NCBI GenBank assembly: GCA_026396615.1
Contig: JAPLWK010000008.1
Coordinates: 9,096-73,095, forward strand
Length of the DNA stretch: 64,000 nucleotides
Direction: 5' to 3'
From: a candidate division WWE3 bacterium
GTDB lineage: Bacteria; Patescibacteriota; WWE3; JAPLWK01
The position numbers were made by a program, and so were the translations under genes. The notes under the pieces were generated by a model, which saw only the letters and a list, made by a program, of their open reading frames with translations, did not search any database and was not told where the DNA came from. How positions within the stretch are numbered: the stretch's first letter is position 1; each line of letters starts with the position of its first letter. Of this stretch, positions 1 through 64,000 are shown piece after piece.

Positions 1-610
<610 letters not shown>

Positions 611-772
611 TTACCCTAATTTTAAATTATTTTTCATTCTATTCAGATTTCAAAGGGCAAACTCGGAAATTTACAATTTGAAATTCGAAATTTTAAATGT
701 GTTTAAATTTTTGATCATTTAAACATTTCAAATTGATTTCAAATTTTAAATTGAAAATTTCAAATTTTCGGC

Positions 773-848
773 TGGTGGACCAGGTGGGATTTGGACCCAC
801 GGTCTCTTCGTTGCAAACGAAGCGCATTAGACCACTATGCTACTGGCC
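773..848 (-). tRNA. tRNA-Ala (anticodon UGC); G3:U70 present, CCA encoded
   Basis: Reverse complement GGGCCAGTAGCATAGTGGTCTAATGCGCTTCGTTTGCAACGAAGAGACCGTGGGTCCAAATCCCACCTGGTCCACCA folds as a cloverleaf; anticodon loop TTTGCAA. Confidence 0.9.
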
Positions 849-1042
849 CGTAAGGCCGTAGTATAAATTATTTTTAGGAAAGTTAAAAGAGGATTTGATA
901 TCCTCATGCGTCACAAGAGGAAACAAAGTGTTTCATTGGACTCGAAGTGTGTTTTTTATACGTTAAAAACGGTCGCTTGTCAACTACTTCTACGAGGGAT
1001 TGAAATTTGTAGCTTTTACCCGTAAACTGCATGGGAAACCAC

Positions 1043-1117
1043 GGGCGGTTAGCTCATCGGTAGAGCACTTCTCTGATAAGGAAGGGGTGAATGGTCCAAC
1101 TCCATTACCGCCCACCA
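1043..1117 (+). tRNA. tRNA-Ile (anticodon GAU), CCA encoded
   Basis: GGGCGGTTAGCTCATCGGTAGAGCACTTCTCTGATAAGGAAGGGGTGAATGGTCCAACTCCATTACCGCCCACCA; 7-bp acceptor stem, anticodon loop CTGATAA. It lies on the opposite strand to the adjacent tRNA-Ala and 23S. Confidence 0.85.
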
Positions 1118-1125
1118 TATTTATA

Positions 1126-1590
1126 ATGATCATTCGCAACGCCACCACTAAAGACTGGAAAACCCTCAAGAAGATTAAGCCTGGCCTTACCGACGCCGCC
1201 ATTGAACACCGTCTCAAAGAACAGAGTGACGGACTGGCGGATTTTATAGTGCTGGAAGACGGGGGCCTAAAGAGCTGTGTCGTTTTGACGTATTACGGTA
1301 AACCCACTCACCCCGAGTACCCCGATATTGTGGACCTGTTTACGACGGAAGCATCGAGACATCAAGGTTACGGTCGCACTTTAGTTAACGAGTGTTTAAA
1401 AAGAGCCCGTGACCGGGGCGCAAAGAAGATCGGACTGAGTATTTATAAAGACGCCGACCCCAGAGTACAGAAATGGTACGAAAAGCTTGGTTTTAGAAGA
1501 TTGAAGGAACTTCCATACTATTATATAGTCAAAGGAACTAAAAATTGGGCCAGGGATTTTACCCTTGACATCAAGCCATCTAACTCATAA
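1126..1590 (+). CDS. GNAT-family N-acetyltransferase
   Basis: Acetyl-CoA binding motif RHQGYGRTLVNECLKRARDRGAKKIGL. Start taken at internal Met (MIIRNATT...) because the ORF-track N-terminus overlaps tRNA-Ile. Confidence 0.7.
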   Translation: MIIRNATTKDWKTLKKIKPGLTDAAIEHRLKEQSDGLADFIVLEDGGLKSCVVLTYYGKPTHPEYPDIVDLFTTEASRHQGYGRTLVNECLKRARDRGAKKIGLSIYKDADPRVQKWYEKLGFRRLKELPYYYIVKGTKNWARDFTLDIKPSNS

Positions 1591-1620
1591 AATGACAACC
1601 TGATTGAAATTGAGAGAGAA

Positions 1621-1692
1621 CGGGGTGAAGCACAGTGGTAATGCGGCGTCTTTGCGTGACGTTAATTGAAGGTTCAAATCCCTCCACCCCGA
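1621..1692 (+). tRNA. tRNA, isotype uncertain (my fold gives anticodon UGC but G3:C70 rather than the Ala G3:U70); no CCA
   Basis: CGGGGTGAAGCACAGTGGTAATGCGGCGTCTTTGCGTGACGTTAATTGAAGGTTCAAATCCCTCCACCCCGA; 7-bp acceptor stem C1:G72, T-loop TTCAAAT, A51:C63 mismatch in the T-stem. Confidence 0.55.
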
Positions 1693-1701
1693 TAGTAGTT
1701 A

Positions 1702-1773
1702 GAGCCCGTAGCACAATGGTAATGCGAGAAACTTTGAATTTCTAGATTAGGGGTTCAAATCCTCTCGGGCTCT
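1702..1773 (+). tRNA. tRNA-Gln (anticodon UUG); no CCA
   Basis: GAGCCCGTAGCACAATGGTAATGCGAGAAACTTTGAATTTCTAGATTAGGGGTTCAAATCCTCTCGGGCTCT; anticodon stem AGAAA/TTTCT, loop CTTTGAA. Confidence 0.8.
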
Positions 1774-1937
1774 TCGTCAGATCCTGTTCTGACACGATTC
1801 TTGCGGCCGACGGTAACTGTATTCCCTCCTGTACAGTTACCGTCTTTTTTGATTGGCTACTTAACGAGCAAAGCGAGTTTAGGAGCCATCAATCCTCCGA
1901 AGCCTTGGCGTAGGAGGATGTTTTGAATTGATTTGAG

Positions 1938-2552
1938 TTAAGAAGAAACTAAGATAGCCTTAACAAGCAGACGTTCACTATAGTTATGCACAATAGGATT
2001 CCAGACCCCACCGCAAGTCACCAACATTAAACCCGGTTTACCAAGATTTTCCATTAGCGGCTCACCGGAACCGTCAGGAACGTAGGCTGACCCAATGACG
2101 CGGTAAGTAAAGATCCGATGCCCATCGCTAACGTTAATCTCGTCTCCGACGGTGAGTAATTTTATATTCCAAAAAGCCGCCGGCCGGCCGTAATTATCAT
2201 CCAAATGACCTACTATAATAGTATTGCCAGTTTCTCCCGCTTTAGCGCTACCGTCATAATAGCCAATCCCCATCCAGCCACTGGGCACGCCAATCCGATC
2301 ATTCACAACGCCCACTTCTTCTAAAGCATCATTAATCCCCAATTTTCCAATCTGAATCGTTTTGGGAGCTAAGTAAATTGGAGTTAACATGGAGCTAAAC
2401 TGGCTGACCGGTTTGATAGACTCCTGCTTATAAGTTAGTCCAGTACTAGTATGACTGTAAGTATCAATAGCCGAAACCACTTTTGGCGCCACCAAAATCA
2501 TGACCAAAGTGGCGATTGTTGAAGTAATAAAAATCCGGATAGATTGATTCAT
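1938..2552 (-). CDS. Sortase (membrane-anchored transpeptidase)
   Basis: N-terminal transmembrane segment, catalytic His (IIVGHLDD), TLxTC-type Cys motif (LMLVTCGG), conserved C-terminal Arg. LPXTG substrates are encoded nearby (4625..5401 and 9555..10925). Confidence 0.75.
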   Translation of the reverse strand: MNQSIRIFITSTIATLVMILVAPKVVSAIDTYSHTSTGLTYKQESIKPVSQFSSMLTPIYLAPKTIQIGKLGINDALEEVGVVNDRIGVPSGWMGIGYYDGSAKAGETGNTIIVGHLDDNYGRPAAFWNIKLLTVGDEINVSDGHRIFTYRVIGSAYVPDGSGEPLMENLGKPGLMLVTCGGVWNPIVHNYSERLLVKAILVSS

Positions 2553-2610
2553 AAATAATGTTGAGCTATTATATCTTATAGTCGCCTATATGTCTACTGG
2601 CATTGTCTTT

Positions 2611-2642
2611 GTCATTCCGGGCTTGACCCGGAATCCAGTAAC
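2611..2642. repeat. Solo copy of the hairpin repeat GTCATTCCGGGCTTGACCCGGAATCCAGTAAC
   Basis: Internal hairpin ATTCCGGG-CTTGA-CCCGGAAT; the same unit recurs at 14 or more loci in the window. Confidence 0.9.
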
Positions 2643-2707
2643 TTCGATCCAACCAATCATAAATCCCCTCTTGACGCTAAGGCCTCTTTTGTTAATCTAA
2701 GTTTTAC

Positions 2708-3727
2708 ATGAACATCGCCTTCGTTTACAACGTCCGCCACCTTAAGCCGGCCTTAAATGACCCCAAAGCTCAGGCCGAAGCCGAATACGATACCCCGGAA
2801 ACGATTGCCTGGATGAAAGAGTCACTAGAAAAATTAGGGCATACGGTGCACGAGGTAGAGGCTACAACTGCAACGTATGAGAAGCTTAGGGCCCTTAAAA
2901 AGTCCTACTCTGACCTACTAGTCTTTAATTATTCGGAGGGAATCGGAGGTAATGACCATGAAGCCCAAATCTCGGCAATTTGCGAAATTCTTGACCTCAC
3001 TTACACCGGCAGTAGCGTTTTAACCTCGGCGATTATCCTCAACAAAGCCCGCACCAAAGAGATTCTAAAAAATTACCACATTCCCACCCCGGAATGGATT
3101 ATTATTAACCCTATCTCCCTTATCACCCCTATCGCCCTTAGCTACCCACTTATCGTAAAACCGAATTCGGAAGGCAGCAGTAAAGGGATATTTAATAATA
3201 ACGTGGTAAATAATCTAGAAGAATTAACAAACGTAGTTACCAAGATCCGTGACGGTCTACAAGGCTCCGTACTTCTGGAAACCTATTTGCCCGGCCGCGA
3301 ATTCACCGTCGCTATGCTGCGTGATCAAGATGCCTGGCGAGTGCTCCCAATTATCGAAGTTAAGTTCGATGAGCTTCCCGATGGCATGTATCCCATTGAT
3401 TCCTATGAAGTTAAGTGGATCTACGACAGCCCCGAAAACAAAATCGAGCCCCTAGAGTGCCCAGCGAAAATTGACGATAAATTACGACAGAGAATCAAAG
3501 ATATCTGTATTCGGACTTGTGAGGCATTAGAGGTGCGCGATTACTGCCGCATTGACGTTCGTCTGGATGCTAACGACAATCCCTACGTACTAGAAGTTAA
3601 TTCACCACCGGGAATGGCTCCCAACCCCGCCGAGAACTCTCGCTTCCCGTATGCTGCTAGGAAAGCTGGAATGACGTATGAAGAGTTGCTGGACAAAATC
3701 ATTCAATCTGCCCTTAGGCGACGTTAA
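2708..3727 (+). CDS. ATP-grasp enzyme, D-alanine--D-alanine ligase-like
   Basis: C-terminal ATP-grasp signature (CRIDVRLDANDNPYVLEVNSPPGM); paralog of 42487..43635. Confidence 0.65.
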   Translation: MNIAFVYNVRHLKPALNDPKAQAEAEYDTPETIAWMKESLEKLGHTVHEVEATTATYEKLRALKKSYSDLLVFNYSEGIGGNDHEAQISAICEILDLTYTGSSVLTSAIILNKARTKEILKNYHIPTPEWIIINPISLITPIALSYPLIVKPNSEGSSKGIFNNNVVNNLEELTNVVTKIRDGLQGSVLLETYLPGREFTVAMLRDQDAWRVLPIIEVKFDELPDGMYPIDSYEVKWIYDSPENKIEPLECPAKIDDKLRQRIKDICIRTCEALEVRDYCRIDVRLDANDNPYVLEVNSPPGMAPNPAENSRFPYAARKAGMTYEELLDKIIQSALRRR

Positions 3728-3732
3728 TCGCC

Positions 3733-3830
3733 ATCGAGGACGGGGCATGCCCCGTCCCTACAGCCGTGTTTCAGGAGGCCTCCTTAAGATCATGTAGGGA
3801 CGACGCATGCGTCGTCCTCATTCGATTATT
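3733..3830. repeat. Structured repeat of about 95 bp with three GC-rich palindromic hairpins (copy A)
   Basis: GGACGGGGCATGCCCCGTCC, AGGAGGCCTCCT and GGGACGACGCATGCGTCGTCC, enclosed by CCCTACA...TGTAGGG. A second copy lies at 24749..24835 and shows a compensatory C-G to T-G change in hairpin 3. Confidence 0.8.
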
Positions 3831-4221
3831 TAAATACCCAAAGTTTGAAAAGAGGAAAATTGTTCCCCACCACCACGAACATAATCAAAAACTTCGCCAC
3901 CACAAAGTTAAGGTGAAAAACTTGGACCAGCAGAAAAAGCCCCAGTGACGTAATCAAATTGTTCTCAACGATAATACAAGCGTAGCGAAATAATTGCTTT
4001 TTCGTAAACGTCCGGTTCCTAAAAGTAAAATATTTTTGGACTAAAAAGGCGTAGGTAACGACGACGGGCGCTTGAACGATTGGCGTTAGACCGGCCGGTA
4101 CGTGTAGATAGTGATATAGCAAGTAGCCGGTGGTTAAATCTAAAACGTAGGCAGACAAGCCGCCAATAATGTACCGCACTAGCTGCCAGGGATGATGCCA
4201 GGTCTCGATGATGAAGCTCAT
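3826..4221 (-). CDS. GtrA-family membrane protein
   Basis: Four-transmembrane GtrA-like sequence starting MSFIIETWHHPWQLVRYIIGGLSAYVLDL. The ORF track extends it to 4320 by reading through the MITE terminal repeat (MIYWILNQVQND is encoded by the repeat). Confidence 0.6.
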   Translation of the reverse strand: MSFIIETWHHPWQLVRYIIGGLSAYVLDLTTGYLLYHYLHVPAGLTPIVQAPVVVTYAFLVQKYFTFRNRTFTKKQLFRYACIIVENNLITSLGLFLLVQVFHLNFVVAKFLIMFVVVGNNFPLFKLWVFK

Positions 4222-4284
4222 CAGCTTCCCCCAAACTTTTTTAGCAACAGAAATCACAGAAGTGAGTATACAATAAATTAATCC

Positions 4285-4570
4285 GTCATTCTGAACTTGA
4301 TTCAGAATCCAGTAAATCAAAACTAATTTTCAATTTGAAATTCGAAATATACGCTCGCTCGGCTCGCTACCAATTATCGTGACGATAATTGTTGAAAATG
4401 CTTAAAAATTGAATTCAACAATTTGCCACAAATTGGTAGTGAACAAAGTGAACGTTTATTTTAAATTGTAAATTTCAAAAAATTGGTAGTGAACAAAGTG
4501 AACGTTTATTTTAAATTGTAAATTTCAAATTATAGCAATTACTGGATTTCGGCTCTGAGGCCGGAATGAC
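4285..4570. mobile_element. MITE-like element bounded by inverted hairpin repeats, with an internal 50-bp tandem duplication
   Basis: Left repeat GTCATTCTGAACTTGATTCAGAATCCAGTAAATCAA (4285-4320), right repeat TTACTGGATTTCGGCTCTGAGGCCGGAATGAC (4539-4570). Internal AAATTGGTAGTGAACAAAGTGAACGTTTATTTTAAATTGTAAATTTCAAA x2 (about 4434-4533). Related cores at 20850-20905 and 36930-37020. Confidence 0.75.
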
Positions 4571-4587
4571 TTGTAGCCCATAACCAT

Positions 4588-4616
4588 TTGACATCTAACC
4601 TCTAGTACTGTATAGT
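4588..4616 (+). promoter_or_regulatory. Consensus sigma70 promoter (TTGACA-17-TATAGT) for 4625..5401
   Basis: TTGACATCTAACCTCTAGTACTGTATAGT directly upstream of the ATG at 4625. Confidence 0.6.
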
Positions 4617-4624
4617 GCCCCCAT

Positions 4625-5401
4625 ATGAAATTAAACCCAACCACCACCAAAGTTTTAACCTACGTCGTTCCGGCTTTACTGGCCGTGCTTTTGGTTGGTG
4701 GCGTTTCCTACTTTTTAGGCCTATGGGGTCCTAAAGCCGTCACTAATCAAACCGATAACACTACTCAAGTGGTTAATAAAATCGACGGTGCTGGTATCGC
4801 CGTTGCCGGTTTAAAAGCCGGTCTACCCTACGGTTACAAGGGAGCGCCCCAAATTTACACCGCCAAAACCGATAATATTAGCGTTAAAGTCGATTTTGCC
4901 AATCCCAATAGCAACGAAAACATTACTAAGAATTTAGAGACTCGAGTCTATAAATTTACCAAGATTATTGACGGTAACTTGGATTTGACCAAAAACGCCG
5001 CTTTTGACGAAGCGACGCTTCAAAAAATCATCAATAAGACCGAAGGCACGTTCGAGTTAGATTTGTACCCGGTTTACTCTAAAGAGTTTAAGGGGATCAC
5101 TTTTGGACCAAGTGAAACTAAGACTTTTGAAGCTAGCTTTACGCCCACCGAAAACGGTTATTACGAAGTAGTAATTGCCGAAAGCGATTACTTTACGACT
5201 GGTACTGGTGCCAAATCGATCGGCTTTGTAAGGATTGGTGAGAAGTCTGCTTTAGCCGTAGTAACAACCCCAACGACCAAAGGAGCCGCCACTACCTCGG
5301 GAACGCTTCCCAAGACCGGCGCGTCAGATATGATTGTGACCGTTCTCGCCAGTATTTTAGGCCTCTTCGGCGTGACGCTGAAGAGCAAGTCAAAGAAATA
5401 A
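4625..5401 (+). CDS. LPXTG-anchored surface protein (sortase substrate)
   Basis: N-terminal signal/transmembrane segment; C-terminal LPKTG, then a hydrophobic stretch, then KSKSKK. Confidence 0.75.
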   Translation: MKLNPTTTKVLTYVVPALLAVLLVGGVSYFLGLWGPKAVTNQTDNTTQVVNKIDGAGIAVAGLKAGLPYGYKGAPQIYTAKTDNISVKVDFANPNSNENITKNLETRVYKFTKIIDGNLDLTKNAAFDEATLQKIINKTEGTFELDLYPVYSKEFKGITFGPSETKTFEASFTPTENGYYEVVIAESDYFTTGTGAKSIGFVRIGEKSALAVVTTPTTKGAATTSGTLPKTGASDMIVTVLASILGLFGVTLKSKSKK

Positions 5402-6523
5402 AAGAAAATCGGTAAAGTTATTGCGGTTTATTACCTTTACTTCAGAATCAGGGTAAGCTCGCACAAATTCGTCCGCGGGGTGAACGTGTTCGTCTTTCCA
5501 CTTAAATTCCACTCCGTGAAGTTTTCCGCAGTACTCTTCCACCAGATCAACTTCTTTCCCGTCGTAGGTCCGCCAAAAATAGACGTTAGCGTAAATTTTT
5601 TTATACTCGCGGGTTTTAAGGCGCTCGGCAAACACGAAATTTTCCCACAGTTGCCCTATATCGTTACGATCTGCTAGGTCGTTAAATTGTGAAATCACGG
5701 CGTTGCGGATGCCATTATCTAAAAAGTAGTATTTTGATTTACTTTTGACTTCGTCTCGCAAGTTCCGGCTTAGAGCACCCACTCGCTTTATTACAAAAGA
5801 CTTTTCCAAAAGGTCCAGGTACTTCTCCACGGTTTTTCCGCTTATAGCTAAAGCGCTGGCCAGTTCATTAATGGAAACTTCGGAGCCGATCTGGAAAGCC
5901 AGTAGTTTAACTAGATCTACCACTACTTTAGATTTGCGCAAACCATCCAAGGCTAAAATATCTTTAAAAAGATAGGAGTTAGAAATTTCTTCCAGTTTGC
6001 GGATTTTGTCGGTTCGGTTTTCGGTGGTCAGCACTTCCGGATACATTCCTAAAACCAGGAAGTCATTAAGCTGCCGCATTAGCTCCAAAGGAGTAAATTT
6101 TTGGGATAATTCCAAGAAAGATAACGGATAAAGAGTGAGGGTGTTCTTACGGCCGGTTAAGGGTTCGCCCACTTTATCGGCAATGTCAAAACTGGAAGAA
6201 CCGGTGGCAATAATTTTAAGGTTGGGAACGTAATCGGCTAAAATTTTTAGGCCTTGACCAACGTTTGGAATCAGCTGCACTTCATCCAGGGCAACTAAAT
6301 CATAACCTTCCACATATCTTTTAATGTCGTCTAGCCGTCCCGAGCCTAAAAGCTCGGCAAATTTAATGTTATCGCCGGTTTCAAGCAGGTATTTAAAGGT
6401 GGTTTCGGCCAGATAGGACTTAAGAATAGTGGTCTTACCTACCCGCCGCGGACCGTAAATCACCAGAACGCGGTTAGGCTCTAGATATTTTTCCAGATTA
6501 TCGTAAATTCGGGGATAGAGCAT
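5390..6523 (-). CDS. AAA+ ATPase (COG1373-like, with DUF4143-type C-terminus)
   Basis: Walker A VIYGPRRVGKTT and Walker B LVALDEVQ; domain arrangement typical of this family. Confidence 0.65.
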   Translation of the reverse strand: MLYPRIYDNLEKYLEPNRVLVIYGPRRVGKTTILKSYLAETTFKYLLETGDNIKFAELLGSGRLDDIKRYVEGYDLVALDEVQLIPNVGQGLKILADYVPNLKIIATGSSSFDIADKVGEPLTGRKNTLTLYPLSFLELSQKFTPLELMRQLNDFLVLGMYPEVLTTENRTDKIRKLEEISNSYLFKDILALDGLRKSKVVVDLVKLLAFQIGSEVSINELASALAISGKTVEKYLDLLEKSFVIKRVGALSRNLRDEVKSKSKYYFLDNGIRNAVISQFNDLADRNDIGQLWENFVFAERLKTREYKKIYANVYFWRTYDGKEVDLVEEYCGKLHGVEFKWKDEHVHPADEFVRAYPDSEVKVINRNNFTDFLLFL

Positions 6524-6664
6524 GGTTTAAGGGTAGCATAGTTTAAATATTATGTCAAATATTAGTACTTGTGTGTGAAACTTTTAGGTTAATTTTAGCA
6601 TTATTGCGGAGTTTTAGTAACTATCTAGACAATCCCTGTCGAGGTTCCCAAATTAATCGCTTCG

Positions 6665-6712
6665 ATCCTCGGCCTCTTCGGTGTGACCTTGAAGAGTAAG
6701 TCTAAGAAATAA
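6665..6712 (+). pseudogene. Orphan 3' fragment of an LPXTG-protein gene (membrane-anchor tail only)
   Basis: Encodes ILGLFGVTLKSKSKK*, identical in amino acids to the C-terminus of 4625..5401 but with synonymous codon differences. No LPXTG or upstream ORF. Confidence 0.55.
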
Positions 6713-6724
6713 CCCCACCACTTT

Positions 6725-6756
6725 GTCATTCCGGGCTTGACCCGGAATCTAGCAAC
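6725..6756. repeat. Solo hairpin repeat copy (GTCATTCCGGGCTTGACCCGGAATCTAGCAAC)
   Basis: Same family as 2611..2642. Confidence 0.85.
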
Positions 6757-6847
6757 AAATAAAAATAATAGTCCAACCCCTCCCCCGCTTTGACTATAGG
6801 GCCATATTATGCTATAACCTCCTCACAAATATCAAGGAGAAGAAAAA

Positions 6848-7396
6848 TTGAAAAATATACTAGTCGTTCTTGGCTGCGGAGTGAATCAAGACGGTAACCT
6901 CTCCAGAAGGCCTCGTGCTTCAATGAACGAAGCGCTGTCATTACTTGAAGATGATTACAATTTCCTCTTCCTCACCGGCGGCGGCAGTATCCACGGCACA
7001 GCAGCTTTGGCAATAACTGAAGCTGCGGCTATGAAGAACTACGCCATAAATGAGAGCGTTCATGAGGCGATGATTATCATTGATGAAACGGCGCTAGACA
7101 CTCTTGGTAACTTCCAAGCCCTAAGATTGAAGTTTCCCGGCAGTGATTACAACTTCACTGTCGTAGTGAGTAACTCTCAAATGGCTAGGGCTAAGCTAGT
7201 CGCCCACCAAGTGTTTGGTGGTACCAACAATTTCTATTTCGTGGGTGTTTCGGAGAATTACTTGACGGAATGGCAACGGTTAAAACGAAATAGCTACGAG
7301 ACTATCGCTTACCTACTGCAAATATGCCCGTCGCTTTACAAAATTGCGACAGGAATTGTAAAGATCGCGACTCGTCCCTTCCGCAACTACGATTGA
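6848..7396 (+). CDS. DUF218/YdcF-like (ElyC/SanA family) protein
   Basis: VVLGCG...FLFLTGGG pattern typical of DUF218. Confidence 0.45.
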   Translation: MKNILVVLGCGVNQDGNLSRRPRASMNEALSLLEDDYNFLFLTGGGSIHGTAALAITEAAAMKNYAINESVHEAMIIIDETALDTLGNFQALRLKFPGSDYNFTVVVSNSQMARAKLVAHQVFGGTNNFYFVGVSENYLTEWQRLKRNSYETIAYLLQICPSLYKIATGIVKIATRPFRNYD

Positions 7397-7471
7397 CCGC
7401 CAAAGACTCTCCACGTTTCCCGGAAACTACGAGAGTCTTTTTGTTTTATCTATAAAACGTATAATAAAAAC

Positions 7472-8407
7472 ATGCGCATCCTCATTACCGGCGGGGCCGG
7501 CTTCATTGGCTCTCACCTTCAAGATAAATTAATTACACTTGGCCACACTGTCAGCGTGCTTGATAACTTCCGTTCCGGCAAAAAAGAAAATGTAAACCCC
7601 AAAGCCTCGTTACTAGAAGTTGACGTTAGAGATGCGCAAGGCGTTCTTAAAGCCTTTGAAGACTTTAAACCGGCCGTGGTTTTTCACTTGGCGGCCCAAA
7701 ACGAAGTGCCCTACTCCATGAGTCATCCCGAAGAAGATATCAATATCAATATAAACGGCATGTTTAACATTCTGGAAGCTTGTCGCCAGACAGGCGTCAA
7801 AAAGTTGGTGTACTCTAATACCGGCGGCGCTTACTACGGCGAGGTGGCCGAGGACCGCTTGCCTATTACTGAAGACGAACCGGTCGCTCATCCCTCTTCT
7901 TTCTACGGCGTCTCCAAAGCCTGTGCAGAGCAGTACTTAAAGCTTTACGGCACTGTCTATGGCCTTAAGTGGGTTGCTCTTCGCTACGCTAACGTTTATG
8001 GACCGCGCCAGGACGGCAACAAAGAGTCCGGCATCATCGCCGTGTTTACCAACAAAATGCTTAAAGGCGAACGGCCGACTATAAACGGCGACGGTTCTCA
8101 TACTCGCGATTATGTGTATGTTGACGATGTGGTAAAAGCCAACCTTTTAGCCCTATCGTATAACCAAAACGACTACTTTAATATTTCCAATGGCGCCGAA
8201 GTGACAAATCGGGAGGTTTACGACACCCTGGCTAAAATCTTAGACATTAAAGCTGACCCCATTTTTGGACTCGCTCGACCCGGCGACGTCCTCCGTAACG
8301 TGCTTGATAACACCAAGGCCGCCAGACTTCTAAACTGGCAGCCGGAAGTGAGTTTGGAAGAAGGCATCCAAAAAACCATCGCCTACTACAAAGAAAACGA
8401 GTCCTAA
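7472..8407 (+). CDS. NAD-dependent epimerase/dehydratase (UDP-glucose 4-epimerase-like)
   Basis: N-terminal Rossmann motif ITGGAGFIGSHL; catalytic YxxxK (YGVSKACAE). Confidence 0.8.
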   Translation: MRILITGGAGFIGSHLQDKLITLGHTVSVLDNFRSGKKENVNPKASLLEVDVRDAQGVLKAFEDFKPAVVFHLAAQNEVPYSMSHPEEDINININGMFNILEACRQTGVKKLVYSNTGGAYYGEVAEDRLPITEDEPVAHPSSFYGVSKACAEQYLKLYGTVYGLKWVALRYANVYGPRQDGNKESGIIAVFTNKMLKGERPTINGDGSHTRDYVYVDDVVKANLLALSYNQNDYFNISNGAEVTNREVYDTLAKILDIKADPIFGLARPGDVLRNVLDNTKAARLLNWQPEVSLEEGIQKTIAYYKENES

Positions 8408-8486
8408 ATTATTTTTTCGTCTCAATCTAACTTCGCCGTAGCAAGTTTCGCCCAAGCGAAGCGACGGCGAACGAAGCGGAGGCGAG

Positions 8487-8515
8487 TTGACTATAAGATC
8501 ATATTTAGCTATAAT
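8487..8515 (+). promoter_or_regulatory. Consensus sigma70 promoter (TTGACT-17-TATAAT), preceded by a hairpin terminator for 7472..8407
   Basis: TTGACTATAAGATCATATTTAGCTATAAT. The upstream hairpin is TTCGCCGT...ACGGCGAA (about 8426-8468). Confidence 0.55.
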
Positions 8516-8577
8516 CCAAAAGTTAATTAACCAATGGCCACTTCTGGCCGCAATTCTCTCAATTTGGAGGAAATCTC

Positions 8578-8916
8578 GTGAAGATACTAAAAAATATCAG
8601 TCGAATCGTGTCAGTGCTCGCAGTTTACTTAACCGTGATCCAGTCGGCAAATGCCGGAGCGGTCAATGTTGGTCAGCAGTATGACATCACCCCAGCCGCC
8701 AACGGCCAAAGCGTCTTTTGGGAAGTCCATACTGTACCCGAAGGATCGTTTGTAACGTTTTCTTTCGTGAACGTTCCAATAAACGCCACCAGTGAATTCT
8801 CGCTGGCTTTGAACATCTGGAATGCCCCTAGTGCCAAAGCGGTGTTAACGAAGGACAATGTGGTACTACCGTTCACGATGACTCTGCAAACCAATGGCAC
8901 GGAGATCTGGTGGTAA
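8578..8916 (+). CDS. Secreted hypothetical protein (signal peptide); GTG start after a GGAGG site
   Basis: Signal peptide SVLAVYLTVIQSANAGAV. It is in frame with the next ORF (8944..9378), separated by a single TAA. Confidence 0.5.
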   Translation: MKILKNISRIVSVLAVYLTVIQSANAGAVNVGQQYDITPAANGQSVFWEVHTVPEGSFVTFSFVNVPINATSEFSLALNIWNAPSAKAVLTKDNVVLPFTMTLQTNGTEIWW

Positions 8917-8943
8917 ACCAGTCCTCAGTATCAAAGCGTCATT

Positions 8944-9378
8944 GTGGCTCACGATACGGTTTTGACCCTGGAACTAAAACATGTAACTTGGTTGAACCTA
9001 ACGTATATATTGGGAAAGCCGCGGTTCCAGTATCGACAGTTCATGCCGTTCGTTACCCAACCGCCACCGGCCCCAGTGATTAATCAAATCTCGGTAACCC
9101 GCGACGGACTGTGGCACGATACTGTTGGTATAGCCAACACCGACTTTGTGGAAGTCCACTTTAGTCAGACCGGAACTTTCAGCTGGGACGCCAATGTCTG
9201 GACCGTTGTAACGCCAACGGTAACACTAAACAACGTTGTCGTACCAGTCCAATGGACATTCGACGTGTTCTACCAGCCAGTCGCGATTCAGAGCTTTAAT
9301 GCTAAAATTGGCGACGTTCTTAGGATTAACATTTCTGGCGCGACGTGGACGAACTTATTCTACAAGTTCACGCCGTAG
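8944..9378 (+). CDS. Hypothetical protein (possibly the C-terminal part of 8578..8916 interrupted by an in-frame stop)
   Basis: Same reading frame as the upstream ORF; no signal peptide of its own; GTG start. Confidence 0.4.
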   Translation: MAHDTVLTLELKHVTWLNLTYILGKPRFQYRQFMPFVTQPPPAPVINQISVTRDGLWHDTVGIANTDFVEVHFSQTGTFSWDANVWTVVTPTVTLNNVVVPVQWTFDVFYQPVAIQSFNAKIGDVLRINISGATWTNLFYKFTP

Positions 9379-9518
9379 CCCAAAAGCCCGAACCGTCTCT
9401 TCTCAACCTTGAGATTAGATTGTTCGGGTTTTGCTATTTGTAACCGATAATCAATGTTAAAAGGCCATTTATCACCATTAAAAGCCACTGCGACAACTAG
9501 AATACCTCTCTATAGCAC

Positions 9519-9547
9519 TTGACATCTTATAGCAATTAGTGTATAAT
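9519..9547 (+). promoter_or_regulatory. Perfect consensus sigma70 promoter (TTGACA-17-TATAAT) placed to give a leaderless mRNA
   Basis: TTGACATCTTATAGCAATTAGTGTATAAT, with the ATG of 9555 only 7 nt after the -10. Confidence 0.55.
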
Positions 9548-9554
9548 ACGACCT

Positions 9555-10925
9555 ATGATTTTAGATAAGCGTGTCTCGATCGTTATTCCGTGCCGTAATG
9601 AAGAGGGCAGTATCGCCCGTATTGTGGGCTCCGCTCTAAAGTACGGCGATGAAGTAATCGTCGTTAGTAACTGCTCTACCGATAACACTGTTGCGATCGC
9701 TACAGCGGCCGGAGCCAAGGTTTTAGTGGATGACCGGACTCTGAATGGTATCGGTTATGGGTTTGCTTTAATGACTGGTATCGCCGCTGCGACTGGCGAC
9801 CTGGTTGCCACTATTGACGGTGACGGTAGTTGCCCAGTAGCTCAGGTTCCAGAGGTCATTAAGTACCTGCAAGATAAACGGCTTGATTTCGTTAACTGTA
9901 CCCGCTTTCCGGTTAAGAATCTCTCGGAAATGCCTCTAATCCGGCAAATCGGGGTTCATGTTTTAAACATTGTCCCGGGAATTCTGTTTGGAAAATTATC
10001 AGCGGATATCTTAAGTGGGATGTGGGTTTTTAAGAAAAGCATCACTGGAAGCCTTAATCTCCGTGAAGGGGATTGGAATCTGTCACCGGAAATTAAGATT
10101 AGCGCCATGACTAACCCAGATATTAAGTACGGAGAGTTTCGAATCAATACTAAAGCGCGGATCGCTGGAAATAGTAAGCAAATTATTTGGAAAACTGGTA
10201 TTACGCACTTAATGTATATCGTAAACAGGCGTTGGAAGGAGGTGAACATCGCCACAAGTATCGCTGTGGCAAAAATTATGAACCAAAAAATTACAAGTTC
10301 AAAGGTGGCAAAAGTTGCAGGTTTAGCTATGGGAATCTTAGTTTTGGCCTTTCTCGCCAACAAGAGTGCCTTTGCAGCTGACTACGGTGGTGGTGTCACT
10401 GGGGCGACTGGGGCTGCTATTAACAAGCAAGTTCTAAATTCCGTCAATGGGAATTGGCAGGACAACGTTGCGGCCTCTGATCATACGTTTGTGACCGGAG
10501 ACTTAGTTAAGTACCGGATATTTTACCGAAATAACGGTAATCAGGACCTAACTAGTGTTAGCATTGTTGACCGGCTTCCCACCGGAATGGTTTGGCAGAG
10601 TGGTGACGGTAACTACGAAAAAGGTGACAATACTGTGACCTTTGACGTTGGAACTTTAAAGGCCGACACCGGTTGGAAAGAAGTCGATTACACGGCCGAA
10701 ATGACTCAAGTAATCACTAAAACGTCCTGTGGTGATCTTACCAACATCGCTATTTTCAAGTCTGGAAGTAACGAGTTGGATCGGGATAGCGCTAGCATTA
10801 ACGCTCGTTGCACCGTGACCACCCCGCGCCTTCCTGAGACAGGTCCTGAGGTAACCTTCGCTATGACTGTGATCAGCTTAGCTTTAGGGGCGGTTGGGGT
10901 AAGTCTGAAGAAGAAATCTGCTTAA
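9555..10925 (+). CDS. Family-2 glycosyltransferase (DPM1-like) fused in frame to a secreted DUF11-like LPETG-anchored surface domain
   Basis: N-terminus SIVIPCRNEE...DGDGS (GT2). An internal signal-peptide-like segment MNQKITSSKVAKVAGLAMGILVLAFLANKSAFAAD begins at 10278. C-terminus LPETG plus hydrophobic stretch plus KKKSA. Confidence 0.6.
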   Translation: MILDKRVSIVIPCRNEEGSIARIVGSALKYGDEVIVVSNCSTDNTVAIATAAGAKVLVDDRTLNGIGYGFALMTGIAAATGDLVATIDGDGSCPVAQVPEVIKYLQDKRLDFVNCTRFPVKNLSEMPLIRQIGVHVLNIVPGILFGKLSADILSGMWVFKKSITGSLNLREGDWNLSPEIKISAMTNPDIKYGEFRINTKARIAGNSKQIIWKTGITHLMYIVNRRWKEVNIATSIAVAKIMNQKITSSKVAKVAGLAMGILVLAFLANKSAFAADYGGGVTGATGAAINKQVLNSVNGNWQDNVAASDHTFVTGDLVKYRIFYRNNGNQDLTSVSIVDRLPTGMVWQSGDGNYEKGDNTVTFDVGTLKADTGWKEVDYTAEMTQVITKTSCGDLTNIAIFKSGSNELDRDSASINARCTVTTPRLPETGPEVTFAMTVISLALGAVGVSLKKKSA

Positions 10926-11011
10926 GATTGAGATCATAAGCCAGAACTGAAAGCAGTCGCCAAACGCGGCTGCTTTTTGTTTTTAGGCGTTTTTAGACTA
11001 GAATAAGATAG

Positions 11012-11758
11012 ATGAAAAAAGACTTGCTCTATTTAGCTCTTCTTAGCATAACGTGCCTCCTAGGACTCGGAGTGGTGCTTAAAAGCCCCTATATCGTCCC
11101 TAAGATCTCTGTTGGACCTTTCTTTGCGGCCTCCTTCCCCTACGACATTTCGCTGTACACGACCGGAATTAAACCGGCTTACTATAAAATTTCACCGTAT
11201 GACGACTTTGTGCTCTTTAAAACTGGAGGGACAGTTCTCCGAAAAGTCATTTCCGGCCCCACCGACATTCGAAATGAGGAATTTATTAAGCAGTCATCCG
11301 GTCTTTACCGGACTTGGGAATTAGTTTCCTCAAAACTCGGGCTCCCCCTTCCAATTATTTATCAGAAATCGCTTGGGGACTACCAGGTTAATTATCGTCT
11401 AGTTCTAAATAGCTCGCTAGAAGAAATTACTATTCACAAAGTTATTAGCGGTTTTTCGGAGCCGGTGTACGGCTTTGGAAATACGTTAATATTTAATAAA
11501 GATGATCGAATTTCTGTGGGAGCTAATTTACAGAATCTTTCTGATATTTCAGCTAGCGCTTCGGGAAAAATGATTCTCTCTAGCCCTGGCTACATTATGA
11601 TTAAGAACCCTCGGGAGCGAGGTTCTATAGGAATACCCGTTTCGCCATTTGATAAAGTAACAATCGACTTTGATTATAAACTACTCGAGGTTACTAGAGC
11701 CTTTCCTGAGCCTCAAAAGGGTGTAGACATTACCTGGGATTTAGATATTTATGATTAA
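11012..11758 (+). CDS. Hypothetical membrane-anchored/secreted protein
   Basis: N-terminal hydrophobic segment; no recognisable domain. Confidence 0.4.
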   Translation: MKKDLLYLALLSITCLLGLGVVLKSPYIVPKISVGPFFAASFPYDISLYTTGIKPAYYKISPYDDFVLFKTGGTVLRKVISGPTDIRNEEFIKQSSGLYRTWELVSSKLGLPLPIIYQKSLGDYQVNYRLVLNSSLEEITIHKVISGFSEPVYGFGNTLIFNKDDRISVGANLQNLSDISASASGKMILSSPGYIMIKNPRERGSIGIPVSPFDKVTIDFDYKLLEVTRAFPEPQKGVDITWDLDIYD

Positions 11759-13586
11759 TTTAGTGCAAAACTTTTTAGCCGCCGTTGGCTTCTTCATGTT
11801 TCCGTTTTTAATCGGAAATGTTTTGACTTTGCCATTCTATAAGTTTCGGCGCAACTGGCTCTTAACAACCAAGTGGGTCGTTGGCGCCTTGTTCATTTTT
11901 AGCTTTTTCTTCGTTTACCAAGCGATCACTAAAGTTACAGGATACGACGCGCTAACGTTTCAAATGGCGACGCGAGTAATCGCCGCCGTCGCTTTAATCT
12001 GCAGTCTATGGCAAATCATAAAATTTAGACCACAGATTCGTAACCTTAATCGCCGTCATTTGGGAATTTTAGTACCAGTGATCATCGGCGTGTCATTGTT
12101 AGCACTATTTATCTGGAGAAGTGACAGCCCCTACCCTAGTACTCTTACCTGGGACTTTTTAGAGCACCAAACGTTGATTAATCATGTCATCAATAATCAA
12201 ATTAACTTCCTAACTTCTAAAATGTCAGCGGCGTTTTTAACTAATAGTTATCCGCCCACTTTCCACGCTTTAGTCGCCTTTACGGAGCTGGTATTTGACG
12301 TGACGGCACCCCAAAGCCAAGGACTATGGTGGATACTGGAGTTTTTGCAAGTCGTCTTAGTAGTAACGACGAGCGCTGCAGTTGCCTACAAATTTACGAA
12401 GCGCTTAAGTATTTCAGTGATAACGGCCATAATCAGCGGCTTAGTCTTTCAAAGTTCTATGAGTTATTTACCCTTCGTGCTCATTCCTCAAACTTTCGCA
12501 GCGGTCCTTGGCATCTACGTTCTAGCCGAACTGTATCACTATTTAACCGAGCCCCACCGAAAAGAGTTGCTGTGGTCACTGCTTCTGCTACTTATGATGA
12601 CTATTCTGATCCACTATGTAATTGGGGCCTTGTCTCTTGTCATCGCCATAAATATGTGGCTAATTTGGCGATGGCAAAGATTTGGGAAGTTTTTGCTGAT
12701 AATTGAGTTGATCACGGGAATCGCTGTTGTCGCTGTTAGTCAAAACCTGGTTAGCTTAAACATTCTGAAGAGTGTTGAAAGCTTTTCGTATCAATACTCA
12801 CTAATTCAAAAATTGACTTTGCTAACCCAGTGGTACGGCTACAGCTTGCCGGTTTTTGGTCTAATTGGACTCTATCTGATAATAAAAAGAACGCACGGGA
12901 TCTTAATCCTAGCCGCTCTCTTACCTTTGATAGTACTAATACTGGCTAACGTGCCATATTCTTTAAAGTTTTTCGCAGTTGGTGGCTTTTTGGTAAATTT
13001 AGTTTTGGCCTCCGGAATTTCGTTTTTTATTGACAGGCTTAAAAAAACTTATTTAAAAATCGCAGCCTTGGCAATTATTATTGTTAGCTTTTTAGTCCTT
13101 CTGATAATAAACGGCTGGGTTTATAAAGATGTTCTTTGGTACCACGGCACCGCTACCCAAATTTCTCCAACCGAAAATGAAGCTGCCGCTTTCTTAAATA
13201 AAAATGTCTGTAATAAAGAAACTATGACAGTCCTCAGCGACCCGGCCACCATGGGAATCCTCGAAGCCTTATCGACTTGCCCCTCGCCTGGCGGCGTTTT
13301 TGCCAGTGACCAAGTCCGGCAGTCATTAATAAGTCTAAACGCCGAATCCACTTGGTCAGCCCAACCAAAAACTTTACTGGCTTTAAGTGGTCGTTTCTTT
13401 AAATGGCGGGCCCTGCCTCGTGATCAAGCGGTTGACGTGACTGTCAACATTTGGGGGCCGACTGATCTAACCGACAACGACAAAGCGTTTATTGAAAAAT
13501 TTAGTACCAATAACCCGCTTCTTTCTGAAATTTTTAGAAACGGCAGTATGGTTATCTTTGCTTCAGCAGCAGCTCGTAAAAACTAG
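11751..13586 (+). CDS. Polytopic integral membrane protein (12 or more transmembrane segments plus a C-terminal soluble domain), possibly GT-C-type glycosyltransferase-like
   Basis: Many hydrophobic helices. Sits in a cluster with GT2, GT4, GtrA and the epimerase. Confidence 0.45.
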   Translation: MINLVQNFLAAVGFFMFPFLIGNVLTLPFYKFRRNWLLTTKWVVGALFIFSFFFVYQAITKVTGYDALTFQMATRVIAAVALICSLWQIIKFRPQIRNLNRRHLGILVPVIIGVSLLALFIWRSDSPYPSTLTWDFLEHQTLINHVINNQINFLTSKMSAAFLTNSYPPTFHALVAFTELVFDVTAPQSQGLWWILEFLQVVLVVTTSAAVAYKFTKRLSISVITAIISGLVFQSSMSYLPFVLIPQTFAAVLGIYVLAELYHYLTEPHRKELLWSLLLLLMMTILIHYVIGALSLVIAINMWLIWRWQRFGKFLLIIELITGIAVVAVSQNLVSLNILKSVESFSYQYSLIQKLTLLTQWYGYSLPVFGLIGLYLIIKRTHGILILAALLPLIVLILANVPYSLKFFAVGGFLVNLVLASGISFFIDRLKKTYLKIAALAIIIVSFLVLLIINGWVYKDVLWYHGTATQISPTENEAAAFLNKNVCNKETMTVLSDPATMGILEALSTCPSPGGVFASDQVRQSLISLNAESTWSAQPKTLLALSGRFFKWRALPRDQAVDVTVNIWGPTDLTDNDKAFIEKFSTNNPLLSEIFRNGSMVIFASAAARKN

Positions 13587-14718
13587 TCGCCGACTTTTCC
13601 CAATCATAGTTAGACTGGACATGAAGTCGTAAATTTCGACCGAATTCGGTCCGCTTAGCAGGATGGGCCAAGAACCAGTTGACAGCCTGATCAAGGTCCG
13701 TTTGGCTACCGGGGGTCACCAGAAGGCCACTGTAGCCGTCCACAATGATCGCAGGGATCGCCCCCACGCGAGAGGCAATAACAGCCAGTCCCGCCGCTCC
13801 GGCCTCCAATACAGTGGTAGGTAGGGTATCGCGCCACGAGGGATTCACAAAAATATCACTAATAGCAAACAGCTGCTTAACTTGAGCGTAATTAAGGTCA
13901 CCAGTTAAAAAAACATGATCACCCATGCCATCGACCTTAATCTTTGCCTGTAATGAAGACTCTAAATCACCACTACCCGCTAAAATAAAATAGACATTCT
14001 TCTGGCTTAGTAAGACCTCTTTGGCTGTTTCGTACACATTTAGTACCCCCTTAAGCCAGGTTAGCCGCCCCAGGAAAGTAATCACAGTGGCCCCAGCCGG
14101 CAGTGTAATTTCTATTTTGGGAATGACCCGCGCCCCCATCCCCAAAGCAGCACTAAAGCTGGCGGCGTCAACACTGTTAGGAATTTCGGCCACTACCTTA
14201 ACCCCCAGGCTCTCCACAAAGGCTTTGTTAACCGCACTTATGGCCACCACACTATCGTAGTGACGTAAACTCCAAGCCCCAATAGTCCTTGCGATCAGCT
14301 TTGACGCTATTGTTACTAACTTTGAGGCGTGCGGGGTGAAGCCAGAGGCGTGCTCAAAGTGCAGGCTTTTAGCCTTGATGAGACGGGCATAAGCCCAAGC
14401 CCACCAAGCGTAATCAAAAAAGAAGACCGAGGAAATTACAAAATCGAAATGAAGCTGGGAAAATTTTAATAAGGCGGGAATTAAGAAGAAAGGATTGGCA
14501 ATCACGAATTGGCCGGGAATAAGTTGGATACACGGGATACGGGTGATATGGAGACCACGATAAATTTCAGAGGGTGCGGCGTGGTCGGTGTTATAGGTGA
14601 GGACGTGAACCTCGGTGTCTGAGTGACTGGCGACAGTACGGGCTAGCAGTTCTTCCAGGTAACGTTCGCTACCGCCGCGATGGGGGTAAAAGAAGGCGTG
14701 AATGGCCAGGATTCGCAT
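13552..14718 (-). CDS. Family-4 glycosyltransferase
   Basis: GT4 C-terminal motif EAGAAGLAVIASRVGAIPAII. Confidence 0.75.
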   Translation of the reverse strand: MRILAIHAFFYPHRGGSERYLEELLARTVASHSDTEVHVLTYNTDHAAPSEIYRGLHITRIPCIQLIPGQFVIANPFFLIPALLKFSQLHFDFVISSVFFFDYAWWAWAYARLIKAKSLHFEHASGFTPHASKLVTIASKLIARTIGAWSLRHYDSVVAISAVNKAFVESLGVKVVAEIPNSVDAASFSAALGMGARVIPKIEITLPAGATVITFLGRLTWLKGVLNVYETAKEVLLSQKNVYFILAGSGDLESSLQAKIKVDGMGDHVFLTGDLNYAQVKQLFAISDIFVNPSWRDTLPTTVLEAGAAGLAVIASRVGAIPAIIVDGYSGLLVTPGSQTDLDQAVNWFLAHPAKRTEFGRNLRLHVQSNYDWEKSATSFYELLLKQR

Positions 14719-14861
14719 GCCTCAATCGTAGCTTAAGAAACGAAAAAGGGCCAGACGAGCTTTGTTTTGTTAAACATTGCTTATCTGGCCCTTGCTAACT
14801 ATTTGATCACGACGAAAAGTGGCCTCATTTGCGCTTTCTTTTCGTCATGATCCTAGATTAT

Positions 14862-15995
14862 CTAACCTTTGCCGGCGAAGTCGAGGTACTTGGGTTGGAC
14901 CCAGTCCTTATCCTGCGCACTCCAACCGACCACTCCAATCTCAACGTCAACGAAACTGGAGTTGTTGAGGTCAAAGCGCAAAATCACCGGCGGCTCGTTG
15001 CAGATCCCATTGTCTTTTGTGGGAGTGCAATGAATGCCAACGCCGTGATTCCCAATTGAAAGATCGGTATCGACGCCCTGTACCTTATCACTTGCGTAAA
15101 GTACCGTCATCTTTACCAATCCCGGACCGCCACCACCGACCCAAGCCACCAATCCCGGTGAATCTTTGGCCGTGTACGACTTCCGATGCGCCTCGTAACC
15201 GGCTGTGTCGCCACGCAACGTCAGCGTGAATACGCCTGTGCCCGAGAAGCGGATCAGTCCGCAATTGGGGGCCAGAACAGTCACGCTGCCCGACTTTGTA
15301 GATTGGAAATCAGTACTCCAAGTACAAGACGGGTCCTGACGCTTATCTGGCCGATTGATGATGTACCACTTCAACCCCGCGGTATCTGTGTACACCACCA
15401 TATCGTACTGACCACTGAAAACGCCATTGTCGACCATCTCGTTCGTCCACGTCGAGTATGACAACGAGTACGGCCCGGCTGCCACAGCTGTCACCGCTGA
15501 TGCGGGTGTCGGCGCAGGCGCTGGCTTTTCTGCCGCAACCGCTGCCGCAATCGTCACCGCCAAATTGGCAATGCCCGCATTTTTAGCCGAGTCCACGACG
15601 TATGCACTAACGTTGAACGTACCAGCGGTGCTGTAGTGGTGAGACAACGACATCGAACCGGAAACAACCGAACGTACCTCTTTCGAACCATCACCGTAAT
15701 CTAATGTCACGGTAAGGGGGCCAGTACCGGTGGACCGCATGTTAACTTGCACGGTACCAACGGGGACCGTGGCTGACATGTCGAATTCCAACGATACTGT
15801 AGGGGCCGCAGGTGCCGGTACCGCCGCTGCTGGCTTGAACACGCCAGGGAACGTCTGCGAAACAAACGTGCCGACGTTACTCGCCAACTCTGGACCATTC
15901 TTTGCGATAGACATTCCAGCTCCTGTAAAGAACAGGCATGCCAAGATTATCGCGACCACGAACAACAGAACTTTCACTGGATCATATCGATTCAT
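14862..15995 (-). CDS. Secreted protein with a PKD-like domain
   Basis: N-terminal transmembrane/signal segment; PKD signature TVTLDYGDGS...HHYSTAGTFNVSAYVVD. Confidence 0.55.
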   Translation of the reverse strand: MNRYDPVKVLLFVVAIILACLFFTGAGMSIAKNGPELASNVGTFVSQTFPGVFKPAAAVPAPAAPTVSLEFDMSATVPVGTVQVNMRSTGTGPLTVTLDYGDGSKEVRSVVSGSMSLSHHYSTAGTFNVSAYVVDSAKNAGIANLAVTIAAAVAAEKPAPAPTPASAVTAVAAGPYSLSYSTWTNEMVDNGVFSGQYDMVVYTDTAGLKWYIINRPDKRQDPSCTWSTDFQSTKSGSVTVLAPNCGLIRFSGTGVFTLTLRGDTAGYEAHRKSYTAKDSPGLVAWVGGGGPGLVKMTVLYASDKVQGVDTDLSIGNHGVGIHCTPTKDNGICNEPPVILRFDLNNSSFVDVEIGVVGWSAQDKDWVQPKYLDFAGKG

Positions 15996-16125
15996 TTTCT
16001 CGTCTCCTATTGAACTTATATTTGTCTATTTGTAACCGTGACGCTATTATAACAGAAAAAGCCCTTATTGTCAAACTACGGGTTACGTAGATTTATATGA
16101 CAATAAGGGCTTGGGAGGCACTAGT

Positions 16126-17418
16126 TCAGCATGTCATTAAATTTGCAGCGCTGATTCCACTGTATTTACCAAGCGTCTCCAAAGCTGCCAGTTCATTTGC
16201 CGAAAGCGTTGGCGGTACTGACTCAACTTTAGTTTCTGTTAAGTTTGCTTCGATTGTTTGAGCAATAACAGCTTCAGGTACATAAATCTCGGGGTCGCTC
16301 TCTTCGACCGTAACTGCTGTTGCTGCAACTACTGGTTCTTCAACGACAGGCATTGGGACTAAAAAAAAGATTGATCCGTCATCTTCGGGGTCGTAGCTTT
16401 TATCACCACGCGCACCTTCAAACCAACTTACATCATCTTTAAATCCCCTTACTACAGCATCAGCCGGCCGCTGTAAAACCTCTAGTAACGACAGTTTGCC
16501 AATCGTCTGAGGCGGTACACGAAAACCATCGCAGGTCATCGCAAGCACTCCAATCGGTCGCATATCCGCTTCCAGAGTTTTTACCAAATTCTTCGAGTCA
16601 TAACCAAGTAATTTTCCCTGAAACGATACATCTTGATCATTACCTCGAAGTCCAATAACCTGTGCTTCACCTTTAGTACTCGGAATCGCCAGTGAACCCA
16701 GATCACTCGTAGCGCCTAAGCATAAACAGCTAAGCTGCATTTCACCGGGCTTTCGAGTCGACATCCGTGCTGTTAACATCTGGCCAGTCGTTCCCCCCAA
16801 AACATTAATGTAATCGGGATTACGATCAACATGCGTCAGCACAAAATCAGCCACCAACGTTTCGTCCATCCACACTAGTCGCGGCGCATTTCGAGCAAGT
16901 ACTTCCGCATACTGTGGGCTACCAGCTGCTCCAATAAGAACCTTCTTACTCTTGCGCTGGATAATTTTTACTCCTTGCGGTTCGTGGCCTTCAGGCAACC
17001 AGATATTGGAATTGCCGTCAGCAATGATCCCGCCAAATGTAATATCGCCAGAAGCGGTGTCTTCCATAACAATCGCCGCTTGGCAATCACCAGGTATATG
17101 ATGTTTACCGACTGCGGGGCGGTAAATCTGAACCACGCGAAACGGCTGTGGTTTTGTAGCATAATCGTATACTGCTACCCAAGCCACACCGCCTGCTAGA
17201 TCTTCCCGAGCTACCGGCCGCTTAAATGAACTAAAGCCGTAACTGGGAACAGTCTTATGCAACTGAAGGGCCGAAATCCCAGCCTCACCAACGTCGAAGT
17301 TAGTGGTGACAGTAAAATCAGGTACCTTCAATATCGATCCATTTCCACGTAATAGCGAGCTGGGAACTTGAATAGTAGTTAATTTACCAGCTTGCTCTTT
17401 CGAACTTTTATCTGCCAT
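16126..17418 (-). CDS. Hypothetical protein (430 aa), co-operonic with the kinase; unrecognised fold
   Basis: Nine-bp gap from the kinase gene; acidic C-terminal tail. Confidence 0.4.
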   Translation of the reverse strand: MADKSSKEQAGKLTTIQVPSSLLRGNGSILKVPDFTVTTNFDVGEAGISALQLHKTVPSYGFSSFKRPVAREDLAGGVAWVAVYDYATKPQPFRVVQIYRPAVGKHHIPGDCQAAIVMEDTASGDITFGGIIADGNSNIWLPEGHEPQGVKIIQRKSKKVLIGAAGSPQYAEVLARNAPRLVWMDETLVADFVLTHVDRNPDYINVLGGTTGQMLTARMSTRKPGEMQLSCLCLGATSDLGSLAIPSTKGEAQVIGLRGNDQDVSFQGKLLGYDSKNLVKTLEADMRPIGVLAMTCDGFRVPPQTIGKLSLLEVLQRPADAVVRGFKDDVSWFEGARGDKSYDPEDDGSIFFLVPMPVVEEPVVAATAVTVEESDPEIYVPEAVIAQTIEANLTETKVESVPPTLSANELAALETLGKYSGISAANLMTC

Positions 17419-17427
17419 TTCTAACTC

Positions 17428-18639
17428 CTACTTGTGAACAGCCTTCAGTGCTCTAGCCGTTAGCCGAGACTGACGCTCACTAATCTTTTCCGAGGCAGCA
17501 CGCTTAGAAGCCTCAAAGGTTGCCATTGCTCCACCCATCACGGCATCCGTAACGATCGTATCAAAGGCTTTAAGATCTAACCAGGGATGTCCGGTTAATT
17601 CACCCTTAGCGTACTCCTCACGAAAATTGCGTAAACGCCCCTCCAAAAGAGTCTCCTCATTAGGAAGGTAATCTACTGTAGCAAAATCCTGACGAGCGCC
17701 TTTGATAATGCTGGAGCCAGAGTCCAGAAGAACAATTTCCCCACTAGACGTAAGTCCGATATTTTCGGGCTTTAAGTCAGCGAAGCAAATGTCTAAAGAA
17801 CCAAGCACTTTAAGCATTGTTTTAACATTCTGCAACTTAGTAATTGGGCAGTGCTGACTAACGTAGTAAGCAATACCACGTAGAATTGTTGCTTGATCTT
17901 CTACTCCTCGGTAGCGGTTCATGTGATCTTCGTAACCTTTAAGCAGCAACTTTTGCAAACTGTTGGGAACAAAGTCCATAACCAAAAACATCCGACCGAT
18001 AAAGTCGCTCAACGGTCCCGAAACCTTGTCGTCAATGATCCCAAAGAACGGGATCTTTGGAAAAACTCGGCACGGAAAGCCAAGTACTGGCCAGCGATTC
18101 GCCACATAACCAACTAAAGTGTTGATATACGAAGCGAGGCCACCTTGGTAATCATTTGGGAGAGTAAGCAACCTACTACCTTGCAATTCCTCCGGAATTG
18201 GCAACCCCCTCTCTTCAAAGGAGTGCCGAACGAGTGTTGTGAACCCACTAAGATTAATTTTACGAAAATCGACATAGGAGCGTTGTAAGCTCTCCAGTTG
18301 ATAATCGCTACCAATCCCCATGTTTTCCAACTGCTCCTGTGCTGTATTGAGTAGCTCCAGTAATGCGTTCCGACCGTAGATCTTGTTGGCCCAACGAGCG
18401 TTAGTGGCCACGATCATTGCCGGTGTAGTTAACGCAAAGAGCTGCTCCTCAAAACTTCCTGTAGGCTTTGGTTGGTGAAAAATCTTAACTGCCACGTCTT
18501 TCCAACCGTTCGGAGAGTTGCAAGAGGAAGCAAAAACCTCACCCTCACCACCAATCCCCAAACGATGCCAACTGCTGAAATTAGGAAGTTTATCAAGTAA
18601 CTCAACCCGTAAACCCAGTTTACGATTTGGATATAGCAT
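17428..18639 (-). CDS. Atypical eukaryote-like Ser/Thr protein kinase domain protein
   Basis: Gly-loop GIGGEGEVF, beta3 Lys in VAVKIF, catalytic loop ADLKPENIG, DSG (DFG-like) in LLDSGSS; an insert of about 150 aa between beta3 and the hinge. Confidence 0.6.
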   Translation of the reverse strand: MLYPNRKLGLRVELLDKLPNFSSWHRLGIGGEGEVFASSCNSPNGWKDVAVKIFHQPKPTGSFEEQLFALTTPAMIVATNARWANKIYGRNALLELLNTAQEQLENMGIGSDYQLESLQRSYVDFRKINLSGFTTLVRHSFEERGLPIPEELQGSRLLTLPNDYQGGLASYINTLVGYVANRWPVLGFPCRVFPKIPFFGIIDDKVSGPLSDFIGRMFLVMDFVPNSLQKLLLKGYEDHMNRYRGVEDQATILRGIAYYVSQHCPITKLQNVKTMLKVLGSLDICFADLKPENIGLTSSGEIVLLDSGSSIIKGARQDFATVDYLPNEETLLEGRLRNFREEYAKGELTGHPWLDLKAFDTIVTDAVMGGAMATFEASKRAASEKISERQSRLTARALKAVHK

Positions 18640-18731
18640 CTATCCTCCTAAAAACAAACAAGGCCAATGGAGAGAGAATTAAATTCTTCTTCATTGGCCT
18701 TAACGTGACTAAGCGATGGGTTTTTAAACCT

Positions 18732-19304
18732 TTAGGCTTCGTCACTCGGTTCGATCACAACGTTCGCAGGCGCGACGACAGGTGCCAAAGCGGGCGCCGT
18801 GGTGGTCGTGGTCGTGGTGGTTGCGGCTGGGGCGATAGGAGCAGCGGGTGCCGGTGCTGGTGCACGTCCACTCATTGCTGCTGCCACCATGCCCATCATT
18901 TGCTGCATCATCAGCTGATTCTGAGCGGCTTGTGCTGCCAAAATCGCCTGGATGTCAACCGATGGTCCGGCTGCCGGGGCTTGCGCTTGCAATCCTGCGA
19001 GTTCAACGCGCATCTGAGCAATGAGCTCGGCGTTGTTCTTCTGCATTTCTGCCTTGTGAGCGTCGTCCAAAGCCTGCACCGGATCGATGTACTTGCTCAA
19101 CATCAACCGTAGTTTGCCCTGATCATCAGCGCCCAAACGAACTTTGGTCGAGGTGAAAATGGCGTTAACTGCTGACTCTTGTGCGGCGGTGAGCAAAACA
19201 CTTACCGCTTTCTGTGCGTCGATGTTAGCTCCAGGCTTAATGCCTGCGTCACGGAGTGCACGCTGAGTAGCCGAAGTATTCTTCTTCAAAAAATCTAATG
19301 CCAT
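18732..19304 (-). CDS. Hypothetical protein with an Ala/Pro/Thr-rich low-complexity C-terminus
   Basis: APAPAPAAPIAPAATTTTTTTTAPALAP tail; first gene of the apparent minus-strand operon 19304->14862. Confidence 0.4.
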   Translation of the reverse strand: MALDFLKKNTSATQRALRDAGIKPGANIDAQKAVSVLLTAAQESAVNAIFTSTKVRLGADDQGKLRLMLSKYIDPVQALDDAHKAEMQKNNAELIAQMRVELAGLQAQAPAAGPSVDIQAILAAQAAQNQLMMQQMMGMVAAAMSGRAPAPAPAAPIAPAATTTTTTTTAPALAPVVAPANVVIEPSDEA

Positions 19305-19480
19305 GATAGAAACCTCCTAGGTTTTTCTGACTGAATTAACTAACAGGTTGCTAGTGCTCCTGTATCCCAATTTAACTCTTAATCGTTATTGATTTTAAGA
19401 ACTAAATCGGGATAAGGAGAAGACTATCGATTTTTGAAGTTTATTTGCCTATTTGCTCGAGACGGTGTCTCAATGGCAAA

Positions 19481-19516
19481 CACTATAACATAGTATCTAT
19501 ATTTTGTCAACTATTG
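19481..19516. promoter_or_regulatory. Direct repeat 1 of a pair of about 35 bp (cactataacatagtatctatattttgtcaactattg)
   Basis: Near-identical partner at 19743..19776. Both carry ATTTTGTCAACTAT; they lie in the 584-bp AT-rich region upstream of the kinase operon. Confidence 0.5.
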
Positions 19517-19742
19517 TTTCTCTCAATAAACTTTCCTCAATTTTCAAAGTACCACCAGTAAGCACTAAGGCACTCTGCCAAAGACTTAAAGTGTTACCAA
19601 CTAATTTCTGCTAACTACAAGTTAGAAGATATTAAACGGTAAAAACGTTATATTAATTATTTGAGAGTTTATTTAATCGTTAAGCTGGTAGGGGACTTAA
19701 GCTAAAAGAAGTTAACTCTCTCAGCTCCATTTCAACTGGAAG

Positions 19743-19776
19743 CACTATAGCATAAGTCATCTATTTTGTCAACTAT
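19743..19776. promoter_or_regulatory. Direct repeat 2 (cactatagcataagtcatctattttgtcaactat)
   Basis: See 19481..19516. Confidence 0.5.
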
Positions 19777-19888
19777 GAGATGCTGGGATTTTCGGTTAGT
19801 ATAGTGTCTGGGCATGCCTGCCCGCCTTTGGAGGGCCCCGCCCTAACTAAATAATCCATAAATTAATATTTCGTTATAGAATTAGAAA

Positions 19889-20128
19889 ATGAAAATGGAC
19901 AAGAAATCTAAAAAAGCTGATCAAATCGGCAATCTTTATCGCGCCGCGCTCTATTTAGCCAAAGATGACGTCGATCAAGCGATCCGATTCATATCTAGTA
20001 ATCCTTATCTCCCTAATCCCCCTTACCACCCCTATCAAATAGAGGAACTTAAAGCAGAACCTAAAACTAGACTTAAATTTGCCGAAAAGCTTCTCGATTT
20101 ATACAAACTCCAACTCCGATTACCCTAA
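19889..20128 (+). CDS. Small hypothetical protein (79 aa)
   Basis: ORF only. Confidence 0.3.
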   Translation: MKMDKKSKKADQIGNLYRAALYLAKDDVDQAIRFISSNPYLPNPPYHPYQIEELKAEPKTRLKFAEKLLDLYKLQLRLP

Positions 20129-20449
20129 ATAATGTACCAACCACGCCATAATCATCACATGACCCCCAAAATAAGTGACAACCATCATGCGGGAAATTAA
20201 TTCGACCACTCTCTCGGAAATAGGTCAAACTATGACAGCTACCTTTTGGATAATTTTATAAAAAATAGCAAAATTAATTAAGCGTAATTCCCTACCCATG
20301 TTTTCAATTTCCAACGAATTCCGGAGGGACTATGACACGGCCTATAGCATGTTTGGGATTTATTAGGAGCAGGTCGTTAATCCTGTGGTACAAATGCACA
20401 CGTCGCAAATCCACCAATTCCCGCAAAGCCAAGTTTTCCACATTTCCAC

Positions 20450-20529
20450 GTCATTCCGGGACAAGACCTGGAATCCAGTAAATCTGATTTATCAATTACT
20501 GGATTCCAGATCGCGGCGTCTGGAATGAC
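20450..20529. mobile_element. Minimal MITE: two inverted hairpin repeats flanking a 17-bp core
   Basis: GTCATTCCGGGACAAGACCTGGAATCCAGTAAATCTGATTTATCAATTACTGGATTCCAGATCGCGGCGTCTGGAATGAC. Confidence 0.75.
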
Positions 20530-20786
20530 AAGTTAGATGACCTACCTTCCCTACTTCGTAGCTATGGAGGAAATTAAAGAACCGCACCATTCTCAGGGGC
20601 ATACGCCCTAAGTGCAGTGCGGAATAAAAGCATCCTGGACAGAGGACACTATTGATATTAATAGTATAAGAACCACCGCCGCCGTCAAGAGGATTTTTAG
20701 TGGTTAGGGCATAGGTTTATGAAGGATAACTAAAATAATAAACAGTGGGGCTGTGGAAATGCTGAGAGATAGATTACTTTAAATAT

Positions 20787-20947
20787 GTCATTCCGGGACA
20801 AGACCTGGAATCCAGTAAATCTAAAAAGGCCAATTTCCAACAATTTGCCTAGAATTGGTAGCGAGCAAGGTGAACGTTCTTTCCAAATTGGATATTGGAA
20901 ATTTTACATCTTGTTTTACTAGATTCCGGCTACGGGGCCGGAATGAC
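20787..20947. mobile_element. MITE-like element (161 bp) with terminal hairpin repeats
   Basis: Left repeat GTCATTCCGGGACAAGACCTGGAATCCAGTAAATC, right repeat TTACTAGATTCCGGCTACGGGGCCGGAATGAC. The core contains AATTGGTAGCGAGCAAGGTGAACGTT, related to the 4285..4570 core. Confidence 0.7.
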
Positions 20948-20954
20948 AAGGAGG

Positions 20955-21974
20955 TTACGGGGTCGCTATTTTTCCAAAGAACATTTTACCAGCTTGCGTT
21001 TGCAGGCTACGAGTGATCTCAATCTCTACATCTTGCCCAACCTGCGATGCTCCGGCTTCAATCACGATCATCGTCCCGTCCTGCAGATAGCCAACGCCTT
21101 GGGTGACGTCTTTACCAACGTTGACAACTTTAATTTGATGTTTTTCTCCTGGAAAAAAGACCGTTCGGAGTCCATTAGCCAGTTCGTTGACGTTTAAGAC
21201 CTTAACGCCATGAGCTTTGGCGACTTTGTTGAGATTAAAATCGACAGTGATGAGTCGCCCTTTTAGGTTCTTAGCCAGAATCACTAGGCGCTTATCGACC
21301 GGGTCATGATCCTCGGCACCGTTGATATTGTTCACAATAGTGGTCCGAATATCTTTATATTTGGTGAGTTCGTTGAGAATCGACAGGCCGTAACGCCCTC
21401 TTTCGCGCTTGAGTTTATCGCTATTATCGGCCAGGTGCTGCAGTTCATCGATGACGCACTGCGGAATAACCAACGGATTTACCCAAAAGCCGCTTTGGAC
21501 GATCGACCAAATCCGGCCGTCAATTAAGGCCGACGTATCAAGGATCCCTGAGTAGAGTCCGCAAAGCTCGTCGAGCTTGGCCTTTTGGGCCGCTTGTGAT
21601 TCTTTTTGGGCCACTCTCATTAAAGCTTCAACTTTCCGCCGTTCCAACCTTTCGGCCTTAGCTTTTTCGGCCAGTCCCCTACTCTCAGTTAAACGCCGGT
21701 TTTGCTCCCTAAAAAATTCGGCCATCGTCTGAGTGATTAAGTGGGTAAAAAAGTTAGTGACAGATGTTCGCAAATAAATAAAGGCATTCGGCAACCACAC
21801 AAAGATTGCCGCCGCCAGCAGTCCCCCAATTATGGTAGGACCTAAATAACGGATATTTAACAAATGAAAATTATTAAATAATAAATTACTAGAGATGTAG
21901 AAGCCAATAAAAAAACCACTCGTTACAGTCACCAAGCGGAATATCAGTAACTTTAATCTAAATTGGAAAACCAC
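20955..21974 (-). CDS. PIN and TRAM domain membrane protein (YacL-like)
   Basis: N-terminal transmembrane helices, a PIN domain, and a C-terminal TRAM-like beta-barrel (KHQIKVVNVGKDVTQGVGYLQDGTMIVIEAGASQVGQDVEIEITRSLQTQAGKMFFG). Confidence 0.6.
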   Translation of the reverse strand: MVFQFRLKLLIFRLVTVTSGFFIGFYISSNLLFNNFHLLNIRYLGPTIIGGLLAAAIFVWLPNAFIYLRTSVTNFFTHLITQTMAEFFREQNRRLTESRGLAEKAKAERLERRKVEALMRVAQKESQAAQKAKLDELCGLYSGILDTSALIDGRIWSIVQSGFWVNPLVIPQCVIDELQHLADNSDKLKRERGRYGLSILNELTKYKDIRTTIVNNINGAEDHDPVDKRLVILAKNLKGRLITVDFNLNKVAKAHGVKVLNVNELANGLRTVFFPGEKHQIKVVNVGKDVTQGVGYLQDGTMIVIEAGASQVGQDVEIEITRSLQTQAGKMFFGKIATP

Positions 21975-22173
21975 TTCTCCATCCTAACACGCTAAAATTA
22001 ATAATTCCTGAAGTTTCGCTGAAATGAAAAAGGACATCTTTATCGGATCAGATAAAAATGTCCTTACGAACTAATGCGCATGAGCGTTACACCAATGGAC
22101 GATGTAGCGCCGGCTACGATTCGACAGTGGAACCCCATCAACATAACGATCCCACCCAAAGAACGACCGAACT

Positions 22174-22545
22174 TTAACCTTTCTTCTTTGGCTTTGGCCC
22201 TGGATTTGGGCAACGTGACGAACCTCCAAAGATCATCACCACAAAAGACGATGTCCCCATGAACGCCGCCACCAATAACATTACGACAAATTCACAACAA
22301 AACACCGTTCCCTCGCCTATGACCTGAAAAGCTTCGTAGAACGCTAATCCGCTGCCACCAATCGAAGAAATAATTAGAGCGACAACAACAGCTACAAAAA
22401 GAGCCGCCACCACAATACTTTCAGATAGCCCACGACCCAAAAGGTAATGGTAAATAAGGCCGAAGACTACCCATAGCAAAACAACATCCAGCACAGGCAA
22501 CACGACGACCCAAAAGCGTCTAGAATTTTCGTTATTTGATGGCAC
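22174..22545 (-). CDS. Small hypothetical membrane protein
   Basis: Three hydrophobic helices. Confidence 0.35.
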   Translation of the reverse strand: MPSNNENSRRFWVVVLPVLDVVLLWVVFGLIYHYLLGRGLSESIVVAALFVAVVVALIISSIGGSGLAFYEAFQVIGEGTVFCCEFVVMLLVAAFMGTSSFVVMIFGGSSRCPNPGPKPKKKG

Positions 22546-22610
22546 TTTCTCTCCTCCTTTTTCGAATTCGAACGATTAATGCGCTGATTATGCCACCTTT
22601 TATCCAATTT

Positions 22611-22757
22611 GTCATTCCGGGACAAGACCTGGAATCCAGTAATAAATTCGATTTTAAATTTTGAAAATTAATCATTAATAATTGATTAAAAATTAAAAAT
22701 TAAAAATTTATTTAAATTAATTTGATTTACTGGATTCTGAATCAAGTTCAGAATGAC
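22611..22757. mobile_element. MITE-like element (147 bp) with terminal hairpin repeats and a very AT-rich core
   Basis: Left repeat GTCATTCCGGGACAAGACCTGGAATCCAGTAA, right repeat TTTACTGGATTCTGAATCAAGTTCAGAATGAC. The core resembles the AT-rich segment at 53330-53425. Confidence 0.8.
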
Positions 22758-24141
22758 GAATGAGGCTTTGCAACGCTTTGTATACGCTCTTATAACCATC
22801 ACTACTCACATTTTTGGTAAATCCCAGCTTCTTGGATTCGTTTAAACGGCGGCTCGCTTGCGGCACTTGACGCAATTCTCCCGAAAGACCAACTTCACCA
22901 AAGACGACCGTTTTGGCGTCAATTGGTTTATTGGCGACACTACTAGCGACGGCCGCGCAGATTGCCAGATCAACCGCTGGTTCCGAGGCGGTAAAGCCGG
23001 AAGCAACATTAATGTAAACGTCTTTGTCTGACGTTTTAACGCCACAGTGACGTTCGAGTACTGCCAGTAGAAGATTGACGCGATTAATGTTAACACCGGA
23101 TGAAGTACGACGAGGGTAACCAAAAGTGGTTTTTTGCGTTAAAGCTTGAATTTCGACGAGAAGTGGCCGCACGCCTTCAAGAGTGACAGTGACCACCGAG
23201 CCGCTCTGGTTAGCCAACCGTTCCCCTAAAAATAAGTCGCTGGGATTGGCGACTTCTTTTAGACCTTTTTCGACCATTTCTAAAACTCCAACCTCAAAAA
23301 CCGCCCCAAAACGGTTTTTAGTGGTTCGTAACAAGCGATAAAAATGCTGGCCATCGCCTTCAAAGCTTAGAACTGTATCCACAATGTGCTCTAATACTTT
23401 GGGACCGGCGATATCGCCGTCTTTTGTAACATGGCCAACGAGGACAGTTGGGATCCCAAGGCGCTTGGCGGCGGCGGTTAACCGAGCCGCACTCTCTCTG
23501 ATTTGAGCGACAGAACCGGCAAAACTGGAAAGTTCCGAAGTCCACATCGTTTGGACGGAGTCGATGATAAGAAGACCTAAGTTTTGACGGGATTCAAGAG
23601 TGGAAATAATATTGTCTACATTAGTTTCCGAGAGGATTTCAATATTTTCCGACAGTGACCCAACCCGTTTGGCCCGCGAGGCAATCTGGCTGGCCGATTC
23701 CTCCCCAGCCACATAAAGCACACTGCCGCTATCACCCATATCCCCCTTATCTCCCTTATCGACTAAACCCCCTATTTTACTGGCGATTTGAATCAACAAC
23801 GTCGACTTTCCAATCCCCGGTTCGCCAGCGAGAAGTACGACCTGCCCCGGCAGCAACCCACCGCCAAGGACCCGATCCACCTCACCAAATCCCGTTGAGA
23901 TCCGATTATAAGTCGTGCTCTTGACTTCGCTGAGTTTAACTGTTGACCCGGCGAGAGCCGATGATTCTGACGCCATGCGACTATTTTTTACTTTTACTGG
24001 AGCTTTAGCGCTTTTAGTCTGCTCTATTAACGTATTCCACTCACCGCATTTTGGGCACTGCCCAGCCCACCGCAGAGACTCGTTGCCGCAATTCTGGCAC
24101 ACAAAAACCGAAGACGATTTCATGAGATTAGTATAGCTCAT
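22717..24141 (-). CDS. radA: DNA repair protein RadA/Sms
   Basis: N-terminal Zn-ribbon CQNCG...CPKCG, Walker A GEPGIGKST, RadA KNRFG motif, Lon-like C-terminal domain. The last 13 codons and the stop lie inside the MITE right repeat. Confidence 0.85.
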   Translation of the reverse strand: MSYTNLMKSSSVFVCQNCGNESLRWAGQCPKCGEWNTLIEQTKSAKAPVKVKNSRMASESSALAGSTVKLSEVKSTTYNRISTGFGEVDRVLGGGLLPGQVVLLAGEPGIGKSTLLIQIASKIGGLVDKGDKGDMGDSGSVLYVAGEESASQIASRAKRVGSLSENIEILSETNVDNIISTLESRQNLGLLIIDSVQTMWTSELSSFAGSVAQIRESAARLTAAAKRLGIPTVLVGHVTKDGDIAGPKVLEHIVDTVLSFEGDGQHFYRLLRTTKNRFGAVFEVGVLEMVEKGLKEVANPSDLFLGERLANQSGSVVTVTLEGVRPLLVEIQALTQKTTFGYPRRTSSGVNINRVNLLLAVLERHCGVKTSDKDVYINVASGFTASEPAVDLAICAAVASSVANKPIDAKTVVFGEVGLSGELRQVPQASRRLNESKKLGFTKNVSSDGYKSVYKALQSLIRHSELDSESSKSN

Positions 24142-24263
24142 TCACAAACCAACCAATCTCCGCCAAAGGCGGATTGATGCCTACTAGACTCGCAAAGCTC
24201 GTCAAGTAGTCAGTCAAAAAAAAGCAGGCGATTGTTATTAAAACTTTCGCCTGCCTTAAAATT

Positions 24264-24587
24264 TTAGAACATCATGCTAACTCTTGTAGACGAATGTCCT
24301 GATAATTTAATGTTTAATTCACAGACGGCAGCGCTGGCGATATTTTGGTACCTAATATCTTTTTTTCCAACCACCAGTTGAATAGTCACACGCCCGTCCC
24401 AGTACGTATTACGGTGCGCTAACACGTGCTTTCGAAGATCTCTGCATGAAAATCTTCCCAAGCCTCGGCCCCCACGAATATTCTGCATTACATTTTCGAC
24501 AATTATGCCTGTCAGCTTCGCGTTTTCGGCCTGCTGACCAGACCAATCTTCGTCCAGACTCTTTGGAACGCCCTTAAATGGCCACAT
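24264..24587 (-). CDS. Hypothetical protein (107 aa)
   Basis: ORF only. Confidence 0.3.
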   Translation of the reverse strand: MWPFKGVPKSLDEDWSGQQAENAKLTGIIVENVMQNIRGGRGLGRFSCRDLRKHVLAHRNTYWDGRVTIQLVVGKKDIRYQNIASAAVCELNIKLSGHSSTRVSMMF

Positions 24588-24748
24588 AGTCTCTCTCCTT
24601 AATTACTTAGTTTTGATCAAGCGCATTATAACCAATTGCCACTATAAGTCAAGGTAAAAACAAAAAAGCCCTCTTGCGAGAGCTCCTTTGTGTGCTTGCA
24701 CCAGATTAGGTGATAGCAGGTCCATCAAACGAAATTATACACTAATCT

Positions 24749-24835
24749 ATCGAGGACGGGGCATGCCCCGTCCCTACACGTATCTGCAGGAGGCCTCCTT
24801 TAGATCTGTAGGGACGACTCATGGGTCGTCCTCAA
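24749..24835. repeat. Structured triple-hairpin repeat (copy B)
   Basis: GGACGGGGCATGCCCCGTCC, AGGAGGCCTCCT and GGGACGACTCATGGGTCGTCC within CCCTACA...TGTAGGG; matches 3733..3830. Confidence 0.8.
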
Positions 24836-25321
24836 ACCAACATTCGAAATAATTCGTATTAATTCGAATCAATTCGCATGATTCATATAAAGTCTTAAAG
24901 GTGGAAAGAACTATATGCCTTACGGGCATTACTCGGCAGTTTAAGCTGACTGCAAAACTGGTCGATCTAGCTGCGTGAGCAAATCTAGATTAAATTCACT
25001 TAAGCGCAACGACTAATACTCTTAAGTGCGAATCTCGGCTAAGGATTGAGCCTATATTCTAGCTAGTCCGTAATCAAAATGATCGCGCGACTTCTCAATC
25101 GTCTCGAAATTCTAAATACTCCCTAGAAAGGAGGTGATCCAGCCCCAGATTCCCCTAGGGCTACCTTGTTACGACTTAAGCCTGATCGCTAGACATAACC
25201 TCCCCCGATAAATCGGGGTTCAGATATCCCTAACTTTCCTGCCTTGACGGGCGGAACCGGGTACTTAGAAGTTTGTCCCGTCCCCACTCCGGCGAGCGGA
25301 TTTCCCGCACCGGGCGAGTCC

Positions 25322-25735
25322 CTATGCTTTTAATGATCTAACTTCTTGTAGTCCTTCGTTGGTTAAGTGCTTTTTGTTTTTAATTAATTCTGCGACTTGG
25401 CAGAACTTCTTAAACTCAAAACGCTTCTTTGCTTGTGGTGGGTAACTTTGAAAATATGGAATTATTTTCTCAGAAATATCCTTAAAATTACTTACTTTTA
25501 ACTTTACGTGCGGTCGCCATTTAGCGTAACGCTCATAATTTAAACGGTAAATATTTCCACAACCAAGAGATTGTTTTATTTCCTGTAAAATCGGTTCGTC
25601 ATCTTCCCGCAGTTCAATCTCAAATATGAGACGAACTTCCGGAAATCTGTCTTTATGATTATTAACAGAAATACTAAAACAACCTTCTCCATCAACGAAT
25701 CCAACTACATAGTTTGGATCTAACATAAGGTTCAT
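25322..25735 (-). CDS. LAGLIDADG homing endonuclease (single-motif type) encoded in 16S intron 1
   Basis: Motif VVGFVDGEGCFSISV near the N-terminus; 137 aa; located inside the insertion near E. coli position 1397. Confidence 0.8.
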   Translation of the reverse strand: MNLMLDPNYVVGFVDGEGCFSISVNNHKDRFPEVRLIFEIELREDDEPILQEIKQSLGCGNIYRLNYERYAKWRPHVKLKVSNFKDISEKIIPYFQSYPPQAKKRFEFKKFCQVAELIKNKKHLTNEGLQEVRSLKA

Positions 25736-26730
25736 CCCTTCATCTCCAGACTACCAAATAAAATACGAAGTAGCAAGAGATTACTATGGACTCAGCTGAC
25801 TTCTCGTAAAGCAATTGCTTCAATCTTTACGAGATCTCTCTGGGTCATTTAGAAAACTGTTCCAGGCATCCGAACGAGAGTCACTTCCTCATGACACACC
25901 ATGAGTCGATTTGACTATCCCTGTCAACGGGATTTCGGCTGCCTTTTGCCTCAGGCCCTCCAGACCAGCGCCTCGCGGCTCTGGACCTGCCATGTTATTT
26001 TCTTGACTACCACATTCAGTTTTCATGAACGTGGGATGGATTTTAACCATCTAGTTTTCTAAACTGCCAGACGCGCAATTAAATTTTTGTGTGCAAGACC
26101 CGAGAACGTATTCACCGCAGTATAGCTGACCTGCGATTACTAGCAACTCCAGCTTCATGAGGGCGAGTTGCAGCCCTCAATCCGAACTAAGGTCCACTTT
26201 TGTGGGATTTGCTCCACCTTACGATTTCGCTTCCCTTTGTAGTGGCCATTGTGGCATGTTTCTAGCCCCAGGCATAAGGGCAATACCGACTTGACGTCAT
26301 CCCCGCCTTCCTCCCTCTTGCGAGGGCAGTTCCACTAGAGTGATACAACTAGTAGTAGGGGTTGCGCTCGTTGACCCACTGAAGGGTACGTCTCACGATA
26401 CGAGCTGACGACAGCCATGCAACACCTGTGATAGCCTTCTTGCGAATTTCCCGCGTTTCTGCGGAATAGGACGCTATCATGTCAAACCTGGGTAAGGTTC
26501 TTCGGTTATCATCGAATTAAAGAACATGCTTCGCTGCTTGTGCGGGTCCCCGCCAATTCCTTTGAGTTTTAAGCTTGCGCTCGTACTTCCCAGGCGGTCG
26601 ACTTAACGCGTTAGCTTCGACGAACAATCCACCTTGCGGCGGGCCATCCATCCAGTCGACATAGTTTACGGCGTGGACTACACGGGTCATCGTGTATTTT
26701 AGCTCCTATTACTAGGAGGATCGGACTATA

Positions 26731-27474
26731 TCATTCACTGAAATGTTTGTGACGACTTTGCTTATCTTTAAGATAAAATCGCACCACTTCTTCCGAAAAA
26801 CCGGAAGACGTAATCACTTCAGAGATCCAGCGTTGCTGAAGAATTGAATCTTTGTATAGAAGCAATACTTTAGGCAACATTTGAGGAACTGGTACATAAG
26901 GAATTATGAGCCTTAAGAATTTTTTTAGTTCTTCTACAGAACTTAAATAAACTCTGCTATAGACCTTATTAACCAACGGGCGATGGACAAATCCAACGCT
27001 CGTGTTAATACCCCAAACGATTTTAAAATATCTTTTAATAATTTCGGCTTCTTTTAAGGAATAGCCATCTGTACAAAAAACCCCTTTGCGTTCCCCAATG
27101 ATAGAACCATCATCAAACCACCAGATTGCCAGAGCAAGTGGGGTTAATTTGTTCAACCATCTTCGGGAAACAAGCTTTTTTTGCCTTTTTGTAACCAAGT
27201 TATAATAACCGGTTAAAACTGGCAAAGCTAAGCTTTGATAACGCAACTTAGGATTCTTACTGTAACCATCAGCTGGTTGCTCCCAACAACAAGAGTCGCT
27301 TGATATTTCCTTAAGTTTAGACATTTTCCACCAAAAATATTCTTTCTGGTTTATTGAATGCCTAAAGGATAATCTCGCGTTTTTGTAATTAGGATTTACA
27401 GCTATTGAGGCATCTCCTAAAAGAGAACCTAAAACCACTGCTTCACATTCTTTTGACAAAGGTGTTAGCTTCAT
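26731..27474 (-). CDS. LAGLIDADG homing endonuclease (double-motif type) encoded in 16S intron 2
   Basis: Motifs VVLGSLLGDASIAV and LAIWWFDDGS; inside the insertion at the 785-806 region. Confidence 0.8.
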   Translation of the reverse strand: MKLTPLSKECEAVVLGSLLGDASIAVNPNYKNARLSFRHSINQKEYFWWKMSKLKEISSDSCCWEQPADGYSKNPKLRYQSLALPVLTGYYNLVTKRQKKLVSRRWLNKLTPLALAIWWFDDGSIIGERKGVFCTDGYSLKEAEIIKRYFKIVWGINTSVGFVHRPLVNKVYSRVYLSSVEELKKFLRLIIPYVPVPQMLPKVLLLYKDSILQQRWISEVITSSGFSEEVVRFYLKDKQSRHKHFSE

Positions 27475-28486
27475 TAAGCTATTTTACACCAACTGTCGTC
27501 AATTCTTCATAGTCTCTACGGGAGTCGCCTTAGGCGACCTTCCCTCGGGATTGACCTAAAATAAATTTAGGGTTTCCCCGATACAGCTGAATGCTCATCT
27601 CGATATCGCTATCGAGAGGGACACCATTCCCCCGATAAAATCGGGGACGGACTATCTAATCCGTTTTGCTCCCCACGCTTTCGTATCTCAGCGTCAGAAA
27701 ATTCCCAGGTAGCTGCCTACGCCTTTGGTGTTCCAAGTGCTCTCAACGCATTTCACTGCTACTGCACTTGTTCCGCTACCCCCTAAATATCTCTAGTCTA
27801 GAAGTATCACAAGCAGTTCCAAGGTTGAGCCTTGGGATTTCACCTGTGACTATCTAAACCGCCTACATAACTCTTTACGCCCAATAAATCCGGATAATGC
27901 TTGGATCCTACGTATGACCGCTGCTGCTGGCACGTAGTTAGCCGATCCTTCTTAACGTCGGTTTACGACCCGAAGGCCTTCATCCCGCACGCGGCGTCGC
28001 TGGGTCAGACTTTCGTCCATTGCCCAAAATTCCCGATTGCTGCCATCCGTAGATGTGGGGGCCGTGTCGCAGTCCCCCTCTGGCTGGTCATCCTCGTGAG
28101 ACCAGCTACCCGTCATAGACTTGGTGGGCCTTTACCCCGCCAACTATCTGATAGGCCGCAGGCTCATCCTAAAGCGGCTTGCGCCTTTACTCTTAACTTT
28201 TTACAGTCAGAGACTATTGGGTATTACCTAATCTTTCGACTAGCTATTCCCATCTTTAGGGTAGATTCCTACGTGTTACTCAGCCGTCTGCCGCTACTTA
28301 AACCCTTGCGGGTCTAAATCGCTCGACTTGCATACCTTAGGCACGCCGCCAGCATTTATCCTGAACCAGGATCAAATTCTCAAAAAAAATTCTTTCCACC
28401 TTTAAAACTTTACTTTATCAATGTGATGTCACTTCAATCACGATTTAGTGACACCTATTTGGTTATCAAGGTGCATACCCTTACTT

Positions 28487-28520
28487 GTCATTCCGGGCTT
28501 GACCCGGAATCCAGTAAACC
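28487..28520. repeat. Solo hairpin repeat copy within the 16S upstream/leader region
   Basis: GTCATTCCGGGCTTGACCCGGAATCCAGTAAACC. Confidence 0.85.
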
Positions 28521-28767
28521 AACAGTCCGAAACATCCTAATTAATCCGAAATGGTATCCGAATTAATCCTAATATCGGACGGGTCTTAAAAACAAATAAA
28601 CCCCAGGTCTGCCCTGCGGTTTTTATGTTTAGCTGTAGTAGTATCCCAAAGGACTTACTAAAAGCGTTTGGTAGAGTTACTTTTAACTTATGCAGGGAGG
28701 TTTGTCAACGGCCAAAAGAGGTGCTAAAGTAGCGCTCATCTGAATACTCAGAAAGAGGAGACAAGAA

Positions 28768-29160
28768 ATGAATAGTTCCTGGTCATATCAACCTATCATG
28801 GACGGCATTATCCGTTATGTAAACGAAAAGGAGTTGCGAAGGCTCGGACTGGAATCTGCTTACGTTCTAACAGTTTCCGCTAACCTAGCAACAGTTAGGT
28901 CTTCCTGTATTGGCATAAGCCCGCTAAATGGACGGGGCTTTTGCGGCAATGTTACTTTCAGAATTAACGGTCGTGACGGTGTTAAAGTGTCGAAAATAGA
29001 AGTCGTTTGGAATGGCTACACTAACACCGAGGTAAGTGGCATTGATAAACCACGCCTCCTAGAGATGCTTCTCAAAGTGGTCGCTTTGCTACCAATGGAT
29101 CTAACCGAACCCGGCTTTTCCAAAAAATGGATGCAGCACCTTAAACAAGCCTGGGAATAA
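28768..29160 (+). CDS. Hypothetical small protein (130 aa)
   Basis: RBS GAGGAG before the ATG; weak similarity to the next ORF (KELRRLGLESAYVL vs DRLRELGARAVSIM). Confidence 0.4.
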   Translation: MNSSWSYQPIMDGIIRYVNEKELRRLGLESAYVLTVSANLATVRSSCIGISPLNGRGFCGNVTFRINGRDGVKVSKIEVVWNGYTNTEVSGIDKPRLLEMLLKVVALLPMDLTEPGFSKKWMQHLKQAWE

Positions 29161-29185
29161 TAAACCACTCTTAGTACACCCGATC

Positions 29186-29225
29186 TTGTTTTAAAAGCAA
29201 TTTCGGGTGTTTTTGTTTGATCTAA
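29186..29225 (+). terminator. Rho-independent terminator (ACACCCGATCTTGTTTTAAAAGCAATTTCGGGTGT plus T-tract), copy 1
   Basis: Identical 35-bp hairpin repeated at 29716-29750. Confidence 0.6.
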
Positions 29226-29278
29226 AAGCCTTAAAGTGCTAAAGTGCGGTCACCAAAACTTTAGAAGGAGAAGATTAA

Positions 29279-29701
29279 ATGAGTATCTGGAATGCTGACG
29301 ATGGCAGTGAGGTAAGGCTCGTCGACAAAGATCGCTTGAGAGAGCTTGGGGCGCGTGCAGTTAGTATTATGGCCTGCCGAACAGATTGCAGATTAGATTA
29401 CTTGGAGCTGTTATTTACAATCGCCTACACGGCAAGTGATAACCAAAGCCTAATCTTTAGCGCTGTGTTTGTACCAAATGGCCAAAAAAACAAAGTAACC
29501 AGTGGATTAACTTTCCGCAGACTTGGTTACTGGGAACAAGATTCAGCAGAATTAAAGATAGAGGCCTTAAAGATCGTAAAAGCGATAATGAATCTCTACG
29601 TCCAAAATCAAGCCTACTCAGGATTTCTAAACTCAAGAAATATAGAATTGCTGAAGATGGTTTGGGATAACGCATCAGTTTCTAACATCATCGAAAAATA
29701 G
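29279..29701 (+). CDS. Hypothetical small protein (140 aa), probable paralog of 28768..29160
   Basis: RBS AAGGAG; followed by the duplicated terminator. Confidence 0.4.
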   Translation: MSIWNADDGSEVRLVDKDRLRELGARAVSIMACRTDCRLDYLELLFTIAYTASDNQSLIFSAVFVPNGQKNKVTSGLTFRRLGYWEQDSAELKIEALKIVKAIMNLYVQNQAYSGFLNSRNIELLKMVWDNASVSNIIEK

Positions 29702-29715
29702 TCGTTACCTACCGC

Positions 29716-29760
29716 ACACCCGATCTTGTTTTAAAAGCAATTTCGGGTGTCATCTTTTTT
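29716..29760 (+). terminator. Rho-independent terminator, copy 2 of the same hairpin
   Basis: ACACCCGATCTTGTTTTAAAAGCAATTTCGGGTGTCATCTTTTTT. Confidence 0.6.
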
Positions 29761-29792
29761 GATCACTGACAAAATTTGCCGATCGGCATAAA

Positions 29793-30170
29793 ATGTCGGA
29801 CTTGTCTGCTGGCCATGCCTTGTTGCAGCAGCATTTCTGTGCTACCATTCTGGGTGTTATGAAGGTAGTTCTAGTTGCCTTAACCTCAAGCTTATTTTTA
29901 TTGGCCACATCGGATCAAACTTTTGCCAAGAGTTACAGTGTGAACACTTTTAAGGCACCAAAAATAACAGCTCCCAAGTCATACGTTTATAAAGCACCAA
30001 AGATACAAACTTTTAAACCCACTACCTATCGTAACTATACAGGCGGTGGAACCTTAAAATATCAAAATGGTTACTTCAAGCCATCTACAGGTACGTATGT
30101 TCAGGGATATCTTAAAACTAAACCCGACAACTACACCTGGAACAACCGCAAGTCTCTTTACGGCTATTAA
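29793..30170 (+). CDS. Secreted repetitive small protein (YKAPKI repeats)
   Basis: Signal peptide; repeats FKAPKITAPKSYVYKAPKIQTFKP. Confidence 0.4.
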   Translation: MSDLSAGHALLQQHFCATILGVMKVVLVALTSSLFLLATSDQTFAKSYSVNTFKAPKITAPKSYVYKAPKIQTFKPTTYRNYTGGGTLKYQNGYFKPSTGTYVQGYLKTKPDNYTWNNRKSLYGY

Positions 30171-30350
30171 AAAATTAGTAGTGCGTAATTCTCCTTTTTC
30201 CACCTAGGCTATTTCTTTTTCAACCACGGACAAATAGCAGCGGGTGCAGTAAATTGTCAATCGCTACCTCTTCGGTCACTATGCTTGTACTGACGATGTT
30301 TCTGTGCTACCGTAAGCGAAATCAATCGAATCTAATTAAGGAGAGGAAAA

Positions 30351-30701
30351 ATGCATAAACATAAAACTGTGGCCGCTAAAATTCCGGGAGACTCGGGATC
30401 GTATGGCATCATCAGAGATACAGCTGTCTTGGAGATAGCCGCTAATTCCCCAGAACCATTCGCGTACTTTGAAGTCGTTAGGCAGTTTGATAATCCCACT
30501 GACCCACCGACCGGGAATCTACCCAATGAAAACATACTGGCGATTGCTTTTATCTATGAGGATTCAACCCACCTTCACGACTTTGAAACACCAGAGGAGC
30601 TAGCCCGTATTAAAGAGCTTTATTCAACAGATTGGTACTTTTGTTATGTGGAACTGAGGCCGCTGCCCGACGTGCATGCCGCCCGTCAGTTATTTCGTTA
30701 A
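30351..30701 (+). CDS. Hypothetical protein (116 aa)
   Basis: RBS GGAGAGG before the ATG. Confidence 0.4.
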   Translation: MHKHKTVAAKIPGDSGSYGIIRDTAVLEIAANSPEPFAYFEVVRQFDNPTDPPTGNLPNENILAIAFIYEDSTHLHDFETPEELARIKELYSTDWYFCYVELRPLPDVHAARQLFR

Positions 30702-30712
30702 GGAGACTAAAA

Positions 30713-31126
30713 ATGGCTACGAAAACGATTGAAGTTTTGGCGGGTATTATTGCCTGTGTGCCCACTGTTCCCAACGCCATACCCAGAGTGGTTGGCACTC
30801 GCGATGAGCTGGCTCAGGTAGTGTCTGATTTTGGACATAGAGTGAATTTATTTCAGCTGCAGCACCTATCTAAATTAGAAGTGAAAATGGCCGCTGAAAG
30901 CCAGAAAAGTGATGAAGCCGCAGAGGTTAGTGCCGGAAAGTGGGCAGTTAAGATCAGCGATCGCGGAATCACTAGTTTAAGAGTGTTTAGCGACTTCTTT
31001 GAACGCTACAACGTTATGGACAATACCGCCAAGAAATCAACGCAAGCCAAGTTTGAGGATGTGCGGCTAATTGCTGTCAGCCACGAACAAGCTTCATGGC
31101 ATTTGGCAGAACCCAGGCGCTGGTAA
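30713..31126 (+). CDS. Hypothetical protein (137 aa)
   Basis: RBS AAGGAG before the ATG at 30713. The ORF track's 30632 start overlaps the upstream gene. Confidence 0.4.
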   Translation: MATKTIEVLAGIIACVPTVPNAIPRVVGTRDELAQVVSDFGHRVNLFQLQHLSKLEVKMAAESQKSDEAAEVSAGKWAVKISDRGITSLRVFSDFFERYNVMDNTAKKSTQAKFEDVRLIAVSHEQASWHLAEPRRW

Positions 31127-31186
31127 ATAACAAGTCGAACCACAAGTTAGCGCCCTTAGATTTATCTAAATTTAAGGGCGCGTTTG

Positions 31187-32320
31187 TTATTTAAAAGTAA
31201 TAACTCCCCCGCCAATTAATTCTTCGCGAAAATAAAAAACAGCACTTTGCCCCGCCGCTACGCCAAAAAAAGGCGTTTCTAAAGTAACTTCAATAATCCC
31301 CCCAATTTTCCGAATCTCCCCAACCTTAACAAACTCCCCTAAATGACGGATCCTCACTTTTAGATCTTTAATTTCTAAAGGATCTTTTAAGAAATTAAAA
31401 TCCTGGACCGATAAAATAGATATAGAAGCATCTTCTCGACTACCAACTACAAGTCTATTAGCGGCCACATTCTTGCTAATAACATACTGTTGTTGGCTAT
31501 TCGCTGTCTTGTTATTTGTTATAAAGCCATGGCGCTGCCCGATTGTGTACAAAGGTAACCCAATGTGACTGCCTATTACTGCTCCAGTAGTATTTACTAC
31601 CTCTCCTGGTTGTAACTTAGCGCCCGATAAATGCTTCTGTAGAAAGCTTTTAGTATCGTCATCGGGAATAAAGCACACGTCGTAACTTTCCGCAGCGTCT
31701 TTCATTGGCAATGACGATGCAGATGCCACCTTACGTACCTCTGGTTTGTTCATTTCTCCTAAAGGGAATATTAGTGACGATATCTGATCCTGTTTTAAAG
31801 TCCATAAAAAGTAGCTTTGATCTTTCTTCTTATCGGTTGCCATAAACAAACGGGGAATTGATTCCCCACGATCCGATTGTAGGGTTGACCCTATGTGGTC
31901 AACCTCAATCCGATCGACCCCCACATTCTGTATTTTGGCATAGTGCCCTGTAGCCAAATAATCAAACCCCTGCTCTTTTGACCACTCTAAAAGCCGCCCA
32001 ATTTTAAGGTACTCGTTACACCTAATACAAGGATTAGGCGTTAAACCAGCCTCGTAATCCGCAATAAAACGGTTAAACACTAATTCCTTAAAATCAGCCG
32101 AGTAATCCAGCACGGTTAGGGGGATATCTAGATGCCGGCAAAGCGCTACCACCTTCTTAAATGAGGATAAATCACAGCATTTATTGTAGTTTTGGTCCGA
32201 TAGTTTAAGGTGAACGCCATGCACCTCGTACCCTTGATCCTTTAATAGTAAGGCAGCCACCCCACTGTCAACACCACCGGACAGAGCAACGACAACTTTT
32301 TGACGCTTTTCTAAACTCAT
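31187..32320 (-). CDS. mnmA: tRNA-specific 2-thiouridylase MnmA
   Basis: PP-loop SGGVDSGVAALLL; MnmA catalytic-Cys region. Start taken at MSLEKRQKVVVALSGG. Confidence 0.8.
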   Translation of the reverse strand: MSLEKRQKVVVALSGGVDSGVAALLLKDQGYEVHGVHLKLSDQNYNKCCDLSSFKKVVALCRHLDIPLTVLDYSADFKELVFNRFIADYEAGLTPNPCIRCNEYLKIGRLLEWSKEQGFDYLATGHYAKIQNVGVDRIEVDHIGSTLQSDRGESIPRLFMATDKKKDQSYFLWTLKQDQISSLIFPLGEMNKPEVRKVASASSLPMKDAAESYDVCFIPDDDTKSFLQKHLSGAKLQPGEVVNTTGAVIGSHIGLPLYTIGQRHGFITNNKTANSQQQYVISKNVAANRLVVGSREDASISILSVQDFNFLKDPLEIKDLKVRIRHLGEFVKVGEIRKIGGIIEVTLETPFFGVAAGQSAVFYFREELIGGGVITFK

Positions 32321-32488
32321 AAGTGGACATTTTAAAGCAATAAACCAAACAAGACCATACGTAGGGGCTTGATTTATCAAGCCCTCAATCCAATCGATCG
32401 AGGGCGGCATAAATGCCGCCCCTACGTTATTATTCGAGCACATTCGGAAACCATTAACAATTCCCGCAGAATACCGTATACTATTTAT

Positions 32489-33049
32489 ATGGATCTACTG
32501 GCCATTGGCAGCTTAATTTATCTATTTGCCGGTGACATTTTGCCTGCCGCACCCAAAGAAGTCTTAATAACGCCCTTCAAAGACGCCGCAGGCCGCTACG
32601 TTGAGCGCGCGGACTTAACGGCCTTGTGTTTAACCGCGGAACTGTTTGACCTGCGGCGTCAAGGTTTAATACTTATTGAAGGCAACGGCACCGTTACCTA
32701 CCTTAAAAAATCCGGTAGCAATCAAATGCCCAGTCCCATCTCCGATCTGGCGATTAGAATAATCGACGCTCTAAAATCTGAGGCCGTAAAACTTAGCGAT
32801 TTCGTAAAGAAGTTTGAGAATACTAAAGACACAATTTCTATAATTTACGAAGATCTAAAGCGTTTGGAATTAGTTAAGAAAGTAGAGGCTAAAAAGTTTT
32901 TGTTTATAAAATCGCCGGACTTTGAATTTAATCGCCAAAAAATTGAACCTTTAGAAAACCTGGTCCCGCAAGTTCAAGCTAAAATCGAGAATTATAAATT
33001 AGATCCCGGCTTTAATGAGATTTTAGCCCAAATCAAGGGCGTTATCTAG
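32489..33049 (+). CDS. Hypothetical protein with an N-terminal hydrophobic segment, immediately upstream of Fic
   Basis: Start at MDLLAIGSLIYLF. The upstream part of the track ORF contains the palindrome GGGCGGCATAAATGCCGCCC and is probably non-coding. Confidence 0.4.
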   Translation: MDLLAIGSLIYLFAGDILPAAPKEVLITPFKDAAGRYVERADLTALCLTAELFDLRRQGLILIEGNGTVTYLKKSGSNQMPSPISDLAIRIIDALKSEAVKLSDFVKKFENTKDTISIIYEDLKRLELVKKVEAKKFLFIKSPDFEFNRQKIEPLENLVPQVQAKIENYKLDPGFNEILAQIKGVI

Positions 33050-33050
33050 T

Positions 33051-34127
33051 ATGTACGAGCCTAAATATATTATCTCACCAAAGCTTTTAAACGTCATTGG
33101 CAAAATCGAAGCGGCTAAAGAAGTTATTGAAAACGCTCCGTTAGTGCCCCAGTGGGAACGCCAGTTCATGAATGATGCTGAGGCTCGGACCGTCCATTTT
33201 TCGACGCATATTGAGGGCAATGCCTTAGAGTTTAGTGAAGTTAAGAAAGTGTTAACCGGCCGCGGTGAAGAAGTGGTGGCCAGAGAGCGTGACCTCCAGG
33301 AGATTCTTAACTACCGCGAAGTAGTTAAATACATCGAAAAAATGTCAACACCTACCCAACCTATCGTACCTATAATACCTATGGTACCTACCAACCCAAC
33401 TATAACTGAAAGCACTATCCGCGAGCTACACCGTTTAATTACGAACCGCATTCTTTCTCCAGAGAAACAAGGAAAATATCGCACCCAGATTGCCAGTATT
33501 CGCAATTCAATTACCGGCGAAGTCAGCTTTGTGGCCCCGGAAGCACCACAGATAAATATTTTAATGACCGACCTTACCACTTGGCTGACGACCGAAGCCA
33601 AGGACGTCCATCCCGTACTAAAAGCCGGCATGGTGCACTACGAACTGGTGCGGATTCATCCGTTTGAAGATGGGAATGGCCGCACAGCTCGGGCTCTGGC
33701 GACCTTGTCACTTTATCTGGATGGCTATAATATCCGCCGGTTTTTTAGTTTAGATGAGCATTACGACCAAGACGCCGCCGCTTATTATTCAGCTTTACAA
33801 GCGGCCAACAAAGGGGAACTCACAACCTGGCTGGAATATTTTAGTGAAGGACTGGCGATAGAACTTAACCGCGTTAAAGAGCGCGTCTTAAAACTTAGTC
33901 ATGATAGTAAGCTGCGGAAGACGGTTGGCCAAATTGCTTTGTCGGAGCGCCAAGAACGGGTCATTGAGCAATTGCAAGACGTCGGCTACGTCCAAAATAA
34001 AGATTTTAAGAATATCTTCCCCGGCATCAGTGAGGACACGGTCTTAAGAGAGTTAAAAGACCTCGTTATTAAAGGCCTGATCTTTAAAAAAGGTAGTACC
34101 AAAGGGGCAAGATATGTACTTCGGTAG
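33051..34127 (+). CDS. Fic/Doc family protein (Fido domain plus C-terminal winged-helix)
   Basis: Fic motif HPFEDGNGRTARA. Confidence 0.85.
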   Translation: MYEPKYIISPKLLNVIGKIEAAKEVIENAPLVPQWERQFMNDAEARTVHFSTHIEGNALEFSEVKKVLTGRGEEVVARERDLQEILNYREVVKYIEKMSTPTQPIVPIIPMVPTNPTITESTIRELHRLITNRILSPEKQGKYRTQIASIRNSITGEVSFVAPEAPQINILMTDLTTWLTTEAKDVHPVLKAGMVHYELVRIHPFEDGNGRTARALATLSLYLDGYNIRRFFSLDEHYDQDAAAYYSALQAANKGELTTWLEYFSEGLAIELNRVKERVLKLSHDSKLRKTVGQIALSERQERVIEQLQDVGYVQNKDFKNIFPGISEDTVLRELKDLVIKGLIFKKGSTKGARYVLR

Positions 34128-34219
34128 TTGACTCATTAGTCATTAGACATTTGGCATTTCGCCATTAAATCATTGAACATTAATGAAAAATGGTTAAATG
34201 ACTTAATGACTAATGTTAA

Positions 34220-36034
34220 ATGGCAAATGAATCCAATATGACTTTCTCTAAACTCACAGAATATTTTCAAAAACTGGAATCTACCCCAAAGCGCTTGGAG
34301 ATTACTTCGATCCTTGCGGAGCTCATCAACGAAGCAGATGCGACTGAAGTCGACAAGATTCTCTATTTGACCGAGGGACGGCTCGGACCTCTTTTTGACA
34401 ATGAGGACTTTAACCTCGGCGATAAAATGATCCAACGAGTCCTAAGTACTGCCTACAACAAAGCAACTGAAGAAATAACCAAGCAACTAAACACTGCCGG
34501 TGACCTTGGTGACGTCGCTGAAAAACTATCAAACTTATCGCCCTTACCTCCCGCATCTCCCTTAACCGTAATCGAGGTATTCGATCAACTAACTACTATT
34601 GCTTACGCAAGTGGCACTAACTCTCAGGATCGTAAAGTACAATCACTTGCTTCTCTACTAAGAATCAGTGCCCCGGTGGCAGCTAAATATTTAGTTAGGA
34701 TTCCCTTAGGAAAGTTGCGTTTAGGGTTTTCCGATCTTACTGTTCTTGATGCTCTCTCTTACACCATTACCGGGGACAAAGCCTTAAGAAACCAAATTGA
34801 AGCCACCTACAACATTTATCCGGATATCGGGCAAATAGCCAAAGTGCTAAAAGAATCCGGTACCGATGGCCTTAAAAAAATTAAACTCACCGCGGGAGTC
34901 CCTATTCTACCGGAGCGCTGCTCATTAGTTGAAAGTAGTGTGGAAATGCTAGAACGATCGGAGGTCTGGGCAGTGCAACCCAAGTATGACGGTTTAAGAA
35001 CGCAGATTCACTACGGCGTAAAATCGGCCAACCACGATTCCCTCATTACCTCAATTCCCCTTATCCCCCTTAACACCCAAACCTCCCATATAAAAACCAA
35101 AATCTACTCCCGAGGCCTGGAAGACATTACAGCAACGATGCCGGAAATAGTAGCAGCCGCGGAACAACTAGCTAACGAGTGTCACTTGAGTAGTTTTATT
35201 TTAGACGGTGAGGCCGTTACCGTAGATCCCACTACCGGTAAAATAATGCCATTTAACGATACCGTTACCCGCAAACGGAAGTATGATATTGCCGAAAAAT
35301 CGGCCAGCAATCCTTTGAACATTTTCGTTTTCGATTTACTCTTATTAAATGGAGAGGACTTAACCAACGAACCCTACACCGATCGATACGATCGTTTATC
35401 CAACCTATTACACCTACCCAACATATCAAACTTAACCAACCTGCACTTAACCCCCCAAACTGTTTTAAAAGACGCGGCGGCTATTTCGGCCCTATTCCAA
35501 AAAGACATTAAAGAAGGCTACGAGGGGATTGTGGCCAAAAAACCAAACAGTACCTACCACGCTGGTGCCCGTGATTATTCTTGGGTTAAACTAAAGCGGG
35601 AGGGCGACACCTCAGGCCTAGCCGACACTATCGATTGCGTAGTCATGGGTTACTACGCTGGTGAAGGGAAACGCAACGATTTTGGTATTGGCGCTTTTTT
35701 AGTTGGGGTTTACGATCCTAGCGATGACACCTTTAAGACACTGGCTAAAATCGGCACCGGACTTACTGACGATCGCTGGCGTGAGCTTAAAGCCAAGTGT
35801 GATCAAATAAAAACCACCAAAATGCCCACTCGTTACGTTACCCCCGCTTCCCTATCACCACACGTCTGGGTGACCCCCAGGCTCGTCGTCTCGATCCGAG
35901 CCGATCAAGTTACTAAATCCCCCAGTCACAGCAGCGGCTACTCCTTAAGATTTCCCAGACTTCTCGACTACCGCGAAAAGCTTCCGGAAGACGCCAACTC
36001 TGTAAGCGACATAGAAAAATTGTTTAAAAAATAA
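34220..36034 (+). CDS. ATP-dependent DNA ligase
   Basis: Adenylation motif I KYDGLR (AVQPKYDGLRTQ) and motif V-like EGIVAKK; 604 aa. Confidence 0.8.
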   Translation: MANESNMTFSKLTEYFQKLESTPKRLEITSILAELINEADATEVDKILYLTEGRLGPLFDNEDFNLGDKMIQRVLSTAYNKATEEITKQLNTAGDLGDVAEKLSNLSPLPPASPLTVIEVFDQLTTIAYASGTNSQDRKVQSLASLLRISAPVAAKYLVRIPLGKLRLGFSDLTVLDALSYTITGDKALRNQIEATYNIYPDIGQIAKVLKESGTDGLKKIKLTAGVPILPERCSLVESSVEMLERSEVWAVQPKYDGLRTQIHYGVKSANHDSLITSIPLIPLNTQTSHIKTKIYSRGLEDITATMPEIVAAAEQLANECHLSSFILDGEAVTVDPTTGKIMPFNDTVTRKRKYDIAEKSASNPLNIFVFDLLLLNGEDLTNEPYTDRYDRLSNLLHLPNISNLTNLHLTPQTVLKDAAAISALFQKDIKEGYEGIVAKKPNSTYHAGARDYSWVKLKREGDTSGLADTIDCVVMGYYAGEGKRNDFGIGAFLVGVYDPSDDTFKTLAKIGTGLTDDRWRELKAKCDQIKTTKMPTRYVTPASLSPHVWVTPRLVVSIRADQVTKSPSHSSGYSLRFPRLLDYREKLPEDANSVSDIEKLFKK

Positions 36035-36174
36035 ATCAAAATCTTATTCGTCCTATTCTACCTATCAGACATATCATACCTATATAACCCAACCAAACCC
36101 CCAGCACTAGAAAAAACCCAAAGAACTGCTACACTATTTAGATAAGATTATGTTTGTAAAGGTGGTGATTATTA

Positions 36175-36483
36175 ATGTCTGAAGTAACTGCAACCCCCGT
36201 AGCTAAAAGTGACAGTAACCTAATGGCCGCTATCTCCTACTTATGGATTCTTTCCATAGTAATGTATTTCGTTAAGAAAGATGATGAATTCGTGAGATTC
36301 CATGCTAAACAAGGTATGGTACTTTTTATAGCTGAGTTAGTTTGCACTATCATCCCGGTTATCAACTTTTTCGCCTGGATTGTTTTCTTAATAATCGCCA
36401 TTGTTGCCGCGTCTAAGGCTTACAAGGGTGAACGCTGGGTAATGCCAGTCGTTGGAGGAATCGCCGAAAAGATTAATTTCTAA
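36175..36483 (+). CDS. DUF4870-like small membrane protein
   Basis: AISYLWILSIV...FHAKQGMVLFI; tandem paralog downstream. Confidence 0.5.
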   Translation: MSEVTATPVAKSDSNLMAAISYLWILSIVMYFVKKDDEFVRFHAKQGMVLFIAELVCTIIPVINFFAWIVFLIIAIVAASKAYKGERWVMPVVGGIAEKINF

Positions 36484-36491
36484 GAGGTTTT

Positions 36492-36839
36492 ATGGGTGAT
36501 GAGCATCCGTTTAGCAATGAAGCCCTAAAAAAGGCCGAAAAAGCCCGCAACTTAAAGGCGGCAGTTTCTTATTTGTGGCTGGGATCGCTTTTCACGATGC
36601 TGACTAACAACGGCGACGCTTTTGTAGCCATGCACGCTCGTCAGGGAGTAACGATTACTCTCTTTACCGCCCTTATTTTTATTCCGGGACTGACGCAATT
36701 CTTCCTCCCCTTTGTGGGAGGAGCTTGCGCCATTATGTACGGCTTAGGTTTCTACATGGCTTATCAGGGACGTGAGTTCAAAATGCCGGGAATTTGGGAC
36801 CTATCGCAGAAGATATTTAGGTCACAGTACATAGGATAA
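36492..36839 (+). CDS. DUF4870-like small membrane protein (paralog)
   Basis: AVSYLWLGSLF...MHARQGVTITLF. Confidence 0.5.
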   Translation: MGDEHPFSNEALKKAEKARNLKAAVSYLWLGSLFTMLTNNGDAFVAMHARQGVTITLFTALIFIPGLTQFFLPFVGGACAIMYGLGFYMAYQGREFKMPGIWDLSQKIFRSQYIG

Positions 36840-36844
36840 AGAAT

Positions 36845-36876
36845 GTCATTCCGGGCTTGACCCGGAATCCAGCAGC
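36845..36876. repeat. Solo hairpin repeat, followed by an AT-rich segment related to the MITE cores (to about 37020)
   Basis: GTCATTCCGGGCTTGACCCGGAATCCAGCAG, then CGCTACCAATTCTTATAGAATTGTTAAATTTTTAAGCATTTCAAATTGAATTCAAATTGTAAATTTCAAATTG, which matches 4340-4420. Confidence 0.8.
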
Positions 36877-37022
36877 TCTAATAATTTGAAATTTAAAATC
36901 AAAGTTTAAATTTGAAAAATCGACGCTCATTTTGTTCGCTACCAATTCTTATAGAATTGTTAAATTTTTAAGCATTTCAAATTGAATTCAAATTGTAAAT
37001 TTCAAATTGAAAATTAAGATTA

Positions 37023-37319
37023 ATGAAATCTATTAAAGAAGTTTTATCTGTTAGAGATCCAAAAAAAGGAAAGTACTCCAAGAACGAGTTTCAAGTGTTC
37101 GGCTACTATCTCGCTACGAACTTAGAAGACACCGCCCACACCTCACTCTATATTAAGCTCTCCAAAGACGTTGATCGCAACTTGTTGGAAAAGGCTTTAG
37201 CGTTTGTAAAAGACAGCAAAGCCCGCTCTAAAGGGAAATTATTCATGTGGAAACTGAAAGAACTGCGTCAACAAAATAAAACAAAGCAGACCAAGCCGGA
37301 AGAATTAAATCCAGTTTAA
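37023..37319 (+). CDS. Hypothetical basic protein (98 aa)
   Basis: ORF only. Confidence 0.35.
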   Translation: MKSIKEVLSVRDPKKGKYSKNEFQVFGYYLATNLEDTAHTSLYIKLSKDVDRNLLEKALAFVKDSKARSKGKLFMWKLKELRQQNKTKQTKPEELNPV

Positions 37320-37423
37320 TAGTTAGCTGACAAATAGGAGCACGTGCTAAGTTTTGTCAATATTAAAACCCGTCTGATTCCCCTTGCACTCTGCTTTGAA
37401 TATATCTAATATTAAAGTAGCAA

Positions 37424-37954
37424 ATGTTGACGTTTCTAAAGCACTACAAAATTAACCTCGCCATTGCTCTCGTCATGGCGGTTGCCATTATAATCATCCG
37501 CGGCGACTACGCGCTCATCACGATTATTTTGACACTGGTGGCCGCCAAATTGACCGTCTTTTTCTTTGACCTGGAGTTCATCTTCTATGCTTACTTCGCA
37601 GAACCAAATACCACCTTTAGCACGTCGCTAAGGACGCTGTTTAGTCAGAAAAACTATGTTGGTGCCATAAGTTTTATCGAGGCCCACGGATCTGATGCCA
37701 AAAATCCGATTCTTCGCAGTGCTCTCTTTCAAATACTTTTGATAGTCATTGCTGCTTATTTAGTCTTTTCCAAAGTAGGTCCTTTCGGTGTCACCTTTGC
37801 GGTGACCTTGCTAGCTCAAAGCATTTATTTGGGCTGGGAGAGGCGACATTTGGACTGGTTTTGGAACGTCAAGATGACCTTGACGAATAATGTTTATTAT
37901 TTTTATTTCGGTGTTATTTCTGTAATTTCGGTTTTCCTGTTGTTGTCGATTTAG
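37424..37954 (+). CDS. Hypothetical membrane protein
   Basis: Four or five transmembrane helices. Confidence 0.4.
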   Translation: MLTFLKHYKINLAIALVMAVAIIIIRGDYALITIILTLVAAKLTVFFFDLEFIFYAYFAEPNTTFSTSLRTLFSQKNYVGAISFIEAHGSDAKNPILRSALFQILLIVIAAYLVFSKVGPFGVTFAVTLLAQSIYLGWERRHLDWFWNVKMTLTNNVYYFYFGVISVISVFLLLSI

Positions 37955-37968
37955 ACAGTGTATTACTT

Positions 37969-38076
37969 GTCATTCCGGGCTTGACCCGGAATCCAGTCAA
38001 CCCGATTGTTATTTGCTTTTTGTTATTTGTTATTTTGATCGATGTTACTGGATTCCGGCTCCGGGGCCGGAATGAC
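37969..38076. mobile_element. MITE-like element (108 bp) with inverted hairpin repeats
   Basis: GTCATTCCGGGCTTGACCCGGAATCCAGTCAAC ... GTTACTGGATTCCGGCTCCGGGGCCGGAATGAC. Confidence 0.75.
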
Positions 38077-38085
38077 GAATTGTTT

Positions 38086-38844
38086 ATGAACAACTTACTC
38101 TACGGTTTCATCGTCGTCATCGGAATTTGGACTGCCACCACCGCGGTTAGTCTCATTAAAAGAAACACTAAGGTCGATATTTGGGGCGCGCTCGTCTGGG
38201 TTTTAATCGGTGGTTTAATAGGGGCGAGACTCTACCATGTCGCTAGTCTTTGGGGTTATTATTCTCAAAATCCCGGGGCGATAATTGCCATTTGGCAAGG
38301 CGGGTTGGGCATATACGGCGGCTTAATTGGAGGCGCCATTGCTCTCGTCACCTACTCTCGTCTGCATCATCTGCCTATACTACAACTACTTGACCTTGTC
38401 GCTTTAGGTTTACCGCTTGGACAGGCAATAGGCAGATGGGGCAACTACTTTCGCCAGGAACTTTACGGCCTGCCAACTCAATTACCTTGGGGCATCTACA
38501 TCGCCCCGGAAAATAGATTATGGCAAGTGATGCCTTTTAGCCACTTTCATCCGTTATTTCTCTACGAATCCCTCGGCTGCCTAGTAATATTTGGCATTCT
38601 AGTGGGTCTTGCCCTGAGCGAGGCCGCCCCAGGCGGACGAGTCGAAAGGGTTGACGGAGCCCTCTTTTTAATTTATATTGCCTTATACGGAATTTTAAGG
38701 TTCACTTTAGAACCTTTGCGGATTGAGAGTTGGACTTTAGGAAGTGTGAACGTCGCGGAGGCCATCTCGGCTTTGTTAACAATTACAGGCATCGTTTTAT
38801 TAGTAATTTTATGGAAGAAAAAACATCCGTCAAAACTTACTTAA
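38086..38844 (+). CDS. lgt: Prolipoprotein diacylglyceryl transferase
   Basis: Lgt signature GRWGNYFRQELYG and LYHV; start at MNNLLYG. The track ORF is extended through the MITE. Confidence 0.8.
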   Translation: MNNLLYGFIVVIGIWTATTAVSLIKRNTKVDIWGALVWVLIGGLIGARLYHVASLWGYYSQNPGAIIAIWQGGLGIYGGLIGGAIALVTYSRLHHLPILQLLDLVALGLPLGQAIGRWGNYFRQELYGLPTQLPWGIYIAPENRLWQVMPFSHFHPLFLYESLGCLVIFGILVGLALSEAAPGGRVERVDGALFLIYIALYGILRFTLEPLRIESWTLGSVNVAEAISALLTITGIVLLVILWKKKHPSKLT

Positions 38845-39584
38845 CTCCCGTCGCCGTCGTCGTGGCAGGAATAATAATTGGTTCGGCGATTGTATTTAAA
38901 GATAAAATAGACATTAAAATCGGATCTAAAGGGACTACCGCCGGAACCCAAGCCACCGCTCCCACTCCAACTCCCAGTCCCACCCCAGCACCAACCGCCG
39001 ATTTAACCGCTATTAAACCAACTTCGGCTGATACAGTGCTCGGTGACAAGAATGCCAAGGTTCAGATTATTTCTTTTAGTGATTTTGCCTGCCCGTATTG
39101 CTCCGCCGCCGATGGTAAAAATGATGCCATGACGACGAGCTTAAAAGGGCAATTCCCAGACTGGCAACCGGCCCTCCCAAATATTATTAAAGATTACGTT
39201 AATACCGGTAAAGCCCAATTAGTCTTCCGAGAATTTCCAGTCCACGGTCCCATTGCCGCTAAAGCCGCCGAAGCCGCCATGTGCGCCGGTGATACCGGTA
39301 AATACTACGAAATGTCCGGTAAATTATTTGAGACTCAAACTGAATGGTCAAGCTTAGCCATCGCCGATGCCACGACCAAATTTAACGGCTATGCGACGGA
39401 CCTAGGATTGAATATTGCTGACTGTTTAAGTAGCGGCAAACACACCGCTGACGTTTCCAAGGATCAAGCGGACGGTCAAAAGGCCGGAGTGACGGGCACC
39501 CCAACGTTCTTCATTAATGGTGAAATCCTTGTGGGTGCCCAGCCCTACAGTGCCTTTCAGAAGGCCATAGACGCAAAACTTTAA
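38811..39584 (+). CDS. DsbA-family thiol:disulfide oxidoreductase (membrane-anchored, thioredoxin fold)
   Basis: CPYC active site; N-terminal transmembrane segment; Thr/Pro linker. Confidence 0.75.
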   Translation: MEEKTSVKTYLTPVAVVVAGIIIGSAIVFKDKIDIKIGSKGTTAGTQATAPTPTPSPTPAPTADLTAIKPTSADTVLGDKNAKVQIISFSDFACPYCSAADGKNDAMTTSLKGQFPDWQPALPNIIKDYVNTGKAQLVFREFPVHGPIAAKAAEAAMCAGDTGKYYEMSGKLFETQTEWSSLAIADATTKFNGYATDLGLNIADCLSSGKHTADVSKDQADGQKAGVTGTPTFFINGEILVGAQPYSAFQKAIDAKL

Positions 39585-39592
39585 CACCACAT

Positions 39593-39651
39593 GTCATTCC
39601 GGGCCCCGAAGGGGAGCCTTTGGCTCTTGACCCGGAATCCAGAATATTACC
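39593..39651. repeat. Hairpin repeat copy with a 27-bp insertion (itself a hairpin, CCCCGAAGGGG) in its loop
   Basis: GTCATTCCGGG[CCCCGAAGGGGAGCCTTTGGCTC]TTGACCCGGAATCCAG. Confidence 0.8.
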
Positions 39652-39652
39652 C

Positions 39653-40771
39653 ATGACTAAACCGTACGACGTTCTAATAATTGGATCGGGACCAGCAGGC
39701 TTAACAGCCGCCATCTACACCACCCGCTATAATCTTTCAACTCTCATAATAGGAGAAATCGTTGGCGGCCAAATGACGGAAGTCTCGGATATTGAAAACT
39801 ATCCCGGCTTTGAATCCATATCGGGACTCGAACTCGGCCAAAAGATGCTGGAACAATCACAAAAACTGGGTGCGGAATTTCTTGGCGAGTCGGTGGAGGA
39901 AGCGGTCAAGCAGAACGACGGCACTTTCAAGGTGAAAACGTCGACCGGACAGGAATTTGTAGCTAAAAGTATCATTTTGACTTCCGGCACGGAGCCCAAG
40001 CGCCTTGATGTTCCGGGTGAAAAAGGGTTGCGAGGGCGCGGAGTGAGTTATTGCGTAACCTGCGACGGACCGCTGTTTAAGAATAAAACGGTGATTGTTA
40101 TTGGCGGTGGCGACTCCGCTTTCATGGGCGCACTGGAACTGGCCGGTTACGTGAGGCAAGTTTATTTGATTCATCGCAATAATAATTTCAAAGCCAAGCC
40201 GGCTCTGATTGAAAGTGTCAAAAACAATCCCAAAGTAATAATTATTCCCAACACTAATATAATTAGTGTTGACGGTGATAAAAGAGTGACTGGGGTAATG
40301 CTTGACCAACCATTTGAGGGTAACTCAAAGTTATTAGTTGATGGAATCTTCGTCGAAATCGGCAGTCAGCCGTCTGTAAAACTTTCGCTTGACCTGGAAG
40401 TTTCACTTAACGAATATAATTTTGTCGAGGTCGCTGTGGATCAAACTACCAGCGTCCCCGGAGTTTGCGCCGCCGGCGACATTACCACCGGCAGTGACGG
40501 CGTTCGTCAGATAGTGACGGCCTGCGGTGAAGCTGCGATTGCATCAAGAAGTATTTATCATTACCTACAAGCAAAGCTGACCGGAGAAGTGATGACACCA
40601 CATGCTACGATCGACCCCAAAAAATGCGTCGGCTGCGGCATTTGTACCCAAGTTGCTCCGAATTCATTCCAACTAAATGTCAAAACTGAGCTTTCCGAAC
40701 TTAAAAAGACCGCGACCGCTGCCGAAATCAGGAAGGCAATTAAATCTTGTCCTGAAAATGCAATCCAATAA
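39653..40771 (+). CDS. trxB: Thioredoxin reductase fused to a C-terminal 4Fe-4S ferredoxin-like domain
   Basis: FAD motif IIGSGPAGLTAAIY, redox-active CVTCDG, NADPH motif GGGDSA; C-terminal CVGCGICTQVAP...KSCPENAI. Confidence 0.75.
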   Translation: MTKPYDVLIIGSGPAGLTAAIYTTRYNLSTLIIGEIVGGQMTEVSDIENYPGFESISGLELGQKMLEQSQKLGAEFLGESVEEAVKQNDGTFKVKTSTGQEFVAKSIILTSGTEPKRLDVPGEKGLRGRGVSYCVTCDGPLFKNKTVIVIGGGDSAFMGALELAGYVRQVYLIHRNNNFKAKPALIESVKNNPKVIIIPNTNIISVDGDKRVTGVMLDQPFEGNSKLLVDGIFVEIGSQPSVKLSLDLEVSLNEYNFVEVAVDQTTSVPGVCAAGDITTGSDGVRQIVTACGEAAIASRSIYHYLQAKLTGEVMTPHATIDPKKCVGCGICTQVAPNSFQLNVKTELSELKKTATAAEIRKAIKSCPENAIQ

Positions 40772-40777
40772 AAACAT

Positions 40778-40836
40778 GTCATTCCAGGCTTGACCCGGAA
40801 TCCAGTTACTGGATTCTGAATCAAGTTCAGAATGAC
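40778..40836. mobile_element. Minimal element made only of two abutting inverted hairpin repeats (REPIN-like)
   Basis: GTCATTCCAGGCTTGACCCGGAATCCAGTTACTGGATTCTGAATCAAGTTCAGAATGAC. Confidence 0.8.
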
Positions 40837-40888
40837 GAGTTGGCTAGCACCCTTGACACCATCAGCCTTATAGCCTAAATTTATATTA

Positions 40889-41527
40889 ATGCCCGATAAC
40901 ATTACAACGCCTACCACGCCACCAACCATAGTGACGATCCCCCAAAAATGCTCCAAAGTTAAGCCTTTCCTGGCTGGTTTTTGCCTCGGCGGTTGCCTAA
41001 TGCTAATTGTCCCAGCCCTATTTCTGGGTTATAAAATCGCCACCTCCACCGCCAATAAAACAGCGACGACCGGCATTCCAAGTAGTTCCGGAATAACCAG
41101 TTTGCTGCGCGACGCGGTGCTTAAACAAACCATTGGCGCCCCAGCAACAGTTCCGACCTTACCAAAGACTGCCAAAGATTGCGGCCAGGATCTTCTGTGC
41201 ATCCAACAAGCAACTAGCGCTTGCTCCCCCGCCAAAGCTGAGGTGACAGCTGGACCCGTCACCATGACTTATCAAATCGTTGGGCCAAGTTTAGTGACCA
41301 AAGGTAATTGCCAAGTCGCTTTTACAATCACTAAAGTCGACTCCACAAATAGTGCTCTAAGCCTCCTCGGCCTGCAAGGCCAAAATATGCTCTGTGACCT
41401 TAGTCCCGCGATCATTGCCGACCCAAGCACAATTGTAAATGCTCCGGAAAGTGCTATAAATTGTAGTGGTAGTTTATGGGGCCTTTTAAAAATAGTGAGG
41501 TCGCAGCAAACACCAACAAATAAATAA
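40889..41527 (+). CDS. Hypothetical membrane-anchored/secreted protein
   Basis: N-terminal transmembrane segment; Cys-containing extracellular part. Confidence 0.4.
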   Translation: MPDNITTPTTPPTIVTIPQKCSKVKPFLAGFCLGGCLMLIVPALFLGYKIATSTANKTATTGIPSSSGITSLLRDAVLKQTIGAPATVPTLPKTAKDCGQDLLCIQQATSACSPAKAEVTAGPVTMTYQIVGPSLVTKGNCQVAFTITKVDSTNSALSLLGLQGQNMLCDLSPAIIADPSTIVNAPESAINCSGSLWGLLKIVRSQQTPTNK

Positions 41528-41528
41528 T

Positions 41529-42431
41529 ATGCCCAAAAAAGTTGTGAGAGCAAAAACGAAAATTAAAACAAAAGTTACTAATAAAAAAGCAACTGGCAAG
41601 TATTTTTTTGACCACAAGGCTCCCGATCTTCCCTTCTGGAGTTTCCTGGCCGTCTGCGCCATGGTTTTAGTGGTTTTAGCCGGTACGTTTGCCGTCAGCA
41701 AAAGAACAACGCAGCCTTCACCTATTTTACCTATCATACCTATTCAACATATAAAACCTATCCAAACCACCACCACAATTACCTCCGCCACCGATGCCAC
41801 CCCCATAATAGTAAATAACAAACTCGATATAATTTATAAAAATAGCGTTGGCGGCTACTCGCTGAATAGTTATGACCTAAACCTCAACGTTCTTGACGAG
41901 AACCGCTGGCTGACCAACGGCCAGGTAATTCCCAACCAACAAGCTGCTAAACCGTATTTTTACAATAGCACCTGGTATCTGGCATATATAGGTGGCGATC
42001 GATATTTAAGACTGGGAACCTACGACGAATTATTTAATCGCCAACGCGAAGTAACATTCGTGACCCCGATTCCCGTTAGCAGTAATTACCAGATTTATCT
42101 AACAGCTAACGCAAACGGAACGACGACGCAAGTCGCCACCGCAACCTTCAAACACATTTATACCACCAATAATACGTTAGGCATTTCCGGTGACCGTGCT
42201 CCCGGTGAGCGAATTGCCCGGCGGCGAAACGTGTTTCTCGGAGAGCGTTCCGCTCGGTTACGGGACCTTCAATCTGCTGAAGCATGCCGGGTTTCTCCAG
42301 ATGCCGGGCGGGGCTCCGCTGGAGACGGAGGCGGCCTCCAGCATCGAGCTTCGTGCGCCGCCGAGGTACTCGGTCCTCAGCGCCGTGGTGAGTGGGTCCA
42401 CCACGTTCCGGGAAAGCCTCGTCAGGCGTGA
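41529..42431 (+). CDS. Hypothetical membrane-anchored protein whose 3' end runs into an anomalous GC-rich segment
   Basis: Lys-rich N-terminus plus transmembrane segment. From about 42186 the translation (DRAPGERIARRRNVFLGERSARLRD...) looks like out-of-frame reading of foreign DNA. Confidence 0.4.
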   Translation: MPKKVVRAKTKIKTKVTNKKATGKYFFDHKAPDLPFWSFLAVCAMVLVVLAGTFAVSKRTTQPSPILPIIPIQHIKPIQTTTTITSATDATPIIVNNKLDIIYKNSVGGYSLNSYDLNLNVLDENRWLTNGQVIPNQQAAKPYFYNSTWYLAYIGGDRYLRLGTYDELFNRQREVTFVTPIPVSSNYQIYLTANANGTTTQVATATFKHIYTTNNTLGISGDRAPGERIARRRNVFLGERSARLRDLQSAEACRVSPDAGRGSAGDGGGLQHRASCAAEVLGPQRRGEWVHHVPGKPRQA

Positions 42432-42445
42432 CGCACAAAACCACC
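42186..42445. other. GC-rich segment of about 260 bp (about 65% GC) embedded in AT-rich context
   Basis: Composition shifts sharply. One frame gives the protein-like VSELPGGETCFSESVPLGYGTFNLLKHAGFLQMPGGAPLETEAASSIELRAPP. Confidence 0.6.
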
Positions 42446-42486
42446 CGTTGACAAATGATTTAAATATTTTAAGGTTGTAGTACCTC

Positions 42487-43635
42487 ATGACAGATTTAAC
42501 TCGCGCCCAAGAAAATTCCGATCAAGTTGAGCCCCCCAGTTTAAAGCCTAACCTGCGATTTGTTGGTATTACCTATTCCAAAGCCGACCGCAAATATTTT
42601 CACACCGAAGAAGAATTTATTTCCGAGGACGAAGTTTACGAACGAGCCACGGTGATCGCTAAATATTTAGAAAAACGCGGCATCGTGGTTAAACTTTACG
42701 CCGGCGATGAAACGATTGTCGCTGAATTACTCCGCGACCGGCCGAATCTGGTTATTAATTTAGTCGACACGATTCGCGGTGAGGAAACTTTAGAACCCTG
42801 CATTCCGGCCGCTTTGGAACTGGCCCAAATCCCTTATACCGGCAGCGGTATTTTGGGGCTTTCGATCGGTTCTAATAAATATTTAACTAAGAAACTGCTA
42901 GACATCGCTCACGTGCCTACTCCCAAATATCAATTTGTGGTTTCGCCAAATGACGTTATTGACCCTGAATTTAAGTACCCGCTGATTTCCAAGCTTAATC
43001 AGACCCACGGCTCTGTGGGAATGACCGCCGATGCCGTCTCCGCTAACGAAGCTGAACTGCGAAAGCGTTTACGAAGTTTAATTGGGACGTACAAACAACC
43101 GGTGTTAATTGAAGAATTTGTGGGGACGCGAGAAGTGTCCGTGATTTTACTGGACGGTTTGCGTAAGAAAGTTTACTGCGGCGAAAAAGTTTTTGACGCC
43201 GAATATCTTAAAGGATCCAAATACACTTTTTGCACTTTCGACGGCACTTGGCTTGACGAAAAATCCTGGACTTATAAAAAATACGACGACCCTAAATTAA
43301 ACGAAGCGGTGCGGGCCGCCTTTGATATTTTAAAAATGGACGATTACGCTAAATTCGATATTCGTTTAAATGACGACGGCAGTTTTTACTTTATTGACTG
43401 CAACCCCAACTCCACTTTTGGCCCCAAGGAGATGGGCATCGCCCTGGGCAGTATTTTGGATCTTTACGGCATTAATTTCGACGAGATTCTAGACAGACTT
43501 CTCGCTAACAGCGTTCAGGATATTTTAGAAGAAAAGAAAGAGGAAGCCGAGTTGTTCGCGAAGAATTTAGAAAAAGCGGAGTCCAAAGTGACTTCCCTAA
43601 TGGTTGTTCCCACTGATACGTCATTCCGGGCTTGA
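42487..43635 (+). CDS. ATP-grasp enzyme, D-alanine--D-alanine ligase-like (second paralog)
   Basis: ATP-grasp C-terminal motifs (FDIRLNDDGSFYFIDCNPNS). The stop TGA is supplied by the loop (CTTGA) of the hairpin repeat. Confidence 0.65.
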   Translation: MTDLTRAQENSDQVEPPSLKPNLRFVGITYSKADRKYFHTEEEFISEDEVYERATVIAKYLEKRGIVVKLYAGDETIVAELLRDRPNLVINLVDTIRGEETLEPCIPAALELAQIPYTGSGILGLSIGSNKYLTKKLLDIAHVPTPKYQFVVSPNDVIDPEFKYPLISKLNQTHGSVGMTADAVSANEAELRKRLRSLIGTYKQPVLIEEFVGTREVSVILLDGLRKKVYCGEKVFDAEYLKGSKYTFCTFDGTWLDEKSWTYKKYDDPKLNEAVRAAFDILKMDDYAKFDIRLNDDGSFYFIDCNPNSTFGPKEMGIALGSILDLYGINFDEILDRLLANSVQDILEEKKEEAELFAKNLEKAESKVTSLMVVPTDTSFRA

Positions 43636-43761
43636 CCCGCCTGCCCACCTTTAGCAGGGAATCCAGCCATCCCACTTGTCATTCCGGCCTTGAGCCGGAA
43701 TCCAGTAACAGATTAAACGATTGAATCGATTTACTGGATTCTGAATCAAGTTCAGAATGAC
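43620..43761. mobile_element. Composite MITE: two left-type hairpin repeats plus one right-type repeat
   Basis: GTCATTCCGGGCTTGACCCG[CCTGCCCACCTTTAGCAGGG]AATCCAG...GTCATTCCGGCCTTGAGCCGGAATCCAGTAA...TTTACTGGATTCTGAATCAAGTTCAGAATGAC. Confidence 0.8.
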
Positions 43762-43767
43762 GTGTTT

Positions 43768-44760
43768 TTAATAATCAATTCCCATAGCAAATTTAACTAA
43801 AGCCAAAGTTTCAGCGGCAACCCGTTCGGCTTTCTTCGTCCCACTCATTAATATTTCCTTGACCTCTTCTGGGTGGGCTTCAAAATAACTGCGACGTTCT
43901 CTGATCGGCGCAATAAATTCTTCCAGAACATTAAACAGACGCTCTTTAACAGCTACATCGCCCACCTTGCCCGCTTGATACTGCAACTTAAGATCGGCGA
44001 CTAAATTTTTGTCAGCGTCAAACACATCCAAATAAGTAAATACCATATTGCCCTCAAGGTGACCGGGATCAGTGGCGCGAATCCGAGTGGGATCGGTATA
44101 CATTGATTTGACCTTGTTACGAAGAGTTGCGGTTGACTCGGACAAATAGATGCAGTTTCCCAGTGATTTAGACATCTTTGACTTGCCATCAATGCCTGGT
44201 AAACGAGCCACATCGCCCACTAAAGCTTCCGGTTCATTTAAAACCGGTTTATAAATCTGATTAAATTTACGGACTATTTCCCTGGTTTGTTCAATATGCG
44301 GCAATTGGTCCGAACCGACGGGGACCAAAGAAGCGTTAACGGAAGTAATATCCGCGGCTTGAGATACCGGGTACATAAAAAATCCCAAGGGAACGGATTC
44401 TTCCATCCCTTTATCTTTAAGTTCCGTTTTAACAGTTGGATTATGCCCCAACTGATTAACGCTGACCAAATTAGCGTAAAAAACCGTCAGTTCGGCAATT
44501 TGCGGAATGAGTGACTGGATAAAAAATGTGGTTTTACTAGGATCGATGCCAATGGCCAAATGGTCCATCGTGACCTCAAGGATATTGGCGCGAATCTTTT
44601 CGGGATGCTCAAAGTTATCTGTTAAAGCCTGGACGTCAGCCACGATAATAAACTCTTCGTATTCGTCTTGCAGTTTTAAACGGTTAGCCAGTGACCCCAC
44701 GTAATGACCTAGATGTAAGTGGCCGGTAGGCCGATCACCGGTTAAAATTCTTTTCTTCAT
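43768..44760 (-). CDS. trpS: Tryptophan--tRNA ligase
   Basis: Class I HIGH (TGHLHLGH) and KMSKS motifs. Confidence 0.9.
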
Positions 44761-44778
44761 AAAGCTAGTATATAACAA

Positions 44779-44853
44779 TGGTGGCAAGAGTGGGATTTGA
44801 ACCCACGACCGACGGCTTATGAGTCCGTTGCTCTACCACTGAGCTATCTTGCC
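44779..44853 (-). tRNA. tRNA with anticodon CAU (elongator Met or Ile2; G1:C72, so not an initiator), CCA encoded
   Basis: Reverse complement GGCAAGATAGCTCAGTGGTAGAGCAACGGACTCATAAGCCGTCGGTCGTGGGTTCAAATCCCACTCTTGCCACCA. Confidence 0.85.
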
Positions 44854-44992
44854 ACGTGCCTCGTCATTATAACAAACAAAAAACTCGCATCAGCGAGTTG
44901 GTTGCGGATCCAGGTAACGCTCCTGGTTAAGCGGGATTATGAGCCCCGCGAGATGTCTTCACCTCCCACCCGCTCGCTCATTATAATTTAAA

Positions 44993-45352
44993 TCACTGAA
45001 ATATCAAGGCTACCCACTGCTTCCACACCGGCAAATCAACTTTCACCGTCGACTCTCCTAAGGCTGACCCAACAATCGCGAGCTCCTCCGGAATAATCAC
45101 TAGCTTTTCACCAGGCTTAATCATTTGCAAATTATCGCGGGCCTGTTTTTCGATATGCCAGGGAGTCTGAGCTTCCGCTAGATCTTTGGTCAAAGCTATC
45201 TTTTTGTCACGCAAATTCTGAACCTCTTTAACCAAATTCGTATACCTAGCTTCTTTGACCCGCAGATCTAACAGCGTCTTACCTATATTAACGAGAGCGA
45301 CAACGCCAATCACCACCACCGCCCCATTTCTTAATAAGATTAATTTAGACAT
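44993..45352 (-). CDS. Septum formation initiator (FtsB/DivIC-like)
   Basis: Single N-terminal transmembrane segment followed by a coiled-coil (LVKEVQNLRDKKIALTKDLAEAQ). Confidence 0.55.
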   Translation of the reverse strand: MSKLILLRNGAVVVIGVVALVNIGKTLLDLRVKEARYTNLVKEVQNLRDKKIALTKDLAEAQTPWHIEKQARDNLQMIKPGEKLVIIPEELAIVGSALGESTVKVDLPVWKQWVALIFQ

Positions 45353-45611
45353 AATAGTTAGTTAGTGTATAATAAACTAGTCGAGCTGATCCGGACCCTC
45401 GCCGTAAAAGCGGAGAGTGTGGCCGAATAATCTCGACACTTTTATTTTATATACAACCCAAAAGATCTACTACCTCTCTTTCTGTAATTTTACGAACAGT
45501 TGCATGCTTATGATAACGATGTAGCTGCCACTTTGATCAACTTCAACGGTCACTTTGCTCATGACTACTCTATCATAGAGTATAATTGGAAAAAATAAAT
45601 TGGAGGAGAAG

Positions 45612-45848
45612 ATGGAAATTCCAGTCGGTTACGTGCTGGCGGAGGTTATAGGCGTAAAAGCAAATCAGGCCCGCTTTGTAGTTGTTCCCGATCAATTGGG
45701 AAAATACGAAAAGCCTGGAGTATGGTTTCATGGTCAAAGACCTTCAACAACGCCTAAAGAAGCTCTAGCCAGGTTTCTTAATCATCCGAAAGTCGAAACC
45801 CAAAAATGCCTAAATGCTTTTAAAAAAGACTGGTGTGGTGCTAAGTAA
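45612..45848 (+). CDS. Small hypothetical protein (78 aa)
   Basis: RBS GGAGGAG and the ATG at 45612; -10 TATAAT at about 45580; hairpin terminator GGGCCGACGGCC plus T-tract after the stop. Confidence 0.4.
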   Translation: MEIPVGYVLAEVIGVKANQARFVVVPDQLGKYEKPGVWFHGQRPSTTPKEALARFLNHPKVETQKCLNAFKKDWCGAK

Positions 45849-45896
45849 ATGCGAACTTTTGCTCGGGCCGACGGCCTTTTCTTTATGTCAACCCAC

Positions 45897-45925
45897 TTGA
45901 CAAATAACACTATAGGTGGTATACT
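45897..45925 (+). promoter_or_regulatory. Near-perfect sigma70 promoter P1 (TTGACA-17-TATACT)
   Basis: TTGACAAATAACACTATAGGTGGTATACT; shares the CACACTATAGGTG spacer core with P2 at 46427. Confidence 0.6.
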
Positions 45926-46013
45926 GGCTGTACAAATATTGCCGCCGCAAAGTACAAGACTATTCGAATCCCACGGTGGCAATAGTAAATTACTAATATA
46001 GGAGAACAAAATA

Positions 46014-46259
46014 ATGGTACGAAGCGAGATATCAGAAGAGGTCGTCGAAGTTACTGCAGTCGACGATACTAAGATGGTGGATTTTTGTGAGGGAATTTGG
46101 GAAACTGCTTTCCCTACTCCACCTGCAGAAGCCCAAACTCATAATATCGAGGAATTGGCCCAGCGTGTTCATGACGGATTTAACCCCGTTGATGCGGCTC
46201 TTGACATTGCGTTCCCGGCCACCGACACCCTTTACGACGACTCTGAACACCTGTTCTAA
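46014..46259 (+). CDS. Small acidic hypothetical protein (81 aa)
   Basis: RBS TAGGAGAA before the ATG. Confidence 0.4.
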   Translation: MVRSEISEEVVEVTAVDDTKMVDFCEGIWETAFPTPPAEAQTHNIEELAQRVHDGFNPVDAALDIAFPATDTLYDDSEHLF

Positions 46260-46363
46260 GAACGTAAAGGCGCAAGGCTCATAAAATCTATATAGAATTT
46301 TATGGGCCTCTAACTAAAGACTTTCGGACCGCGCTGGAAGGTTTTAGTTAGCAACCAAAACTA

Positions 46364-46394
46364 GTCATTCCGGGCTTGACCCGGAATCCAGTAA
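46364..46394. repeat. Solo hairpin repeat copy
   Basis: GTCATTCCGGGCTTGACCCGGAATCCAGTAA. Confidence 0.85.
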
Positions 46395-46426
46395 AAAATA
46401 AAACAGACGCAACCGGTTTCAACTAC

Positions 46427-46455
46427 TTGACAATCCACACTATAGGTGTTATAAT
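46427..46455 (+). promoter_or_regulatory. Perfect sigma70 promoter P2 (TTGACA-17-TATAAT) driving a leader of about 210 nt before 46672
   Basis: TTGACAATCCACACTATAGGTGTTATAAT. Confidence 0.6.
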
Positions 46456-46671
46456 GTTAGCATGAAAACTGAATAGCTTTCTCCGGTAGGGCCATTCTAT
46501 CGGTAAGTTGGAGAGAGACGAAATTTGTTTTCCTCTATCTGTCCCCTATTTGGGCGCAGGATGAGCAAAATAAATTACAAATCGCCAAAACTAGACTTTG
46601 GATAGCTTCGTCCAAGGAAATAAAACTAGTTACGGCAAATAGATGGGCCAACCGCCCGAAAGGAAATACAA

Positions 46672-47307
46672 ATGAGTACGCAAGAAAATTACGCAAAGAA
46701 GAACGCCCGCGTGTTGTCGGCTCTTCAATCAGGCCAACCATATTGGTTGCTGAAGGCAGAGCAGGAGTACTACTCCCTAGTGCAGGTCGGTCCAGACCGA
46801 TTGCCGATTCCGATTCTCAAGCAGTTACTTGGGAATGAGCACGGTGATCTGATTACGCTGATCGGCCGGGAACCGGAGCTGACTTTCGACCGCGACATGC
46901 GAGTCGCTAATCAGAATGGTTTGCTCCGAGAGATAGTAGGCATCATGCTGGCCAGTATCGAGGCAGACCCTAGTCACAAAGGTGAATGGGAAGTCACGTA
47001 TAATGGTCTCAAGGGCCGGATTACGACAGAGTTCAGCAATCGGCCGGAATATTCGAGCAACGGTGGGGAGTACTTCTTCTACCGCAAGTTCCGAATTACT
47101 GTCGCTGGCGTGACGTCATTCGATGACTGGTCCTGCGACTTCTCGGATTATCAAAATCCAGGGCAGTTGCTTTACCGCATCGACCTGACAAGTCTGCAGC
47201 CAATTTTCGATCACGCCGAATTGATTGCGAAAGCAGTCATCGCCGGCGAGTGGAATTCTGTTTGCTCAGTGTGCGGTCACGTCTACACCCACACTCAGGA
47301 GGCCTAA
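46672..47307 (+). CDS. Hypothetical protein (211 aa), first gene of a GC-rich two-gene module
   Basis: RBS AAAGGAAA; about 52% GC against about 43% in the flanks; C-terminal CSVCGH; translationally coupled to the next gene. Confidence 0.5.
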   Translation: MSTQENYAKKNARVLSALQSGQPYWLLKAEQEYYSLVQVGPDRLPIPILKQLLGNEHGDLITLIGREPELTFDRDMRVANQNGLLREIVGIMLASIEADPSHKGEWEVTYNGLKGRITTEFSNRPEYSSNGGEYFFYRKFRITVAGVTSFDDWSCDFSDYQNPGQLLYRIDLTSLQPIFDHAELIAKAVIAGEWNSVCSVCGHVYTHTQEA

Positions 47308-47309
47308 CG

Positions 47310-47632
47310 TGTCTACTATAATTCGCGTTGAGACACTGCTCGAGCCGGTCACCAAGAACGGTGTTGCTTATCAGGAACACGGTTGTCCTGAAAAGCCCGA
47401 AGGTTATGAAGATACTGACATCGTCGCCAAGGTTGGTGACTACGGTGATATCTACATGGCTATACCTATTGAGGTGATTCGGGAGTGGACAAAGTACTGG
47501 GAGGGCCAAGGTTACAAATTCGTCTTCCTTGGTTATTCCGGCGGTTTAGTCTGGTGGGGACAACTCAAGGATTTCGAGGAGTTACTAACCAGATTTAAGG
47601 TCGTCGGACAGTACGGTATTAATTTCTGCTAA
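47310..47632 (+). CDS. Hypothetical protein (107 aa), second gene of the GC-rich module
   Basis: GTG start 1 nt after the upstream stop, preceded by AGGAGG; high GC. Confidence 0.45.
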
Positions 47633-47785
47633 CACGAAGGCCTAAGGTAAGAATGGAATAAAATCCCTCTTCATACCTTAGGCCCGAACTTGAGAAGTTT
47701 AAGCAACTAGACTTTTGAAGTTTGGTTACAAACCTAACGCACGATTCCATGTACTGTCAAAATCTGTCAGTTCGGGTAATCGTGT

Positions 47786-48544
47786 TTAAAGTAACTTAAT
47801 TATTTTATTAACCAAATCCAATTCTACCTTCCGGTAATTTTCCGGCAGAAACTTGTCTAGATCCAAAAGAAGCGACTTTTCCGAAAAATTGGCCAGACGT
47901 TTTTGCAATTCTTCTTTAGAAATTGTTTCGTGGTAGTAGACTAACTTCCTTTCGACAAATTTCCAATCAATTGCTTCACCTCTTCCCAGTAAATACCACA
48001 AATCAAACAAATCCCGACCGCGACTACGATGCATAATAGCCCTAATTTTCTCAGCTACAATTTCCCTGGCACTCAAGTGTTTTATAATTGGAAGAGGTGA
48101 AACCGGCAAAGTTGTCGTGAGAACGCTGGTTTGCGGCTCTAAAGCGTTTTCCCGAGTTGAGAAATCTAATTTAAGAAAAAGTTGGGATGCCGAAAGTGGT
48201 AGATTAGAAAAAGTTAATCGAAAAGAAAAGTTTGGTTTTATAGTTTCTATTAATGCTAATTTTCCGGTGATATTTTCATCTACACAAAGCTTGCGAAGCG
48301 CCTCTGTAGCCAACTTCTGGATAACTTCTTGACTACCTCCGGTTGTAAAATCCAAATCTTCGGAGAATCTAAACGACCCAAAAACTAACTTGATGGCCGT
48401 CCCGCCTTTAAAAAAAGTGGTTTCACAATTCGGCTGCTCATAAAAATTCTTTAGGAAGACCACTTGAAGATACTCACGAAGTAGTGAATACTCGTCGATC
48501 TTTTTGGCCGCGGCCAATTGTTTTACTTCCAAGGCGGTAAGCAT
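47786..48544 (-). CDS. abiEii: AbiEii/DUF1814 nucleotidyltransferase toxin (type IV toxin-antitoxin / abortive infection)
   Basis: Family NTase motif FKGGTAIKLVFGSFRFSEDLDF. Confidence 0.75.
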   Translation of the reverse strand: MLTALEVKQLAAAKKIDEYSLLREYLQVVFLKNFYEQPNCETTFFKGGTAIKLVFGSFRFSEDLDFTTGGSQEVIQKLATEALRKLCVDENITGKLALIETIKPNFSFRLTFSNLPLSASQLFLKLDFSTRENALEPQTSVLTTTLPVSPLPIIKHLSAREIVAEKIRAIMHRSRGRDLFDLWYLLGRGEAIDWKFVERKLVYYHETISKEELQKRLANFSEKSLLLDLDKFLPENYRKVELDLVNKIIKLL

Positions 48545-49137
48545 AATTTCGGAAAGGCTTTGGCGTACTCACGGAGTTTAGCCAAATCAACGTGAGTTAG
48601 GTCAAGGTCTTTGTGATTAAGGTTGGTAAGGCCACGAGATTCAAAATACAGAGTATCCAAAAGAGCCTTCTCAGGCATGGCTATTAGAAACTCACCGGTT
48701 TTTTGGTAACCGAAGAAGAGTTTCTGTCCCAAATGAGAATATTTAATAATTTGGTTATCATAAGCAGTTTCGCGGCTTTTCTTGATAGTCGCCACTGTTA
48801 TAACTTGCGGATTTTGTGACAGTATTCCATAATAATTTAAAGCGGATTCGAAGGAAATGTAGCTGGGAGAAACTACAGCCGTTGCTACCGCGAATTTTTC
48901 AGGAGCTTTAAAACTGTTGGCGTAGAGGCCTTTGCGAATCGGCAGTAACCACCGATTCTTAACAAACCGATGTATTGCGGTGTTTTTAGAGTTAGCTGAC
49001 TTAAACCCTAAAGCGTTTTGCAAATCCTGACTCCCCAAAATGCTTTTAGTGGTACTTTGCAGAAATGAGATAAGTTGTTTGTTATAGATGGGTTCCATAT
49101 TATGTACAATAATGTACATTATCTGGGATCCTGTCAA
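48523..49137 (-). CDS. abiEi: AbiEi-family antitoxin/transcriptional regulator
   Basis: Lies upstream of AbiEii and overlaps it by 22 bp; size and winged-helix N-terminus fit AbiEi. Confidence 0.6.
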   Translation of the reverse strand: MTGSQIMYIIVHNMEPIYNKQLISFLQSTTKSILGSQDLQNALGFKSANSKNTAIHRFVKNRWLLPIRKGLYANSFKAPEKFAVATAVVSPSYISFESALNYYGILSQNPQVITVATIKKSRETAYDNQIIKYSHLGQKLFFGYQKTGEFLIAMPEKALLDTLYFESRGLTNLNHKDLDLTHVDLAKLREYAKAFPKLCLPPWK

Positions 49138-49224
49138 GCACTAAAAGGTTGCGCCGTGCTAAAATAGCTCCGGAGCCAGCATTTAATCGCGGGGTCAGAG
49201 CCGTCGTCTTCAGATTGAATTTTT

Positions 49225-49299
49225 GGGTGAGTAGCTTAATGGTAGAGCAGACGTCTTATACACGTCCGGTTCCAGGTTCGAATCCCGGCTCACCCACCA
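49225..49299 (+). tRNA. Candidate tRNA-Ile (anticodon UAU), CCA encoded
   Basis: GGGTGAGTAGCTTAATGGTAGAGCAGACGTCTTATACACGTCCGGTTCCAGGTTCGAATCCCGGCTCACCCACCA; perfect 5-bp anticodon stem GACGT/ACGTC, loop CTTATAC, A51:C63 mismatch in the T-stem. Confidence 0.7.
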
Positions 49300-49408
49300 A
49301 AATTCAATCGCTGCGAGCGCAGCGAGAAGTTACACGACTGGTCGGAGTTTTCAGTCCAGCTAAGTGCACCACTTAACAGTCACTAAAATAAATGTTAAAT
49401 TTAAGGTA

Positions 49409-51319
49409 ATGAAAAACGAAAATAAAAGAGATGACGAAGTCACCAGTATTACCCCGGAAACGATCAGGGAAGAACTCCCTAGTCATATCGAAGCCACGGT
49501 TAAGGCTGCTAAAGATCCTCAAGGTCAGGAAAAAGGCTTTGGTTTTGTAATAATTCCGGAAGGAAGTTTAACTGAGCATCCGGAAGTCTTAGGCGGCGCC
49601 AGAGTCGATGGGGCTACCCTAAGAAGTTGGGAAAGAAAGGGAGTGTTCGTCCATGCCTCGGCCATTTCGGGCCATTATCAACGGGAACCGCTTGAAGGTC
49701 TTGTAATTGTTCCCCAGAAAATTGGAATCAACCCTAGAAATGGAATGTATGCCGTTACTGAAGCTCAAACGGCTGAAGCATACAAAAGAGACGCTCAAGC
49801 CACCAGGATCCAAGCGCTCGCGGAACAACAGAAAAAGCAGGCTGAAGCCGCCAGAGAAAAGGCGGAGACCGAAAGGTCCCAGCAAATATTTGACCAACTA
49901 GTAGCAAAAGGACATCACTTAGATTCGGAATCACTTTGGGGAATCGCCAAAAGTTACGCTAGGTTTTATTACGCCAATGATGGTCGCTACCAGCAAGGAG
50001 ATTTACAGGAACAGTTAGCCCAAGCTGAAATCTCCGCGACCACAGCCGTCAAGAGGCAAAAATATGAAGAGGCTTTACCAGGAATCAGAGCCTGGGCTCA
50101 AGAGGAGGCCACTAAATGCGGCGGGGTGGTTGAAGAAGTTGACTGGCCTAAAGAAATTCGAATAGTGCTTAAAGAGGAACCCAAGGAGTATCAACAAGCC
50201 TCAGCGGCCTACGGGCGAGCCGCGGAAGTTGATAAATGGTTAGCCCAACAAAAATTGGTGCCGGTTCTCCCTAAGACCGATGACAACACTAACTACGCTG
50301 GCCGGTTTACCGGGGGTAGGGTGACTGTACACTCATGGTACAGCCCCGGAGATATGTACAGTAACCGCGGCGGCTCTTCTAGCGTTTCTTACGAAGTTGT
50401 CCCGCCTACCGATCAACCGGTAGCGGAAGTGGTAATTTGGAATCGACGTCTTGACGGAGTGACCGTCGATCGGTTAGCTGAATCTGCAGACCTTCGCGCT
50501 AATTTTCCACAAATTCTTAACAAATGGACGGAAGCCGCAGAGCTTGCCGAAGCCTACCAAAGGACTATCGAGTTAAAAGAAGCACAGGAGGCCGAAGCCA
50601 AGAAGCAAGCCGCTGAATATATAGAGTGGTTAACTAATAAAGTCTATCCGCCGATTGCCGATAAGGTGGATGTCACTCAAGAAAAAGAATGGCTCGGCCT
50701 GCCCGTGATTACGAAGTCTTGGTACGACCATTCAGATGTAACCATTAGATCAGTGCTGGTTAGATCCTGCGAGGTTGATATTCCCGGATTTGGCGCTTTG
50801 GATCTAATTCGCCATGGTTACTGGCCCGATGATGTCCGGCCTGCGGCGGCGTATCTTAAGGAGCAGTGGGATAGGCAGCAGCCGGAAGAGGCGGTGGTTG
50901 CAAACGAAACTAAAGACGAAGCTCTCACCAGATTAATAGGATTTGCTTTCAAGGAGGAGAATTTACCAACCATCCCTGGAATGGACTGGAAAATTAGCGG
51001 AGCTCTCCATCAAGCCCAAGCCTTTGCCGATGCTCAAAAAGAAACTTTAGCTCCGGCAATTCCAAAAGTTCCAGGAGAATGGGACCAAAAACACGAGCAG
51101 TACTATACTCACGATTTGGTGTTATCAGGTCGCGGATTACCGGATACAGTCATTTCCTCAATCTACTTTAGAGCCGGTCGACGTGGTAATGGGTACTTGG
51201 CCGAAGTCGAAGGCTCACCAAATTACCGAGTGGACGATTTATTTAAGGCGCATCCTGAGCTTGACCCCCGTCAAATCAGAGCCACCTGGAAAGTCGTGGA
51301 ACCACCCAAAACCTCTTGA
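49409..51319 (+). CDS. Large hypothetical protein (636 aa) with an N-terminal cold-shock (OB-fold) domain
   Basis: CSD-like KGFGFVIIPEG...GVFVHASAI, then an Ala/Gln/Glu-rich coiled-coil segment and a C-terminal region of unknown fold; about 50% GC. Confidence 0.5.
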   Translation: MKNENKRDDEVTSITPETIREELPSHIEATVKAAKDPQGQEKGFGFVIIPEGSLTEHPEVLGGARVDGATLRSWERKGVFVHASAISGHYQREPLEGLVIVPQKIGINPRNGMYAVTEAQTAEAYKRDAQATRIQALAEQQKKQAEAAREKAETERSQQIFDQLVAKGHHLDSESLWGIAKSYARFYYANDGRYQQGDLQEQLAQAEISATTAVKRQKYEEALPGIRAWAQEEATKCGGVVEEVDWPKEIRIVLKEEPKEYQQASAAYGRAAEVDKWLAQQKLVPVLPKTDDNTNYAGRFTGGRVTVHSWYSPGDMYSNRGGSSSVSYEVVPPTDQPVAEVVIWNRRLDGVTVDRLAESADLRANFPQILNKWTEAAELAEAYQRTIELKEAQEAEAKKQAAEYIEWLTNKVYPPIADKVDVTQEKEWLGLPVITKSWYDHSDVTIRSVLVRSCEVDIPGFGALDLIRHGYWPDDVRPAAAYLKEQWDRQQPEEAVVANETKDEALTRLIGFAFKEENLPTIPGMDWKISGALHQAQAFADAQKETLAPAIPKVPGEWDQKHEQYYTHDLVLSGRGLPDTVISSIYFRAGRRGNGYLAEVEGSPNYRVDDLFKAHPELDPRQIRATWKVVEPPKTS

Positions 51320-51443
51320 CAAACTCTTAGTCCTGTAGTATAATAATGAGTGATCAAGTCTCTTAACCACTGAAACGAGCGAACCCTAATATTCAACATC
51401 CTCTCAGCCCAACCTCATCAAAATGTTATATAATCACTAAGTT

Positions 51444-53282
51444 ATGCCAAATGGAAATCAAAATCCACAGTCAAACGTCAAAGCTCCCAAAAAGAAAAAC
51501 TTTTGGGACAATATTTTCTTTTATCTGTTAATAATTGCCATCGGTTGGGCGTTAATAAGTGCTTTCGGAAACAGTAGCAAAAGCGACGTCACTAAACCCT
51601 TTTCCAATGTTATTGGCCTTGCGCTCCAAGGGAAGGTTAGAGGCATCGAAGTGGCTGGCGACACAGTCACAGTGACCCTTAAGGACAGTTCCAAGTTTGA
51701 TGCCACTAAAGAAAGCAACGTTTCCGTTTTGGAAACCCTGCAGCGAAGCAACGTTGACCTAAATAATATTCCTGATGGCGTGACTACTAAAACAAACCTC
51801 CCCATCCTCGACCTTCTCCTAAATTTTGGCCCAATAATACTAATGGGCGCTCTACTCTTTTTCTTCTTCCGCCGAGCTCAGGGCGGGGCTTCCGACATTT
51901 TGTCGTTTGGTCGCAGCAAAGCTAAATTATTTATTAAAGATGCTAATAAAGAAGTTAAAGGCGTCACTTTTGGCGATGTGGCTGGCTCAACAGAAGCCAA
52001 ACGAGAACTTACCGAAGTAGTCGACTTTTTAAAATTCCCCGAAAAATATCGCAAACTGGGAGCCCGCATTCCTAAAGGGGTTCTATTAATTGGGCCACCC
52101 GGGGTTGGGAAGACAATGCTGGCCAAAGCTGTCGCCAACGAGGCCGGTGTCCCCTTCTTTAGCATGGCCGGCAGTGAATTTATGGAAATGCTCGTTGGCG
52201 TTGGCGCGAGTCGCGTTCGCGATTTGTTTGACACTGCCAAGAAGGCTCAGCCCAGTTTAATTTTCATTGACGAAGTGGAATCTATTGGTAAGCAGCGGGG
52301 TGGCGGGATGATGGGCGGTCATGATGAACGAGAGCAGACCCTTAATCAGATTTTGGTGGAAATGGATGGCTTTGACACCCGCACGAACGTGATCGTGATT
52401 GCGGCGACGAACCGACCGGATATGCTTGATAGTGCCCTGCTGAGACCCGGAAGGTTTGACCGAACAGTAACACTGGAGTTACCAGACTTAAAAGAGCGCG
52501 AGGAAATTATTAAAATTCACATGCGCGGTAAACCTTTTACAGGCAATGTTTCCGTGGAACACGTGGCCCAGCAAACCAGCGGTTTTAGCGGAGCAGATCT
52601 AGAAAATATGCTTAATGAAGCCGCCATTTTAGCCGCCCGCAATGATAAAAAAGAAATTGATGATCGTGATTTAACGGAAGCTTCCCTAAAAGTTAAATTA
52701 GGCCCCGAAAGGCGCCGCTTGCAAAGCGATGAGGATAAAAAAGTAATTGCTTACCATGAAGCCGGGCACGCTTTGGTGTCTTCCCAAATTCCGGGCTTGG
52801 ATCCGGTGACGAGAGTGTCGATTGTGGCCCGCGGCATGGCCCTGGGCTTTACTCAAAGTGCGCCTCTTTCTGATCGCCGTAACGAAAGCAAGACTCGACT
52901 CTTAGGAATGATTACCTCTGCTCTTGGTGGCAGAAGTGCCGAAGAATTAGTCTTTGGTGAAGTAACGACTGGAGCGTCTAACGATATTGAAGTGGCCACA
53001 GCGTTAGCGCGAAGAATGGTTACCGAGTTTGGAATGAGCGAACTCGGGCCTGTCTCTTTTGATAATTCAAATGAGAAGATGCTCTTCCCATTTGGTGATT
53101 CTGCGATGTCGGAAGAAACTAAAAGTAAAGTCGACAAAGCTGTTAAAAAAATCGTCGACGATGCCCACGAAAGAGCTTTAGAATTATTAACCACACATCG
53201 CGAAAAGCTCGACAAAATCGTGGCCGGTTTAGTAGAAAAAGAGACTTTGGAAGCAGAAGACTTTAAAGTGTTGATTGGATAA
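51444..53282 (+). CDS. ftsH: ATP-dependent zinc metalloprotease FtsH
   Basis: Walker [12 protein letters not shown] region, zinc site HEAGHA. Confidence 0.9.
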
Positions 53283-53291
53283 AGGAAACAT

Positions 53292-53425
53292 GTCATTCCG
53301 GGCTTGACCCGGAATCCAGTAACGGATTAAAATTTTTAATTTAAAATTTTTAATCAAACATTAATTTTTAATGAATTAATTCATTAATTATTGATTGAAA
53401 ATTAAAAATTGGTAATTAAAAAATT
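53292..53425. repeat. Half MITE: left hairpin repeat plus AT-rich core, no right repeat; it abuts the start codon of the exonuclease gene
   Basis: GTCATTCCGGGCTTGACCCGGAATCCAGTAAC followed by ATTAATTATTGATTGAAAATTAAAAATT, similar to the 22650-22730 core. Confidence 0.7.
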
Positions 53426-54358
53426 ATGTCTACCTTACTAATCTTAGATACATTTAATTTCCTACACCGCGCCTTTCACGCCATTCCCGCGACTTTAACT
53501 AATAGTGACGGTGAACCGATTAATGCCGTTTACGGAGTGGCCTCGATGCTCCTTACTATCATTGCGGATCAGCAGCCCACATATTTAGTGGCCGCCATGG
53601 AAAGCAAAGAAAAAGAAATTATTCGGGCTAGTCAATTTGTGGGTTATAAAGCCACTAGGCCAGAAATGGACTCGGGGCTGCGAAACCAAATCCCTAAAGT
53701 CGAGCGTCTTTTTTCCGCCATTGGTATCCCCCAACTTAAAGTGGAAGGTTATGAAGCCGACGACGTCATCGGCACTTTAGCCACCCAAATGATTAAAGTA
53801 GATCCCACCTTACAAGTTTTAGTGGTTAGTAATGATCAAGATATGATGCAGCTCATCAATCCTCGCGTCAAAGTTCTCTCACCCACTTTAGGCTCGGCCA
53901 AAAAGCCAGAGCTCTACGACGAAGCAACCATGATTGCTAAATACGGTTTTAAGCCGCGGCAGATGATTGACTATAAATCCCTGCGCGGCGATCCGTCAGA
54001 CAATATTCCCGGCGTTTTTGGCATTGGCGAAAAAACGGCTAAAGAATTAATCGAACAATTTGGAAATTTAGATGCGATTTATAATAATTTAGGAAAAGTG
54101 ACGAAGGAAAGTGTTCGCACGAAGTTGGCCGAAAATGCCGAAATGGCCGTGCAAAGTAAAATGCTAGCCACCATTAATTGTGATTTACCACTGTCAGAAA
54201 AGCTAGCCGATTTAAAACTCCCTAGTGATTGGAAAATAAAGGCAATAGATGTACTAAAAGAATTTCACTTTAAATCTCTCGTCGCCCGCCTCGAAGGTCC
54301 CGTGACAGCATCAAAAACCAAAGTCGACCCCGACTCTCCGCAACTAGGTTTACTGTAA
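53426..54358 (+). CDS. 5'-3' exonuclease (stand-alone Pol I N-terminal FEN-like nuclease)
   Basis: LILDTFNFLHRAFHA start, H3TH region GIPGVFGIGEKTA. Confidence 0.75.
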   Translation: MSTLLILDTFNFLHRAFHAIPATLTNSDGEPINAVYGVASMLLTIIADQQPTYLVAAMESKEKEIIRASQFVGYKATRPEMDSGLRNQIPKVERLFSAIGIPQLKVEGYEADDVIGTLATQMIKVDPTLQVLVVSNDQDMMQLINPRVKVLSPTLGSAKKPELYDEATMIAKYGFKPRQMIDYKSLRGDPSDNIPGVFGIGEKTAKELIEQFGNLDAIYNNLGKVTKESVRTKLAENAEMAVQSKMLATINCDLPLSEKLADLKLPSDWKIKAIDVLKEFHFKSLVARLEGPVTASKTKVDPDSPQLGLL

Positions 54359-54411
54359 AAACAAAAAAACCGACACCCTGTTGTTTAAAAACAAAGTGTC
54401 GGCCGGAGAAG

Positions 54412-54756
54412 CTACACTCGAAGTGCTTCAACCAAGAGATTGATTATCTCGTGAAGCTGCGCCTCCAAGAAAACGTGAACAGCAAAGACATCAGCCCGTA
54501 GGAGGTTGTCGTTGTTCTTCACAGCACAGTTAATCAGAACCGCCCATCTCCCACCAACCGTTCTCATCGGACTCACCTGATGAAAAACCGGCCCGAGTAC
54601 TTTATGAAACCAAGTGTCAGTTGGGTAACCGGTGACCGGAATCTTGGGCTCAAAAAGCATCGTCACTTCTACGAAGCCGTTAATATTACCAACAACTCCC
54701 ACAAACGTCAGGTCGCCCATAGCATCATGTAGTATGGGGTTACGATCTTTATCCAT
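54412..54756 (-). CDS. Hypothetical protein (114 aa)
   Basis: ORF only. Confidence 0.3.
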   Translation of the reverse strand: MDKDRNPILHDAMGDLTFVGVVGNINGFVEVTMLFEPKIPVTGYPTDTWFHKVLGPVFHQVSPMRTVGGRWAVLINCAVKNNDNLLRADVFAVHVFLEAQLHEIINLLVEALRV

Positions 54757-54909
54757 ATTTAAATCTCCTTATCTAATTGCGAGTCTTTATAAACAGGGCG
54801 ATGGTAGCATGCGCAAGCGTTTACAGCAACCATCCTTAATGCTAAGATTCAAGGCGGAAAGATACATTAAGCTCGTTGACAACTACTGTGAATTATCTAA
54901 AATGAAGTA

Positions 54910-55221
54910 ATGCCGAAAGAAACACGAAAGTATTCCGATCGCCCCGAGTACATGACGATGGCCGTAACGCGCCGGCGTCGGAGGCTTAAAGAGATGGCAG
55001 TAGGTTTAAAAGGCGGCTGTTGTCATTTTTGTGGATATAATAAATACATCGGAGCTTTAGACCTTCATCATATTAATGAAAGTGAAAAGAGTTTCGGTCT
55101 TTCATCTCGAGGCCTAACTCGTGGTTGGGAAAAGGTGAAATTAGAACTTACTAAGTGTGTTCTGGTTTGCGCTAATTGTCATAGAGAAATTCATGGTGGT
55201 TTATTAAAAATTGAATATTAA
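54910..55221 (+). CDS. HNH endonuclease
   Basis: CHFCGYNKY...LDLHHINE...CANCHREIH (HNH Zn-finger). Confidence 0.75.
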   Translation: MPKETRKYSDRPEYMTMAVTRRRRRLKEMAVGLKGGCCHFCGYNKYIGALDLHHINESEKSFGLSSRGLTRGWEKVKLELTKCVLVCANCHREIHGGLLKIEY

Positions 55222-55225
55222 ATGT

Positions 55226-55300
55226 TCCTCCCTGGCGCAATGGTAGCGCGGCGCCCTGTTAAGGCGATGGTTGGTGGTTCGAATCCACCGGGAGGAGCCA
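55226..55300 (+). tRNA. tRNA-Asn (anticodon GUU), CCA encoded
   Basis: TCCTCCCTGGCGCAATGGTAGCGCGGCGCCCTGTTAAGGCGATGGTTGGTGGTTCGAATCCACCGGGAGGAGCCA. Confidence 0.85.
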
Positions 55301-55695
55301 AAGTTTACGAGAGGCGTAAAAAGCAATCTTATCAAAGGGTTTTACCCAGTCGTAGCTTACTTTCTTGCCCGTAAGCGTTAAGTTCTGAAGTGCCATTTTC
55401 AAAAGCAGTCGTTTTTCTAGCGGTTCAGAACTTTCAAAGATTTTGCTGGCGTTAGAAGCCAGTTTTAGCAAGTAATCAGAGGTAATATAGTACTCTTCGT
55501 CAGCGACCCGCAGCTTGCCCATTTTGGTCTCAATACCCTTCTGTTTTTCCCTAAACTCTTTTCTCTTTTTCTCATAGTAGCTCTCAGTAATCCACCATCA
55601 CTACTATAAAGCCCTTTTGTGGACGGGCTAAACTTGTCGTGGTCCAGTATTGTAAACATTCCTGGTTTAAGTGTTAGCACAATAGTGTCTATCAT
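55259..55695 (-). pseudogene. Frameshifted gene remnant (two overlapping ORFs of 76 and 87 aa in different frames) next to tRNA-Asn
   Basis: ORFs 55465..55695 and 55259..55522 overlap in different frames; no recognisable domain. Confidence 0.4.
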
Positions 55696-55963
55696 TTTGG
55701 TTTTTCATTACTTCTTCGTAACGCTTTACAACTTCGTCCTCTGCAAATTCCGCAAAACCTTTGTTTAAGGGATAGAAAATGTTTAAGTTCCTCTCGGCCA
55801 CTTTTTTCGTTGGGTAAATTAGCCTGTACCCGCCACTTGGCCTGGTCATAATGCCGATTGAGCCAAGATAAAGGTTGTTGTCCAGCACAAAACTGGCAAA
55901 GGCTACCAGCCCGTTCTGCGGTTTTATGGGTATTATTTGGACCTCAGTTAGTCGGTTTTCCAT
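55667..55963 (-). CDS. spoVG: SpoVG-family protein
   Basis: MENRLTEVQIIPIKPQNGLVAFASFVLDNNLYLGSIGIMTRPSGGYRLIYP matches the SpoVG fold signature. Confidence 0.7.
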   Translation of the reverse strand: MENRLTEVQIIPIKPQNGLVAFASFVLDNNLYLGSIGIMTRPSGGYRLIYPTKKVAERNLNIFYPLNKGFAEFAEDEVVKRYEEVMKNQNDRHYCANT

Positions 55964-56172
55964 AGGTTTTCGTAACATTTACCCTGCGGTCAATTTCCAT
56001 TAGGACCGAGAAGAAGTCAGTTAAATGCCTCTTTTCTTCGGTCGTTAAAATTAACCTGTTGGGCTGTAGTTGCTGGTTATTTAATTCTGAAACGACCTTG
56101 CTTATTTCCATTAAGCAAAGTCTAGAAAATGGTGTGCTAGCTTTAAGTAGCTAGTAATTAGCTAAAAACTAG

Positions 56173-57552
56173 CTAGATGTACTTGGGGTTAATGTGGACT
56201 GTGTTCTGGGTATAATCCAAAAAGTCGTTTATGCCAGTTTTCTGTGCGATAGCTTTGGCCAAGCCGTCGCAAGCAGGGTAAAACTTTTTCCTACATTTTT
56301 GTAAAACAACCTCATCGTCAGTGCCTTCAATTTGCTGGACGACCTCATCCCAACTCCAATCTTTCTTCTTGTTTTGAGGGCTTTTCATCAATAAAGCAAT
56401 TAAATTGGTTCTAAACCTATCCTTTTGTAGCTTTAATTCTCGCTCTTGTATGTGCAGGGTGCTAGTTTTGTCGTTATAGCTGGAAGTGAGTGGCTTCTGA
56501 GCCTCAGATGGTTTTGTAACCGTTGGCAATACTGGCTCTATGGACCCTCGTTTTTGTTCAACTAATTTTGCTGTTTCCCAAGTATCCAAGAAATTATTTA
56601 CATCTACCTGAACTTCTGCATCAACCGAGTTTTTACTGTGGGAGTAATCTTTAATCACACCAATTTTCTGAAGATAATTTAGTGCTGTGAGGTACCAATC
56701 AGCCAACTCATCAATATCGTGACTGTCGTAGCCTTCAATCTCGTTTAGCGAGCGTATAAATGGTAAGTTGAGTGTGCTTGATTGGCTAAGTTGTAATTGG
56801 TCATCAATTTGAGCTAGAACCGAATAAATTTGACCGAAATTGGTTGCTGACAGGTTCTCAATCTTCCCTTTCTGCTTTATTTGATACCCTTCGTACCAGG
56901 TATCAAAGCCGTCAAGAACATCAATATAGAAGAGGCTGGGGTTAATTGGTTGTTCGCTGAGAGGTAAAAGCCTATTAGTTATCTGACGGACCTTAATAAT
57001 TTTCTCATCTTGCAGTTGTAGCAGGATGTTACGGATTTCCTCGTTGTCCAAGTAATTCAACCCACTATTTGCATTTGTGTGTAGTGTTGTTGGTTGGTCC
57101 TTGCGGGTGGCCTTTCTGGCCTCAATAATGGCTTTGACAATGCGTCCTAGCTTCTCTTCATAAGGCATTAGAGTGCTACTACCCAGCTTTTCAGGGCTAG
57201 TTACTGGTTTTTTGCCTGTAAATCTTTGATATTCTGGCTCTTGTTGGATTTTTAGAAAGTAGCGGTCAAAAGCGGGGAGAAGTTGAAGATGCCAGCAACC
57301 GTCGTCAGCGTGGTCATAAGGGTCAAACTCGTCAAGGTACGACTTTATCCTCGTGGGAACTTTTAGGACCTTTAAGACCTTCTCGTCTTTTTCTAATTTG
57401 GTTAACAATTGCGGTAGCTCAGTACCGCTATAATTTTGGTACAGGCCTTTAGAAGGGTCTAGCAGGGCTGGTTGGCCAGAAGGGGCAATAACCCTTGCGT
57501 CCTCAATTCTATTTAAGAGTAAATATAGCTTTTCTTTGCCGTTCATAATCAA
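56173..57552 (-). CDS. Hypothetical protein (459 aa)
   Basis: ORF only; no motif recognised. Confidence 0.4.
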   Translation of the reverse strand: MIMNGKEKLYLLLNRIEDARVIAPSGQPALLDPSKGLYQNYSGTELPQLLTKLEKDEKVLKVLKVPTRIKSYLDEFDPYDHADDGCWHLQLLPAFDRYFLKIQQEPEYQRFTGKKPVTSPEKLGSSTLMPYEEKLGRIVKAIIEARKATRKDQPTTLHTNANSGLNYLDNEEIRNILLQLQDEKIIKVRQITNRLLPLSEQPINPSLFYIDVLDGFDTWYEGYQIKQKGKIENLSATNFGQIYSVLAQIDDQLQLSQSSTLNLPFIRSLNEIEGYDSHDIDELADWYLTALNYLQKIGVIKDYSHSKNSVDAEVQVDVNNFLDTWETAKLVEQKRGSIEPVLPTVTKPSEAQKPLTSSYNDKTSTLHIQERELKLQKDRFRTNLIALLMKSPQNKKKDWSWDEVVQQIEGTDDEVVLQKCRKKFYPACDGLAKAIAQKTGINDFLDYTQNTVHINPKYI

Positions 57553-57651
57553 TCATTACTTTTTCAAGAATTACGCTGTTATTTACCTATTTTATCACTG
57601 CTTTACATTGGCCACTATATTTTGGTATCATTTGATAAGTGAAATGTCCTT

Positions 57652-58041
57652 TTGGGACTTAAGGGGGTGATATATGTGAAAAAACAAAGAGGTAAATTTT
57701 TAACCTTTATGCTGGTGTTAGCAGCTTTAGGCATTATTCAAACTCCTTATTACTTAATAAATACTAACGCCCTCCAATTGGCTTACGGCAATGTTCCTTC
57801 GTGGTATCCGATATATGCGGTACTAGGTCTGGGACTTGGCATCGGAATGATAATTGGAATGTGGCAACTAAAAAAATGGGCCGTGTACTTGCTAGTTGCA
57901 TCTACTACACTGACCTTCTTGTCACAGTTATTTATACTAAAGCCAGCTCAACAGTTTGCAGGTGTCACATATGCGATGACCATAGTATCGGCTGGTTTGT
58001 GGTTTTGGGCAATATCACGGAAGTGGGCTTCTTTTGATTAG
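57652..58041 (+). CDS. Hypothetical small membrane protein (four transmembrane segments)
   Basis: Hydrophobic helices. Confidence 0.4.
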   Translation: MGLKGVIYVKKQRGKFLTFMLVLAALGIIQTPYYLINTNALQLAYGNVPSWYPIYAVLGLGLGIGMIIGMWQLKKWAVYLLVASTTLTFLSQLFILKPAQQFAGVTYAMTIVSAGLWFWAISRKWASFD

Positions 58042-58205
58042 TTTCTAATGTATGCTCCCTCTACCAGTATGGCACGGAGCATATTTAGTTAACCGTCTCT
58101 TTACAAAGATTATTGATTTGCTAACATTCTAGTATGAGTGGAGCAGCAGCAGGAGCCGCTGCGGCAGCAGCTGCGGCCGCTAGGATGCGGCAAGAGGAAG
58201 AAGAA

Positions 58206-58541
58206 ATGACAACTTACACACCAGAAGACCTTAACAATGGTTGGGAGTTCAAGATACTGAGAGCCAATAGAATTGGCGGCTTTAAGGACCCGCTGGTTCT
58301 TAAAAAAGCTCTTGATGAAGAAGCACAAACAGGCTGGCAACTTGTAGAGAAGTTTGACGACTACCGCTTGCGGTTAAAAAGGAAGATAAGCGAACGCAGT
58401 AAGGACTCTCAGGCAACTAGTGACCCCTACAGAACAATCTACGGAATGTCTACCGCAGCTATGTTTTGGTTAGTTATGGGTGGTACATTGGGATTTACTG
58501 CCTTAATTATTTTGATAGCCTTTGCTGCCTCTGGTACATAA
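58206..58541 (+). CDS. DUF4177-like protein with a C-terminal transmembrane segment
   Basis: WEFKILRANRIGGF...GWQLVEKFDD pattern. The upstream GCN-repeat (poly-Ala) part of the track ORF is probably not translated. Confidence 0.45.
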   Translation: MTTYTPEDLNNGWEFKILRANRIGGFKDPLVLKKALDEEAQTGWQLVEKFDDYRLRLKRKISERSKDSQATSDPYRTIYGMSTAAMFWLVMGGTLGFTALIILIAFAASGT

Positions 58542-58800
58542 CCTAACCGTACTAACTATTTATCACATAAACCCTACATTAAATGTCTTACTTTCTTCAA
58601 ATCAGGCTAAGTGGTCAATAACGCCAGCGTATACAGTTTGGATATTTTGAAGCGTAAAACCGTACTCTAACTCTTGGTTGCAGAATAGGTATTTTAAGGG
58701 GAGCCACTAAACTCTAGTATTTCCTTGTTATTAAAGCCCAAACTCAATCCGTACATCTACTTGACAGATGTACAGTTAAACATGTATTATCCATACATCT

Positions 58801-59940
58801 ATGAAAGTAGGAACCTTTATAACACAGCCTGGAGGATTTAAGGCGTTCGTTCCGGAACTCTTTCCTCCACAGGAAGAGGTACCTATGGATATTGGGCTGA
58901 TTAATCTTTTAAACAAAGCTACTCATAGTTTAGGAAAGTTGGACGGTATAACACAAACGTTACCTAATCTCTCATTCTTTATTTTTATGTATGTGAGAAA
59001 AGAGGCGGCGTTGTCCAGTGAGATAGAAGGGACTAGAGCAACGATGATAGATTCTATTAAAGCTGAATTAGAGGAATCAACCGACTTGCCTGATGACGTA
59101 GACGACATATTTCATTATATAAAGGCGATGGACTATGGTTTACAAGCTCTCAGTGATTTACCCTTGTCATTACGGTTAATAAAGGATGTACATAGAGTGC
59201 TGCTTACAGGAGGAAGGCATTCTCAACCTGCTACTCCTGGGGAGTTTAGAAAATCTCAGAATTGGATTGGTGGCGCTACCCCGGATAGTGCAAAATTTGT
59301 TCCGCCCCCTGTTCACGAAATGTTGCGTTCTTTGGGGGAGTTGGAGCTATTCTTAAAAAACGAGGATGGTCCTATACCATCGCTAATTAAGATAGGCTTG
59401 GCTCACGCTCAATTTGAGACAATACATCCTTTTAGAGATGGTAACGGTAGAACTGGTAGACTGCTAGTAACCTTTTACCTATGCGAGCAAGGCGCTTTGG
59501 AGAAACCAGTTCTCTACTTGTCTGAGTTTTTTAAGAAAAACAGAGATTTATATTTTGATTTGCTGAATAATTATCACAACAAAGGAGAAGTTTTACCGTG
59601 GCTTACCTTTTTTCTTGAGGGGGTAACTTCTGTAGCAGAGGCTGCTATTAAAACTTCAAAGAAAATAGATGCTTTGAGGAATAAAGATATAGAGAGAATT
59701 CAGTCCTTCGGTGGCAAATCTACTAAACCTGTTATGGCGGTGCTGAATAAGTTATACGAACTTCCTATTGTGAATGTCTCCAAAGTACAAGAGTGGGCAG
59801 GCTTTTCCTCTCGTTCCAGTGCTAATGAATTAGTGGACAAGTTGGTAAAAGTGGGAATTTTAAAGCAACGAGACGAAAGTAAAGATTATGCTAGAACATT
59901 CGCTTACCAGGAATATCTGGATGCTTTTGCAACCGAGTAA
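58801..59940 (+). CDS. Fic/Doc family protein (second paralog)
   Basis: Fic motif HPFRDGNGRTGRLL; same architecture as 33051..34127. Confidence 0.85.
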   Translation: MKVGTFITQPGGFKAFVPELFPPQEEVPMDIGLINLLNKATHSLGKLDGITQTLPNLSFFIFMYVRKEAALSSEIEGTRATMIDSIKAELEESTDLPDDVDDIFHYIKAMDYGLQALSDLPLSLRLIKDVHRVLLTGGRHSQPATPGEFRKSQNWIGGATPDSAKFVPPPVHEMLRSLGELELFLKNEDGPIPSLIKIGLAHAQFETIHPFRDGNGRTGRLLVTFYLCEQGALEKPVLYLSEFFKKNRDLYFDLLNNYHNKGEVLPWLTFFLEGVTSVAEAAIKTSKKIDALRNKDIERIQSFGGKSTKPVMAVLNKLYELPIVNVSKVQEWAGFSSRSSANELVDKLVKVGILKQRDESKDYARTFAYQEYLDAFATE

Positions 59941-60289
59941 CTTAATTCCCTTTTTTAGTTGGAATAAACACTTACATTTTTATAGTATAACTACTTCAGC
60001 ATACTCCTGAAGGTGTTGGAAGTAATAATTTACAACATAGTTTGCAAGGGCGAGCCATCATTCGATCAAAAATCACTCTTAAAACGTCGAGCTGGCTCAA
60101 AACGCCTCCCGAAGTTAGAAAGTTGGATGGCGCTATCTTTGCTGACCGTCTTTACGACCGGGTCTTTATCTTCCGTAACAGCGCCGATTCTTATAAATGT
60201 CTCATTTACATAGACCGAACACCTTCTTAAGATTTAAAAATGTGAGGTATATACTAAGGATCAAGAGGCTTTCGCGGATCCTTAAAGGT

Positions 60290-61015
60290 TTAATTTGAGC
60301 TAACTTGCTTCTTTTTCTTCTTCTCTACATACATCGCCGCGTCGGCTTGATGAACTAGATCTGCTAAAGTACAGGGATGATCGGGATCAAATACGGTTAC
60401 TCCAATACTCATAGATAACTTATATTTTAATGTTACTTCTTCGGTAAGACTGGCTATTCGGGAAAGTATGACGGCGGTTCCACTCGATTTACCAAGTGTT
60501 AAGATAGCAAATTCGTCACCACCTAGGCGTGCCACTATATCGGATCCTCTAAATGTTTTCTTTAAAACTGCAGCAGCCGCTTGAATGGCTTCATCACCAA
60601 TCCGGTGACCAAAGGTATCGTTAATTAATTTTAAGTTGTCTAAATCTACAAAAAATAATTCTAAATTTTCCTTAGCCCGGATCGCGTATTTAAGTTGCTG
60701 TTCCGCTAAAATATTAAAGCCCCGCCGATTAGTTAGACCGGTTAAATGATCAATTATTGAAAGGTTTTCTAAACTAACTAGATCACGTCTAATCGGCCGC
60801 ACAATCAATAAATAAAACAGTGGCACCATCAGTATCGCAGTGGCCACACTACTGACTGACATATGCACAAAAGTATTTGGAGAATCAGGCATTACCTGTA
60901 ATAACAGAAATAGTGACAAATTTAGAATAATTACAGCCGCCAAAACAATTAACGAAATTCTAATAAATAATTTAACGCTATTTTTAGTTAGGGGCATAAT
61001 ATAAGGATCTGACAT
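60290..61015 (-). CDS. Membrane-anchored GGDEF diguanylate cyclase
   Basis: RLGGDEF active-site motif; two N-terminal transmembrane helices. Confidence 0.8.
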   Translation of the reverse strand: MSDPYIMPLTKNSVKLFIRISLIVLAAVIILNLSLFLLLQVMPDSPNTFVHMSVSSVATAILMVPLFYLLIVRPIRRDLVSLENLSIIDHLTGLTNRRGFNILAEQQLKYAIRAKENLELFFVDLDNLKLINDTFGHRIGDEAIQAAAAVLKKTFRGSDIVARLGGDEFAILTLGKSSGTAVILSRIASLTEEVTLKYKLSMSIGVTVFDPDHPCTLADLVHQADAAMYVEKKKKKQVSSN

Positions 61016-61061
61016 ATAAATGTTTGACCAGCTTCAATGATCATCGTAGACTAACAGGGAA

Positions 61062-61487
61062 GTGGTGAAAGTTATACAAGCGAATAAAAATTACAGTTGG
61101 TACGCTAAACTTAAAAAGCCCGCCTGGGCCCCACCGTCTTGGCTATTTGGGCCAGTGTGGTCGGTACTATACTTAATTATAGCGGTTACCTTCGGCTTTG
61201 TCTTTTTTAAAGCCTGGCAAGGGCAACTGCCGCGATTTATCGTTATTTCTTTTATTATCAATTTAATTAGTAACCTTATTTTTACTCCGCTACAGTTTGG
61301 ACTGCGCAATAATTTGGCCGCCGCTATAGACATTTTTATAGTGTTATTAAGTTTAGTAGTGAGCCTCAGTTTTATCTACCCCTTTATTCCCCTAATTGCC
61401 TGGTTACTCATTCCCTATCTACTCTGGGTCTCCTTCGCCACAGTTCTTCAGTTGACCGTCACCTATTTAAATTATGGCCAAAAATAA
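61062..61487 (+). CDS. tspO: TspO/MBR family tryptophan-rich sensory protein
   Basis: KKPAWAPPSWLFGPVWSVLY signature; five transmembrane helices. Confidence 0.7.
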   Translation: MVKVIQANKNYSWYAKLKKPAWAPPSWLFGPVWSVLYLIIAVTFGFVFFKAWQGQLPRFIVISFIINLISNLIFTPLQFGLRNNLAAAIDIFIVLLSLVVSLSFIYPFIPLIAWLLIPYLLWVSFATVLQLTVTYLNYGQK

Positions 61488-61607
61488 TATTGACAAAACA
61501 AGCAAATTAAAAAGGATTAAAGAAATTAGGCTTGAAATTGTTAAAATAATGGCTCAGATTGATGAGAAATCAGCCGCCGAAATCATAAAGCAACTGCGTA
61601 AAAACTT

Positions 61608-63656
61608 ATGAGCCTCGAAAGTCACAGTGATAATGCAAACGACATTTCTCAGTCAACCGAAGGCCTACCGGATTCCAAGCAGCCCGAGTCAATTAGTATC
61701 CCCTCTTCCAAAACCGAAGATCAGAACGAAATTATTATCCCCACCATCGAAATTGAAACTGGCGAAAAGTTAACTGTAGCGGAACTAGACTTCCAAACCA
61801 CTCAAACAACTAGCCGAGCTGTTTCTGAGGTGGAGGCTACCACAACGTTTGGCCAGGAAAAATCGGCCGAAATTGTTAAGCAGGGCGGTGACCCAACTGT
61901 CGTCGCACCAGAGTTACATAGATTAGAGGAGTTACACCAGGAATTAGCGGATTTAACCATCGAAACACCAGCCACAACTGAATTTAGAACTAAAGTCGGA
62001 GGTAACAAAACCGATGAGATTGAGATTAAGTTAGCAACGGCGGAAGATTTACAAATAGTTGAGCGGGCTGCTTGGATTACCTACACCGCAGAAAGAGCCC
62101 ACAGTTTAGCCGAGGTTAAAAGCCTAAGCGCCCAGGTTCAAGAGATCGCCAAGCAGGATTTCGAAGATGACAATATTTATGACGCTGCCACAGCCGTGGT
62201 GATGCAAGAAGCTCAGTTTATTGCTGCTGCTACCCCATTGACGATTGAAAATGGAGCCACAATTTCTGGTCAAAAACCAGTCAACATTGAGGTATCTAAT
62301 CCTAACGAAACTTTACCAACTCGCCCCACAACTGAAGAGTTAGCGGCCGCTTGGGAACAGATTGACCATACCACTCGCGGAAAACTAGGTGAAGTATTAG
62401 CGTACTTGCAAGATTATGAAGCTGTAGCCACCAACCATTTTGAACCTTACCAAGTAGGCATGCCGGATAGTCGGAGACGCGAGTTGGGACGAAAGTCGTG
62501 GTTTGAAGAAGGGTCTTCAAATCAAATAAAACCAAATTTAGAAAGTAGTTCAAGTGGAATCGTAGCTGAAGTAAAGATAAGCAATCACGAAATTAACTTT
62601 GAAACCGTTAGTCAACATCTTGAAAGTAGCACAACTTACAGTGGCCCAGAAGACAAAAAAGCCTCTAGGCAACTTGAAGCTACCTTAACACTCATGAATA
62701 TGAGCGCACAGGAAAATATAAAGGCAGCGGGGGATTTAATAGCTCAACAAATAGAACTATTTGAAAATAGTTACGGTAACGAGGGGGTAATAGTTTATTT
62801 TAGTGAGGGAGGCGAAGTGCAATCAGCGACTGTTTTTAGCGTTAACAACGAGGTTAATACTCGCCTCAGACTACAGGTAAATAGTTTGTATTTTAATAAT
62901 TCTCCAATTGAAGAACGAGAGCTAGTGCTAATTCACGAGTCCGGACATTTAGCGGATCTTCTAGAAGGAGCAAATGACGAAACCAGTACTGAGTACCACA
63001 TCTTATTGGAAACACGGGCTTTTTATGAAGAGTTAAAAGCATACTCAGATTTACGAAGTAACACCTTTCAAGATGTAAATAGAAATCGAGCGTTAGAATT
63101 AACAGAGCAACTCGGAGGTCTGCAGAATGTCTGCAATATACTAGGCAAATACCATGTTCTTTATCCAGAAGCTAACTTTAGTGAACTCATTAAATTAATG
63201 GAGTCTATCGAGTTAAAACAAAAAAAAGCTGACACTACAGCAACTAATCAATTAGCGTTAAATGATGCCGATGCCGCTAAATATTTTGCTACCTTACCTG
63301 TAGCAACCCCAGCAGAAAATAGCCTAACCATAAGTGTAAACGAAGCTAGTCTCAGTAAAGCCCCGGAAGACGCGACACTACCGCAAAGGCTTTTATCGCA
63401 AGTAGAAATTACCACCGCAGAATTACTGGAACTTAAAGGTAACGAAGCAGTATTTAATTTTATTCGTCGCCTAACCCCGCTTCTACCCACAGACAGTCCC
63501 GAAAGAAACGCTTTAATAAAAAAGGCGCAGTATTTAGATTACTTATTTCATGGTGGAATCGAGTCATATGTTACCAAGAATCCAGGAGAAACAAAGATCG
63601 GGTTAATTCCGCCGGAAGATTTTAACCCCGAGGAAAGTTGGAAATTTACTTATTGA
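61608..63656 (+). CDS. Large acidic hypothetical protein (682 aa) with an HExxH motif
   Basis: LVLIHESGHLADLLEG (possible zincin-like metallopeptidase motif); no signal peptide. Confidence 0.45.
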   Translation: MSLESHSDNANDISQSTEGLPDSKQPESISIPSSKTEDQNEIIIPTIEIETGEKLTVAELDFQTTQTTSRAVSEVEATTTFGQEKSAEIVKQGGDPTVVAPELHRLEELHQELADLTIETPATTEFRTKVGGNKTDEIEIKLATAEDLQIVERAAWITYTAERAHSLAEVKSLSAQVQEIAKQDFEDDNIYDAATAVVMQEAQFIAAATPLTIENGATISGQKPVNIEVSNPNETLPTRPTTEELAAAWEQIDHTTRGKLGEVLAYLQDYEAVATNHFEPYQVGMPDSRRRELGRKSWFEEGSSNQIKPNLESSSSGIVAEVKISNHEINFETVSQHLESSTTYSGPEDKKASRQLEATLTLMNMSAQENIKAAGDLIAQQIELFENSYGNEGVIVYFSEGGEVQSATVFSVNNEVNTRLRLQVNSLYFNNSPIEERELVLIHESGHLADLLEGANDETSTEYHILLETRAFYEELKAYSDLRSNTFQDVNRNRALELTEQLGGLQNVCNILGKYHVLYPEANFSELIKLMESIELKQKKADTTATNQLALNDADAAKYFATLPVATPAENSLTISVNEASLSKAPEDATLPQRLLSQVEITTAELLELKGNEAVFNFIRRLTPLLPTDSPERNALIKKAQYLDYLFHGGIESYVTKNPGETKIGLIPPEDFNPEESWKFTY

Positions 63657-63952
63657 TGTATTACGTTTACGCCTTGTATAACTCTAAACATCAGCGCCGC
63701 TATGTGGGCCAAACTAGTAACTTGGCTAAAAGATTAGCCGCACACAACACTCACTCAAGCGAAGGTGCCAAAAGTACCGCCGCTTTTGACGGGTCTTGGC
63801 AGCTTATTTATCAGGAAGCGGTAGCTACTAAATCAGAAGCCTTAAAAAGAGAGCATTACTTAAAGACTTATCAAGGGCGAAAATTAATCACGGCAGAGTT
63901 ATATCGGTGGTTGCTGGGCCGCGAAGCACCCGACCATCCGCAGAAAATTTAG
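63656..63952 (+). CDS. GIY-YIG domain nuclease (small, UPF0213-like)
   Basis: YVYALYN...RYVGQTSNLAKRLAAHN. Confidence 0.65.
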   Translation: MYYVYALYNSKHQRRYVGQTSNLAKRLAAHNTHSSEGAKSTAAFDGSWQLIYQEAVATKSEALKREHYLKTYQGRKLITAELYRWLLGREAPDHPQKI

Positions 63953-64000
63953 AGCCGTGGCAGGGGCAATCCCAAATTTCGGCCTCACTGTTCCAGCGCA

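Follow-up and report, generated by a model that had tools for sequence, protein, structure and literature searches.

The closest described counterparts of the repeats analyzed here are known from Neisseria. In the mosaic elements of this genus (NIMEs), dRS3 repeats flank RS elements (Parkhill 2000; Bentley 2007, PMC1797815). The dRS3 repeat reads ATTCCC-N8-GGGAAT. The NIME cores measure around 50-150 bp, have a lower GC content and fall into families; NIMEs were stated to be absent outside Neisseria (PMC1797815). The dRS3 repeat is in addition the site at which Nf phages integrate via a phage transposase (PMC1797815).

The NTS hairpin is the target of SsnA, a 94-aa single-domain GIY-YIG nuclease that binds and cuts the hairpin solely as single-stranded DNA (Chenal et al. 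2025, Nat Commun, PMC11893778). SsnA binds only the GTC...CCAG strand and cuts a few nt away, on the 5' side of the hairpin. Cleavage depends most on the three bases that precede the palindrome, and binding on the C that directly follows it (PMC11893778). Within genes only 2% of the NTS are found, 81% of the genomes with >200 Ssn-related motifs (SRMs), the family to which the NTS/dRS3 repeat belongs, have an Ssn (cd10448-type) gene, 71% of the SsnA homologues have such hairpins close by, and the SRMs of Wolbachia are cut by its own SsnA (PMC11893778). Here we describe a repeat family in a WWE3 (CPR) genome, the copies of which are probably members of this NTS/SRM (dRS3) family in a NIME-like arrangement.

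Repeat copies in the window

The window, by which we mean the whole 64-kb stretch of DNA that was searched, is part of a 213.5-kb contig of a WWE3 MAG. It contains 22 copies of an oriented DNA hairpin of 31 bp at 14 intergenic loci (Table 1), with the general formula GTC-ATTCCNNN-loop-NNNGGAAT-CCAGTAA. The pattern GTCATTC-N10-40-GAATCCAG yielded 19 exact matches in the window, versus 0.00 in 100 dinucleotide shuffles, and when one mismatch per flank was permitted three more were recovered, at 4542-4570(-), 6725-6752(+) and 20919-20947(-), which brings the total of true copies to 22, where chance would give 0. All 22 are intergenic or merely clip the terminal codons of a gene, in keeping with what is reported of the NTS. 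They are arranged as seven inward-facing pairs and eight solitary, oriented copies. The preliminary description, which had counted around 20 copies at 14 or more loci and had recognized REPIN-like inverted doublets, was accurate on these points; its coordinates were all correct, for solo copies and pairs alike, and only a (+) copy at 43678 has to be added at the last pair locus.

The repeat family is not an assembly artefact. An independent assembly of SRR20698644 recovered window positions 36979-37993 with 0 mismatches and ends within the repeat copy at 37969.

Table 1. Hairpin loci and the candidate nuclease gene, in window positions
Feature	Position	Strand	Composition	Context
Solitary SRM-type hairpin	2611..2641	+	variant A (GTCATTCCGGGCTTGACCCGGAATCCAGTAA)	divergent intergenic, sortase / ATP-grasp gene
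NIME-like unit	4285..4570		left arm 4285-4315(+) variant B, stem CTGAA/TTCAG; core 223 bp, 27% GC, with 50-bp tandem duplication and three AATTGGTAGYGARC modules; right arm 4539-4570(-) variant D	
Solitary hairpin	6725..6755	+	variant A, GAATCTAG tail	
Short doublet	20450..20529		left variant C (CCGGGACAAGACCTGG, one G-T pair); 14-bp spacer; right variant E (CCAGACGCCGCGATCTGG)	
NIME-like unit	20787..20947		left variant C; core 97 bp, 35% GC; right variant D (CTAG tail)	right arm begins 7 nt past stop codon of PIN-domain gene
NIME-like unit	22611..22757		left variant C; core 84 bp, 7% GC; right variant B	right arm overlaps final ~13 codons of RadA ORF
Solitary hairpin	28487..28517	+	variant A	divergent region; 99 nt upstream of 16S rRNA gene 5' end
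Half unit	36845..37022	+	variant A hairpin 36845-36875, then core-like stretch, 20% GC; no right arm	hairpin begins 5 nt past a stop codon
NIME-like unit	37969..38076		left variant A; T-rich 45-bp core; right variant D; folds as single long hairpin, -27 kcal/mol	
Solitary hairpin	39593..39645	+	variant A; loop insertion of 22 nt = two mini-hairpins	8 nt past DsbA-like stop codon
Minimal 59-bp doublet	40778..40836		variants A' (one stem mismatch) and B, back to back, 3-nt joint	begins 6 nt past TrxR-ferredoxin stop codon
Small array	43620..43761		three copies	occupies convergent intergenic region
Array copy	43620-43669	+	variant A, 19-nt insertion in 3' stem arm	upstream ORF stops at TGA in its loop
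Array copy	43678-43708	+	variant D'	
Array copy	43731-43761	-	variant B	begins 6 nt past TrpRS stop codon
Solitary hairpin	46364..46394	+	variant A	33 nt upstream of perfect TTGACA-17-TATAAT promoter-like site
Solitary hairpin with core-like stretch	53292..53425	+	variant A hairpin 53292-53322; stretch 11% GC, no right arm	hairpin 9 nt past FtsH stop codon
Candidate partner nuclease gene (only one in window)	63657..63953	+	single-domain GIY-YIG, 98 aa, MCX6783807.1	

Hairpin structure and covariation

The hairpin consists of an 8-bp stem (ATTCCGGG/CCCGGAAT) and a loop of 5-8 nt, mostly CTTGA. Given this stem, the 'ATTC' and 'GAAT' that had been read as flanks belong to it. Likewise, of the two nested insertions that had been placed in loops, the one in the 39593 copy does lie there, but the one in the 43620 copy is located in the 3' stem arm.

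The outer five stem pairs, ATTCC/GGAAT, are fixed and the inner three covary. In an alignment of 20 copies, pairing was observed in 98.8% of the cells and both-sided changes occurred at four of the eight stem pairs (18 cells); the covariation score was reached by 0/500 shuffles. The selection at the level of structure that had been suspected from the differing stems is borne out by these compensatory changes. When folded as single-stranded DNA, the hairpins have energies of -4.6 to -8.5 kcal/mol each. Outside the stem, the 5' GTC (G4, T5, C6) and the C directly 3' of the stem (in CCAG) are invariant in all 20 aligned copies. The repeats are a genuine family of intergenic hairpins that is under constraint at the level of structure.

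Comparison with NTS and SRM hairpins

The NTS reads CGTCATTCC-CGCGMAVGCG-GGAATCYRG and the window copies read GTCATTCC-N11-14-GGAATC(C/T)AG. The window copies agree with the NTS consensus CGTCATTCCCGCGMAVGCGGGAATCYRG at 17/17 flank and stem-base positions (GTCATTCC / GGAATCYRG), whereas the inner stem and loop, GGGCTTGACCC versus CGCGMAVGCG, differ and are one base longer. Both the NTS and the window repeats are oriented hairpins of ~28 nt with the same conserved bases, GTCATTCC...GGAATC(C/T)(A/G)G, in numerous intergenic copies that also form inward-facing pairs, and even the alternative C-Y-R-G tail of the 6725 copy is found in the Neisseria NTS. The window copies have the oriented hairpin that characterises SRMs, and their invariant GTC and 3' C correspond to the positions decisive for cleavage and binding by SsnA.

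Nevertheless, there are clear differences. The Neisseria NTS have a CGC/GCG inner stem and a 4-nt loop, whereas the window copies have GGG/CCC, GAA/TTC or GGC/GCC and the 5-nt CTTGA loop. The degenerate SRM string, HGTCWYN(0-2)YYVSBRHN(0-5)WNVSBRGN(0-2)RNCYNB, had 0 matches in the window versus a mean of 0.19 in controls; as published, it encodes inner stems of the CGC/GCG type. Judged by their sequence, the window repeats form a CTTGA-loop class that lies outside the reach of this motif. Moreover, the host belongs to the CPR (WWE3), a group unmentioned among the SRM hosts of PMC11893778. Considering that its ends are shared with the Neisseria NTS/dRS3, a member of the SRM family described in 2025 (PMC11893778), the repeat, dense as it is, is mostly explained and is not a new transposon.

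Paired copies and AT-rich cores

The seven pairs enclose spacers or cores of 3-223 bp, and the measured cores have a GC content of 7-35% versus ~44% for the window. Core modules are common to 4316-4538, 20819-20915 and 36876-37022, and a second likeness was found between 22643-22726 and 53323-53425. NIMEs share the inverted left and right hairpin types around short low-GC cores, the core families common to several loci, the small arrays and the peak-and-trough GC pattern, and at a Neisseria locus (L018) left- and right-type hairpins were found to face inward around low-GC cores as well. Unlike strict dRS3, the window copies read ATTCC-N11-14-GGAAT and do not conform to the dRS3 string, and their arrays are far shorter than those of NIMEs, with at most three hairpins. 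The resemblance is such that the pairs with AT-rich cores match the NIME layout and seem to be SRMs in NIME-like units, in a CPR genome.

The same doublets had originally been put forward as a candidate new MITE, which would imply that they are mobilised in trans by a DDE-like transposase encoded elsewhere. As in MITEs, short non-coding sequences with an AT-rich interior are bounded by inverted terminal copies, and the cores are variable (59-286 bp); there are numerous copies at unrelated intergenic sites, and the SRR20698644 assembly breaks at the repeats, as is seen for dispersed repeats. Target-site duplications, however, were found at none of the seven pairs (abutting direct-repeat length 0, no shared 4-mers within 12 nt), the ends are not TG...CA, the eight solitary copies are oriented ends, and the arms within a pair differ in stem. 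A Pfam search of the ~60 window ORFs recovered neither a DDE transposase nor any other transposase or RAYT (Y1_Tnp) domain, in line with the initial reading of the window, and in other phyla the same termini enclose a GIY-YIG nuclease gene and not a transposase gene. No signature of DDE-type transposition is present, and we regard mobilisation as MITEs as highly improbable. The analogy does retain some structural merit, given the ssn gene between the same hairpin pair elsewhere.

Short GC-rich extragenic hairpins that occur singly or as inverted doublets of a left and a right type, as in Y/Z BIMEs, and that lie close to stop codons are also reminiscent of REP/BIME/REPIN sequences. In the REP/RAYT system, too, the enzyme recognises a single-stranded hairpin plus a short 5' guide, and the repeats of the system lie on either side of the enzyme gene. 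REPs are defined by a GTAG/GTGG tetranucleotide that precedes the hairpin by 0-2 nt, whereas the head in the window is (T)GTC-A in all copies; the missing GTAG/GTGG head equally disfavors the MITE proposal. Furthermore, the window encodes no Y1 transposase, what such hairpins enclose in other genomes is a gene for a GIY-YIG protein and not for a Y1 HUH transposase, and REP families are lineage-specific, whereas the exact 28-mer covers ~20 phyla. It is therefore very unlikely that the hairpins are REPs or REPINs spread or kept by a single-copy RAYT (TnpA-REP, Y1 HUH) beyond the window.

The role of dRS3 for the Nf prophages, together with the fact that IS110-family elements target REP-like hairpins, could suggest that the hairpins are kept mainly as integration targets of IS110/Piv elements or filamentous phages, and two copies indeed carry internal insertions of 19-22 nt. 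The window, however, holds no IS110/Piv gene, prophage or interrupted copy with an element, and a role as target would explain neither the origin of the hairpin nor the invariant GTC and C. We deem this explanation highly improbable.

Occurrence in other genomes

The exact 28-mer of variant A, the major one in the window, was found in >120 genome stretches from ~20 phyla, including multi-Mb chromosomes, as well as in six CPR lineages and one contig labelled DPANN. The family is thus neither confined to the window nor specific to a lineage. Half of the variant A copies elsewhere are paired, with the partner 6-130 nt distant and facing inward (61 cases, versus 4 that face outward), and across phyla the CTTGA loop is kept in combination with complementary stems of at least 10 kinds.

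In three of these stretches (L170, L190 and L229) the exact 28-mer occurs on both sides of a gene of ~300 bp for a protein of ~95 aa that is a clear SsnA homologue. The L190 protein shares 57% identity over 98% of its length with the 94-aa SsnA orthologue of N. gonorrhoeae (E 2e-29), the gene of which itself lies within NTS arrays. Other variants of the repeat bracket SsnA homologues in L116, L049, L224 and L001. Among the 120 repeat-bearing loci of other genomes that were surveyed, and apart from generic families (histidine kinases, ABC ATPases etc.), the Ssn (GIY-YIG) family was the only gene family found to recur beside the hairpins.

A candidate nuclease gene

The window contains one gene for a single-domain GIY-YIG nuclease (Table 1), which had been missed in the earlier reading. 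The only Pfam domain of the protein is PF01541, which spans residues 1-72 (E 3e-16, 59.9 bits). When the window was searched with an Ssn profile, the ORF of this gene (63626-63949) was the sole match, at 35.8 bits and thus below its generic Pfam GIY-YIG score; a canonical SsnA-type (cd10448) gene was not found by this profile in the 64 kb. BLASTP returned no alignment with the N. gonorrhoeae SsnA, the cut off used in PMC11893778 being E < 1e-10, and the identity in a MAFFT alignment is 26%. A tblastn search with the protein in a 'plasmids' collection that included two N. gonorrhoeae chromosomes gave no match at E 1e-3. Upstream of the gene no repeat was found, and downstream the window ends 47 nt past the stop codon; among its metagenomic relatives, only 2/80 have SRM-like hairpins within 3 kb, compared to the 71% given for SsnA homologues (PMC11893778). 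The gene may thus be considered a divergent candidate nuclease, which would fall outside the SsnA clade. Given that the 64 kb lack a canonical ssn gene and that the relatives of the sole candidate are not repeat-associated, nuclease action in this organism is something that we infer.

Putative function and origin

By analogy with Neisseria and Wolbachia, a partner nuclease would cut single-stranded DNA that carries the sites, for instance DNA taken up by the cell or laid bare during repair or replication. The cuts would fall at the borders of the intergenic regions that the repeats mark, and may limit or shape recombination in the CPR host. An inward-facing pair would then provide one cuttable site per strand. 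Considering that the same hairpin pair encloses the ~300-bp ssn gene elsewhere, the window units could be seen as derivatives of an SRM-ssn-SRM arrangement that lack the gene, and the doublets with AT-rich cores could represent non-autonomous derivatives of the cassette of other phyla.

Conceivable, though rather doubtful, is that the CTTGA-loop SRM/ssn cassette is a promiscuous selfish element that moves between very distant lineages, or that the doublets work with the non-canonical GIY-YIG nuclease (63657-63953) or persist with none. In the former case this CPR genome would have amplified gene-less doublets; either case would take the Ssn/SRM system past its published definition.

Potential roles at the RNA level

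A full-length alignment of the Rfam family WsnRNA46 (RF02625) to 37948-38095 was obtained, with a score of 34 bits that is below the gathering score of 65.3. The consensus of this Wolbachia RNA carries GUCAU...AUCCAG / CUGGAU...AUGAC, and both it and the window unit form a long imperfect palindrome with these termini. The inner sequences are unrelated, and WsnRNA46 is defined as a transcript. The match also counts in favour of the SRM explanation, the SRMs of Wolbachia being targets of its own SsnA.

The sub-threshold match raises the question whether the hairpins act primarily as RNA, be it to stabilise 3'-UTRs, to terminate transcription or to serve as precursors of small RNAs like WsnRNA46. 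Nine of the 22 copies overlap the stop codon of a gene in the same orientation or begin at most 14 nt from it, and variant C (3 copies) retains one G-T pair, compatible with G-U in a transcript; such a pair is better tolerated in RNA than in DNA. In other phyla variant A is often followed by a T-rich run. The tail in the window is A-rich, however, and any T-run is set apart from the stem by CCAG. The copies at 2611, 4285, 6725 and 28487 are located between divergent genes, in promoter regions at which transcripts do not terminate, the hairpins in other genomes follow no orientation rule relative to the flanking ORFs, and the invariant unpaired GTC and C fit the determinants of a nuclease that acts on DNA only. 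A primary function as RNA is accordingly considered unlikely; it would be compatible with the explanation of the repeats as SRMs.

Structure and orientation of the repeat

The pattern GTCATTC-N10-40-GAATCCAG gave 19 exact matches in the window against none in 100 dinucleotide-preserving shuffles, and three degenerate copies were added when one mismatch per flank was allowed. In this way, 22 copies at 14 loci were obtained, 15 on the plus and 7 on the minus strand, and all repeat coordinates of the preliminary description were found to be correct. From 5' to 3' each copy comprises GTC, an 8-bp stem, a loop of 5-8 nt (mostly CTTGA) and CCAG, usually followed by TAA. The stem arms of variant A, the major type, are ATTCCGGG and CCCGGAAT. 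Alignment of 20 of the copies shows no variation in GTC, in the outer stem pairs, in the C that opens the 3' tail or in the AG of CCAG, and the inner stem covaries: 98.8% of the cells pair and both sides change at four of the eight pairs (18 cells). The covariation score was reached by none of 500 shuffles and slid controls collapsed; these compensatory changes bear out the earlier proposal of selection at the level of structure, with the hairpin kept while the stems vary.

Single hairpins have predicted ssDNA folding energies of -4.6 to -8.5 kcal/mol, and doublets fold into long hairpins of -16 to -27 kcal/mol. Copies on the minus strand occur only as right arms of inward-facing pairs, and all eight unpaired copies lie on the plus strand (two-sided binomial ~0.008). 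The arms differ systematically, the left-arm stems belonging to types A and C, apart from one B and one D', and the right-arm stems to types B, D and E. An orientation rule relative to genes was considered for the unpaired copies and rejected, as it is absent in 68 unpaired copies from other genomes. An independent assembly of SRR20698644 showed no mismatches to window positions 36979-37993 and terminates within the copy at 37969; given this agreement, the repeat is not the artefact of one assembly.

Genomic setting

The source is a metagenome-assembled genome of candidate division WWE3 (CPR), which encodes the proteins MCX6783781.1 and MCX6783807.1; the window lies on a contig of 213,525 bp. 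The 22 copies are placed between genes or, at most, extend into a gene's final codons; nine of them start no more than 14 nt from the stop codon of a gene in the same orientation or overlap that codon, and other copies are situated in divergent promoter regions. The C-termini of the RadA and Ddl-like proteins are repeat-derived, as is also known for the palindromic elements of Rickettsia and Wolbachia. The position beside stop codons fits a role at the RNA level, as 3'-end hairpins or small RNAs, which may coexist with the nuclease-related explanation given below but leaves both the copies in divergent regions and the invariant unpaired bases unaccounted for. At gathering thresholds Rfam contains no family for the repeats. 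A function as terminator was rejected, considering that the stem is parted from any T-run by CCAG, that the tails in the window are A-rich and that several copies lie in divergent regions. Likewise, promoter donation by the loop sequence TTGACC was discarded, a correctly spaced -10 box being found after one copy only (36857), and three repeat-adjacent ORFs of 339 aa, taken as a possible multi-copy gene, turned out to be unrelated (an ATP-grasp enzyme, a PIN-domain protein and TrpRS).

Paired arms enclose cores that have a GC content of 7-35%, compared to about 44% window-wide, and that are built from modules that recur between loci (AATTGGTAGYGARC occurs five times and 22643-22726 resembles 53323-53425). 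The 'solo' copies at 36845 and 53292 are both followed by core-type sequence and lack the right arm.

The hallmarks of a transposon are absent. None of the seven pairs is flanked by direct repeats, and Pfam scans of about 60 window ORFs recovered no DDE, Y1 or IS110-type transposases, in line with the earlier remark that the window holds no transposase or RAYT gene. Given the missing target-site duplications and transposase, and the many solitary, oriented ends, a DDE-type MITE is unlikely, and the suggestion of a candidate new MITE could not be upheld, the more so as the repeats belong to a published system. A REP/RAYT system fails on the absence of the defining GTAG/GTGG head. The search for a linked transposase elsewhere, by all-against-all clustering of the ORFs at 120 loci, yielded only generic domain families and a small GIY-YIG family. 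Phages or IS110-type elements might use the repeats as landing pads, a role known for dRS3 (PMC1797815), but no element is inserted in the window copies.

Identification as an Ssn-related motif

Around half of the dRS3 copies of Neisseria belong to a longer oriented repeat, NTS (CGTCATTCCCGCGMAVGCGGGAATCYRG), and NTS-like Ssn-related motifs (SRMs) are present in many bacteria, Wolbachia included (Chenal et al. 2025, PMC11893778). The motifs cluster around ssnA, which encodes a 94-aa single-domain GIY-YIG nuclease, with at least one SRM near 71% of the homologues and SRMs on both sides in 42%; the authors likened the SRM-ssn-SRM cassette to an insertion sequence, and found an ssn gene in 81% of the genomes with more than 200 SRMs (PMC11893778). 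SsnA binds and cuts the motif as ssDNA alone and on one strand, the forward one, with the cut placed upstream of the hairpin (PMC11893778). For cleavage the base triplet 5' of the palindrome counts most, and for binding the C that directly follows the palindrome on its 3' side; integration of NTS-carrying transforming DNA into N. meningitidis is lowered by the system (PMC11893778). The 17 conserved bases of NTS recur in the window repeat, and the positions that are invariant there are exactly those decisive for SsnA (PMC11893778).

In three stretches of other genomes (L170, L190 and L229) exact variant A and an inverted partner bracket a GIY-YIG gene of ~95 aa at a distance of ~3-30 nt, and in four others (L116, L049, L224 and L001) different hairpin variants do the same. 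The L190 protein shares 57% identity over 98% of its length (E 2e-29) with the 94-aa ORF found in the NTS arrays of N. gonorrhoeae, which is the SsnA orthologue. Since variant A brackets SsnA homologues, it is an Ssn-associated motif by operational definition. The repeat is real and is explained by a recently published system, and it is therefore not a new mobile-element family; a known system is refined and no new one revealed.

By analogy with SsnA, strand-specific cutting of ssDNA at these hairpins may occur in this CPR bacterium as well. Paired arms would then provide one cuttable site on each strand, and the gene-less doublets may descend from SRM-ssn-SRM cassettes. The dense repeat of a reduced CPR genome is now placed in a system of which the biochemistry was worked out in 2025 and, if the nuclease is present, it would bear on the way CPR bacteria, which are presumed to rely on DNA uptake, handle incoming ssDNA.

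The published degenerate SRM search string gave no matches in the window. This string encodes inner stems of the CGC/GCG type, which variant A does not fit. The fact that the CTTGA loop recurs across phyla with at least 10 different perfectly complementary stems marks out the CTTGA-loop hairpins as a distinct class of SRM.

Occurrence in other genomes

The family is not restricted to the window, as the exact variant A 28-mer was recovered from at least 120 stretches in a one-genome-per-species collection, with ~20 phyla among the matches listed; the source genome itself is not among the listed loci. According to the record titles, the hosts comprise Pseudomonadota, Thermodesulfobacteriota, Nitrospirota and Chloroflexota (including chromosomes of 4-5 Mb), Binatia, Armatimonadota, Planctomycetota, Verrucomicrobiota, Zixibacteria, Caldisericia, Entotheonella and others, as well as six CPR lineages and one 2.4-kb contig labelled Woesearchaeota. 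Among the matches listed, the flanks are unrelated between genomes beyond the 28-mer, and roughly every second copy is followed at 6-130 nt by a partner that faces inward (61 cases, against 4 facing outward). At orthologous sites of two Propionivibrio species the 28-mer is intact and the flanks differ at many positions. For the repeat-flanked thioredoxin reductase of the window, the nearest homologue (57% identity) is too distant for an intergenic comparison. An Armatimonadota chromosome (L135, 5493-5708) carries five exact variant A hairpins in tandem, which recur every 47 bp and are separated by nearly identical spacers, and a variant B-like inverted copy at the end; a CRISPR-like array was considered here, but the near-identity of the 19-nt 'spacers' makes it an ordinary tandem repeat.

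The generalised pattern GTCATTCC-N10-14-GGAATCCAG has matches in over 120 contigs of viral or prophage origin. At least three complementary inner stem pairs were present in 157 of 173 matches, and the commonest core was CGCGCAGGCG. A multi-copy locus of a Neisseria (L018) has the classical array of GTCATTCC-cgcgcaggcg-GGAATC(C/T)AG, followed by a low-GC core and CTGGATTCC-cactttcgtg-GGAATGAC, which is the dRS3/RS layout of the Neisseria intergenic mosaic elements (NIMEs). The units in the window have a NIME-like architecture, a layout said in 2007 not to exist outside Neisseria (PMC1797815). Modestly new are CPR/WWE3 as a host group, the absence of any obvious canonical nuclease from the 64 kb and three points that extend the literature cited here, namely mosaic units of NIME type outside Neisseria, a class of hairpins with the CTTGA loop that escapes the published string, and one exact 28-mer common to ~20 phyla among the matches listed.

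The GIY-YIG gene of the window

An Ssn profile matched only one of the window ORFs, at 63657-63953 (35.8 bits). Its protein gave no BLASTP alignment with the N. gonorrhoeae SsnA and groups in a GIY-YIG subfamily of its own, no repeat is found upstream of the gene, and just 2 of 80 metagenomic relatives have SRM-like hairpins nearby (284 kb examined). One free-standing relative (L245, 2400-2720) lies between 16-nt direct repeats (cattccccggtagctc), running into a tRNA gene, and looks like a homing-type insertion. On these grounds the gene was not assigned as the partner nuclease, and the 64-kb window contains no evident canonical ssn gene. In Logan the organism is represented by two independent assemblies (L241-L244, covering 58995-63910), both of which end within the GIY-YIG gene, at ~63.8-63.9 kb, where no repeat is visible.

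Other features of the window

The 5' end of the 23S gene and the 16S gene are ~25 kb apart, and the rRNA genes are thus unlinked.

Coordinates of features in the 64-kb window
Position	Strand	Feature	Remarks
1-608	-	23S rRNA gene, 5' end
609-772		Spacer, 23S gene to tRNA-Ala	AT-rich modules (ATTTCAAATTG runs) as in the 4316-4538 and 36876-37022 cores; no hairpin arm
773-849, 1621-1692	opposite	Two tRNA-Ala(TGC) genes
2611-53322		Repeat span	GC skew negative to ~46 kb, positive beyond
19305-20449		1.1-kb region	Lacks Rfam matches and ORFs of at least 80 aa; only a 79-aa ORF (19889-20128); adjoins two repeat units
22717-22757	-	RadA ORF, end	Last ~13 codons encoded by variant B copy
25322-25735		LAGLIDADG_1 ORF	Abuts group II intron match
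25735-25822	-	Group II intron D1-D4	Above gathering score; just downstream of 16S gene
26035-28387	-	16S rRNA gene	2353 nt, against a 1533-nt model
26702-26960		Group I intron match	Sub-threshold; in 16S insertion
26731-27474		LAGLIDADG_2 ORF	In 16S insertion
33051-34127, 47786-49137, 58801-59940		Two Fic/DOC proteins and AbiEii toxin gene	The latter with a 204-aa upstream partner ORF
34220-36034		ATP-dependent DNA ligase
37948-38095		WsnRNA46 (Wolbachia small RNA, Rfam)	Sub-threshold, full-length match; consensus shares GUCAU/AUCCAG termini
43620-43635	+	Ddl-like ORF, end	Stop is TGA within loop of 43620 copy
49225-49299	+	tRNA-Ile, anticodon TAT (ARAGORN)	Rfam tRNA at same position
60290-61015		GGDEF protein
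63657-63953		GIY-YIG gene	98 aa; PF01541, E 3e-16; outside the span of the preliminary description

Follow-up and report, generated by a model that had tools for sequence, protein, structure and literature searches.

A REP is a small repeat that is normally copied by a domesticated transposase (RAYT), and in Proteobacteria REPs and REPINs are viewed as long-lived, vertically inherited partners of this enzyme. To our knowledge, both have been studied almost entirely in that phylum. The survey of GTAG REPs by Di Nocera, De Gregorio and Rocco (2013; PMC3733652) describes 24 families whose members form head-to-head (HH), tail-to-tail (TT) and HT dimers, often heterodimers, with 20–100 bp spacers, some of which contain small stem-loops. 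These REPs adjoin the 3′ ends of convergent or unidirectional genes, have G.T pairs in their stems, include in-frame intragenic copies, and are also found flanking RAYT genes; the host range that it lists covers only Proteobacteria, Cyanobacteria, Chloroflexi and the PVC group (PMC3733652). A REPIN, as defined by Bertels and Rainey (2011), is an inverted REP doublet that folds into one hairpin and replicates as a unit (PMC3116915). According to Corneloup et al., TnpA-REP acts on folded single-stranded REPs and needs the GTAG for cleavage; enzymes from E. coli, S. maltophilia and Marinomonas are known to bind and cleave REPs in this GTAG-dependent manner (PMC8266576). A text search of the literature found no work on REPs in Patescibacteria; the one article in which both words occur is unrelated.

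We analyzed a 64-kb stretch of a WWE3 (CPR) genome (hereafter, the window), whose genes include those for a sortase, a Ddl-like ATP-grasp protein, GtrA and RadA. Its dispersed tRNAs, an rRNA gene containing an intron-like insert and the G+C-rich palindromes might also suggest an organelle genome with mobile GC clusters, but this origin was rejected because the genes look bacterial and CPR-like and the MnmA protein is identical to that of a WWE3 MAG. The initial annotation of this DNA had reported a triple-palindrome element present twice (copies A and B). Both copies lie where it had placed them, with limits refined to 3733–3822 and 24749–24836 (~90 bp each), and the palindrome anatomy was read correctly; both outer hairpins and a central AGGAGGCCTCCT hairpin are common to the two copies. 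The element is, with a probability of about 0.8, a dimer of two GTAG-tagged REPs that are inverted tail-to-tail, with their tags inward and a structured spacer between them, i.e., a REPIN/BIME-like, non-autonomous repeat. In each copy, hairpins 1 and 3 are one unit in two opposite orientations, consisting of GTAG, a GG...CC stem-loop and TC(R)A, which makes the element a REP dimer rather than a dedicated module of three hairpins; the functional unit is YGTAG followed by the GG...CC hairpin and TC(R)A.

A scripted scan for GTAG directly before a hairpin identified seven such units in the window, with five different stems (ACGGGG, ACGACG, TTGACC, GCTTGAT and GCGGCAT), whereas GTAG, the GG..CC stem base and the TC(R)A tail are constant. 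In 200 dinucleotide shuffles of the window, the mean was 0.185 units and the maximum 2, showing that the units are dispersed above chance, at a density of about one GTAG REP per 9 kb. When the scan was relaxed to allow GYRG tags, wobble pairs and one mismatch, only background was found in the window beyond the seven units. A covariance model (R1) trained on 39 units, all from other organisms, recovered exactly the same seven units (E 1e-8 to 0.022) and nothing else in the window below E = 1; the 100% pairing in its training alignment is a consequence of selection and is not counted as evidence. The units and spacers are as follows.

3733–3762, minus strand: copy A left REP unit, TGTAG-GGACGGGGC-at-GCCCCGTCC-TCGAT, GTAG inward (R1 38.4 bits, E 1.2e-8)
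3763–3792, no strand assigned: copy A spacer, 30 nt, with the small stem-loop AGGAGGCCTCCT at 3773–3784
3793–3822, plus strand: copy A right REP unit, TGTAG-GGACGACGC-at-GCGTCGTCC-TCATT (R1 38.6 bits, E 1e-8)
24749–24778, minus strand: copy B left REP unit, same sequence as the copy A left unit (R1 37.4 bits)
24779–24806, no strand assigned: copy B spacer, 28 nt, with AGGAGGCCTCCT at 24788–24799
24807–24836, plus strand: copy B right REP unit, TGTAG-GGACGACtc-at-ggGTCGTCC-TCAAA, with T.G in place of the G-C of copy A (R1 35.4 bits)
31849–31931, plus strand: intragenic REP singleton with palindromic flanks, in frame in mnmA (unit 31879–31904; R1 E 0.022)
32358–32428, no strand assigned: head-to-head REP heterodimer (GTAG outside) just upstream of mnmA (units 32361–32384, plus strand, and 32402–32425, minus strand)

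The two units of the head-to-head dimer have the stems GGGCTTGAT and GGGCGGCAT (R1 E 1.3e-4 and 4e-7, respectively), and the singleton reads GTAG-GGTTGACC-ctatgt-GGTCAACC-TCAAT. The mark of a GTAG REP is a palindromic stem-loop (short loop, stem of ~6–13 bp) with a GTAG-like tetranucleotide left unpaired on one side, and all seven window units have this form, with GTAG standing immediately before a perfect or near-perfect stem of 7–10 bp. As in the GTAG REP superfamily, the unpaired GTAG lies at one end of a G+C-rich stem (here of 7–9 bp) with a short loop, copies are located at 3′ gene ends and occasionally in frame within genes, and stem subfamilies differ by complementary changes; as in its TT heterodimers, two inverted units with different stems lie 20–100 bp apart around a spacer with a small stem-loop. 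In all respects examined, the window element agrees with a TT heterodimer whose spacer is structured. Unlike the hosts listed in the survey, that of the window belongs to WWE3 (CPR), a group absent from this list (PMC3733652). The conserved tetranucleotide 5′ of a palindrome and the alternating orientation are also shared with the E. coli REP/BIME and TnpA-REP system (Ton-Hoang, Messing, Corneloup et al.; PMC3479197, PMC8266576); however, the palindromes of E. coli REPs are bulged and imperfect, whereas the window units are perfect or near-perfect, as in the S. maltophilia group.

Comparison of copies A and B shows what the two dimers share. The window contains exactly two occurrences of the 20-mer GGACGGGGCATGCCCCGTCC of hairpin 1 (0 expected) and two of GGACGACNCATGNGTCGTCC of hairpin 3, and the central palindrome CAGGAGGCCTCCT is present in both copies, as is the spacer segment CAGGAGGCCTCCTT.AGATC. 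When aligned from ATCGAGG to CCTCA, the copies differ only by one base pair of hairpin 3 and by the 5′ part of the spacer. This base pair had been described as a compensatory change: pairing is indeed kept, and copy B has T.G where copy A has G-C, a change at both positions, but the wobble exists only in plus-strand RNA. Likewise, the pairing CCCTACA...TGTAGGG, which had been taken to enclose the element, is present, but it consists of one GTAG tag from each of two inverted units, because the left arm reads TGTAG-GGACGGGGCATGCCCCGTCC-TCGAT on the minus strand and the right arm TGTAG-GGACGACGCATGCGTCGTCC-TCATT on the plus strand.

The near-identity of the arms could point to a recent segmental duplication or an assembly artefact, a reading with practically no probability left: the flanks are unrelated immediately beyond ATCGAGG...CCTCA, so that copies A and B are not a segmental duplication, the window holds further units with other stems, and the unit is found in many independent assemblies. 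Identical flanks and a loss of pairing in additional copies had been named beforehand as findings that would count against the element; the flanks differ, and the hairpins are kept in further units despite their different stems. Because the spacer is shared as well, we infer that both dimers descend from one dimer copied whole.

This behavior would be that of a REPIN. As in REPINs, inverted REPs enclose a spacer and the minimum-free-energy fold of copies A and B, on both strands, is a single long hairpin (-44.6 to -50.5 kcal/mol). Being inverted copies of one unit, hairpins 1 and 3 pair with each other in this fold, the 5′ half of the former with the 3′ half of the latter, and the three separate hairpins represent an alternative to it. 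The doublet may also have been copied as a unit, since two copies in 64 kb share their arms and most of the spacer. It differs from a REPIN in its non-identical arms (a heterodimer). No third copy of the three-hairpin dimer was found in the 64-kb window, in the metagenome scan or among the loci listed from the genome collection (both below).

The genomic setting of the two copies bears on another reading, in which the element is mainly an RNA 3′-end structure that either stops transcription in both directions or stabilizes upstream mRNAs by blocking exonucleases, and is a repeat only secondarily. A Ddl-like ATP-grasp gene and a convergent GtrA-like gene end at 3727 and 3826, respectively, and copy A takes up exactly the 98-nt gap between them, starting 5 nt past one stop codon and ending 3 nt short of the other. 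The initial annotation had placed both copies just downstream of convergent gene ends, which holds for copy A but not for copy B, whose context is unidirectional: it follows the 16S gene and a LAGLIDADG ORF on the minus strand and forms the 3′ end of a unit on that strand. These positions favor an RNA role, as do the strong folding of both copies on both strands (z -4.8 to -6.1 against shuffles), the T.G of copy B, which is a legal RNA wobble on the plus strand, and the statement in the survey that most REPs lie past gene ends and presumably act at the RNA level (PMC3733652). However, an intrinsic terminator is a G+C-rich hairpin followed directly by a T/U run, and neither copy has a T-run after either arm on either strand; a terminator scanner likewise reported no site within either element. 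A separate terminator-like hairpin of canonical form with a T-run (24691–24660) lies about 60 nt beyond copy B on the minus strand, and a strong promoter-like site (24652–24625) follows it. The location at 3′ gene ends, typical of GTAG REPs, applies to copies A and B, whereas the other units are a dimer upstream of mnmA and a singleton within its coding sequence, which speaks against this reading. Furthermore, the stems vary freely, and conservation is highest in the unpaired GTAG, for which a terminator has no use. We therefore regard an RNA 3′-end structure as an improbable, if still serious, account of the element. The bidirectional terminator proposed by the initial annotation may survive as a side effect at copy A, but not as a description of the element, with no T-run on either side and a separate terminator-like site at copy B. 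Under the preferred reading of a REP dimer, the transcribed hairpins may also stabilize or end neighboring mRNAs as a secondary effect.

To place the unit more broadly, we compared it with other genomes. The GTAGGGACG...CGTCC unit is abundant in Anaerolineae, Chloroflexota and Bacteroidales, and is also present in one Gracilibacteria genome. In a genome collection, the GTAGGGACGNNNCATGNNNCGTCCTC pattern matched at least 120 loci, against about one expected by chance (our own estimate from the size of the collection), and the matches listed include many in Ca. Flexifilum breve, others in Anaerolineae and Chloroflexota, Duncaniella and other Bacteroidales, one Gracilibacteria genome and a few others. 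The units listed are mostly inverted pairs with spacers of ~20–100 nt; tags point outward in most of the Chloroflexota and Duncaniella pairs listed and inward in others. A metagenome scan for tags-inward pairs, with just the two inner half-stems imposed by the pattern, yielded 68 loci with tail-to-tail pairs. Heterodimers make up 64 of 66 of these dimers, and the half-stems that the pattern did not impose complete the hairpin in 53/66 and 51/66 dimers, compared to 14/1360 random-flank controls.

Subfamilies with complementary stem changes are thus seen in the five window stems, in the six free inner positions (triplets) of the genome-scan units, which are fully complementary in 120 of the 130 units listed and comprise more than 15 triplet types, and in the metagenome dimers (~80% vs 1% of controls). 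A hairpin within the spacer was found in 12/66 tail-to-tail dimers and in 6/66 after shuffling, so that enrichment is not clear and the central AGGAGGCCTCCT hairpin is a local, non-defining feature.

These comparisons weigh on two further readings. One takes the element for a small structured RNA gene, as the initial annotation had also suggested, or a cis-regulatory RNA with three conserved helices; the strong folding z scores and the paired position that differs on both sides between the copies favor it. Several observations speak against it: both strands fold equally well, neither copy is associated with a promoter-like site, the units are found in either orientation and have stems and spacers that are unrelated, the stems differ freely among copies and genomes, related dimers show no clear enrichment of the central hairpin, and one unit lies inside a coding sequence. 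A scan of the whole window at Rfam gathering thresholds returned only rRNA, tRNA and a group II intron fragment, and no Rfam family matched the element, leaving a dedicated RNA with a very small probability. The other reading treats the palindromes as sites for a sequence-specific DNA protein without a role in transposition (restriction-modification at CATG/GGCC, a nucleoid protein or gyrase), for which one can cite that they are perfect and centered on CATG and GGCC, and that E. coli BIMEs bind IHF, gyrase and Pol I. Yet loops (tt, ctatgt) and stems differ between window units and between genomes, the conserved duplex sequence is limited to GTAG and the GG..CC stem base, and a conserved asymmetric tag is unsuited to a symmetric duplex site; we consider such sites very unlikely.

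Some of the other-genome loci have features of their own. At Anaerolineae and Gracilibacteria loci (L006, L036, L042, L045 and many in Flexifilum), the unit often stands directly 3′ of a terminator-looking hairpin with a T-run, in the arrangement ...CAGGGGTAGGTTTTTAATT-GTAGGG..., and in Flexifilum, unit pairs flank conserved cores of ~85 nt, like miniature inverted-repeat elements.

The association with transposase genes in other genomes was also examined. REPs of the GTAGGGAC stem type directly flank RAYT genes there, as GTAG with a GGAC(G/A) stem base, a likeness to REPIN–RAYT systems. One metagenome locus (L167), retrieved solely through its REP dimer, encodes at 389–871 a protein of 160 aa that matches the REP-associated tyrosine transposase family NCBIfam NF047646 (120 bits vs a cut-off of 80) and Pfam Y1_Tnp (56 bits). 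This gene has GTAGGGACGGGTCT..CC units on both sides, with a GTAGGGACGGGTCT unit ~15 nt upstream of its start and a tags-inward dimer that overlaps its 3′ end. In a second locus (L176), a RAYT-like gene (600–1139) lies behind three tandem tail-to-tail dimers; its NF047646 score of 63 bits is below the cut-off of 80 because of an in-frame pair of its own REPs (873–950) inside the gene, just past the HUH motif. The L176 protein has more than 6,500 relatives, often named RayT by JGI, many of which vary in length (156 to 268 aa). Among its REPs, Duncaniella locus L077 contains a truncated fragment (73 aa) that, taken alone, matched no family in Pfam, NCBIfam or PDB, and that is RAYT-like because of its 39–41% identity to the L176 protein. 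The RAYT-like genes of L176 and L167 were located by tblastn with the fragment from the flank search; a regex scan for HUH/Tyr motifs in the ORFs of the 120 genome-scan loci listed found nothing.

Close relatives of the L167 protein occur in Chloroflexota, Dehalococcoidia and Saganbacteria, and three further loci encoding such relatives (six retrieved places) have GTAG hairpins on both sides at ~20–120 nt. Taken together, the eight RAYT places (L167, L176, L190–L194 and L196) represent five different loci, all of which (5/5) have GTAG hairpins near the gene, and 4/5 have them on both sides within ~120 nt. In contrast to REPIN–RAYT systems, tblastn with two RAYT queries detected no RAYT/Y1 transposase gene in the 64-kb window, which holds two copies of the doublet, and no CPR-named relative was among the best 120 in either RAYT homologue search (L167 and L176 proteins).

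By analogy with the described enzymes, the route by which the window units arose may be outlined. A RAYT/TnpA-REP protein (an HUH Y1 enzyme related to IS200/IS605) would bind the folded single-stranded hairpin, as the E. coli HUH/Y1 enzyme recognizes folded single-stranded DNA, and cleavage would require the GTAG tag. By cutting and rejoining DNA, the enzyme would copy a REP or a whole dimer to new sites, mostly just past gene ends. Such a cognate RAYT would act, or would once have acted, in this WWE3 genome. Of the three proposals in the initial annotation, a protein recognition site came closest, in that RAYTs recognize a GTAG tag with its hairpin as their substrate (PMC8266576), but the annotation missed the REP dimer.

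The mnmA gene (ORF 31187–32443, minus strand) provides a case in which a unit has entered a coding sequence. The REP singleton is inserted in frame, and the window MnmA has about 18 extra residues exactly at this point relative to solved MnmA structures. The closest MnmA homologue (P0002, 73% identical) is without 24 residues at the same position, and alignment with its gene (~70% identical DNA) gives a net insertion of ~72 nt, corresponding to the unit and its palindromic flanks. The absence of the in-frame insert from the nearest relative would point to mobility. In principle, the insert could alternatively be a loop lost in the P0002 relative, whose mnmA is only ~70% identical at the DNA level. 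The contig of this relative has a REP-like pair just upstream of mnmA, in the same place as the window dimer but with different stems, which fits either turnover at a favored site or retention of a structure; a pair kept at the same place could mean retention for function instead of mobility. The case resembles Rickettsia palindromic elements (RPEs) and other intragenic REPs in that a housekeeping gene (mnmA) has gained a short peptide loop from an in-frame palindromic repeat; unlike RPE-1, the window unit is GTAG-tagged and much shorter, with one intragenic case in the window.

The upstream pair also affects the gene call. The deposited MnmA (P0001, 407 aa) begins inside this REP pair (window 32369–32443), and its annotated N-terminus is probably a spurious, REP-encoded mis-call, because homologues begin about 30 residues further in, at MSLEKRQK or its equivalent. 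GTAG units thereby cause mis-called gene starts, as in MnmA, and spurious small ORFs in metagenome-assembled genomes. In two other MnmA homologues, from related metagenome bacteria (P0004 and P0006), REP-like peptides occupy the same variable loop: VGATRGSPEFAGRSRPTP in P0004, present twice with one copy near the C-terminus, and APTRGAPT in P0006. This hints that in-frame palindromic insertions are recurrent in this lineage.

The kind of element is already known, and what is new here is modest, namely, the WWE3 (CPR) host, which extends the host range of GTAG REPs to a candidate-phyla-radiation genome, and the breadth of the stem type across phyla. A single REP/RAYT lineage with GTAG and GGAC(G/A)...(C/T)GTCC may, as a tentative proposal, have spread to or survived in very distant phyla (Chloroflexota, Bacteroidota, CPR, some Proteobacteria and relatives of Saganbacteria) and been kept even in a strongly reduced WWE3 genome of ~1 Mb, possibly without a resident RAYT. 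If so, REPs would shape intergenic regions in that genome and enter housekeeping genes, among them mnmA, in frame, and without a resident RAYT, the WWE3 copies would be orphan REPs or mobilized in trans. The presence in one window of GTAG REPs, a second and denser repeat family (below) and an in-frame mnmA insertion indicates that even streamlined, episymbiont-type genomes tolerate or use such repeats.

The second hairpin repeat family has 19 sites between 2611 and 53319 of the window, with the form GTCATTC-stem-loop-stem-GAATCCAGTAA (e.g., 2611–2638, 28487–28514, 40778–40805 with 40809–40836, and 43678–43705 with 43734–43761). It has at least five stem variants in which pairing is kept (CCGGG/CCCGG, CTGAA/TTCAG, CCGGCC/GGCCGG and others), is often found as facing pairs in intergenic regions, and may be a CGTC-tagged REP type, because its tag reads YGTC. 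Short arrays with a 9-nt period (ACCTATNNN) are located at 33350–33387, 35412–35440, 36060–36088 and 41720–41766; some are inside ORFs, such as the PIVPIIPMVPTNPT stretch of ORF 33051–34127.

Several rRNA, tRNA and intron features of the window were recorded as well. The 16S rRNA gene (26035–28387, minus strand) is 2353 nt long, compared to a model of 1533 positions, and contains a LAGLIDADG_2 homing-endonuclease ORF (26731–27474, minus strand), which suggests an intervening sequence in the gene. A match to group II intron D1-D4 (25735–25822, minus strand, 40 bits) lies just past the 3′ end of the 16S gene and is directly followed by a LAGLIDADG_1 ORF of 137 aa (25322–25735, minus strand). The 5′ end of the 23S gene (1–608, minus strand) is unlinked to the 16S gene and ~25 kb away from it. 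An odd tRNA cluster lies between the 23S start and the downstream genes (773–1775), in which a minus-strand tRNA-Ala is followed by plus-strand tRNA-Ile, tRNA-Ala and tRNA-Gln, and a tRNA-Ile with a TAT anticodon is located at 49225–49299 (plus strand).

Follow-up and report, generated by a model that had tools for sequence, protein, structure and literature searches.

A divergent eukaryote-like kinase and its constant partner, a probable PP2C-type phosphatase, in a candidate division WWE3 bacterium

In bacteria, Hanks-type kinases and PP2C phosphatases are commonly encoded by adjacent, co-transcribed genes, as in prpC-prkC, phpP-stkP, and pstP...pknB. A probable pair of this kind was found in the window, that is, the whole stretch of 64,000 nucleotides analysed here, which comes from a candidate division WWE3 bacterium (GTDB lineage Bacteria; Patescibacteriota; WWE3; JAPLWK01; assembly GCA_026396615.1, contig JAPLWK010000008.1, positions 9,096-73,095 of the forward strand). 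The genes concerned encode a 190-aa protein (S), the kinase (K), and a 430-aa protein (L), followed by a PKD protein (D). By comparison with PrkC/PrpC of B. subtilis, StkP/PhpP of S. pneumoniae, and PknB/PstP of M. tuberculosis, the genes of the kinase and of the probable PPM phosphatase are likewise adjacent and, most likely, co-transcribed. K has the Gly-loop, the beta3 Lys, D-x-K-x-x-N, the Mg-binding Asp, and the T-x-x-Y-x-P activation segment of those kinases, and L has the four Asp of motifs 1, 2, 8, and 11 with the adjacent Gly, as PrpC, PhpP, and PstP do. The order differs, since here the kinase comes first and the phosphatase follows. K appears to be soluble, with neither a transmembrane segment nor a PASTA or other sensor domain; it carries an insert of about 140 aa between beta3 and beta4, with F-A/G-D in the place of HRD and D-S/P-G/S in that of DFG. 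L measures 430 to 876 aa across the family and has a long helical tail that varies; both proteins stay below every Pfam and NCBIfam threshold. In addition, a conserved small protein is encoded upstream, before a hairpin.

The features of the locus are collected in Table 1. A preliminary description of this DNA had listed four co-directional minus-strand genes at slightly higher GC and had placed the 430-aa gene 9 bp downstream of the kinase gene. All four were found, each preceded by a Shine-Dalgarno-like GGAG(G) and each with the annotated frame as the best-scoring one by the codon usage of 24 other genes of the window, and in the sequence 9 bp do separate the kinase stop from the start of L. 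The higher GC holds for the genes of D (GC 0.547, GC3 0.61; window GC3 0.46 +/- 0.05) and S (GC 0.56) and not for those of K (0.46) and L (0.47), whose GC is ordinary and whose composition is host-typical.

Table 1: Features of the locus, in positions of the window.
Feature	Position	Strand	Evidence
Distal sigma-70-like promoter of S, TTGACA-17-TATAGT, extended TG	19744..19772	-	11/12 match, consensus only
Proximal sigma-70-like promoter of S, TTGACA-17-TATAGT, extended TG	19482..19510	-	consensus match
S, 190-aa cytoplasmic protein	18732..19304	-	ORF; homologues upstream of kinase
Stem-loop AAGGCCAAUG...CAUUGGCCUU and U-rich tract, between S and kinase gene	18650..18701	-	-28.3 kcal/mol, z = -3.45
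K, 403-aa divergent Hanks-type (ePK-like) protein kinase	17428..18639	-	Pfam, PDB, family alignment, PKA profile match
L, 430-aa constant kinase partner	16126..17418	-	homologues right after kinase gene in 10/10 other loci with DNA
Putative PP2C/PPM-like catalytic domain of L, aa about 60-360	16339..17241	-	invariant residues and hhalign
Intrinsic terminator after L, 15-bp stem GCCCUUAUUGUCA...UGACAAUAAGGGC, then UUUUUCU	16052..16112	-	z = -4.9; 0/200 shuffles fold as well
Perfect sigma-70-like promoter of PKD gene, TTGACA-17-TATAAT, TG-extended	16046..16074	-	12/12 consensus
D, 377-aa membrane-anchored PKD protein	14862..15995	-	ORF, sub-threshold Pfam match
Terminator hairpin and U-tract after PKD gene	14746..14793	-	z = -8.8 (126-nt region, two hairpins)

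When 1.84 billion representatives were searched exhaustively with phmmer, only 11 relatives of K were returned (E = 5e-99 to 6e-5); those with a name belong to WWE3, Dojkabacteria, or unclassified Patescibacteria, and no relative was found on viral contigs. DNA was at hand for the contigs of 10 relatives, giving 11 loci with the window, and the eleventh relative, a listing without DNA, likewise has the gene order small-kinase-large. A homologue of L lies directly 3′ of K in all 10 comparison loci, with a gap of -62 to +56 bp. In nine of them BLASTP detected it with the L protein of the window (E = 1e-62 to 4e-3), and for that of L002 the link runs only through L005 (2e-10) and L007. Homologues of S were located 5′ of the kinase in at least 6 of the 10 loci (L005 and L007, at E about 1e-14; L015, L012, and L021, by iterated HMM; and L011). 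The flanks are also shared, with RadA upstream and a homologous membrane protein of 611-638 aa downstream. K has diverged to 26-44% identity, and its partners have diverged alongside. Two of the three neighbours of the kinase gene, S and L, are conserved with it across genomes. The true unit is most likely the three-gene operon S-K-L, running from 19304 down to 16126 on the minus strand and closed by the terminator after L. In CPR bacteria of the WWE3/Dojkabacteria type it would have kept one chromosomal site and been passed on vertically, and K and L form two unannotated protein families.

Judged by its sequence, the 403-aa protein is a genuine kinase, eukaryote-like and atypical. The motifs quoted beforehand are all present: GIGGEGEVF (residues 28-36), VAVKIF with K52, ADLKPEN (287-293, with the catalytic D288, K290, and N293), and DSG (306-308, with the Mg-binding D306); T321..L325-P326 belong to the activation segment. 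The insert that was first described as some 150 aa from beta3 to the hinge does exist; it is family-conserved and comprises about 140 aa between beta3 and beta4. In the 12-member family alignment G30/E32, K52, D288, N293, D306, T321, and L325-P326 are conserved, no conserved alphaC Glu was identifiable, and the catalytic-loop Lys is lost in four members. The nearest solved structures by sequence are AGC/Aurora kinases. The family profile aligns with PKA in both lobes and in the correct order, at the Gly-loop/Lys72 as well as at the catalytic loop (2.6e-5), and the catalytic loop and activation segment of K match Aurora A (2.6e-4), but the likeness is limited to about 70-80 residues and the Gly-loop, the insert replaces or expands the alphaC region, and nothing supports orthology. 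All the Pfam, PDB, and PADLOC matches of K are centred on the catalytic loop; the Pfam Pkinase score (20.3 bits) stays below the cut-off of 31.7, and K falls in no curated family. Single-sequence AlphaFold models had a pLDDT of 36.6 for K and 32.9 for L and were unusable, and fold searches with them were meaningless. K is probably an active, soluble protein kinase of the Ser/Thr type, and it would represent a very divergent lineage, with a helical N-lobe insert and D-(S/P)-(G/S) replacing DFG.

The 430-aa protein had been presented as one of no recognised fold, and this can be sharpened: it is the invariable partner of the kinase and bears PP2C/PPM-like invariant residues. Its N-terminal domain is conserved, and its acidic/helical C-terminal tail varies. 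Fifteen residues are invariant in 11 sequences with 19-35% identity to the L protein of the window, namely, R71, A79, P101, H107, D111, G124, D134, G135, G208, T211, Q213, D297, G298, D346, and D347. PP2C proteins are defined by four Asp in motifs 1, 2, 8, and 11 with the adjacent Gly, and motif 11 reads DN or DD (PMC12088040). QD111, ADG134-135, SDG297-298, and DD346-347 match these four motifs, and together with T211 they follow the order, with compatible spacing, of motifs 1, 2, 4/5, 8, and 11; the equivalent of the motif-1 Arg (R100) is not invariant. The domain was compared by hhalign with six PP2Cs, of which two were verified against PDB and five, including one of those two, validated by Pfam. 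The best local alignment paired SDG...DDGT with SDGL...DN.T (score 28.4, P = 0.0043), a score of motifs 8 and 11 reached by 0 of 180 column or block shuffles and by no reversed profile, and in the extended alignment all motifs were paired in the same order. The N-terminal half alone paired QD...ADG.S with NED...ADGMG (P = 0.042; 1 of 100 shuffles). By comparison with the SpoIIE/RsbU/RsbX-type PPMs and the group IV/V bacterial PP2Cs (PMC12088040), L likewise has DD in motif 11 and likewise lacks the motif-5 Asp, which suggests a binuclear centre; the best hhalign match of RsbX to L was in the motif-4 G-x-T region (P = 0.038). It differs in being partnered by a Hanks-type kinase rather than by an anti-sigma kinase of the GHKL type, and no STAS or anti-sigma genes lie near S-K-L. 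L is probably a PP2C-type phosphatase as divergent as its kinase, judging from these residues. Its N-terminal 300 residues or so would form a metal-dependent phosphoprotein phosphatase of the PP2C/PPM fold with a DD motif 11, translated right behind K and extended by the variable, helical tail.

Besides an N-terminal DFLKK..SAT.RALR motif, S has a middle part that is helical, a helix rich in Gln and Met, and a tail rich in Ala, Pro, and Thr; it had no match in Pfam or PDB. The low-complexity APAPAP/T8 tail announced for it is present, and the T8 run is missing from the other five S proteins aligned. The two S promoters lie in the two copies of a 45-nt direct repeat, the distal one at 19732-19776 and the proximal one in the second copy, and strong promoters are likewise located upstream of S in L005, L007, L012, L015, and L021. 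A stable hairpin comes directly after S in 9 of the 11 loci, and a promoter was seen in the gap between S and K in none of the 11. We propose that this stem-loop is a partial terminator/attenuator or a transcript-stabilising hairpin, which sets the expression of S above that of K and L; S, encoded before it, should be more abundant than the two enzymes. S is most likely a dedicated target or regulator of K/L, the role of substrate being suggested by gene linkage.

Whether L is a phosphatase at all deserves discussion. It may instead be a kinase-associated new fold (a substrate, a scaffold/activator, or another metal-dependent enzyme) in which the PP2C-like motifs are convergent or coincidental, a reading that we hold to be unlikely while giving it some weight. 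The missing motif-5 Asp speaks for it, as does an hhalign probability of only 8%, with motifs 3-7, in the middle third, giving no signal above shuffles. Pfam gave no match at E <= 10 for 10 L members, thus neither PP2C nor SpoIIE or PP2C_2, the profile search of PDB returned coiled-coil noise and no PP2C, and the long variable coiled-coil tail would suit a scaffold. Against this, two independent halves of the domain each pick the expected pair of PP2C motifs above shuffles, and each of the four positions of the catalytic Asp, like the two Gly next to them, remains invariant in sequences with only 19-35% identity to the L protein of the window. Invariant Asp, Gly, and His in a protein that otherwise evolves fast argue for an active site rather than a passive substrate.

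The preliminary description suggested that all four genes could form a single module. That D belongs with S, K, and L in one signalling/effector operon, with the kinase controlling the surface protein or controlled by it, agrees with the adjacent, co-directional genes and with the N-terminally anchored protein with a Pro/Thr/Ala linker encoded after L in five other loci, so that the position after L may be functionally linked without sequence similarity. We nevertheless regard it as improbable: the strong terminator after L lies between, D has its own perfect promoter, whose -35 hexamer sits within the 3′ arm of that terminator, none of the other loci had a detectable homologue of D downstream of the kinase, other genes occupy the position in L012, L015, and L019, and the GC3 of the D gene stands against 0.45 for K and 0.38 for L. 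In D, a membrane anchor and an A/P linker are accompanied by a single PKD-like domain (aa about 63-140) and a C-terminal beta-rich domain, and D had no match in PDB. Its assignment as a PKD protein is based on a Pfam match (PF18911, 23.7 bits) below the cut-off of 27, together with a readable signature, LDYGDGS...HHYSTAGTFNVSAYVVD, and the N-terminal anchor. The PKD gene is a separate, non-conserved surface-protein gene, a neighbour and not a part of the module. A shade less probable again is that K, by analogy with protein O-mannose kinase, acts as a small-molecule or glycan kinase with the nearby glycosyltransferases on the cell envelope. The module does have GT2, GT4, and GT-C/PMT_2-type genes nearby, both in the window and in most loci, and some members of the K family have weak Pfam matches to APH, ABC1, RIO, and fructosamine kinase. 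However, this neighbourhood is shared lineage synteny with homologous flanks and not functional evidence, no signal peptide or transmembrane segment was read in K, L, or S, and K keeps the Ser/Thr-kinase Lys of D-L-K-x-x-N and an activation segment of the protein-kinase type, D306...T321-x-x-Y-L-P, matching DFG...GTLDYLPPE of Aurora A in the alignment. The least probable reading, to which we give very little credit, is that S-K-L serves in anti-phage defence or as a toxin-like kinase system. K resembles the PD-T4-6 defence kinase in being an ePK-like bacterial kinase that stands alone, and PADLOC gives a weak match between the two (1.1e-5, 23 bits); in L007 and L021, genes of a PIN toxin and AbiEii separate RadA from the module, and an integrase adjoins the module in L012 and L015. 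Yet the match covers 43 residues of a generic catalytic loop, K has fixed partners and no mobile-element context within the window, and its fixed syntenic site and divergence together with its partners point to a vertical lineage gene and not to a mobile island; K and L are host-typical in composition, and viral contigs gave no relative.

Taking into account that S, a divergent Ser/Thr-type kinase, and a probable PP2C-type partner are kept together, S-K-L is most likely an ordinary reversible phosphorylation switch, vertically inherited, a reading to which we give somewhat better than an even chance. K would write Ser/Thr phosphorylation and L would erase it. The module of unknown function of the preliminary description thereby becomes a probable kinase/phosphatase/substrate triad, and nothing points to an effector role. 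In these bacteria, S-K-L would be a version of the known kinase/PP2C pair that is both new and highly divergent, and S its likely target.

The four minus-strand genes of the preliminary description were all present in the window, each with a GGAG(G) ribosome-binding site, and for all four the annotated frame was the clear best of six by the codon usage of the window itself. They encode a 190-aa protein (S), a 403-aa kinase (K), a 430-aa protein (L) and a 377-aa protein with a PKD-like domain, and the 9 bp reported between the kinase and the 430-aa gene were confirmed. The window derives from a CPR bacterium: K and L are identical to NT141_01665 and NT141_01660, entered at NCBI as "hypothetical proteins" from a candidate division WWE3 MAG. 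On one side the region borders on RadA and a PIN_4 protein, and on the other it borders on a GT4 glycosyltransferase and a polytopic membrane protein of 611 aa. The slightly higher GC that had been ascribed to the four genes held for the PKD gene (GC3 0.61) and for S (0.565) and not for K (0.45) and L (0.38), which lie near the value of the window (0.46 +/- 0.05). The coordinates are collected in the table.

Features of the window and of related loci
Feature	Locus	Position	Strand	Remark
23S rRNA gene, 5' end	window	1-608	-	25 kb from the 16S rRNA gene
PKD protein, 377 aa	window	14862-15995	-	anchored protein after L
L, 430 aa	window	16126-17418	-	
K, kinase, 403 aa	window	17428-18639	-	
S, 190 aa	window	18732-19304	-	
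45-nt direct repeat	window	19470-19514; 19732-19776		76% identical, 262 bp apart
79-aa ORF	window	19889-20128	+	divergent from the S promoter region
Palindromic repeat, ~36 nt	window	20445-20530; 20786-20822; 20915-20952		
RadA	window	22717-24141	-	
LAGLIDADG_1 ORF	window	25322-25735	-	abuts the group II intron match
Group II intron D1-D4 match	window	25735-25822	-	just downstream of 16S
16S rRNA gene	window	26035-28387	-	2353 nt vs 1533-nt model
LAGLIDADG_2 endonuclease ORF	window	26731-27474	-	inside the 16S rRNA gene
Anchored protein after L	L002	11996-12859		
Anchored protein after L	L007	13225-14157		
Anchored protein after L	L011	6826-7542		
Anchored protein after L	L014	3314-4006		
Anchored protein after L	L021	13437-14567		
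S-like protein	L011	1806-2384	+	
Public gene call upstream of kinase	L011	1866-2471	-	probably wrong strand
PIN toxin pairs	L007	6801-8264		between RadA and module
AAA_14/DUF4143 and AbiEii	L021	5823-8812		between RadA and module
Tyrosine integrase	L012	13362-14684		just downstream of module
Tyrosine integrase	L015	14807-16084		just downstream of module

Every kinase motif that had been quoted for K was found in the protein. The Gly-loop GIGGEGEV occupies residues 28-35 and the beta3 Lys is K52, in VAVKIF; G30, E32 and K52 are invariant or almost so among the 12 members of the kinase family, whose profile aligns the Gly-loop and K52 with GTGSFGRV...AMK of PKA. In the catalytic loop D288 is invariant, N293 is kept in 11 and K290 in 8 of the 12 members, and the His-Arg of (H/Y)RDxKxxN is replaced by F-(A/G), the family loop reading G-D288-L-K-x-x-N293. 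The Asp of the DFG motif is D306, which is kept in at least 11 of the 12 members and aligns with the DFG Asp of Aurora A, p38delta and PKA; the Phe-Gly is changed to S-G or P-S, giving the consensus L-L-D306-(P/S)-(S/G). In the 12-sequence alignment the hinge resembles VMEYVP, and no invariant Glu that could be the alphaC partner of the beta3 Lys was found between K52 and the hinge. The activation segment has the consensus Q-D-x-A-T321-x-E-Y-L325-P326 (...ATVDYLP in the window; the terminal Glu varies) and aligns with CGTLDYLPPE of Aurora A. The large insert between the beta3 Lys and the hinge proved to be real and common to the family, with about 165 residues from K52 to the hinge versus about 45 in a canonical kinase. 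It consists of a conserved region of about 140 aa with R82, G167, F193 and G200 invariant and with the motifs NAR82(W/F)A, GG167LAxYxN173 and LPKRxF193PxxxxF199G200, and because of this conservation we regard it as a hallmark of the family, not as junk.

As a single sequence, K matched Aurora A from the catalytic loop via the DFG position to GTLDYLPPE (2.6e-4), and the family profile matched both lobes of PKA in the correct order (2.6e-5), with PknA and p38delta also matched. The kinase lies outside every curated family: Pfam Pkinase (PF00069) reached 20.3 bits over residues 272-325 of K, below its cut-off of 31.7; only 3 of the 12 family members were matched by Pkinase at E <= 0.1. Judged by motifs and profile, K is a member of the kinase superfamily and not part of the curated Pkinase family. 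Its activation segment and the Lys of D-L-K-x-x-N are typical of Ser/Thr kinases, and it is probably a genuine, active protein-kinase-type enzyme. The single-sequence AlphaFold model of K had a pLDDT of 36.6 and the fold search carried out with it was uninformative. A defence kinase of the PD-T4-6 type was considered and discarded, since the match to the PADLOC model covered no more than 43 catalytic-loop residues and the module occupies a conserved syntenic site.

When 1.84 billion cluster representatives were searched exhaustively with phmmer, K proved to have 11 relatives at 26-44% identity (E-values between 5e-99 and 6e-5). In a word-indexed collection of 5.8 billion proteins, K and L as queries matched only themselves, and the family profile of the kinase returned the query plus P0012 only; because the exhaustive search found a family, the "orphan" status is a limit of the word index and not a fact. 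The named relatives are assigned to WWE3, Dojkabacteria, "Patescibacteria group" or plain "bacterium". With so few relatives the family is rare and, as far as it is named, confined to CPR bacteria. Scanning genome contigs with the kinase alignment gave generic archaeal kinases only, the scan of viral contigs gave one generic giant-virus kinase, and the L alignment, run against metagenomes, recovered the contig of locus L007 alone. PHROGs, NCBIfam and PADLOC returned nothing specific for S, L or the PKD protein, no matches to S and L were present in curated family libraries, and searches of the PDB with L, the PKD protein and the S profile gave no match or coiled-coil noise only. For WWE3 and Dojkabacteria, literature searches turned up no paper dealing with kinases or PP2C.

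The genomic context was compared in the contigs, with DNA, of 10 of the 11 kinase relatives; a further contig, for which a gene listing without DNA was used, has the same small-kinase-large order. A homologue of L lies directly 3' of the kinase in all 10 loci, with a K-L spacing that ranges from -62 to +56 bp. The BLASTP E-values to the L of the window were 1e-62 (L005), 1e-59 (L007) and 4e-28 (L014), down to 4e-3 (L019), and the L protein of L002, with no direct match to that of the window, was tied in via L005 (2e-10) and L007. In L005 and L007 a homologue of S precedes the kinase (about 1e-14), and an iterated HMM added homologues in L015, L012 and L021, the best non-seed matches all being upstream proteins. 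The S-like protein encoded in locus L011 has a tail of PQQ repeats (HMM E = 1e-4, 53-sequence set), and L014 and L017 have proteins or fragments with the S architecture. RadA is upstream of the module in L007 and L021, and the 611-aa membrane protein of the window is homologous to 638-aa and 623-aa proteins located downstream in these two loci. With its partners and flanks conserved, S-K-L is thus a lineage-specific locus that is inherited vertically and diverges fast. A prophage or a recent island was rejected as the origin of K and L, considering their host-like composition and the conserved synteny, with raised GC3 only in the PKD and S genes. It is noted that the stretch between RadA and the module is variable, with toxin pairs or AAA_14/DUF4143 and AbiEii genes, and that a tyrosine integrase follows the module in two loci (see table).

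The 377-aa protein next to L reached 23.7 bits with PF18911 (PKD_4; cut-off 27) and 18.5 bits with PF00801 (cut-off 23.5), and a PKD signature, LDYGDGS...HHYSTAGTFNVSAYVVD, can be read in its sequence. It also gave a match to PamR of NCBIfam (30.7 bits vs 300) that is limited to the Ig-like domain, so the protein is not PamR; moreover, the Pam system has no kinase according to its paper. When the co-occurrence of the four genes across genomes was checked, L accompanied K in all ten loci and S did so in at least six of them, and no relative of the PKD protein was detectable downstream in any other locus. By this comparison, the PKD protein is outside the conserved module. In six loci the gene after L codes for a protein that is anchored at its N-terminus, has a linker rich in Pro, Thr and Ala, and carries a beta-rich domain with Cys. 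Detectable homology among these proteins exists only between L007 and L021, and the position may be a slot for surface proteins that evolve rapidly.

The transcription layout was also analyzed. Two near-identical strong promoter-like sites (11/12, TG-extended) are located upstream of S, inside the 45-nt direct repeat; a strong promoter 5' of S was found in the window and in five other loci, and none was found in the S-K gap of any of the eleven loci. S is followed by a stable hairpin whose tail is U-rich (z = -3.45), just ahead of the ribosome-binding site of the kinase, and a very stable hairpin lies directly after S in 9 of the 11 loci. We infer that S-K-L would be made as a single transcript that is partly terminated, or differs in stability, beyond S, which would raise S far above K and L. 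After L there is a hairpin with a 15-bp stem and a U-tract (z = -4.9). The PKD gene has a perfect promoter, TTGACA-17-TATAAT, whose -35 hexamer lies in the 3' arm of this hairpin, and this gene has its own terminator at the end (z = -8.8). With a terminator after L, a separate promoter for the PKD gene and a PKD protein that is not conserved, the proposal of one operon of four genes was abandoned, and the effector role was not upheld either; what stands of that interpretation is the kinase and its conserved partners. The distal promoter-like site of S would leave a leader of about 430 nt, in which no RNA family and no convincing small ORF were found, and the Rfam scan of the intergenic region upstream gave nothing above threshold. 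The divergent 79-aa ORF has good coding statistics and no family match.

The N-terminal ~340 residues of L are conserved and the rest is a variable acidic, helical tail, the size of the proteins going from 430 to 876 aa. Eleven L sequences, with 19-35% identity to that of the window, have 15 invariant positions: R71, A79, P101, H107, D111, G124, D134, G135, G208, T211, Q213, D297, G298, D346 and D347. The string H..QD / ADG.S / GGST.Q / SDG / DDGT matches the PP2C motifs 1, 2, 4-5, 8 and 11 in order and at similar spacing, with gaps from motif to motif of 23, 77, 86 and 49 residues versus about 13, 59, 94 and 38 in PstP. Bacterial PP2Cs are defined by four Asp (motifs 1, 2, 8 and 11) and the adjacent Gly; a "DD" variant of motif 11 has been noted and the Asp of motif 5 is regarded as a later acquisition (PMC12088040). 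In the 11 L proteins D111, D134, D297 and D346/D347 are invariant, and hhalign sets the Asp residues of L opposite the PP2C motif Asp; D134-G135 and D297-G298 are likewise invariant, motif 11 is DD and the motif-5 Asp is absent.

The PP2C reference included PstP, identical to PDB 2CM1/1TXO, and tPphA, read from the 2J82 alignment; tPphA, PrpC, PPM1A, PhpP and RsbX were validated with Pfam (PP2C or SpoIIE). For the whole L domain, the best local hhalign alignment placed tsDGf...DDGT on sDGl...DN.T with a score of 28.4 (P = 0.0043), and in the extended alignment every motif was paired in the same order. All controls stayed lower, at 12.5-14.0 for reversed profiles, 14.7-16.1 for unrelated ones and no more than 26.2 in 180 column or block shuffles. 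The N-terminal part aligned QDa...iaDG.S with NED...vaDGmg at a score of 20.0 (P = 0.042; 1 of 100 shuffles), and RsbX aligns at the region of G208, T211 and Q213 (P = 0.038). The middle third of the L domain scored no better than shuffles against the PP2C profile, the hhalign probability was only 8%, Pfam PP2C, PP2C_2 and SpoIIE had no match at E <= 10 in 10 L members, and no PP2C structure was returned by hmmsearch of the PDB with L. The single-sequence model (pLDDT 32.9; Foldseek TM <= 0.13) was uninformative. Taking into account the order of the motifs and the alignment scores together with these negative results, we consider it fairly likely that L has the PP2C fold.

In the mechanism that we propose, K would put phosphate on Ser/Thr residues of itself, of S and possibly of further proteins, and L would strip it by means of a binuclear metal site. 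The tight coupling of K and L suggests a matched stoichiometry or a complex. The output under control would most plausibly be S, a soluble, helical and presumably abundant protein that has a conserved N-terminal motif containing Ser/Thr, a helix rich in Gln and Met, and a tail rich in proline. Neither signal peptide nor transmembrane segment was found in S, K or L, and therefore the switch would be cytoplasmic. The module is proposed to work like the classic bacterial pairs of Hanks kinase and PP2C, although it differs from them in the gene order, the lack of a sensor domain, the N-lobe insert of K, the HRD and DFG variants, the long tail of L and the linked S gene. As far as profiles can place them, its enzymes are outside the curated Pkinase and PP2C families. 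A broader reading, which we hold to be rather unlikely as a whole, would make S-K-L a phospho-switch specific to WWE3/Dojkabacteria, its enzymes being unrecognised deep branches of kinase and PPM, or L a new kinase-coupled enzyme fold. S would then be an abundant structural or membrane-associated factor controlled by phosphorylation, perhaps linked with the ever-adjacent glycosylation genes and the fast-evolving surface protein, and thus with the envelope or host contact of these ultrasmall bacteria.

Elsewhere in the window, the distance between the 23S and 16S rRNA genes means that they are unlinked. The long 16S gene, the LAGLIDADG ORFs, the group II intron match and the unlinked rRNA genes are all typical of CPR genomes. 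The palindromic repeat, GTCATTCCGGGACAAGACCTGGAATCCAGTAAATCT, has two copies with 100% identity, and related inverted copies are found in the 0.8-kb intergenic stretch from the 79-aa ORF to the PIN_4 gene. It gave only sub-threshold matches in Rfam (Wolbachia sRNA46, mir-982) and looks like a REP/MITE-type element. The C-terminus of RadA ends in ...IRHSELDSESSKSN, and because it resembles a translated palindromic repeat of this type, it would suggest that a repeat was inserted at the gene's 3' end.

In CPR bacteria the genomes are very small, regulators that can be recognised are few, and the lineage-specific genes are mostly "hypothetical". Here, three such hypotheticals probably form a full Ser/Thr phosphorylation circuit, with writer, eraser and likely target, which WWE3 and Dojkabacteria have kept at a single chromosomal site. 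S-K-L is probably a highly divergent version of the known kinase/phosphatase system, and no new kind of system emerges from it. If confirmed, two very divergent families would join the kinase and PPM superfamilies, the new kinase family being marked by a DSG/DPS motif and by an N-lobe insert that is unusual. Because S, K and L are all soluble and should express in E. coli, the circuit would then be a tractable experimental handle on regulation in an uncultured clade.

Follow-up and report, generated by a model that had tools for sequence, protein, structure and literature searches.

Translational operators adjacent to the ribosome-binding site, exemplified by the gp43 and RegA operators of phage T4 and the coat-protein hairpin of MS2, are the described systems with which the locus analysed here can be compared most closely. 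As in such operators, a candidate stem-loop abuts the Shine-Dalgarno sequence of the gene that follows (gene 1), is conserved together with that gene, and leaves the ribosome-binding site single-stranded. Unlike in these operators, the stem of the candidate element is conserved in sequence and is devoid of covariation, gene 1 shows no detectable relation to the T4 and MS2 regulators, and the binder is hypothetical.

The locus was also compared with toxin-antitoxin (TA) systems. With those of type II it shares two small coupled genes, a strong promoter and an accessory region beside AbiE, but the pairing of the two genes is not conserved, gene 1 usually occurs alone, and toxin, antitoxin or DNA-binding domains were not detected. 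With those of type III (ToxIN) it shares a structured non-coding RNA directly 5' of a protein gene, under a single promoter; the leader, however, is without tandem repeats, which excludes an RNA antitoxin of the ToxIN type, and there is neither a terminator separating the RNA from the gene nor a ToxN/AbiQ-like domain. AbiE, a type IV TA abortive-infection system, is the adjacent neighbour of genes 1 and 2 and is transcribed towards them, but it has no similarity to either gene, and the homologues elsewhere are without AbiE neighbours.

Layout of the locus

The locus is part of a metagenome-assembled genome of candidate division WWE3. The whole stretch of DNA that was analysed, 64 kb in length, is referred to as the window, and the coordinates of the features within it are given in Table 1. 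Genes 1 and 2, the products of which are NCBI hypothetical proteins NT141_01830 and NT141_01835, constitute a real bicistronic operon transcribed from the consensus sigma-70 promoter P2.

Table 1. Features of the locus in window coordinates
Feature	Position	Strand	Remarks
P1 promoter, TTGACA-17-TATACT, 11/12, TG-extended, 5' of gene 0	45897..45925	+	near-duplicate of P2
Gene 0, 81-aa very acidic ORF, pI 4.05	46014..46259	+	without family match
Two stem-loops 3' of gene 0	46275..46351	+	inverted repeats; 82% identity to L001, stem bases altered
Copy of the genome-wide intergenic palindromic repeat GTCATTCCGGGCTTGACCCGGAATCCAGTAA	46364..46394	.	within the ~166-nt block 46355-46520
P2 promoter, TTGACA-17-TATAAT, extended -10 TG	46427..46455	+	12/12 consensus positions
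5' leader, ~210 nt	46462..46671	+	stem-loops predicted at 46477-46517, 46522-46576, 46584-46636 and 46645-46657
Conserved 23-nt element GATGGGCCAACCGCCCGAAAGGA, candidate stem-loop and Shine-Dalgarno	46642..46664	+	from comparison of homologue leaders
Gene 1, 211 aa, pI 5.1 (5.13)	46672..47307	+	C-terminal CSVCGH; rare uncharacterised family
Gene 2, 107 aa, pI 4.7 (4.69), GTG start, own AGGAGG	47309..47632	+	only in window lineage and L001
3' flank with stem-loop, 15-nt arms at 47639-47684	47633..47722	+	95.6% identity to L001, to the end of the L001 contig
AbiEii	47786-48544	-	Pfam PF08843, E = 4e-32
AbiEi	48523-49137	-	PADLOC, E = 5e-31

The initial annotation, made from the nucleotide sequence, had placed a TTGACA-17-TATAAT promoter at 46427; this was borne out, with a match at every consensus position and a TG dinucleotide before the -10 box. 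Perfect consensus promoters occur four times in the window, where 0.05 would be expected by chance, so the organism uses canonical promoters; P2 is probably functional, though neither unique nor exceptional. P1 and P2 are near-duplicates of each other, with 84% identity over 32 nt. In a close relative of the locus, represented by a 2-kb contig (L001), the order is P1, an acidic 153-aa gene, two hairpins, leader, gene 1', gene 2' and 3' hairpin. The P1-equivalent promoter is found there at L001:89-117, and the 153-aa gene, which is not homologous to gene 0, occupies the position of the latter. The block of ~166 nt at 46355-46520, comprising P2 and one copy of the palindromic repeat (which is present in at least 10 copies within the window), is missing from L001, and genes 1 and 2 have thus gained a duplicate promoter of their own in this genome.

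Gene 1 was read correctly in the initial annotation with respect to its boundaries, its length and its C-terminal CxxC motif. It terminates with TAA at 47305-47307, and the GTG codon of gene 2, preceded by the AGGAGG at 47298-47303, begins after one further base. For gene 2, the length, the GTG codon, the AGGAGG and the end at 47632 stood as annotated, but the first base of the gene is 47309 and not 47310. A GC content of about 52% had been ascribed to both genes, which holds for gene 1 (0.522) but not for gene 2 (0.472). The pair as a whole has a GC content of 0.506, a value reached by 2.7% of equal-sized windows in the 64-kb stretch, compared to a window mean of 0.444 (sd 0.033); the shift is real, modest and mostly due to gene 1.

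The AbiEi/AbiEii pair that had been noted about 150 bp away was confirmed, with a gap of 153 bp between gene 2 and AbiEii and in convergent orientation to genes 1 and 2. The two Abi genes overlap by 22 nt (48523-48544) and, with the nucleotidyltransferase domain of AbiEii and the antitoxin AbiEi, qualify as an AbiE system. A tRNA gene had been noted in the vicinity as well, and the region is indeed flanked by tRNA genes, with tRNA-Ile(TAT) at 49225 and two tRNA-Met at 44779-44974.

Genes 1 and 2 and their homologues

Genes 1 and 2 are genuine coding sequences under purifying selection. In comparison with L001, third codon positions are the most variable; gene 1 has a dN of 0.552 and a dS of 2.06 (dN/dS 0.27), and gene 2 a dN of 0.134 and a dS of 1.04 (dN/dS 0.13). 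The products had been described as belonging to no recognised family, and this was upheld: neither these genes nor gene 0 had a match in Pfam, NCBIfam, PHROGs or PADLOC, with PADLOC (PADLOC-DB 2.0) returning zero families at E <= 1 for genes 0-2. Gene 2 was also without a match in PDB sequences, and its single non-identical relative among 5.8 billion proteins is the product of gene 2' on L001 (P0003, 75% identity). It was considered as a diverged paralogue of gene 1 and rejected as such upon comparison. A tblastn search of 50,697 phage genomes with genes 1 and 2 gave nothing.

For gene 1, a word-indexed protein search retrieved the protein itself only, and an exhaustive HMMER search among 1.84 billion representatives yielded a family of 35 cluster representatives at E <= 1e-3. 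The family has the strongly conserved core motif ITTxFSRDPxxSxNGGxYxxYRxY...GVxAxxDWSCD and a C-terminal CxxCGHxYTH, with the C-terminal CxxC being present in ~11/19 aligned members; shorter members consist of the C-terminal domain alone. Scans of IMG/VR and of GTDB genomes contained no member. The AlphaFold model of gene 1 obtained with the alignment is confident, has a pLDDT of 88.9 and a pTM of 0.77 (from the single sequence, a useless model with a pLDDT of 40 was obtained) and comprises an N-terminal alpha/beta domain, followed by a helix, five strands and a further helix, and by a zinc-knuckle-like tail of lower confidence. Fold searches with this model were without any significant match. 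In a search of PDB sequences with the gene 1 profile, a single weak match to the zinc-finger region of USP34 was found (E = 6e-4), which spans the CxxC region and was judged a coincidence. Cys155 and the C-terminal CxxC were considered as joint zinc ligands, and this was discarded because the two features do not co-vary across the family. None of the libraries searched contains the family or its predicted fold, nor the leader element described below. Gene 1 is the conserved unit of the locus, encoding a small acidic protein of predicted alpha/beta fold with a sporadic occurrence in CPR-like chromosomes and phage-like contigs.

The initial annotation had suggested that the co-occurrence of genes 1 and 2 across genomes and their proximity to defence genes be checked, and both checks turned out negative. 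By tblastn in 33 loci, gene 2 was detected in L002 and L003, which belong to the population of the window itself, and otherwise only in the close relative L001, whereas gene 1 homologues without gene 2 are found in L004, L012, L013, L022, L024-L028, L031 and L034; in at least 8 other lineages, gene 1 is both without gene 2 and without an adjacent AbiE. In none of these loci does AbiE adjoin the homologue, and defence-type genes were observed only at L004/L005 (ResIII/RE_endonuc and SLFN_AlbA_2), at a distance of 7-9 kb. Usually, gene 1 stands alone behind a TTGACA-type promoter of its own. The homologues of L022, L026, L012 and L013 are solo genes. Unrelated unannotated genes are found beside the homologue in L024, L025, L027, L028/L034 and L031. 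The gene that follows the homologue in L004 is a divergent paralogue of it (hhalign 93%), and in L034 there are two paralogues with one gene between them; for L034, the possibility of a large partner gene that is conserved was considered and rejected, the 518-aa and 552-aa neighbours being mutually unrelated.

The wider surroundings of the homologues are equally varied. The L022 homologue follows a tRNA and lies between DprA/UvrB-type genes and an ABC transporter, and that of L027 is located beside AlaRS/RuvX in an ordinary chromosomal context of the CPR type. In L013 there are open reading frames that we take, judging by eye, to encode RNase HII, peptide deformylase (def) and a formyltransferase (fmt)-like protein. 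Phage-type neighbours are found in L014 (phrog_10048, 3e-44), L025 (Gp3-like, MUG113, RHH_3) and L015 (MUG113/T5orf172). Together, these solo, unrelated, phage-like and chromosomal contexts identify the family as accessory and probably borne by mobile elements, and neither as half of a conserved pair nor as bound to defence islands. The earlier view of the genes as acquired and accessory rather than housekeeping is in keeping with their very rare and sporadic distribution and the presence of some relatives on phage-like contigs.

The leader and the 23-nt element

The leader (46462-46671) folds better than shuffled sequence (z = -2.96). It had been proposed to be a riboswitch or a small RNA; a functionally constrained element is indeed present within it, but it corresponds to no known riboswitch or sRNA family in Rfam. 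A search of 46250-47800 against Rfam 15 returned no match for the leader, even at E <= 10, and only two matches at chance level (E = 2.8 and E = 9). Neither TRF nor a repeat search detected tandem repeats in 46300-46671. The leader has neither terminator nor attenuator, and its Shine-Dalgarno sequence is not predicted to be sequestered.

In comparison with L001, nucleotide identity is 87-91% for P1, 82% for the hairpins after gene 0, 92.7% for the leader core (46521-46671), 54% for gene 1 (38% at third positions), 79% for gene 2 and 95.6% for the 3' flank. The leader core and the 3' flank thus stand at 93-96%, against ~82% or unalignable for other non-coding sequence and saturation at synonymous sites. 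The consensus fold of the leader core with L001 has three stem-loops, and 8/8 substitutions are compatible with it (one compensatory change of GC to AU, two wobble changes, and the others at sites that are unpaired), which, with only two lineages, is no more than suggestive. For the 3' flank with its stem-loop, a z-score of -4.78 was obtained. In the leaders of L022, L024 and L025, the two long hairpins are missing and only the 23-nt element survives, the sequence beyond it being unalignable.

This element consists of a candidate 5-bp stem (UGGGC/GCCCG) with a loop of 5 nt in the window, followed by the Shine-Dalgarno sequence GAAAGGA, which is complementary to the 3' tail of the organism's 16S rRNA, CCUCCUUUCU (...CACCUCCUUUCU). 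It ends 7 nt before the ATG codon in the window and 6-11 nt before the start codon across lineages. In the pattern GATGGGNNNACCGCCCGAAAGGA, the 20 specified bases are identical in five lineages (window, L001, L022, L024 and L025), the gene 1 homologues of the latter four being only 43-49% identical to gene 1, and variants of the element are found in the more distant L026, L027 and L031. The loop is 4-6 nt in length and often terminates in ACC, and in L025 one C-G pair is changed to U-G. A covariance model built from six training sequences recovered the element in loci outside this set, namely L027 (E = 0.008) and L031/L032 (E = 0.11), exactly upstream of the homologues, and has one strong match in the entire window. 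Neither the element nor the leader pattern was found in scans of IMG/VR, nor the leader pattern in scans of GTDB genomes. As judged by sequence comparison, this candidate cis-acting element is adjacent to the Shine-Dalgarno sequence and conserved with gene 1 across divergent homologues.

The stem itself has 0 compensatory pairs and one wobble change, and its invariance neither supports nor contradicts a hairpin; thermodynamically, the short hairpin is unexceptional. Loops of variable length and the G-U pairs would point to a hairpin in RNA rather than to an operator in double-stranded DNA. In the predicted folds, the Shine-Dalgarno sequence remains single-stranded, so that a factor-binding site fits better than a self-sequestering switch. 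An upstream reading frame within the element (MGxPPER...) was considered and dismissed, because it has a stop at codon 3 in L022, no conserved stop in L024/L025 and no Shine-Dalgarno sequence of its own. A preQ1-like pseudoknot was rejected as well, as the loop and the tail are too short for this fold and Rfam returned no match.

Interpretation of the operon

The reading that we prefer, though tentatively and as something short of an even chance for the model as a whole, is that of an accessory gene, derived from a mobile element or phage, whose translation is gated by an operator adjacent to its ribosome-binding site, with gene 2 coupled to it. The transcript from P2, itself a local duplicate of the gene 0 promoter, would begin near 46462. 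The stem-loop at 46642-46664 would serve as a translational operator bound by a trans-acting factor, for which the gene 1 protein is the simplest candidate because the element accompanies the gene across otherwise unrelated contexts; gene 1 might thus be autoregulated. In this model, gene 2 is a lineage-specific addition whose translation would be coupled to that of gene 1 over the single nucleotide between them. The layout, the coding status and rarity of the genes, the lack of a conserved partner, and the conservation and specificity of the 23-nt element are shown by the data; the hairpin in RNA, its operator role, the binder, the autoregulation and its direction, and any biochemical activity of the protein are what we infer. 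Against the model stands the lack of covariation in the stem, and the element could instead act as plain sequence. Moreover, the protein is acidic, as RNA-binding proteins seldom are, and no fold that binds nucleic acids was detectable in it. In an extended form, the gene 1 family and the hairpin would constitute an undescribed, self-regulating RNA-protein module with a new fold, borne by CPR genomes and phages and with a role in phage-host conflict, for instance as an inhibitor or sensor beside AbiE; this we consider speculative and quite improbable.

The coupled TA or anti-phage system that had been proposed, in which genes 1 and 2 would be a toxin-antitoxin or abortive-infection pair in a defence island beside AbiE, is suggested by the tight bicistron with its 1-nt gap, the strong promoter, the bona fide AbiEi/AbiEii only 153 bp away, the rare and accessory nature of the genes, and the ResIII/RE_endonuc and SLFN_AlbA_2 genes 7-9 kb from the homologue in L004/L005. 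As the pairing is not conserved, with gene 2 restricted to the window lineage and L001 and gene 1 standing without gene 2 and AbiE in at least 8 lineages, and as PADLOC and Pfam revealed no toxin, antitoxin, defence or DNA-binding domain, we regard it as unlikely; a tandem-repeat RNA antitoxin is missing too, and many contexts of the homologues are of the housekeeping type (UvrB/DprA, AlaRS/RuvX, def/fmt-like). Less likely still is a classical riboswitch, that is, a 210-nt leader acting as a metabolite sensor or as an independent small RNA. The folding z-score of the leader and the 93% identity of its core to L001, with all substitutions compatible with the structure, would agree with it, but they are countered by the lack of an Rfam family, of a terminator or attenuator and of predicted Shine-Dalgarno sequestration; moreover, the long hairpins are represented by two lineages and missing in L022, L024 and L025, where what remains, the 23-nt element, is smaller than known aptamers.

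DNA mimics, immunity proteins and anti-CRISPRs act by binding and blocking a target, and the acidic products of the locus might likewise be inhibitors derived from a phage or another mobile element ('moron' or anti-defence proteins) that block a host or phage protein, with the leader as a mere expression signal. All three products are acidic (pI 4.05, 5.13 and 4.69 for genes 0, 1 and 2), unrelated and very acidic small genes are found beside the homologues in L001, L010 and L027, on phage-like contigs the neighbours of family members are small genes of the same strand, and the alleles are highly divergent between conserved flanks. We rate this reading as a sensible rival, though a less probable one than the operator model, given that homology or a significant fold match to known inhibitors is lacking, that nothing was found in the 50,697 phage genomes by tblastn or in IMG/VR, that dN/dS is well under 1, and that several homologues reside in ordinary chromosomal contexts. 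A different question is whether the high identity to L001 at 46521-46640 and in the 3' flank reflects function at all, as recent recombination that swapped divergent alleles between conserved flanks could account for the conservation of the distal leader hairpins and the 3' flank in two lineages. The mosaic identity profile, with gene 0 replaced and gene 1 at 54% between a leader at 93% and a 3' flank at 96%, and the insertion of the block 46355-46520 in the window only make such an event conceivable, and we rate it as quite possible for the distal hairpins and the 3' flank, though less likely than not: the conservation of the last 23 nt extends far past the window and L001, and, within the two sequences at hand, substitutions spare the predicted pairs.

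As it stands, the locus is a well-delimited, uncharacterised accessory operon with a candidate operator at its ribosome-binding site, and not a demonstrated new system. Uncharacterised accessory genes abound in CPR genomes. One false lead is removed by the analysis, in that adjacency to AbiE and the presence of two coupled genes are insufficient to call a defence system. To our knowledge, almost no regulation has been studied experimentally in CPR/Patescibacteria. If the operator model is true, an uncatalogued protein family, the predicted fold of which is confident but has no structural neighbour, would be paired here with an uncatalogued cis-regulatory RNA element, and the locus would provide a small, testable case of post-transcriptional control in these bacteria.

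Neighbours and paralogues of gene 1

Small, very acidic ORFs (pI 4.05-4.4), mutually unrelated, directly adjoin members of the rare gene 1 family in four lineages, and divergent paralogues of the family occur in tandem or near-tandem in two other lineages (L004 and L034). Coordinates are given in the table.

Promoters and palindromic repeats

Perfect TTGACA-N17-TATAAT promoters were observed four times in the 64 kb, versus 0.05 expected; FtsH begins just downstream of the one at 51316. An intergenic palindromic repeat of about 31 nt (GTCATTCCGGGCTTGACCCGGAATCCAGTAA and variants), which looks like a REP-type element, recurs across the window in both orientations, with one copy contained in the block inserted upstream of P2, the promoter preceding gene 1.

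Features in the window and at related loci
Feature	Locus	Position	Strand	Remark
Perfect promoter	window	9519
Perfect promoter	window	16074	-
Perfect promoter	window	46427 (P2)	+
Perfect promoter	window	51316
Gene 1 family paralogues	L004	10001-10648 and 10923-11657
Gene 1 family paralogues	L034	4584-5192 and 6954-7586
Acidic small ORF	window	46014-46259		gene 0
Acidic small ORF	L001	285-746
Acidic small ORF	L010	4151-4573
Acidic small ORFs	L027	4552-4875 and 5646-6011
Palindromic repeat	window	2611-2646, 4285-4320, 6725-6760, 20445-20481, 20782-20818, 22606-22642, 28487-28522, 36845-36880, 37969-38004, 40778-40813, 43609-43639, 43678-43713, 46364-46399, 53292-53327		inverted copies besides
651-aa ORF	window	49364-51319	+	directly downstream of tRNA-Ile(TAT)
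Candidate small RNA gene	window	45346-45452	+	promoter-like site, stem-loop, T-run
16S rRNA gene region	window	25124-28387	-

RNA genes and their surroundings

The 651-aa ORF next to tRNA-Ile has A strongly in excess over T, and gave no significant match in Pfam, NCBIfam, PHROG or PADLOC. Relative to the window, L003, a sister contig of that population, has an insertion of 47 nt (L003 2318-2364) just upstream of the tRNA gene, at the point equivalent to 49189 in the window. A possible small RNA gene was recognised from a promoter-like TAGACA-16-TATAAT (45346-45373) and a stem-loop of about 60 nt (45380-45437, z = -3.06) that is followed by a T-run; an Rfam search of the candidate returned no match. 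GC locally peaks at 0.56 in 42000-42600, where the 3' end of a 300-aa ORF (41529-42431) holds several ORFs that overlap on both strands, and where nothing was found in Rfam at E <= 1.

The 16S rRNA gene appears to be interrupted by at least one large insertion, since its Rfam match stops at 26035, the canonical 3' end (GTAACAAGGTAGCC...GGATCACCTCCTTTCT) is found apart from it, at about 25124-25170, and a group II intron domain match (25735-25822) lies between the two.
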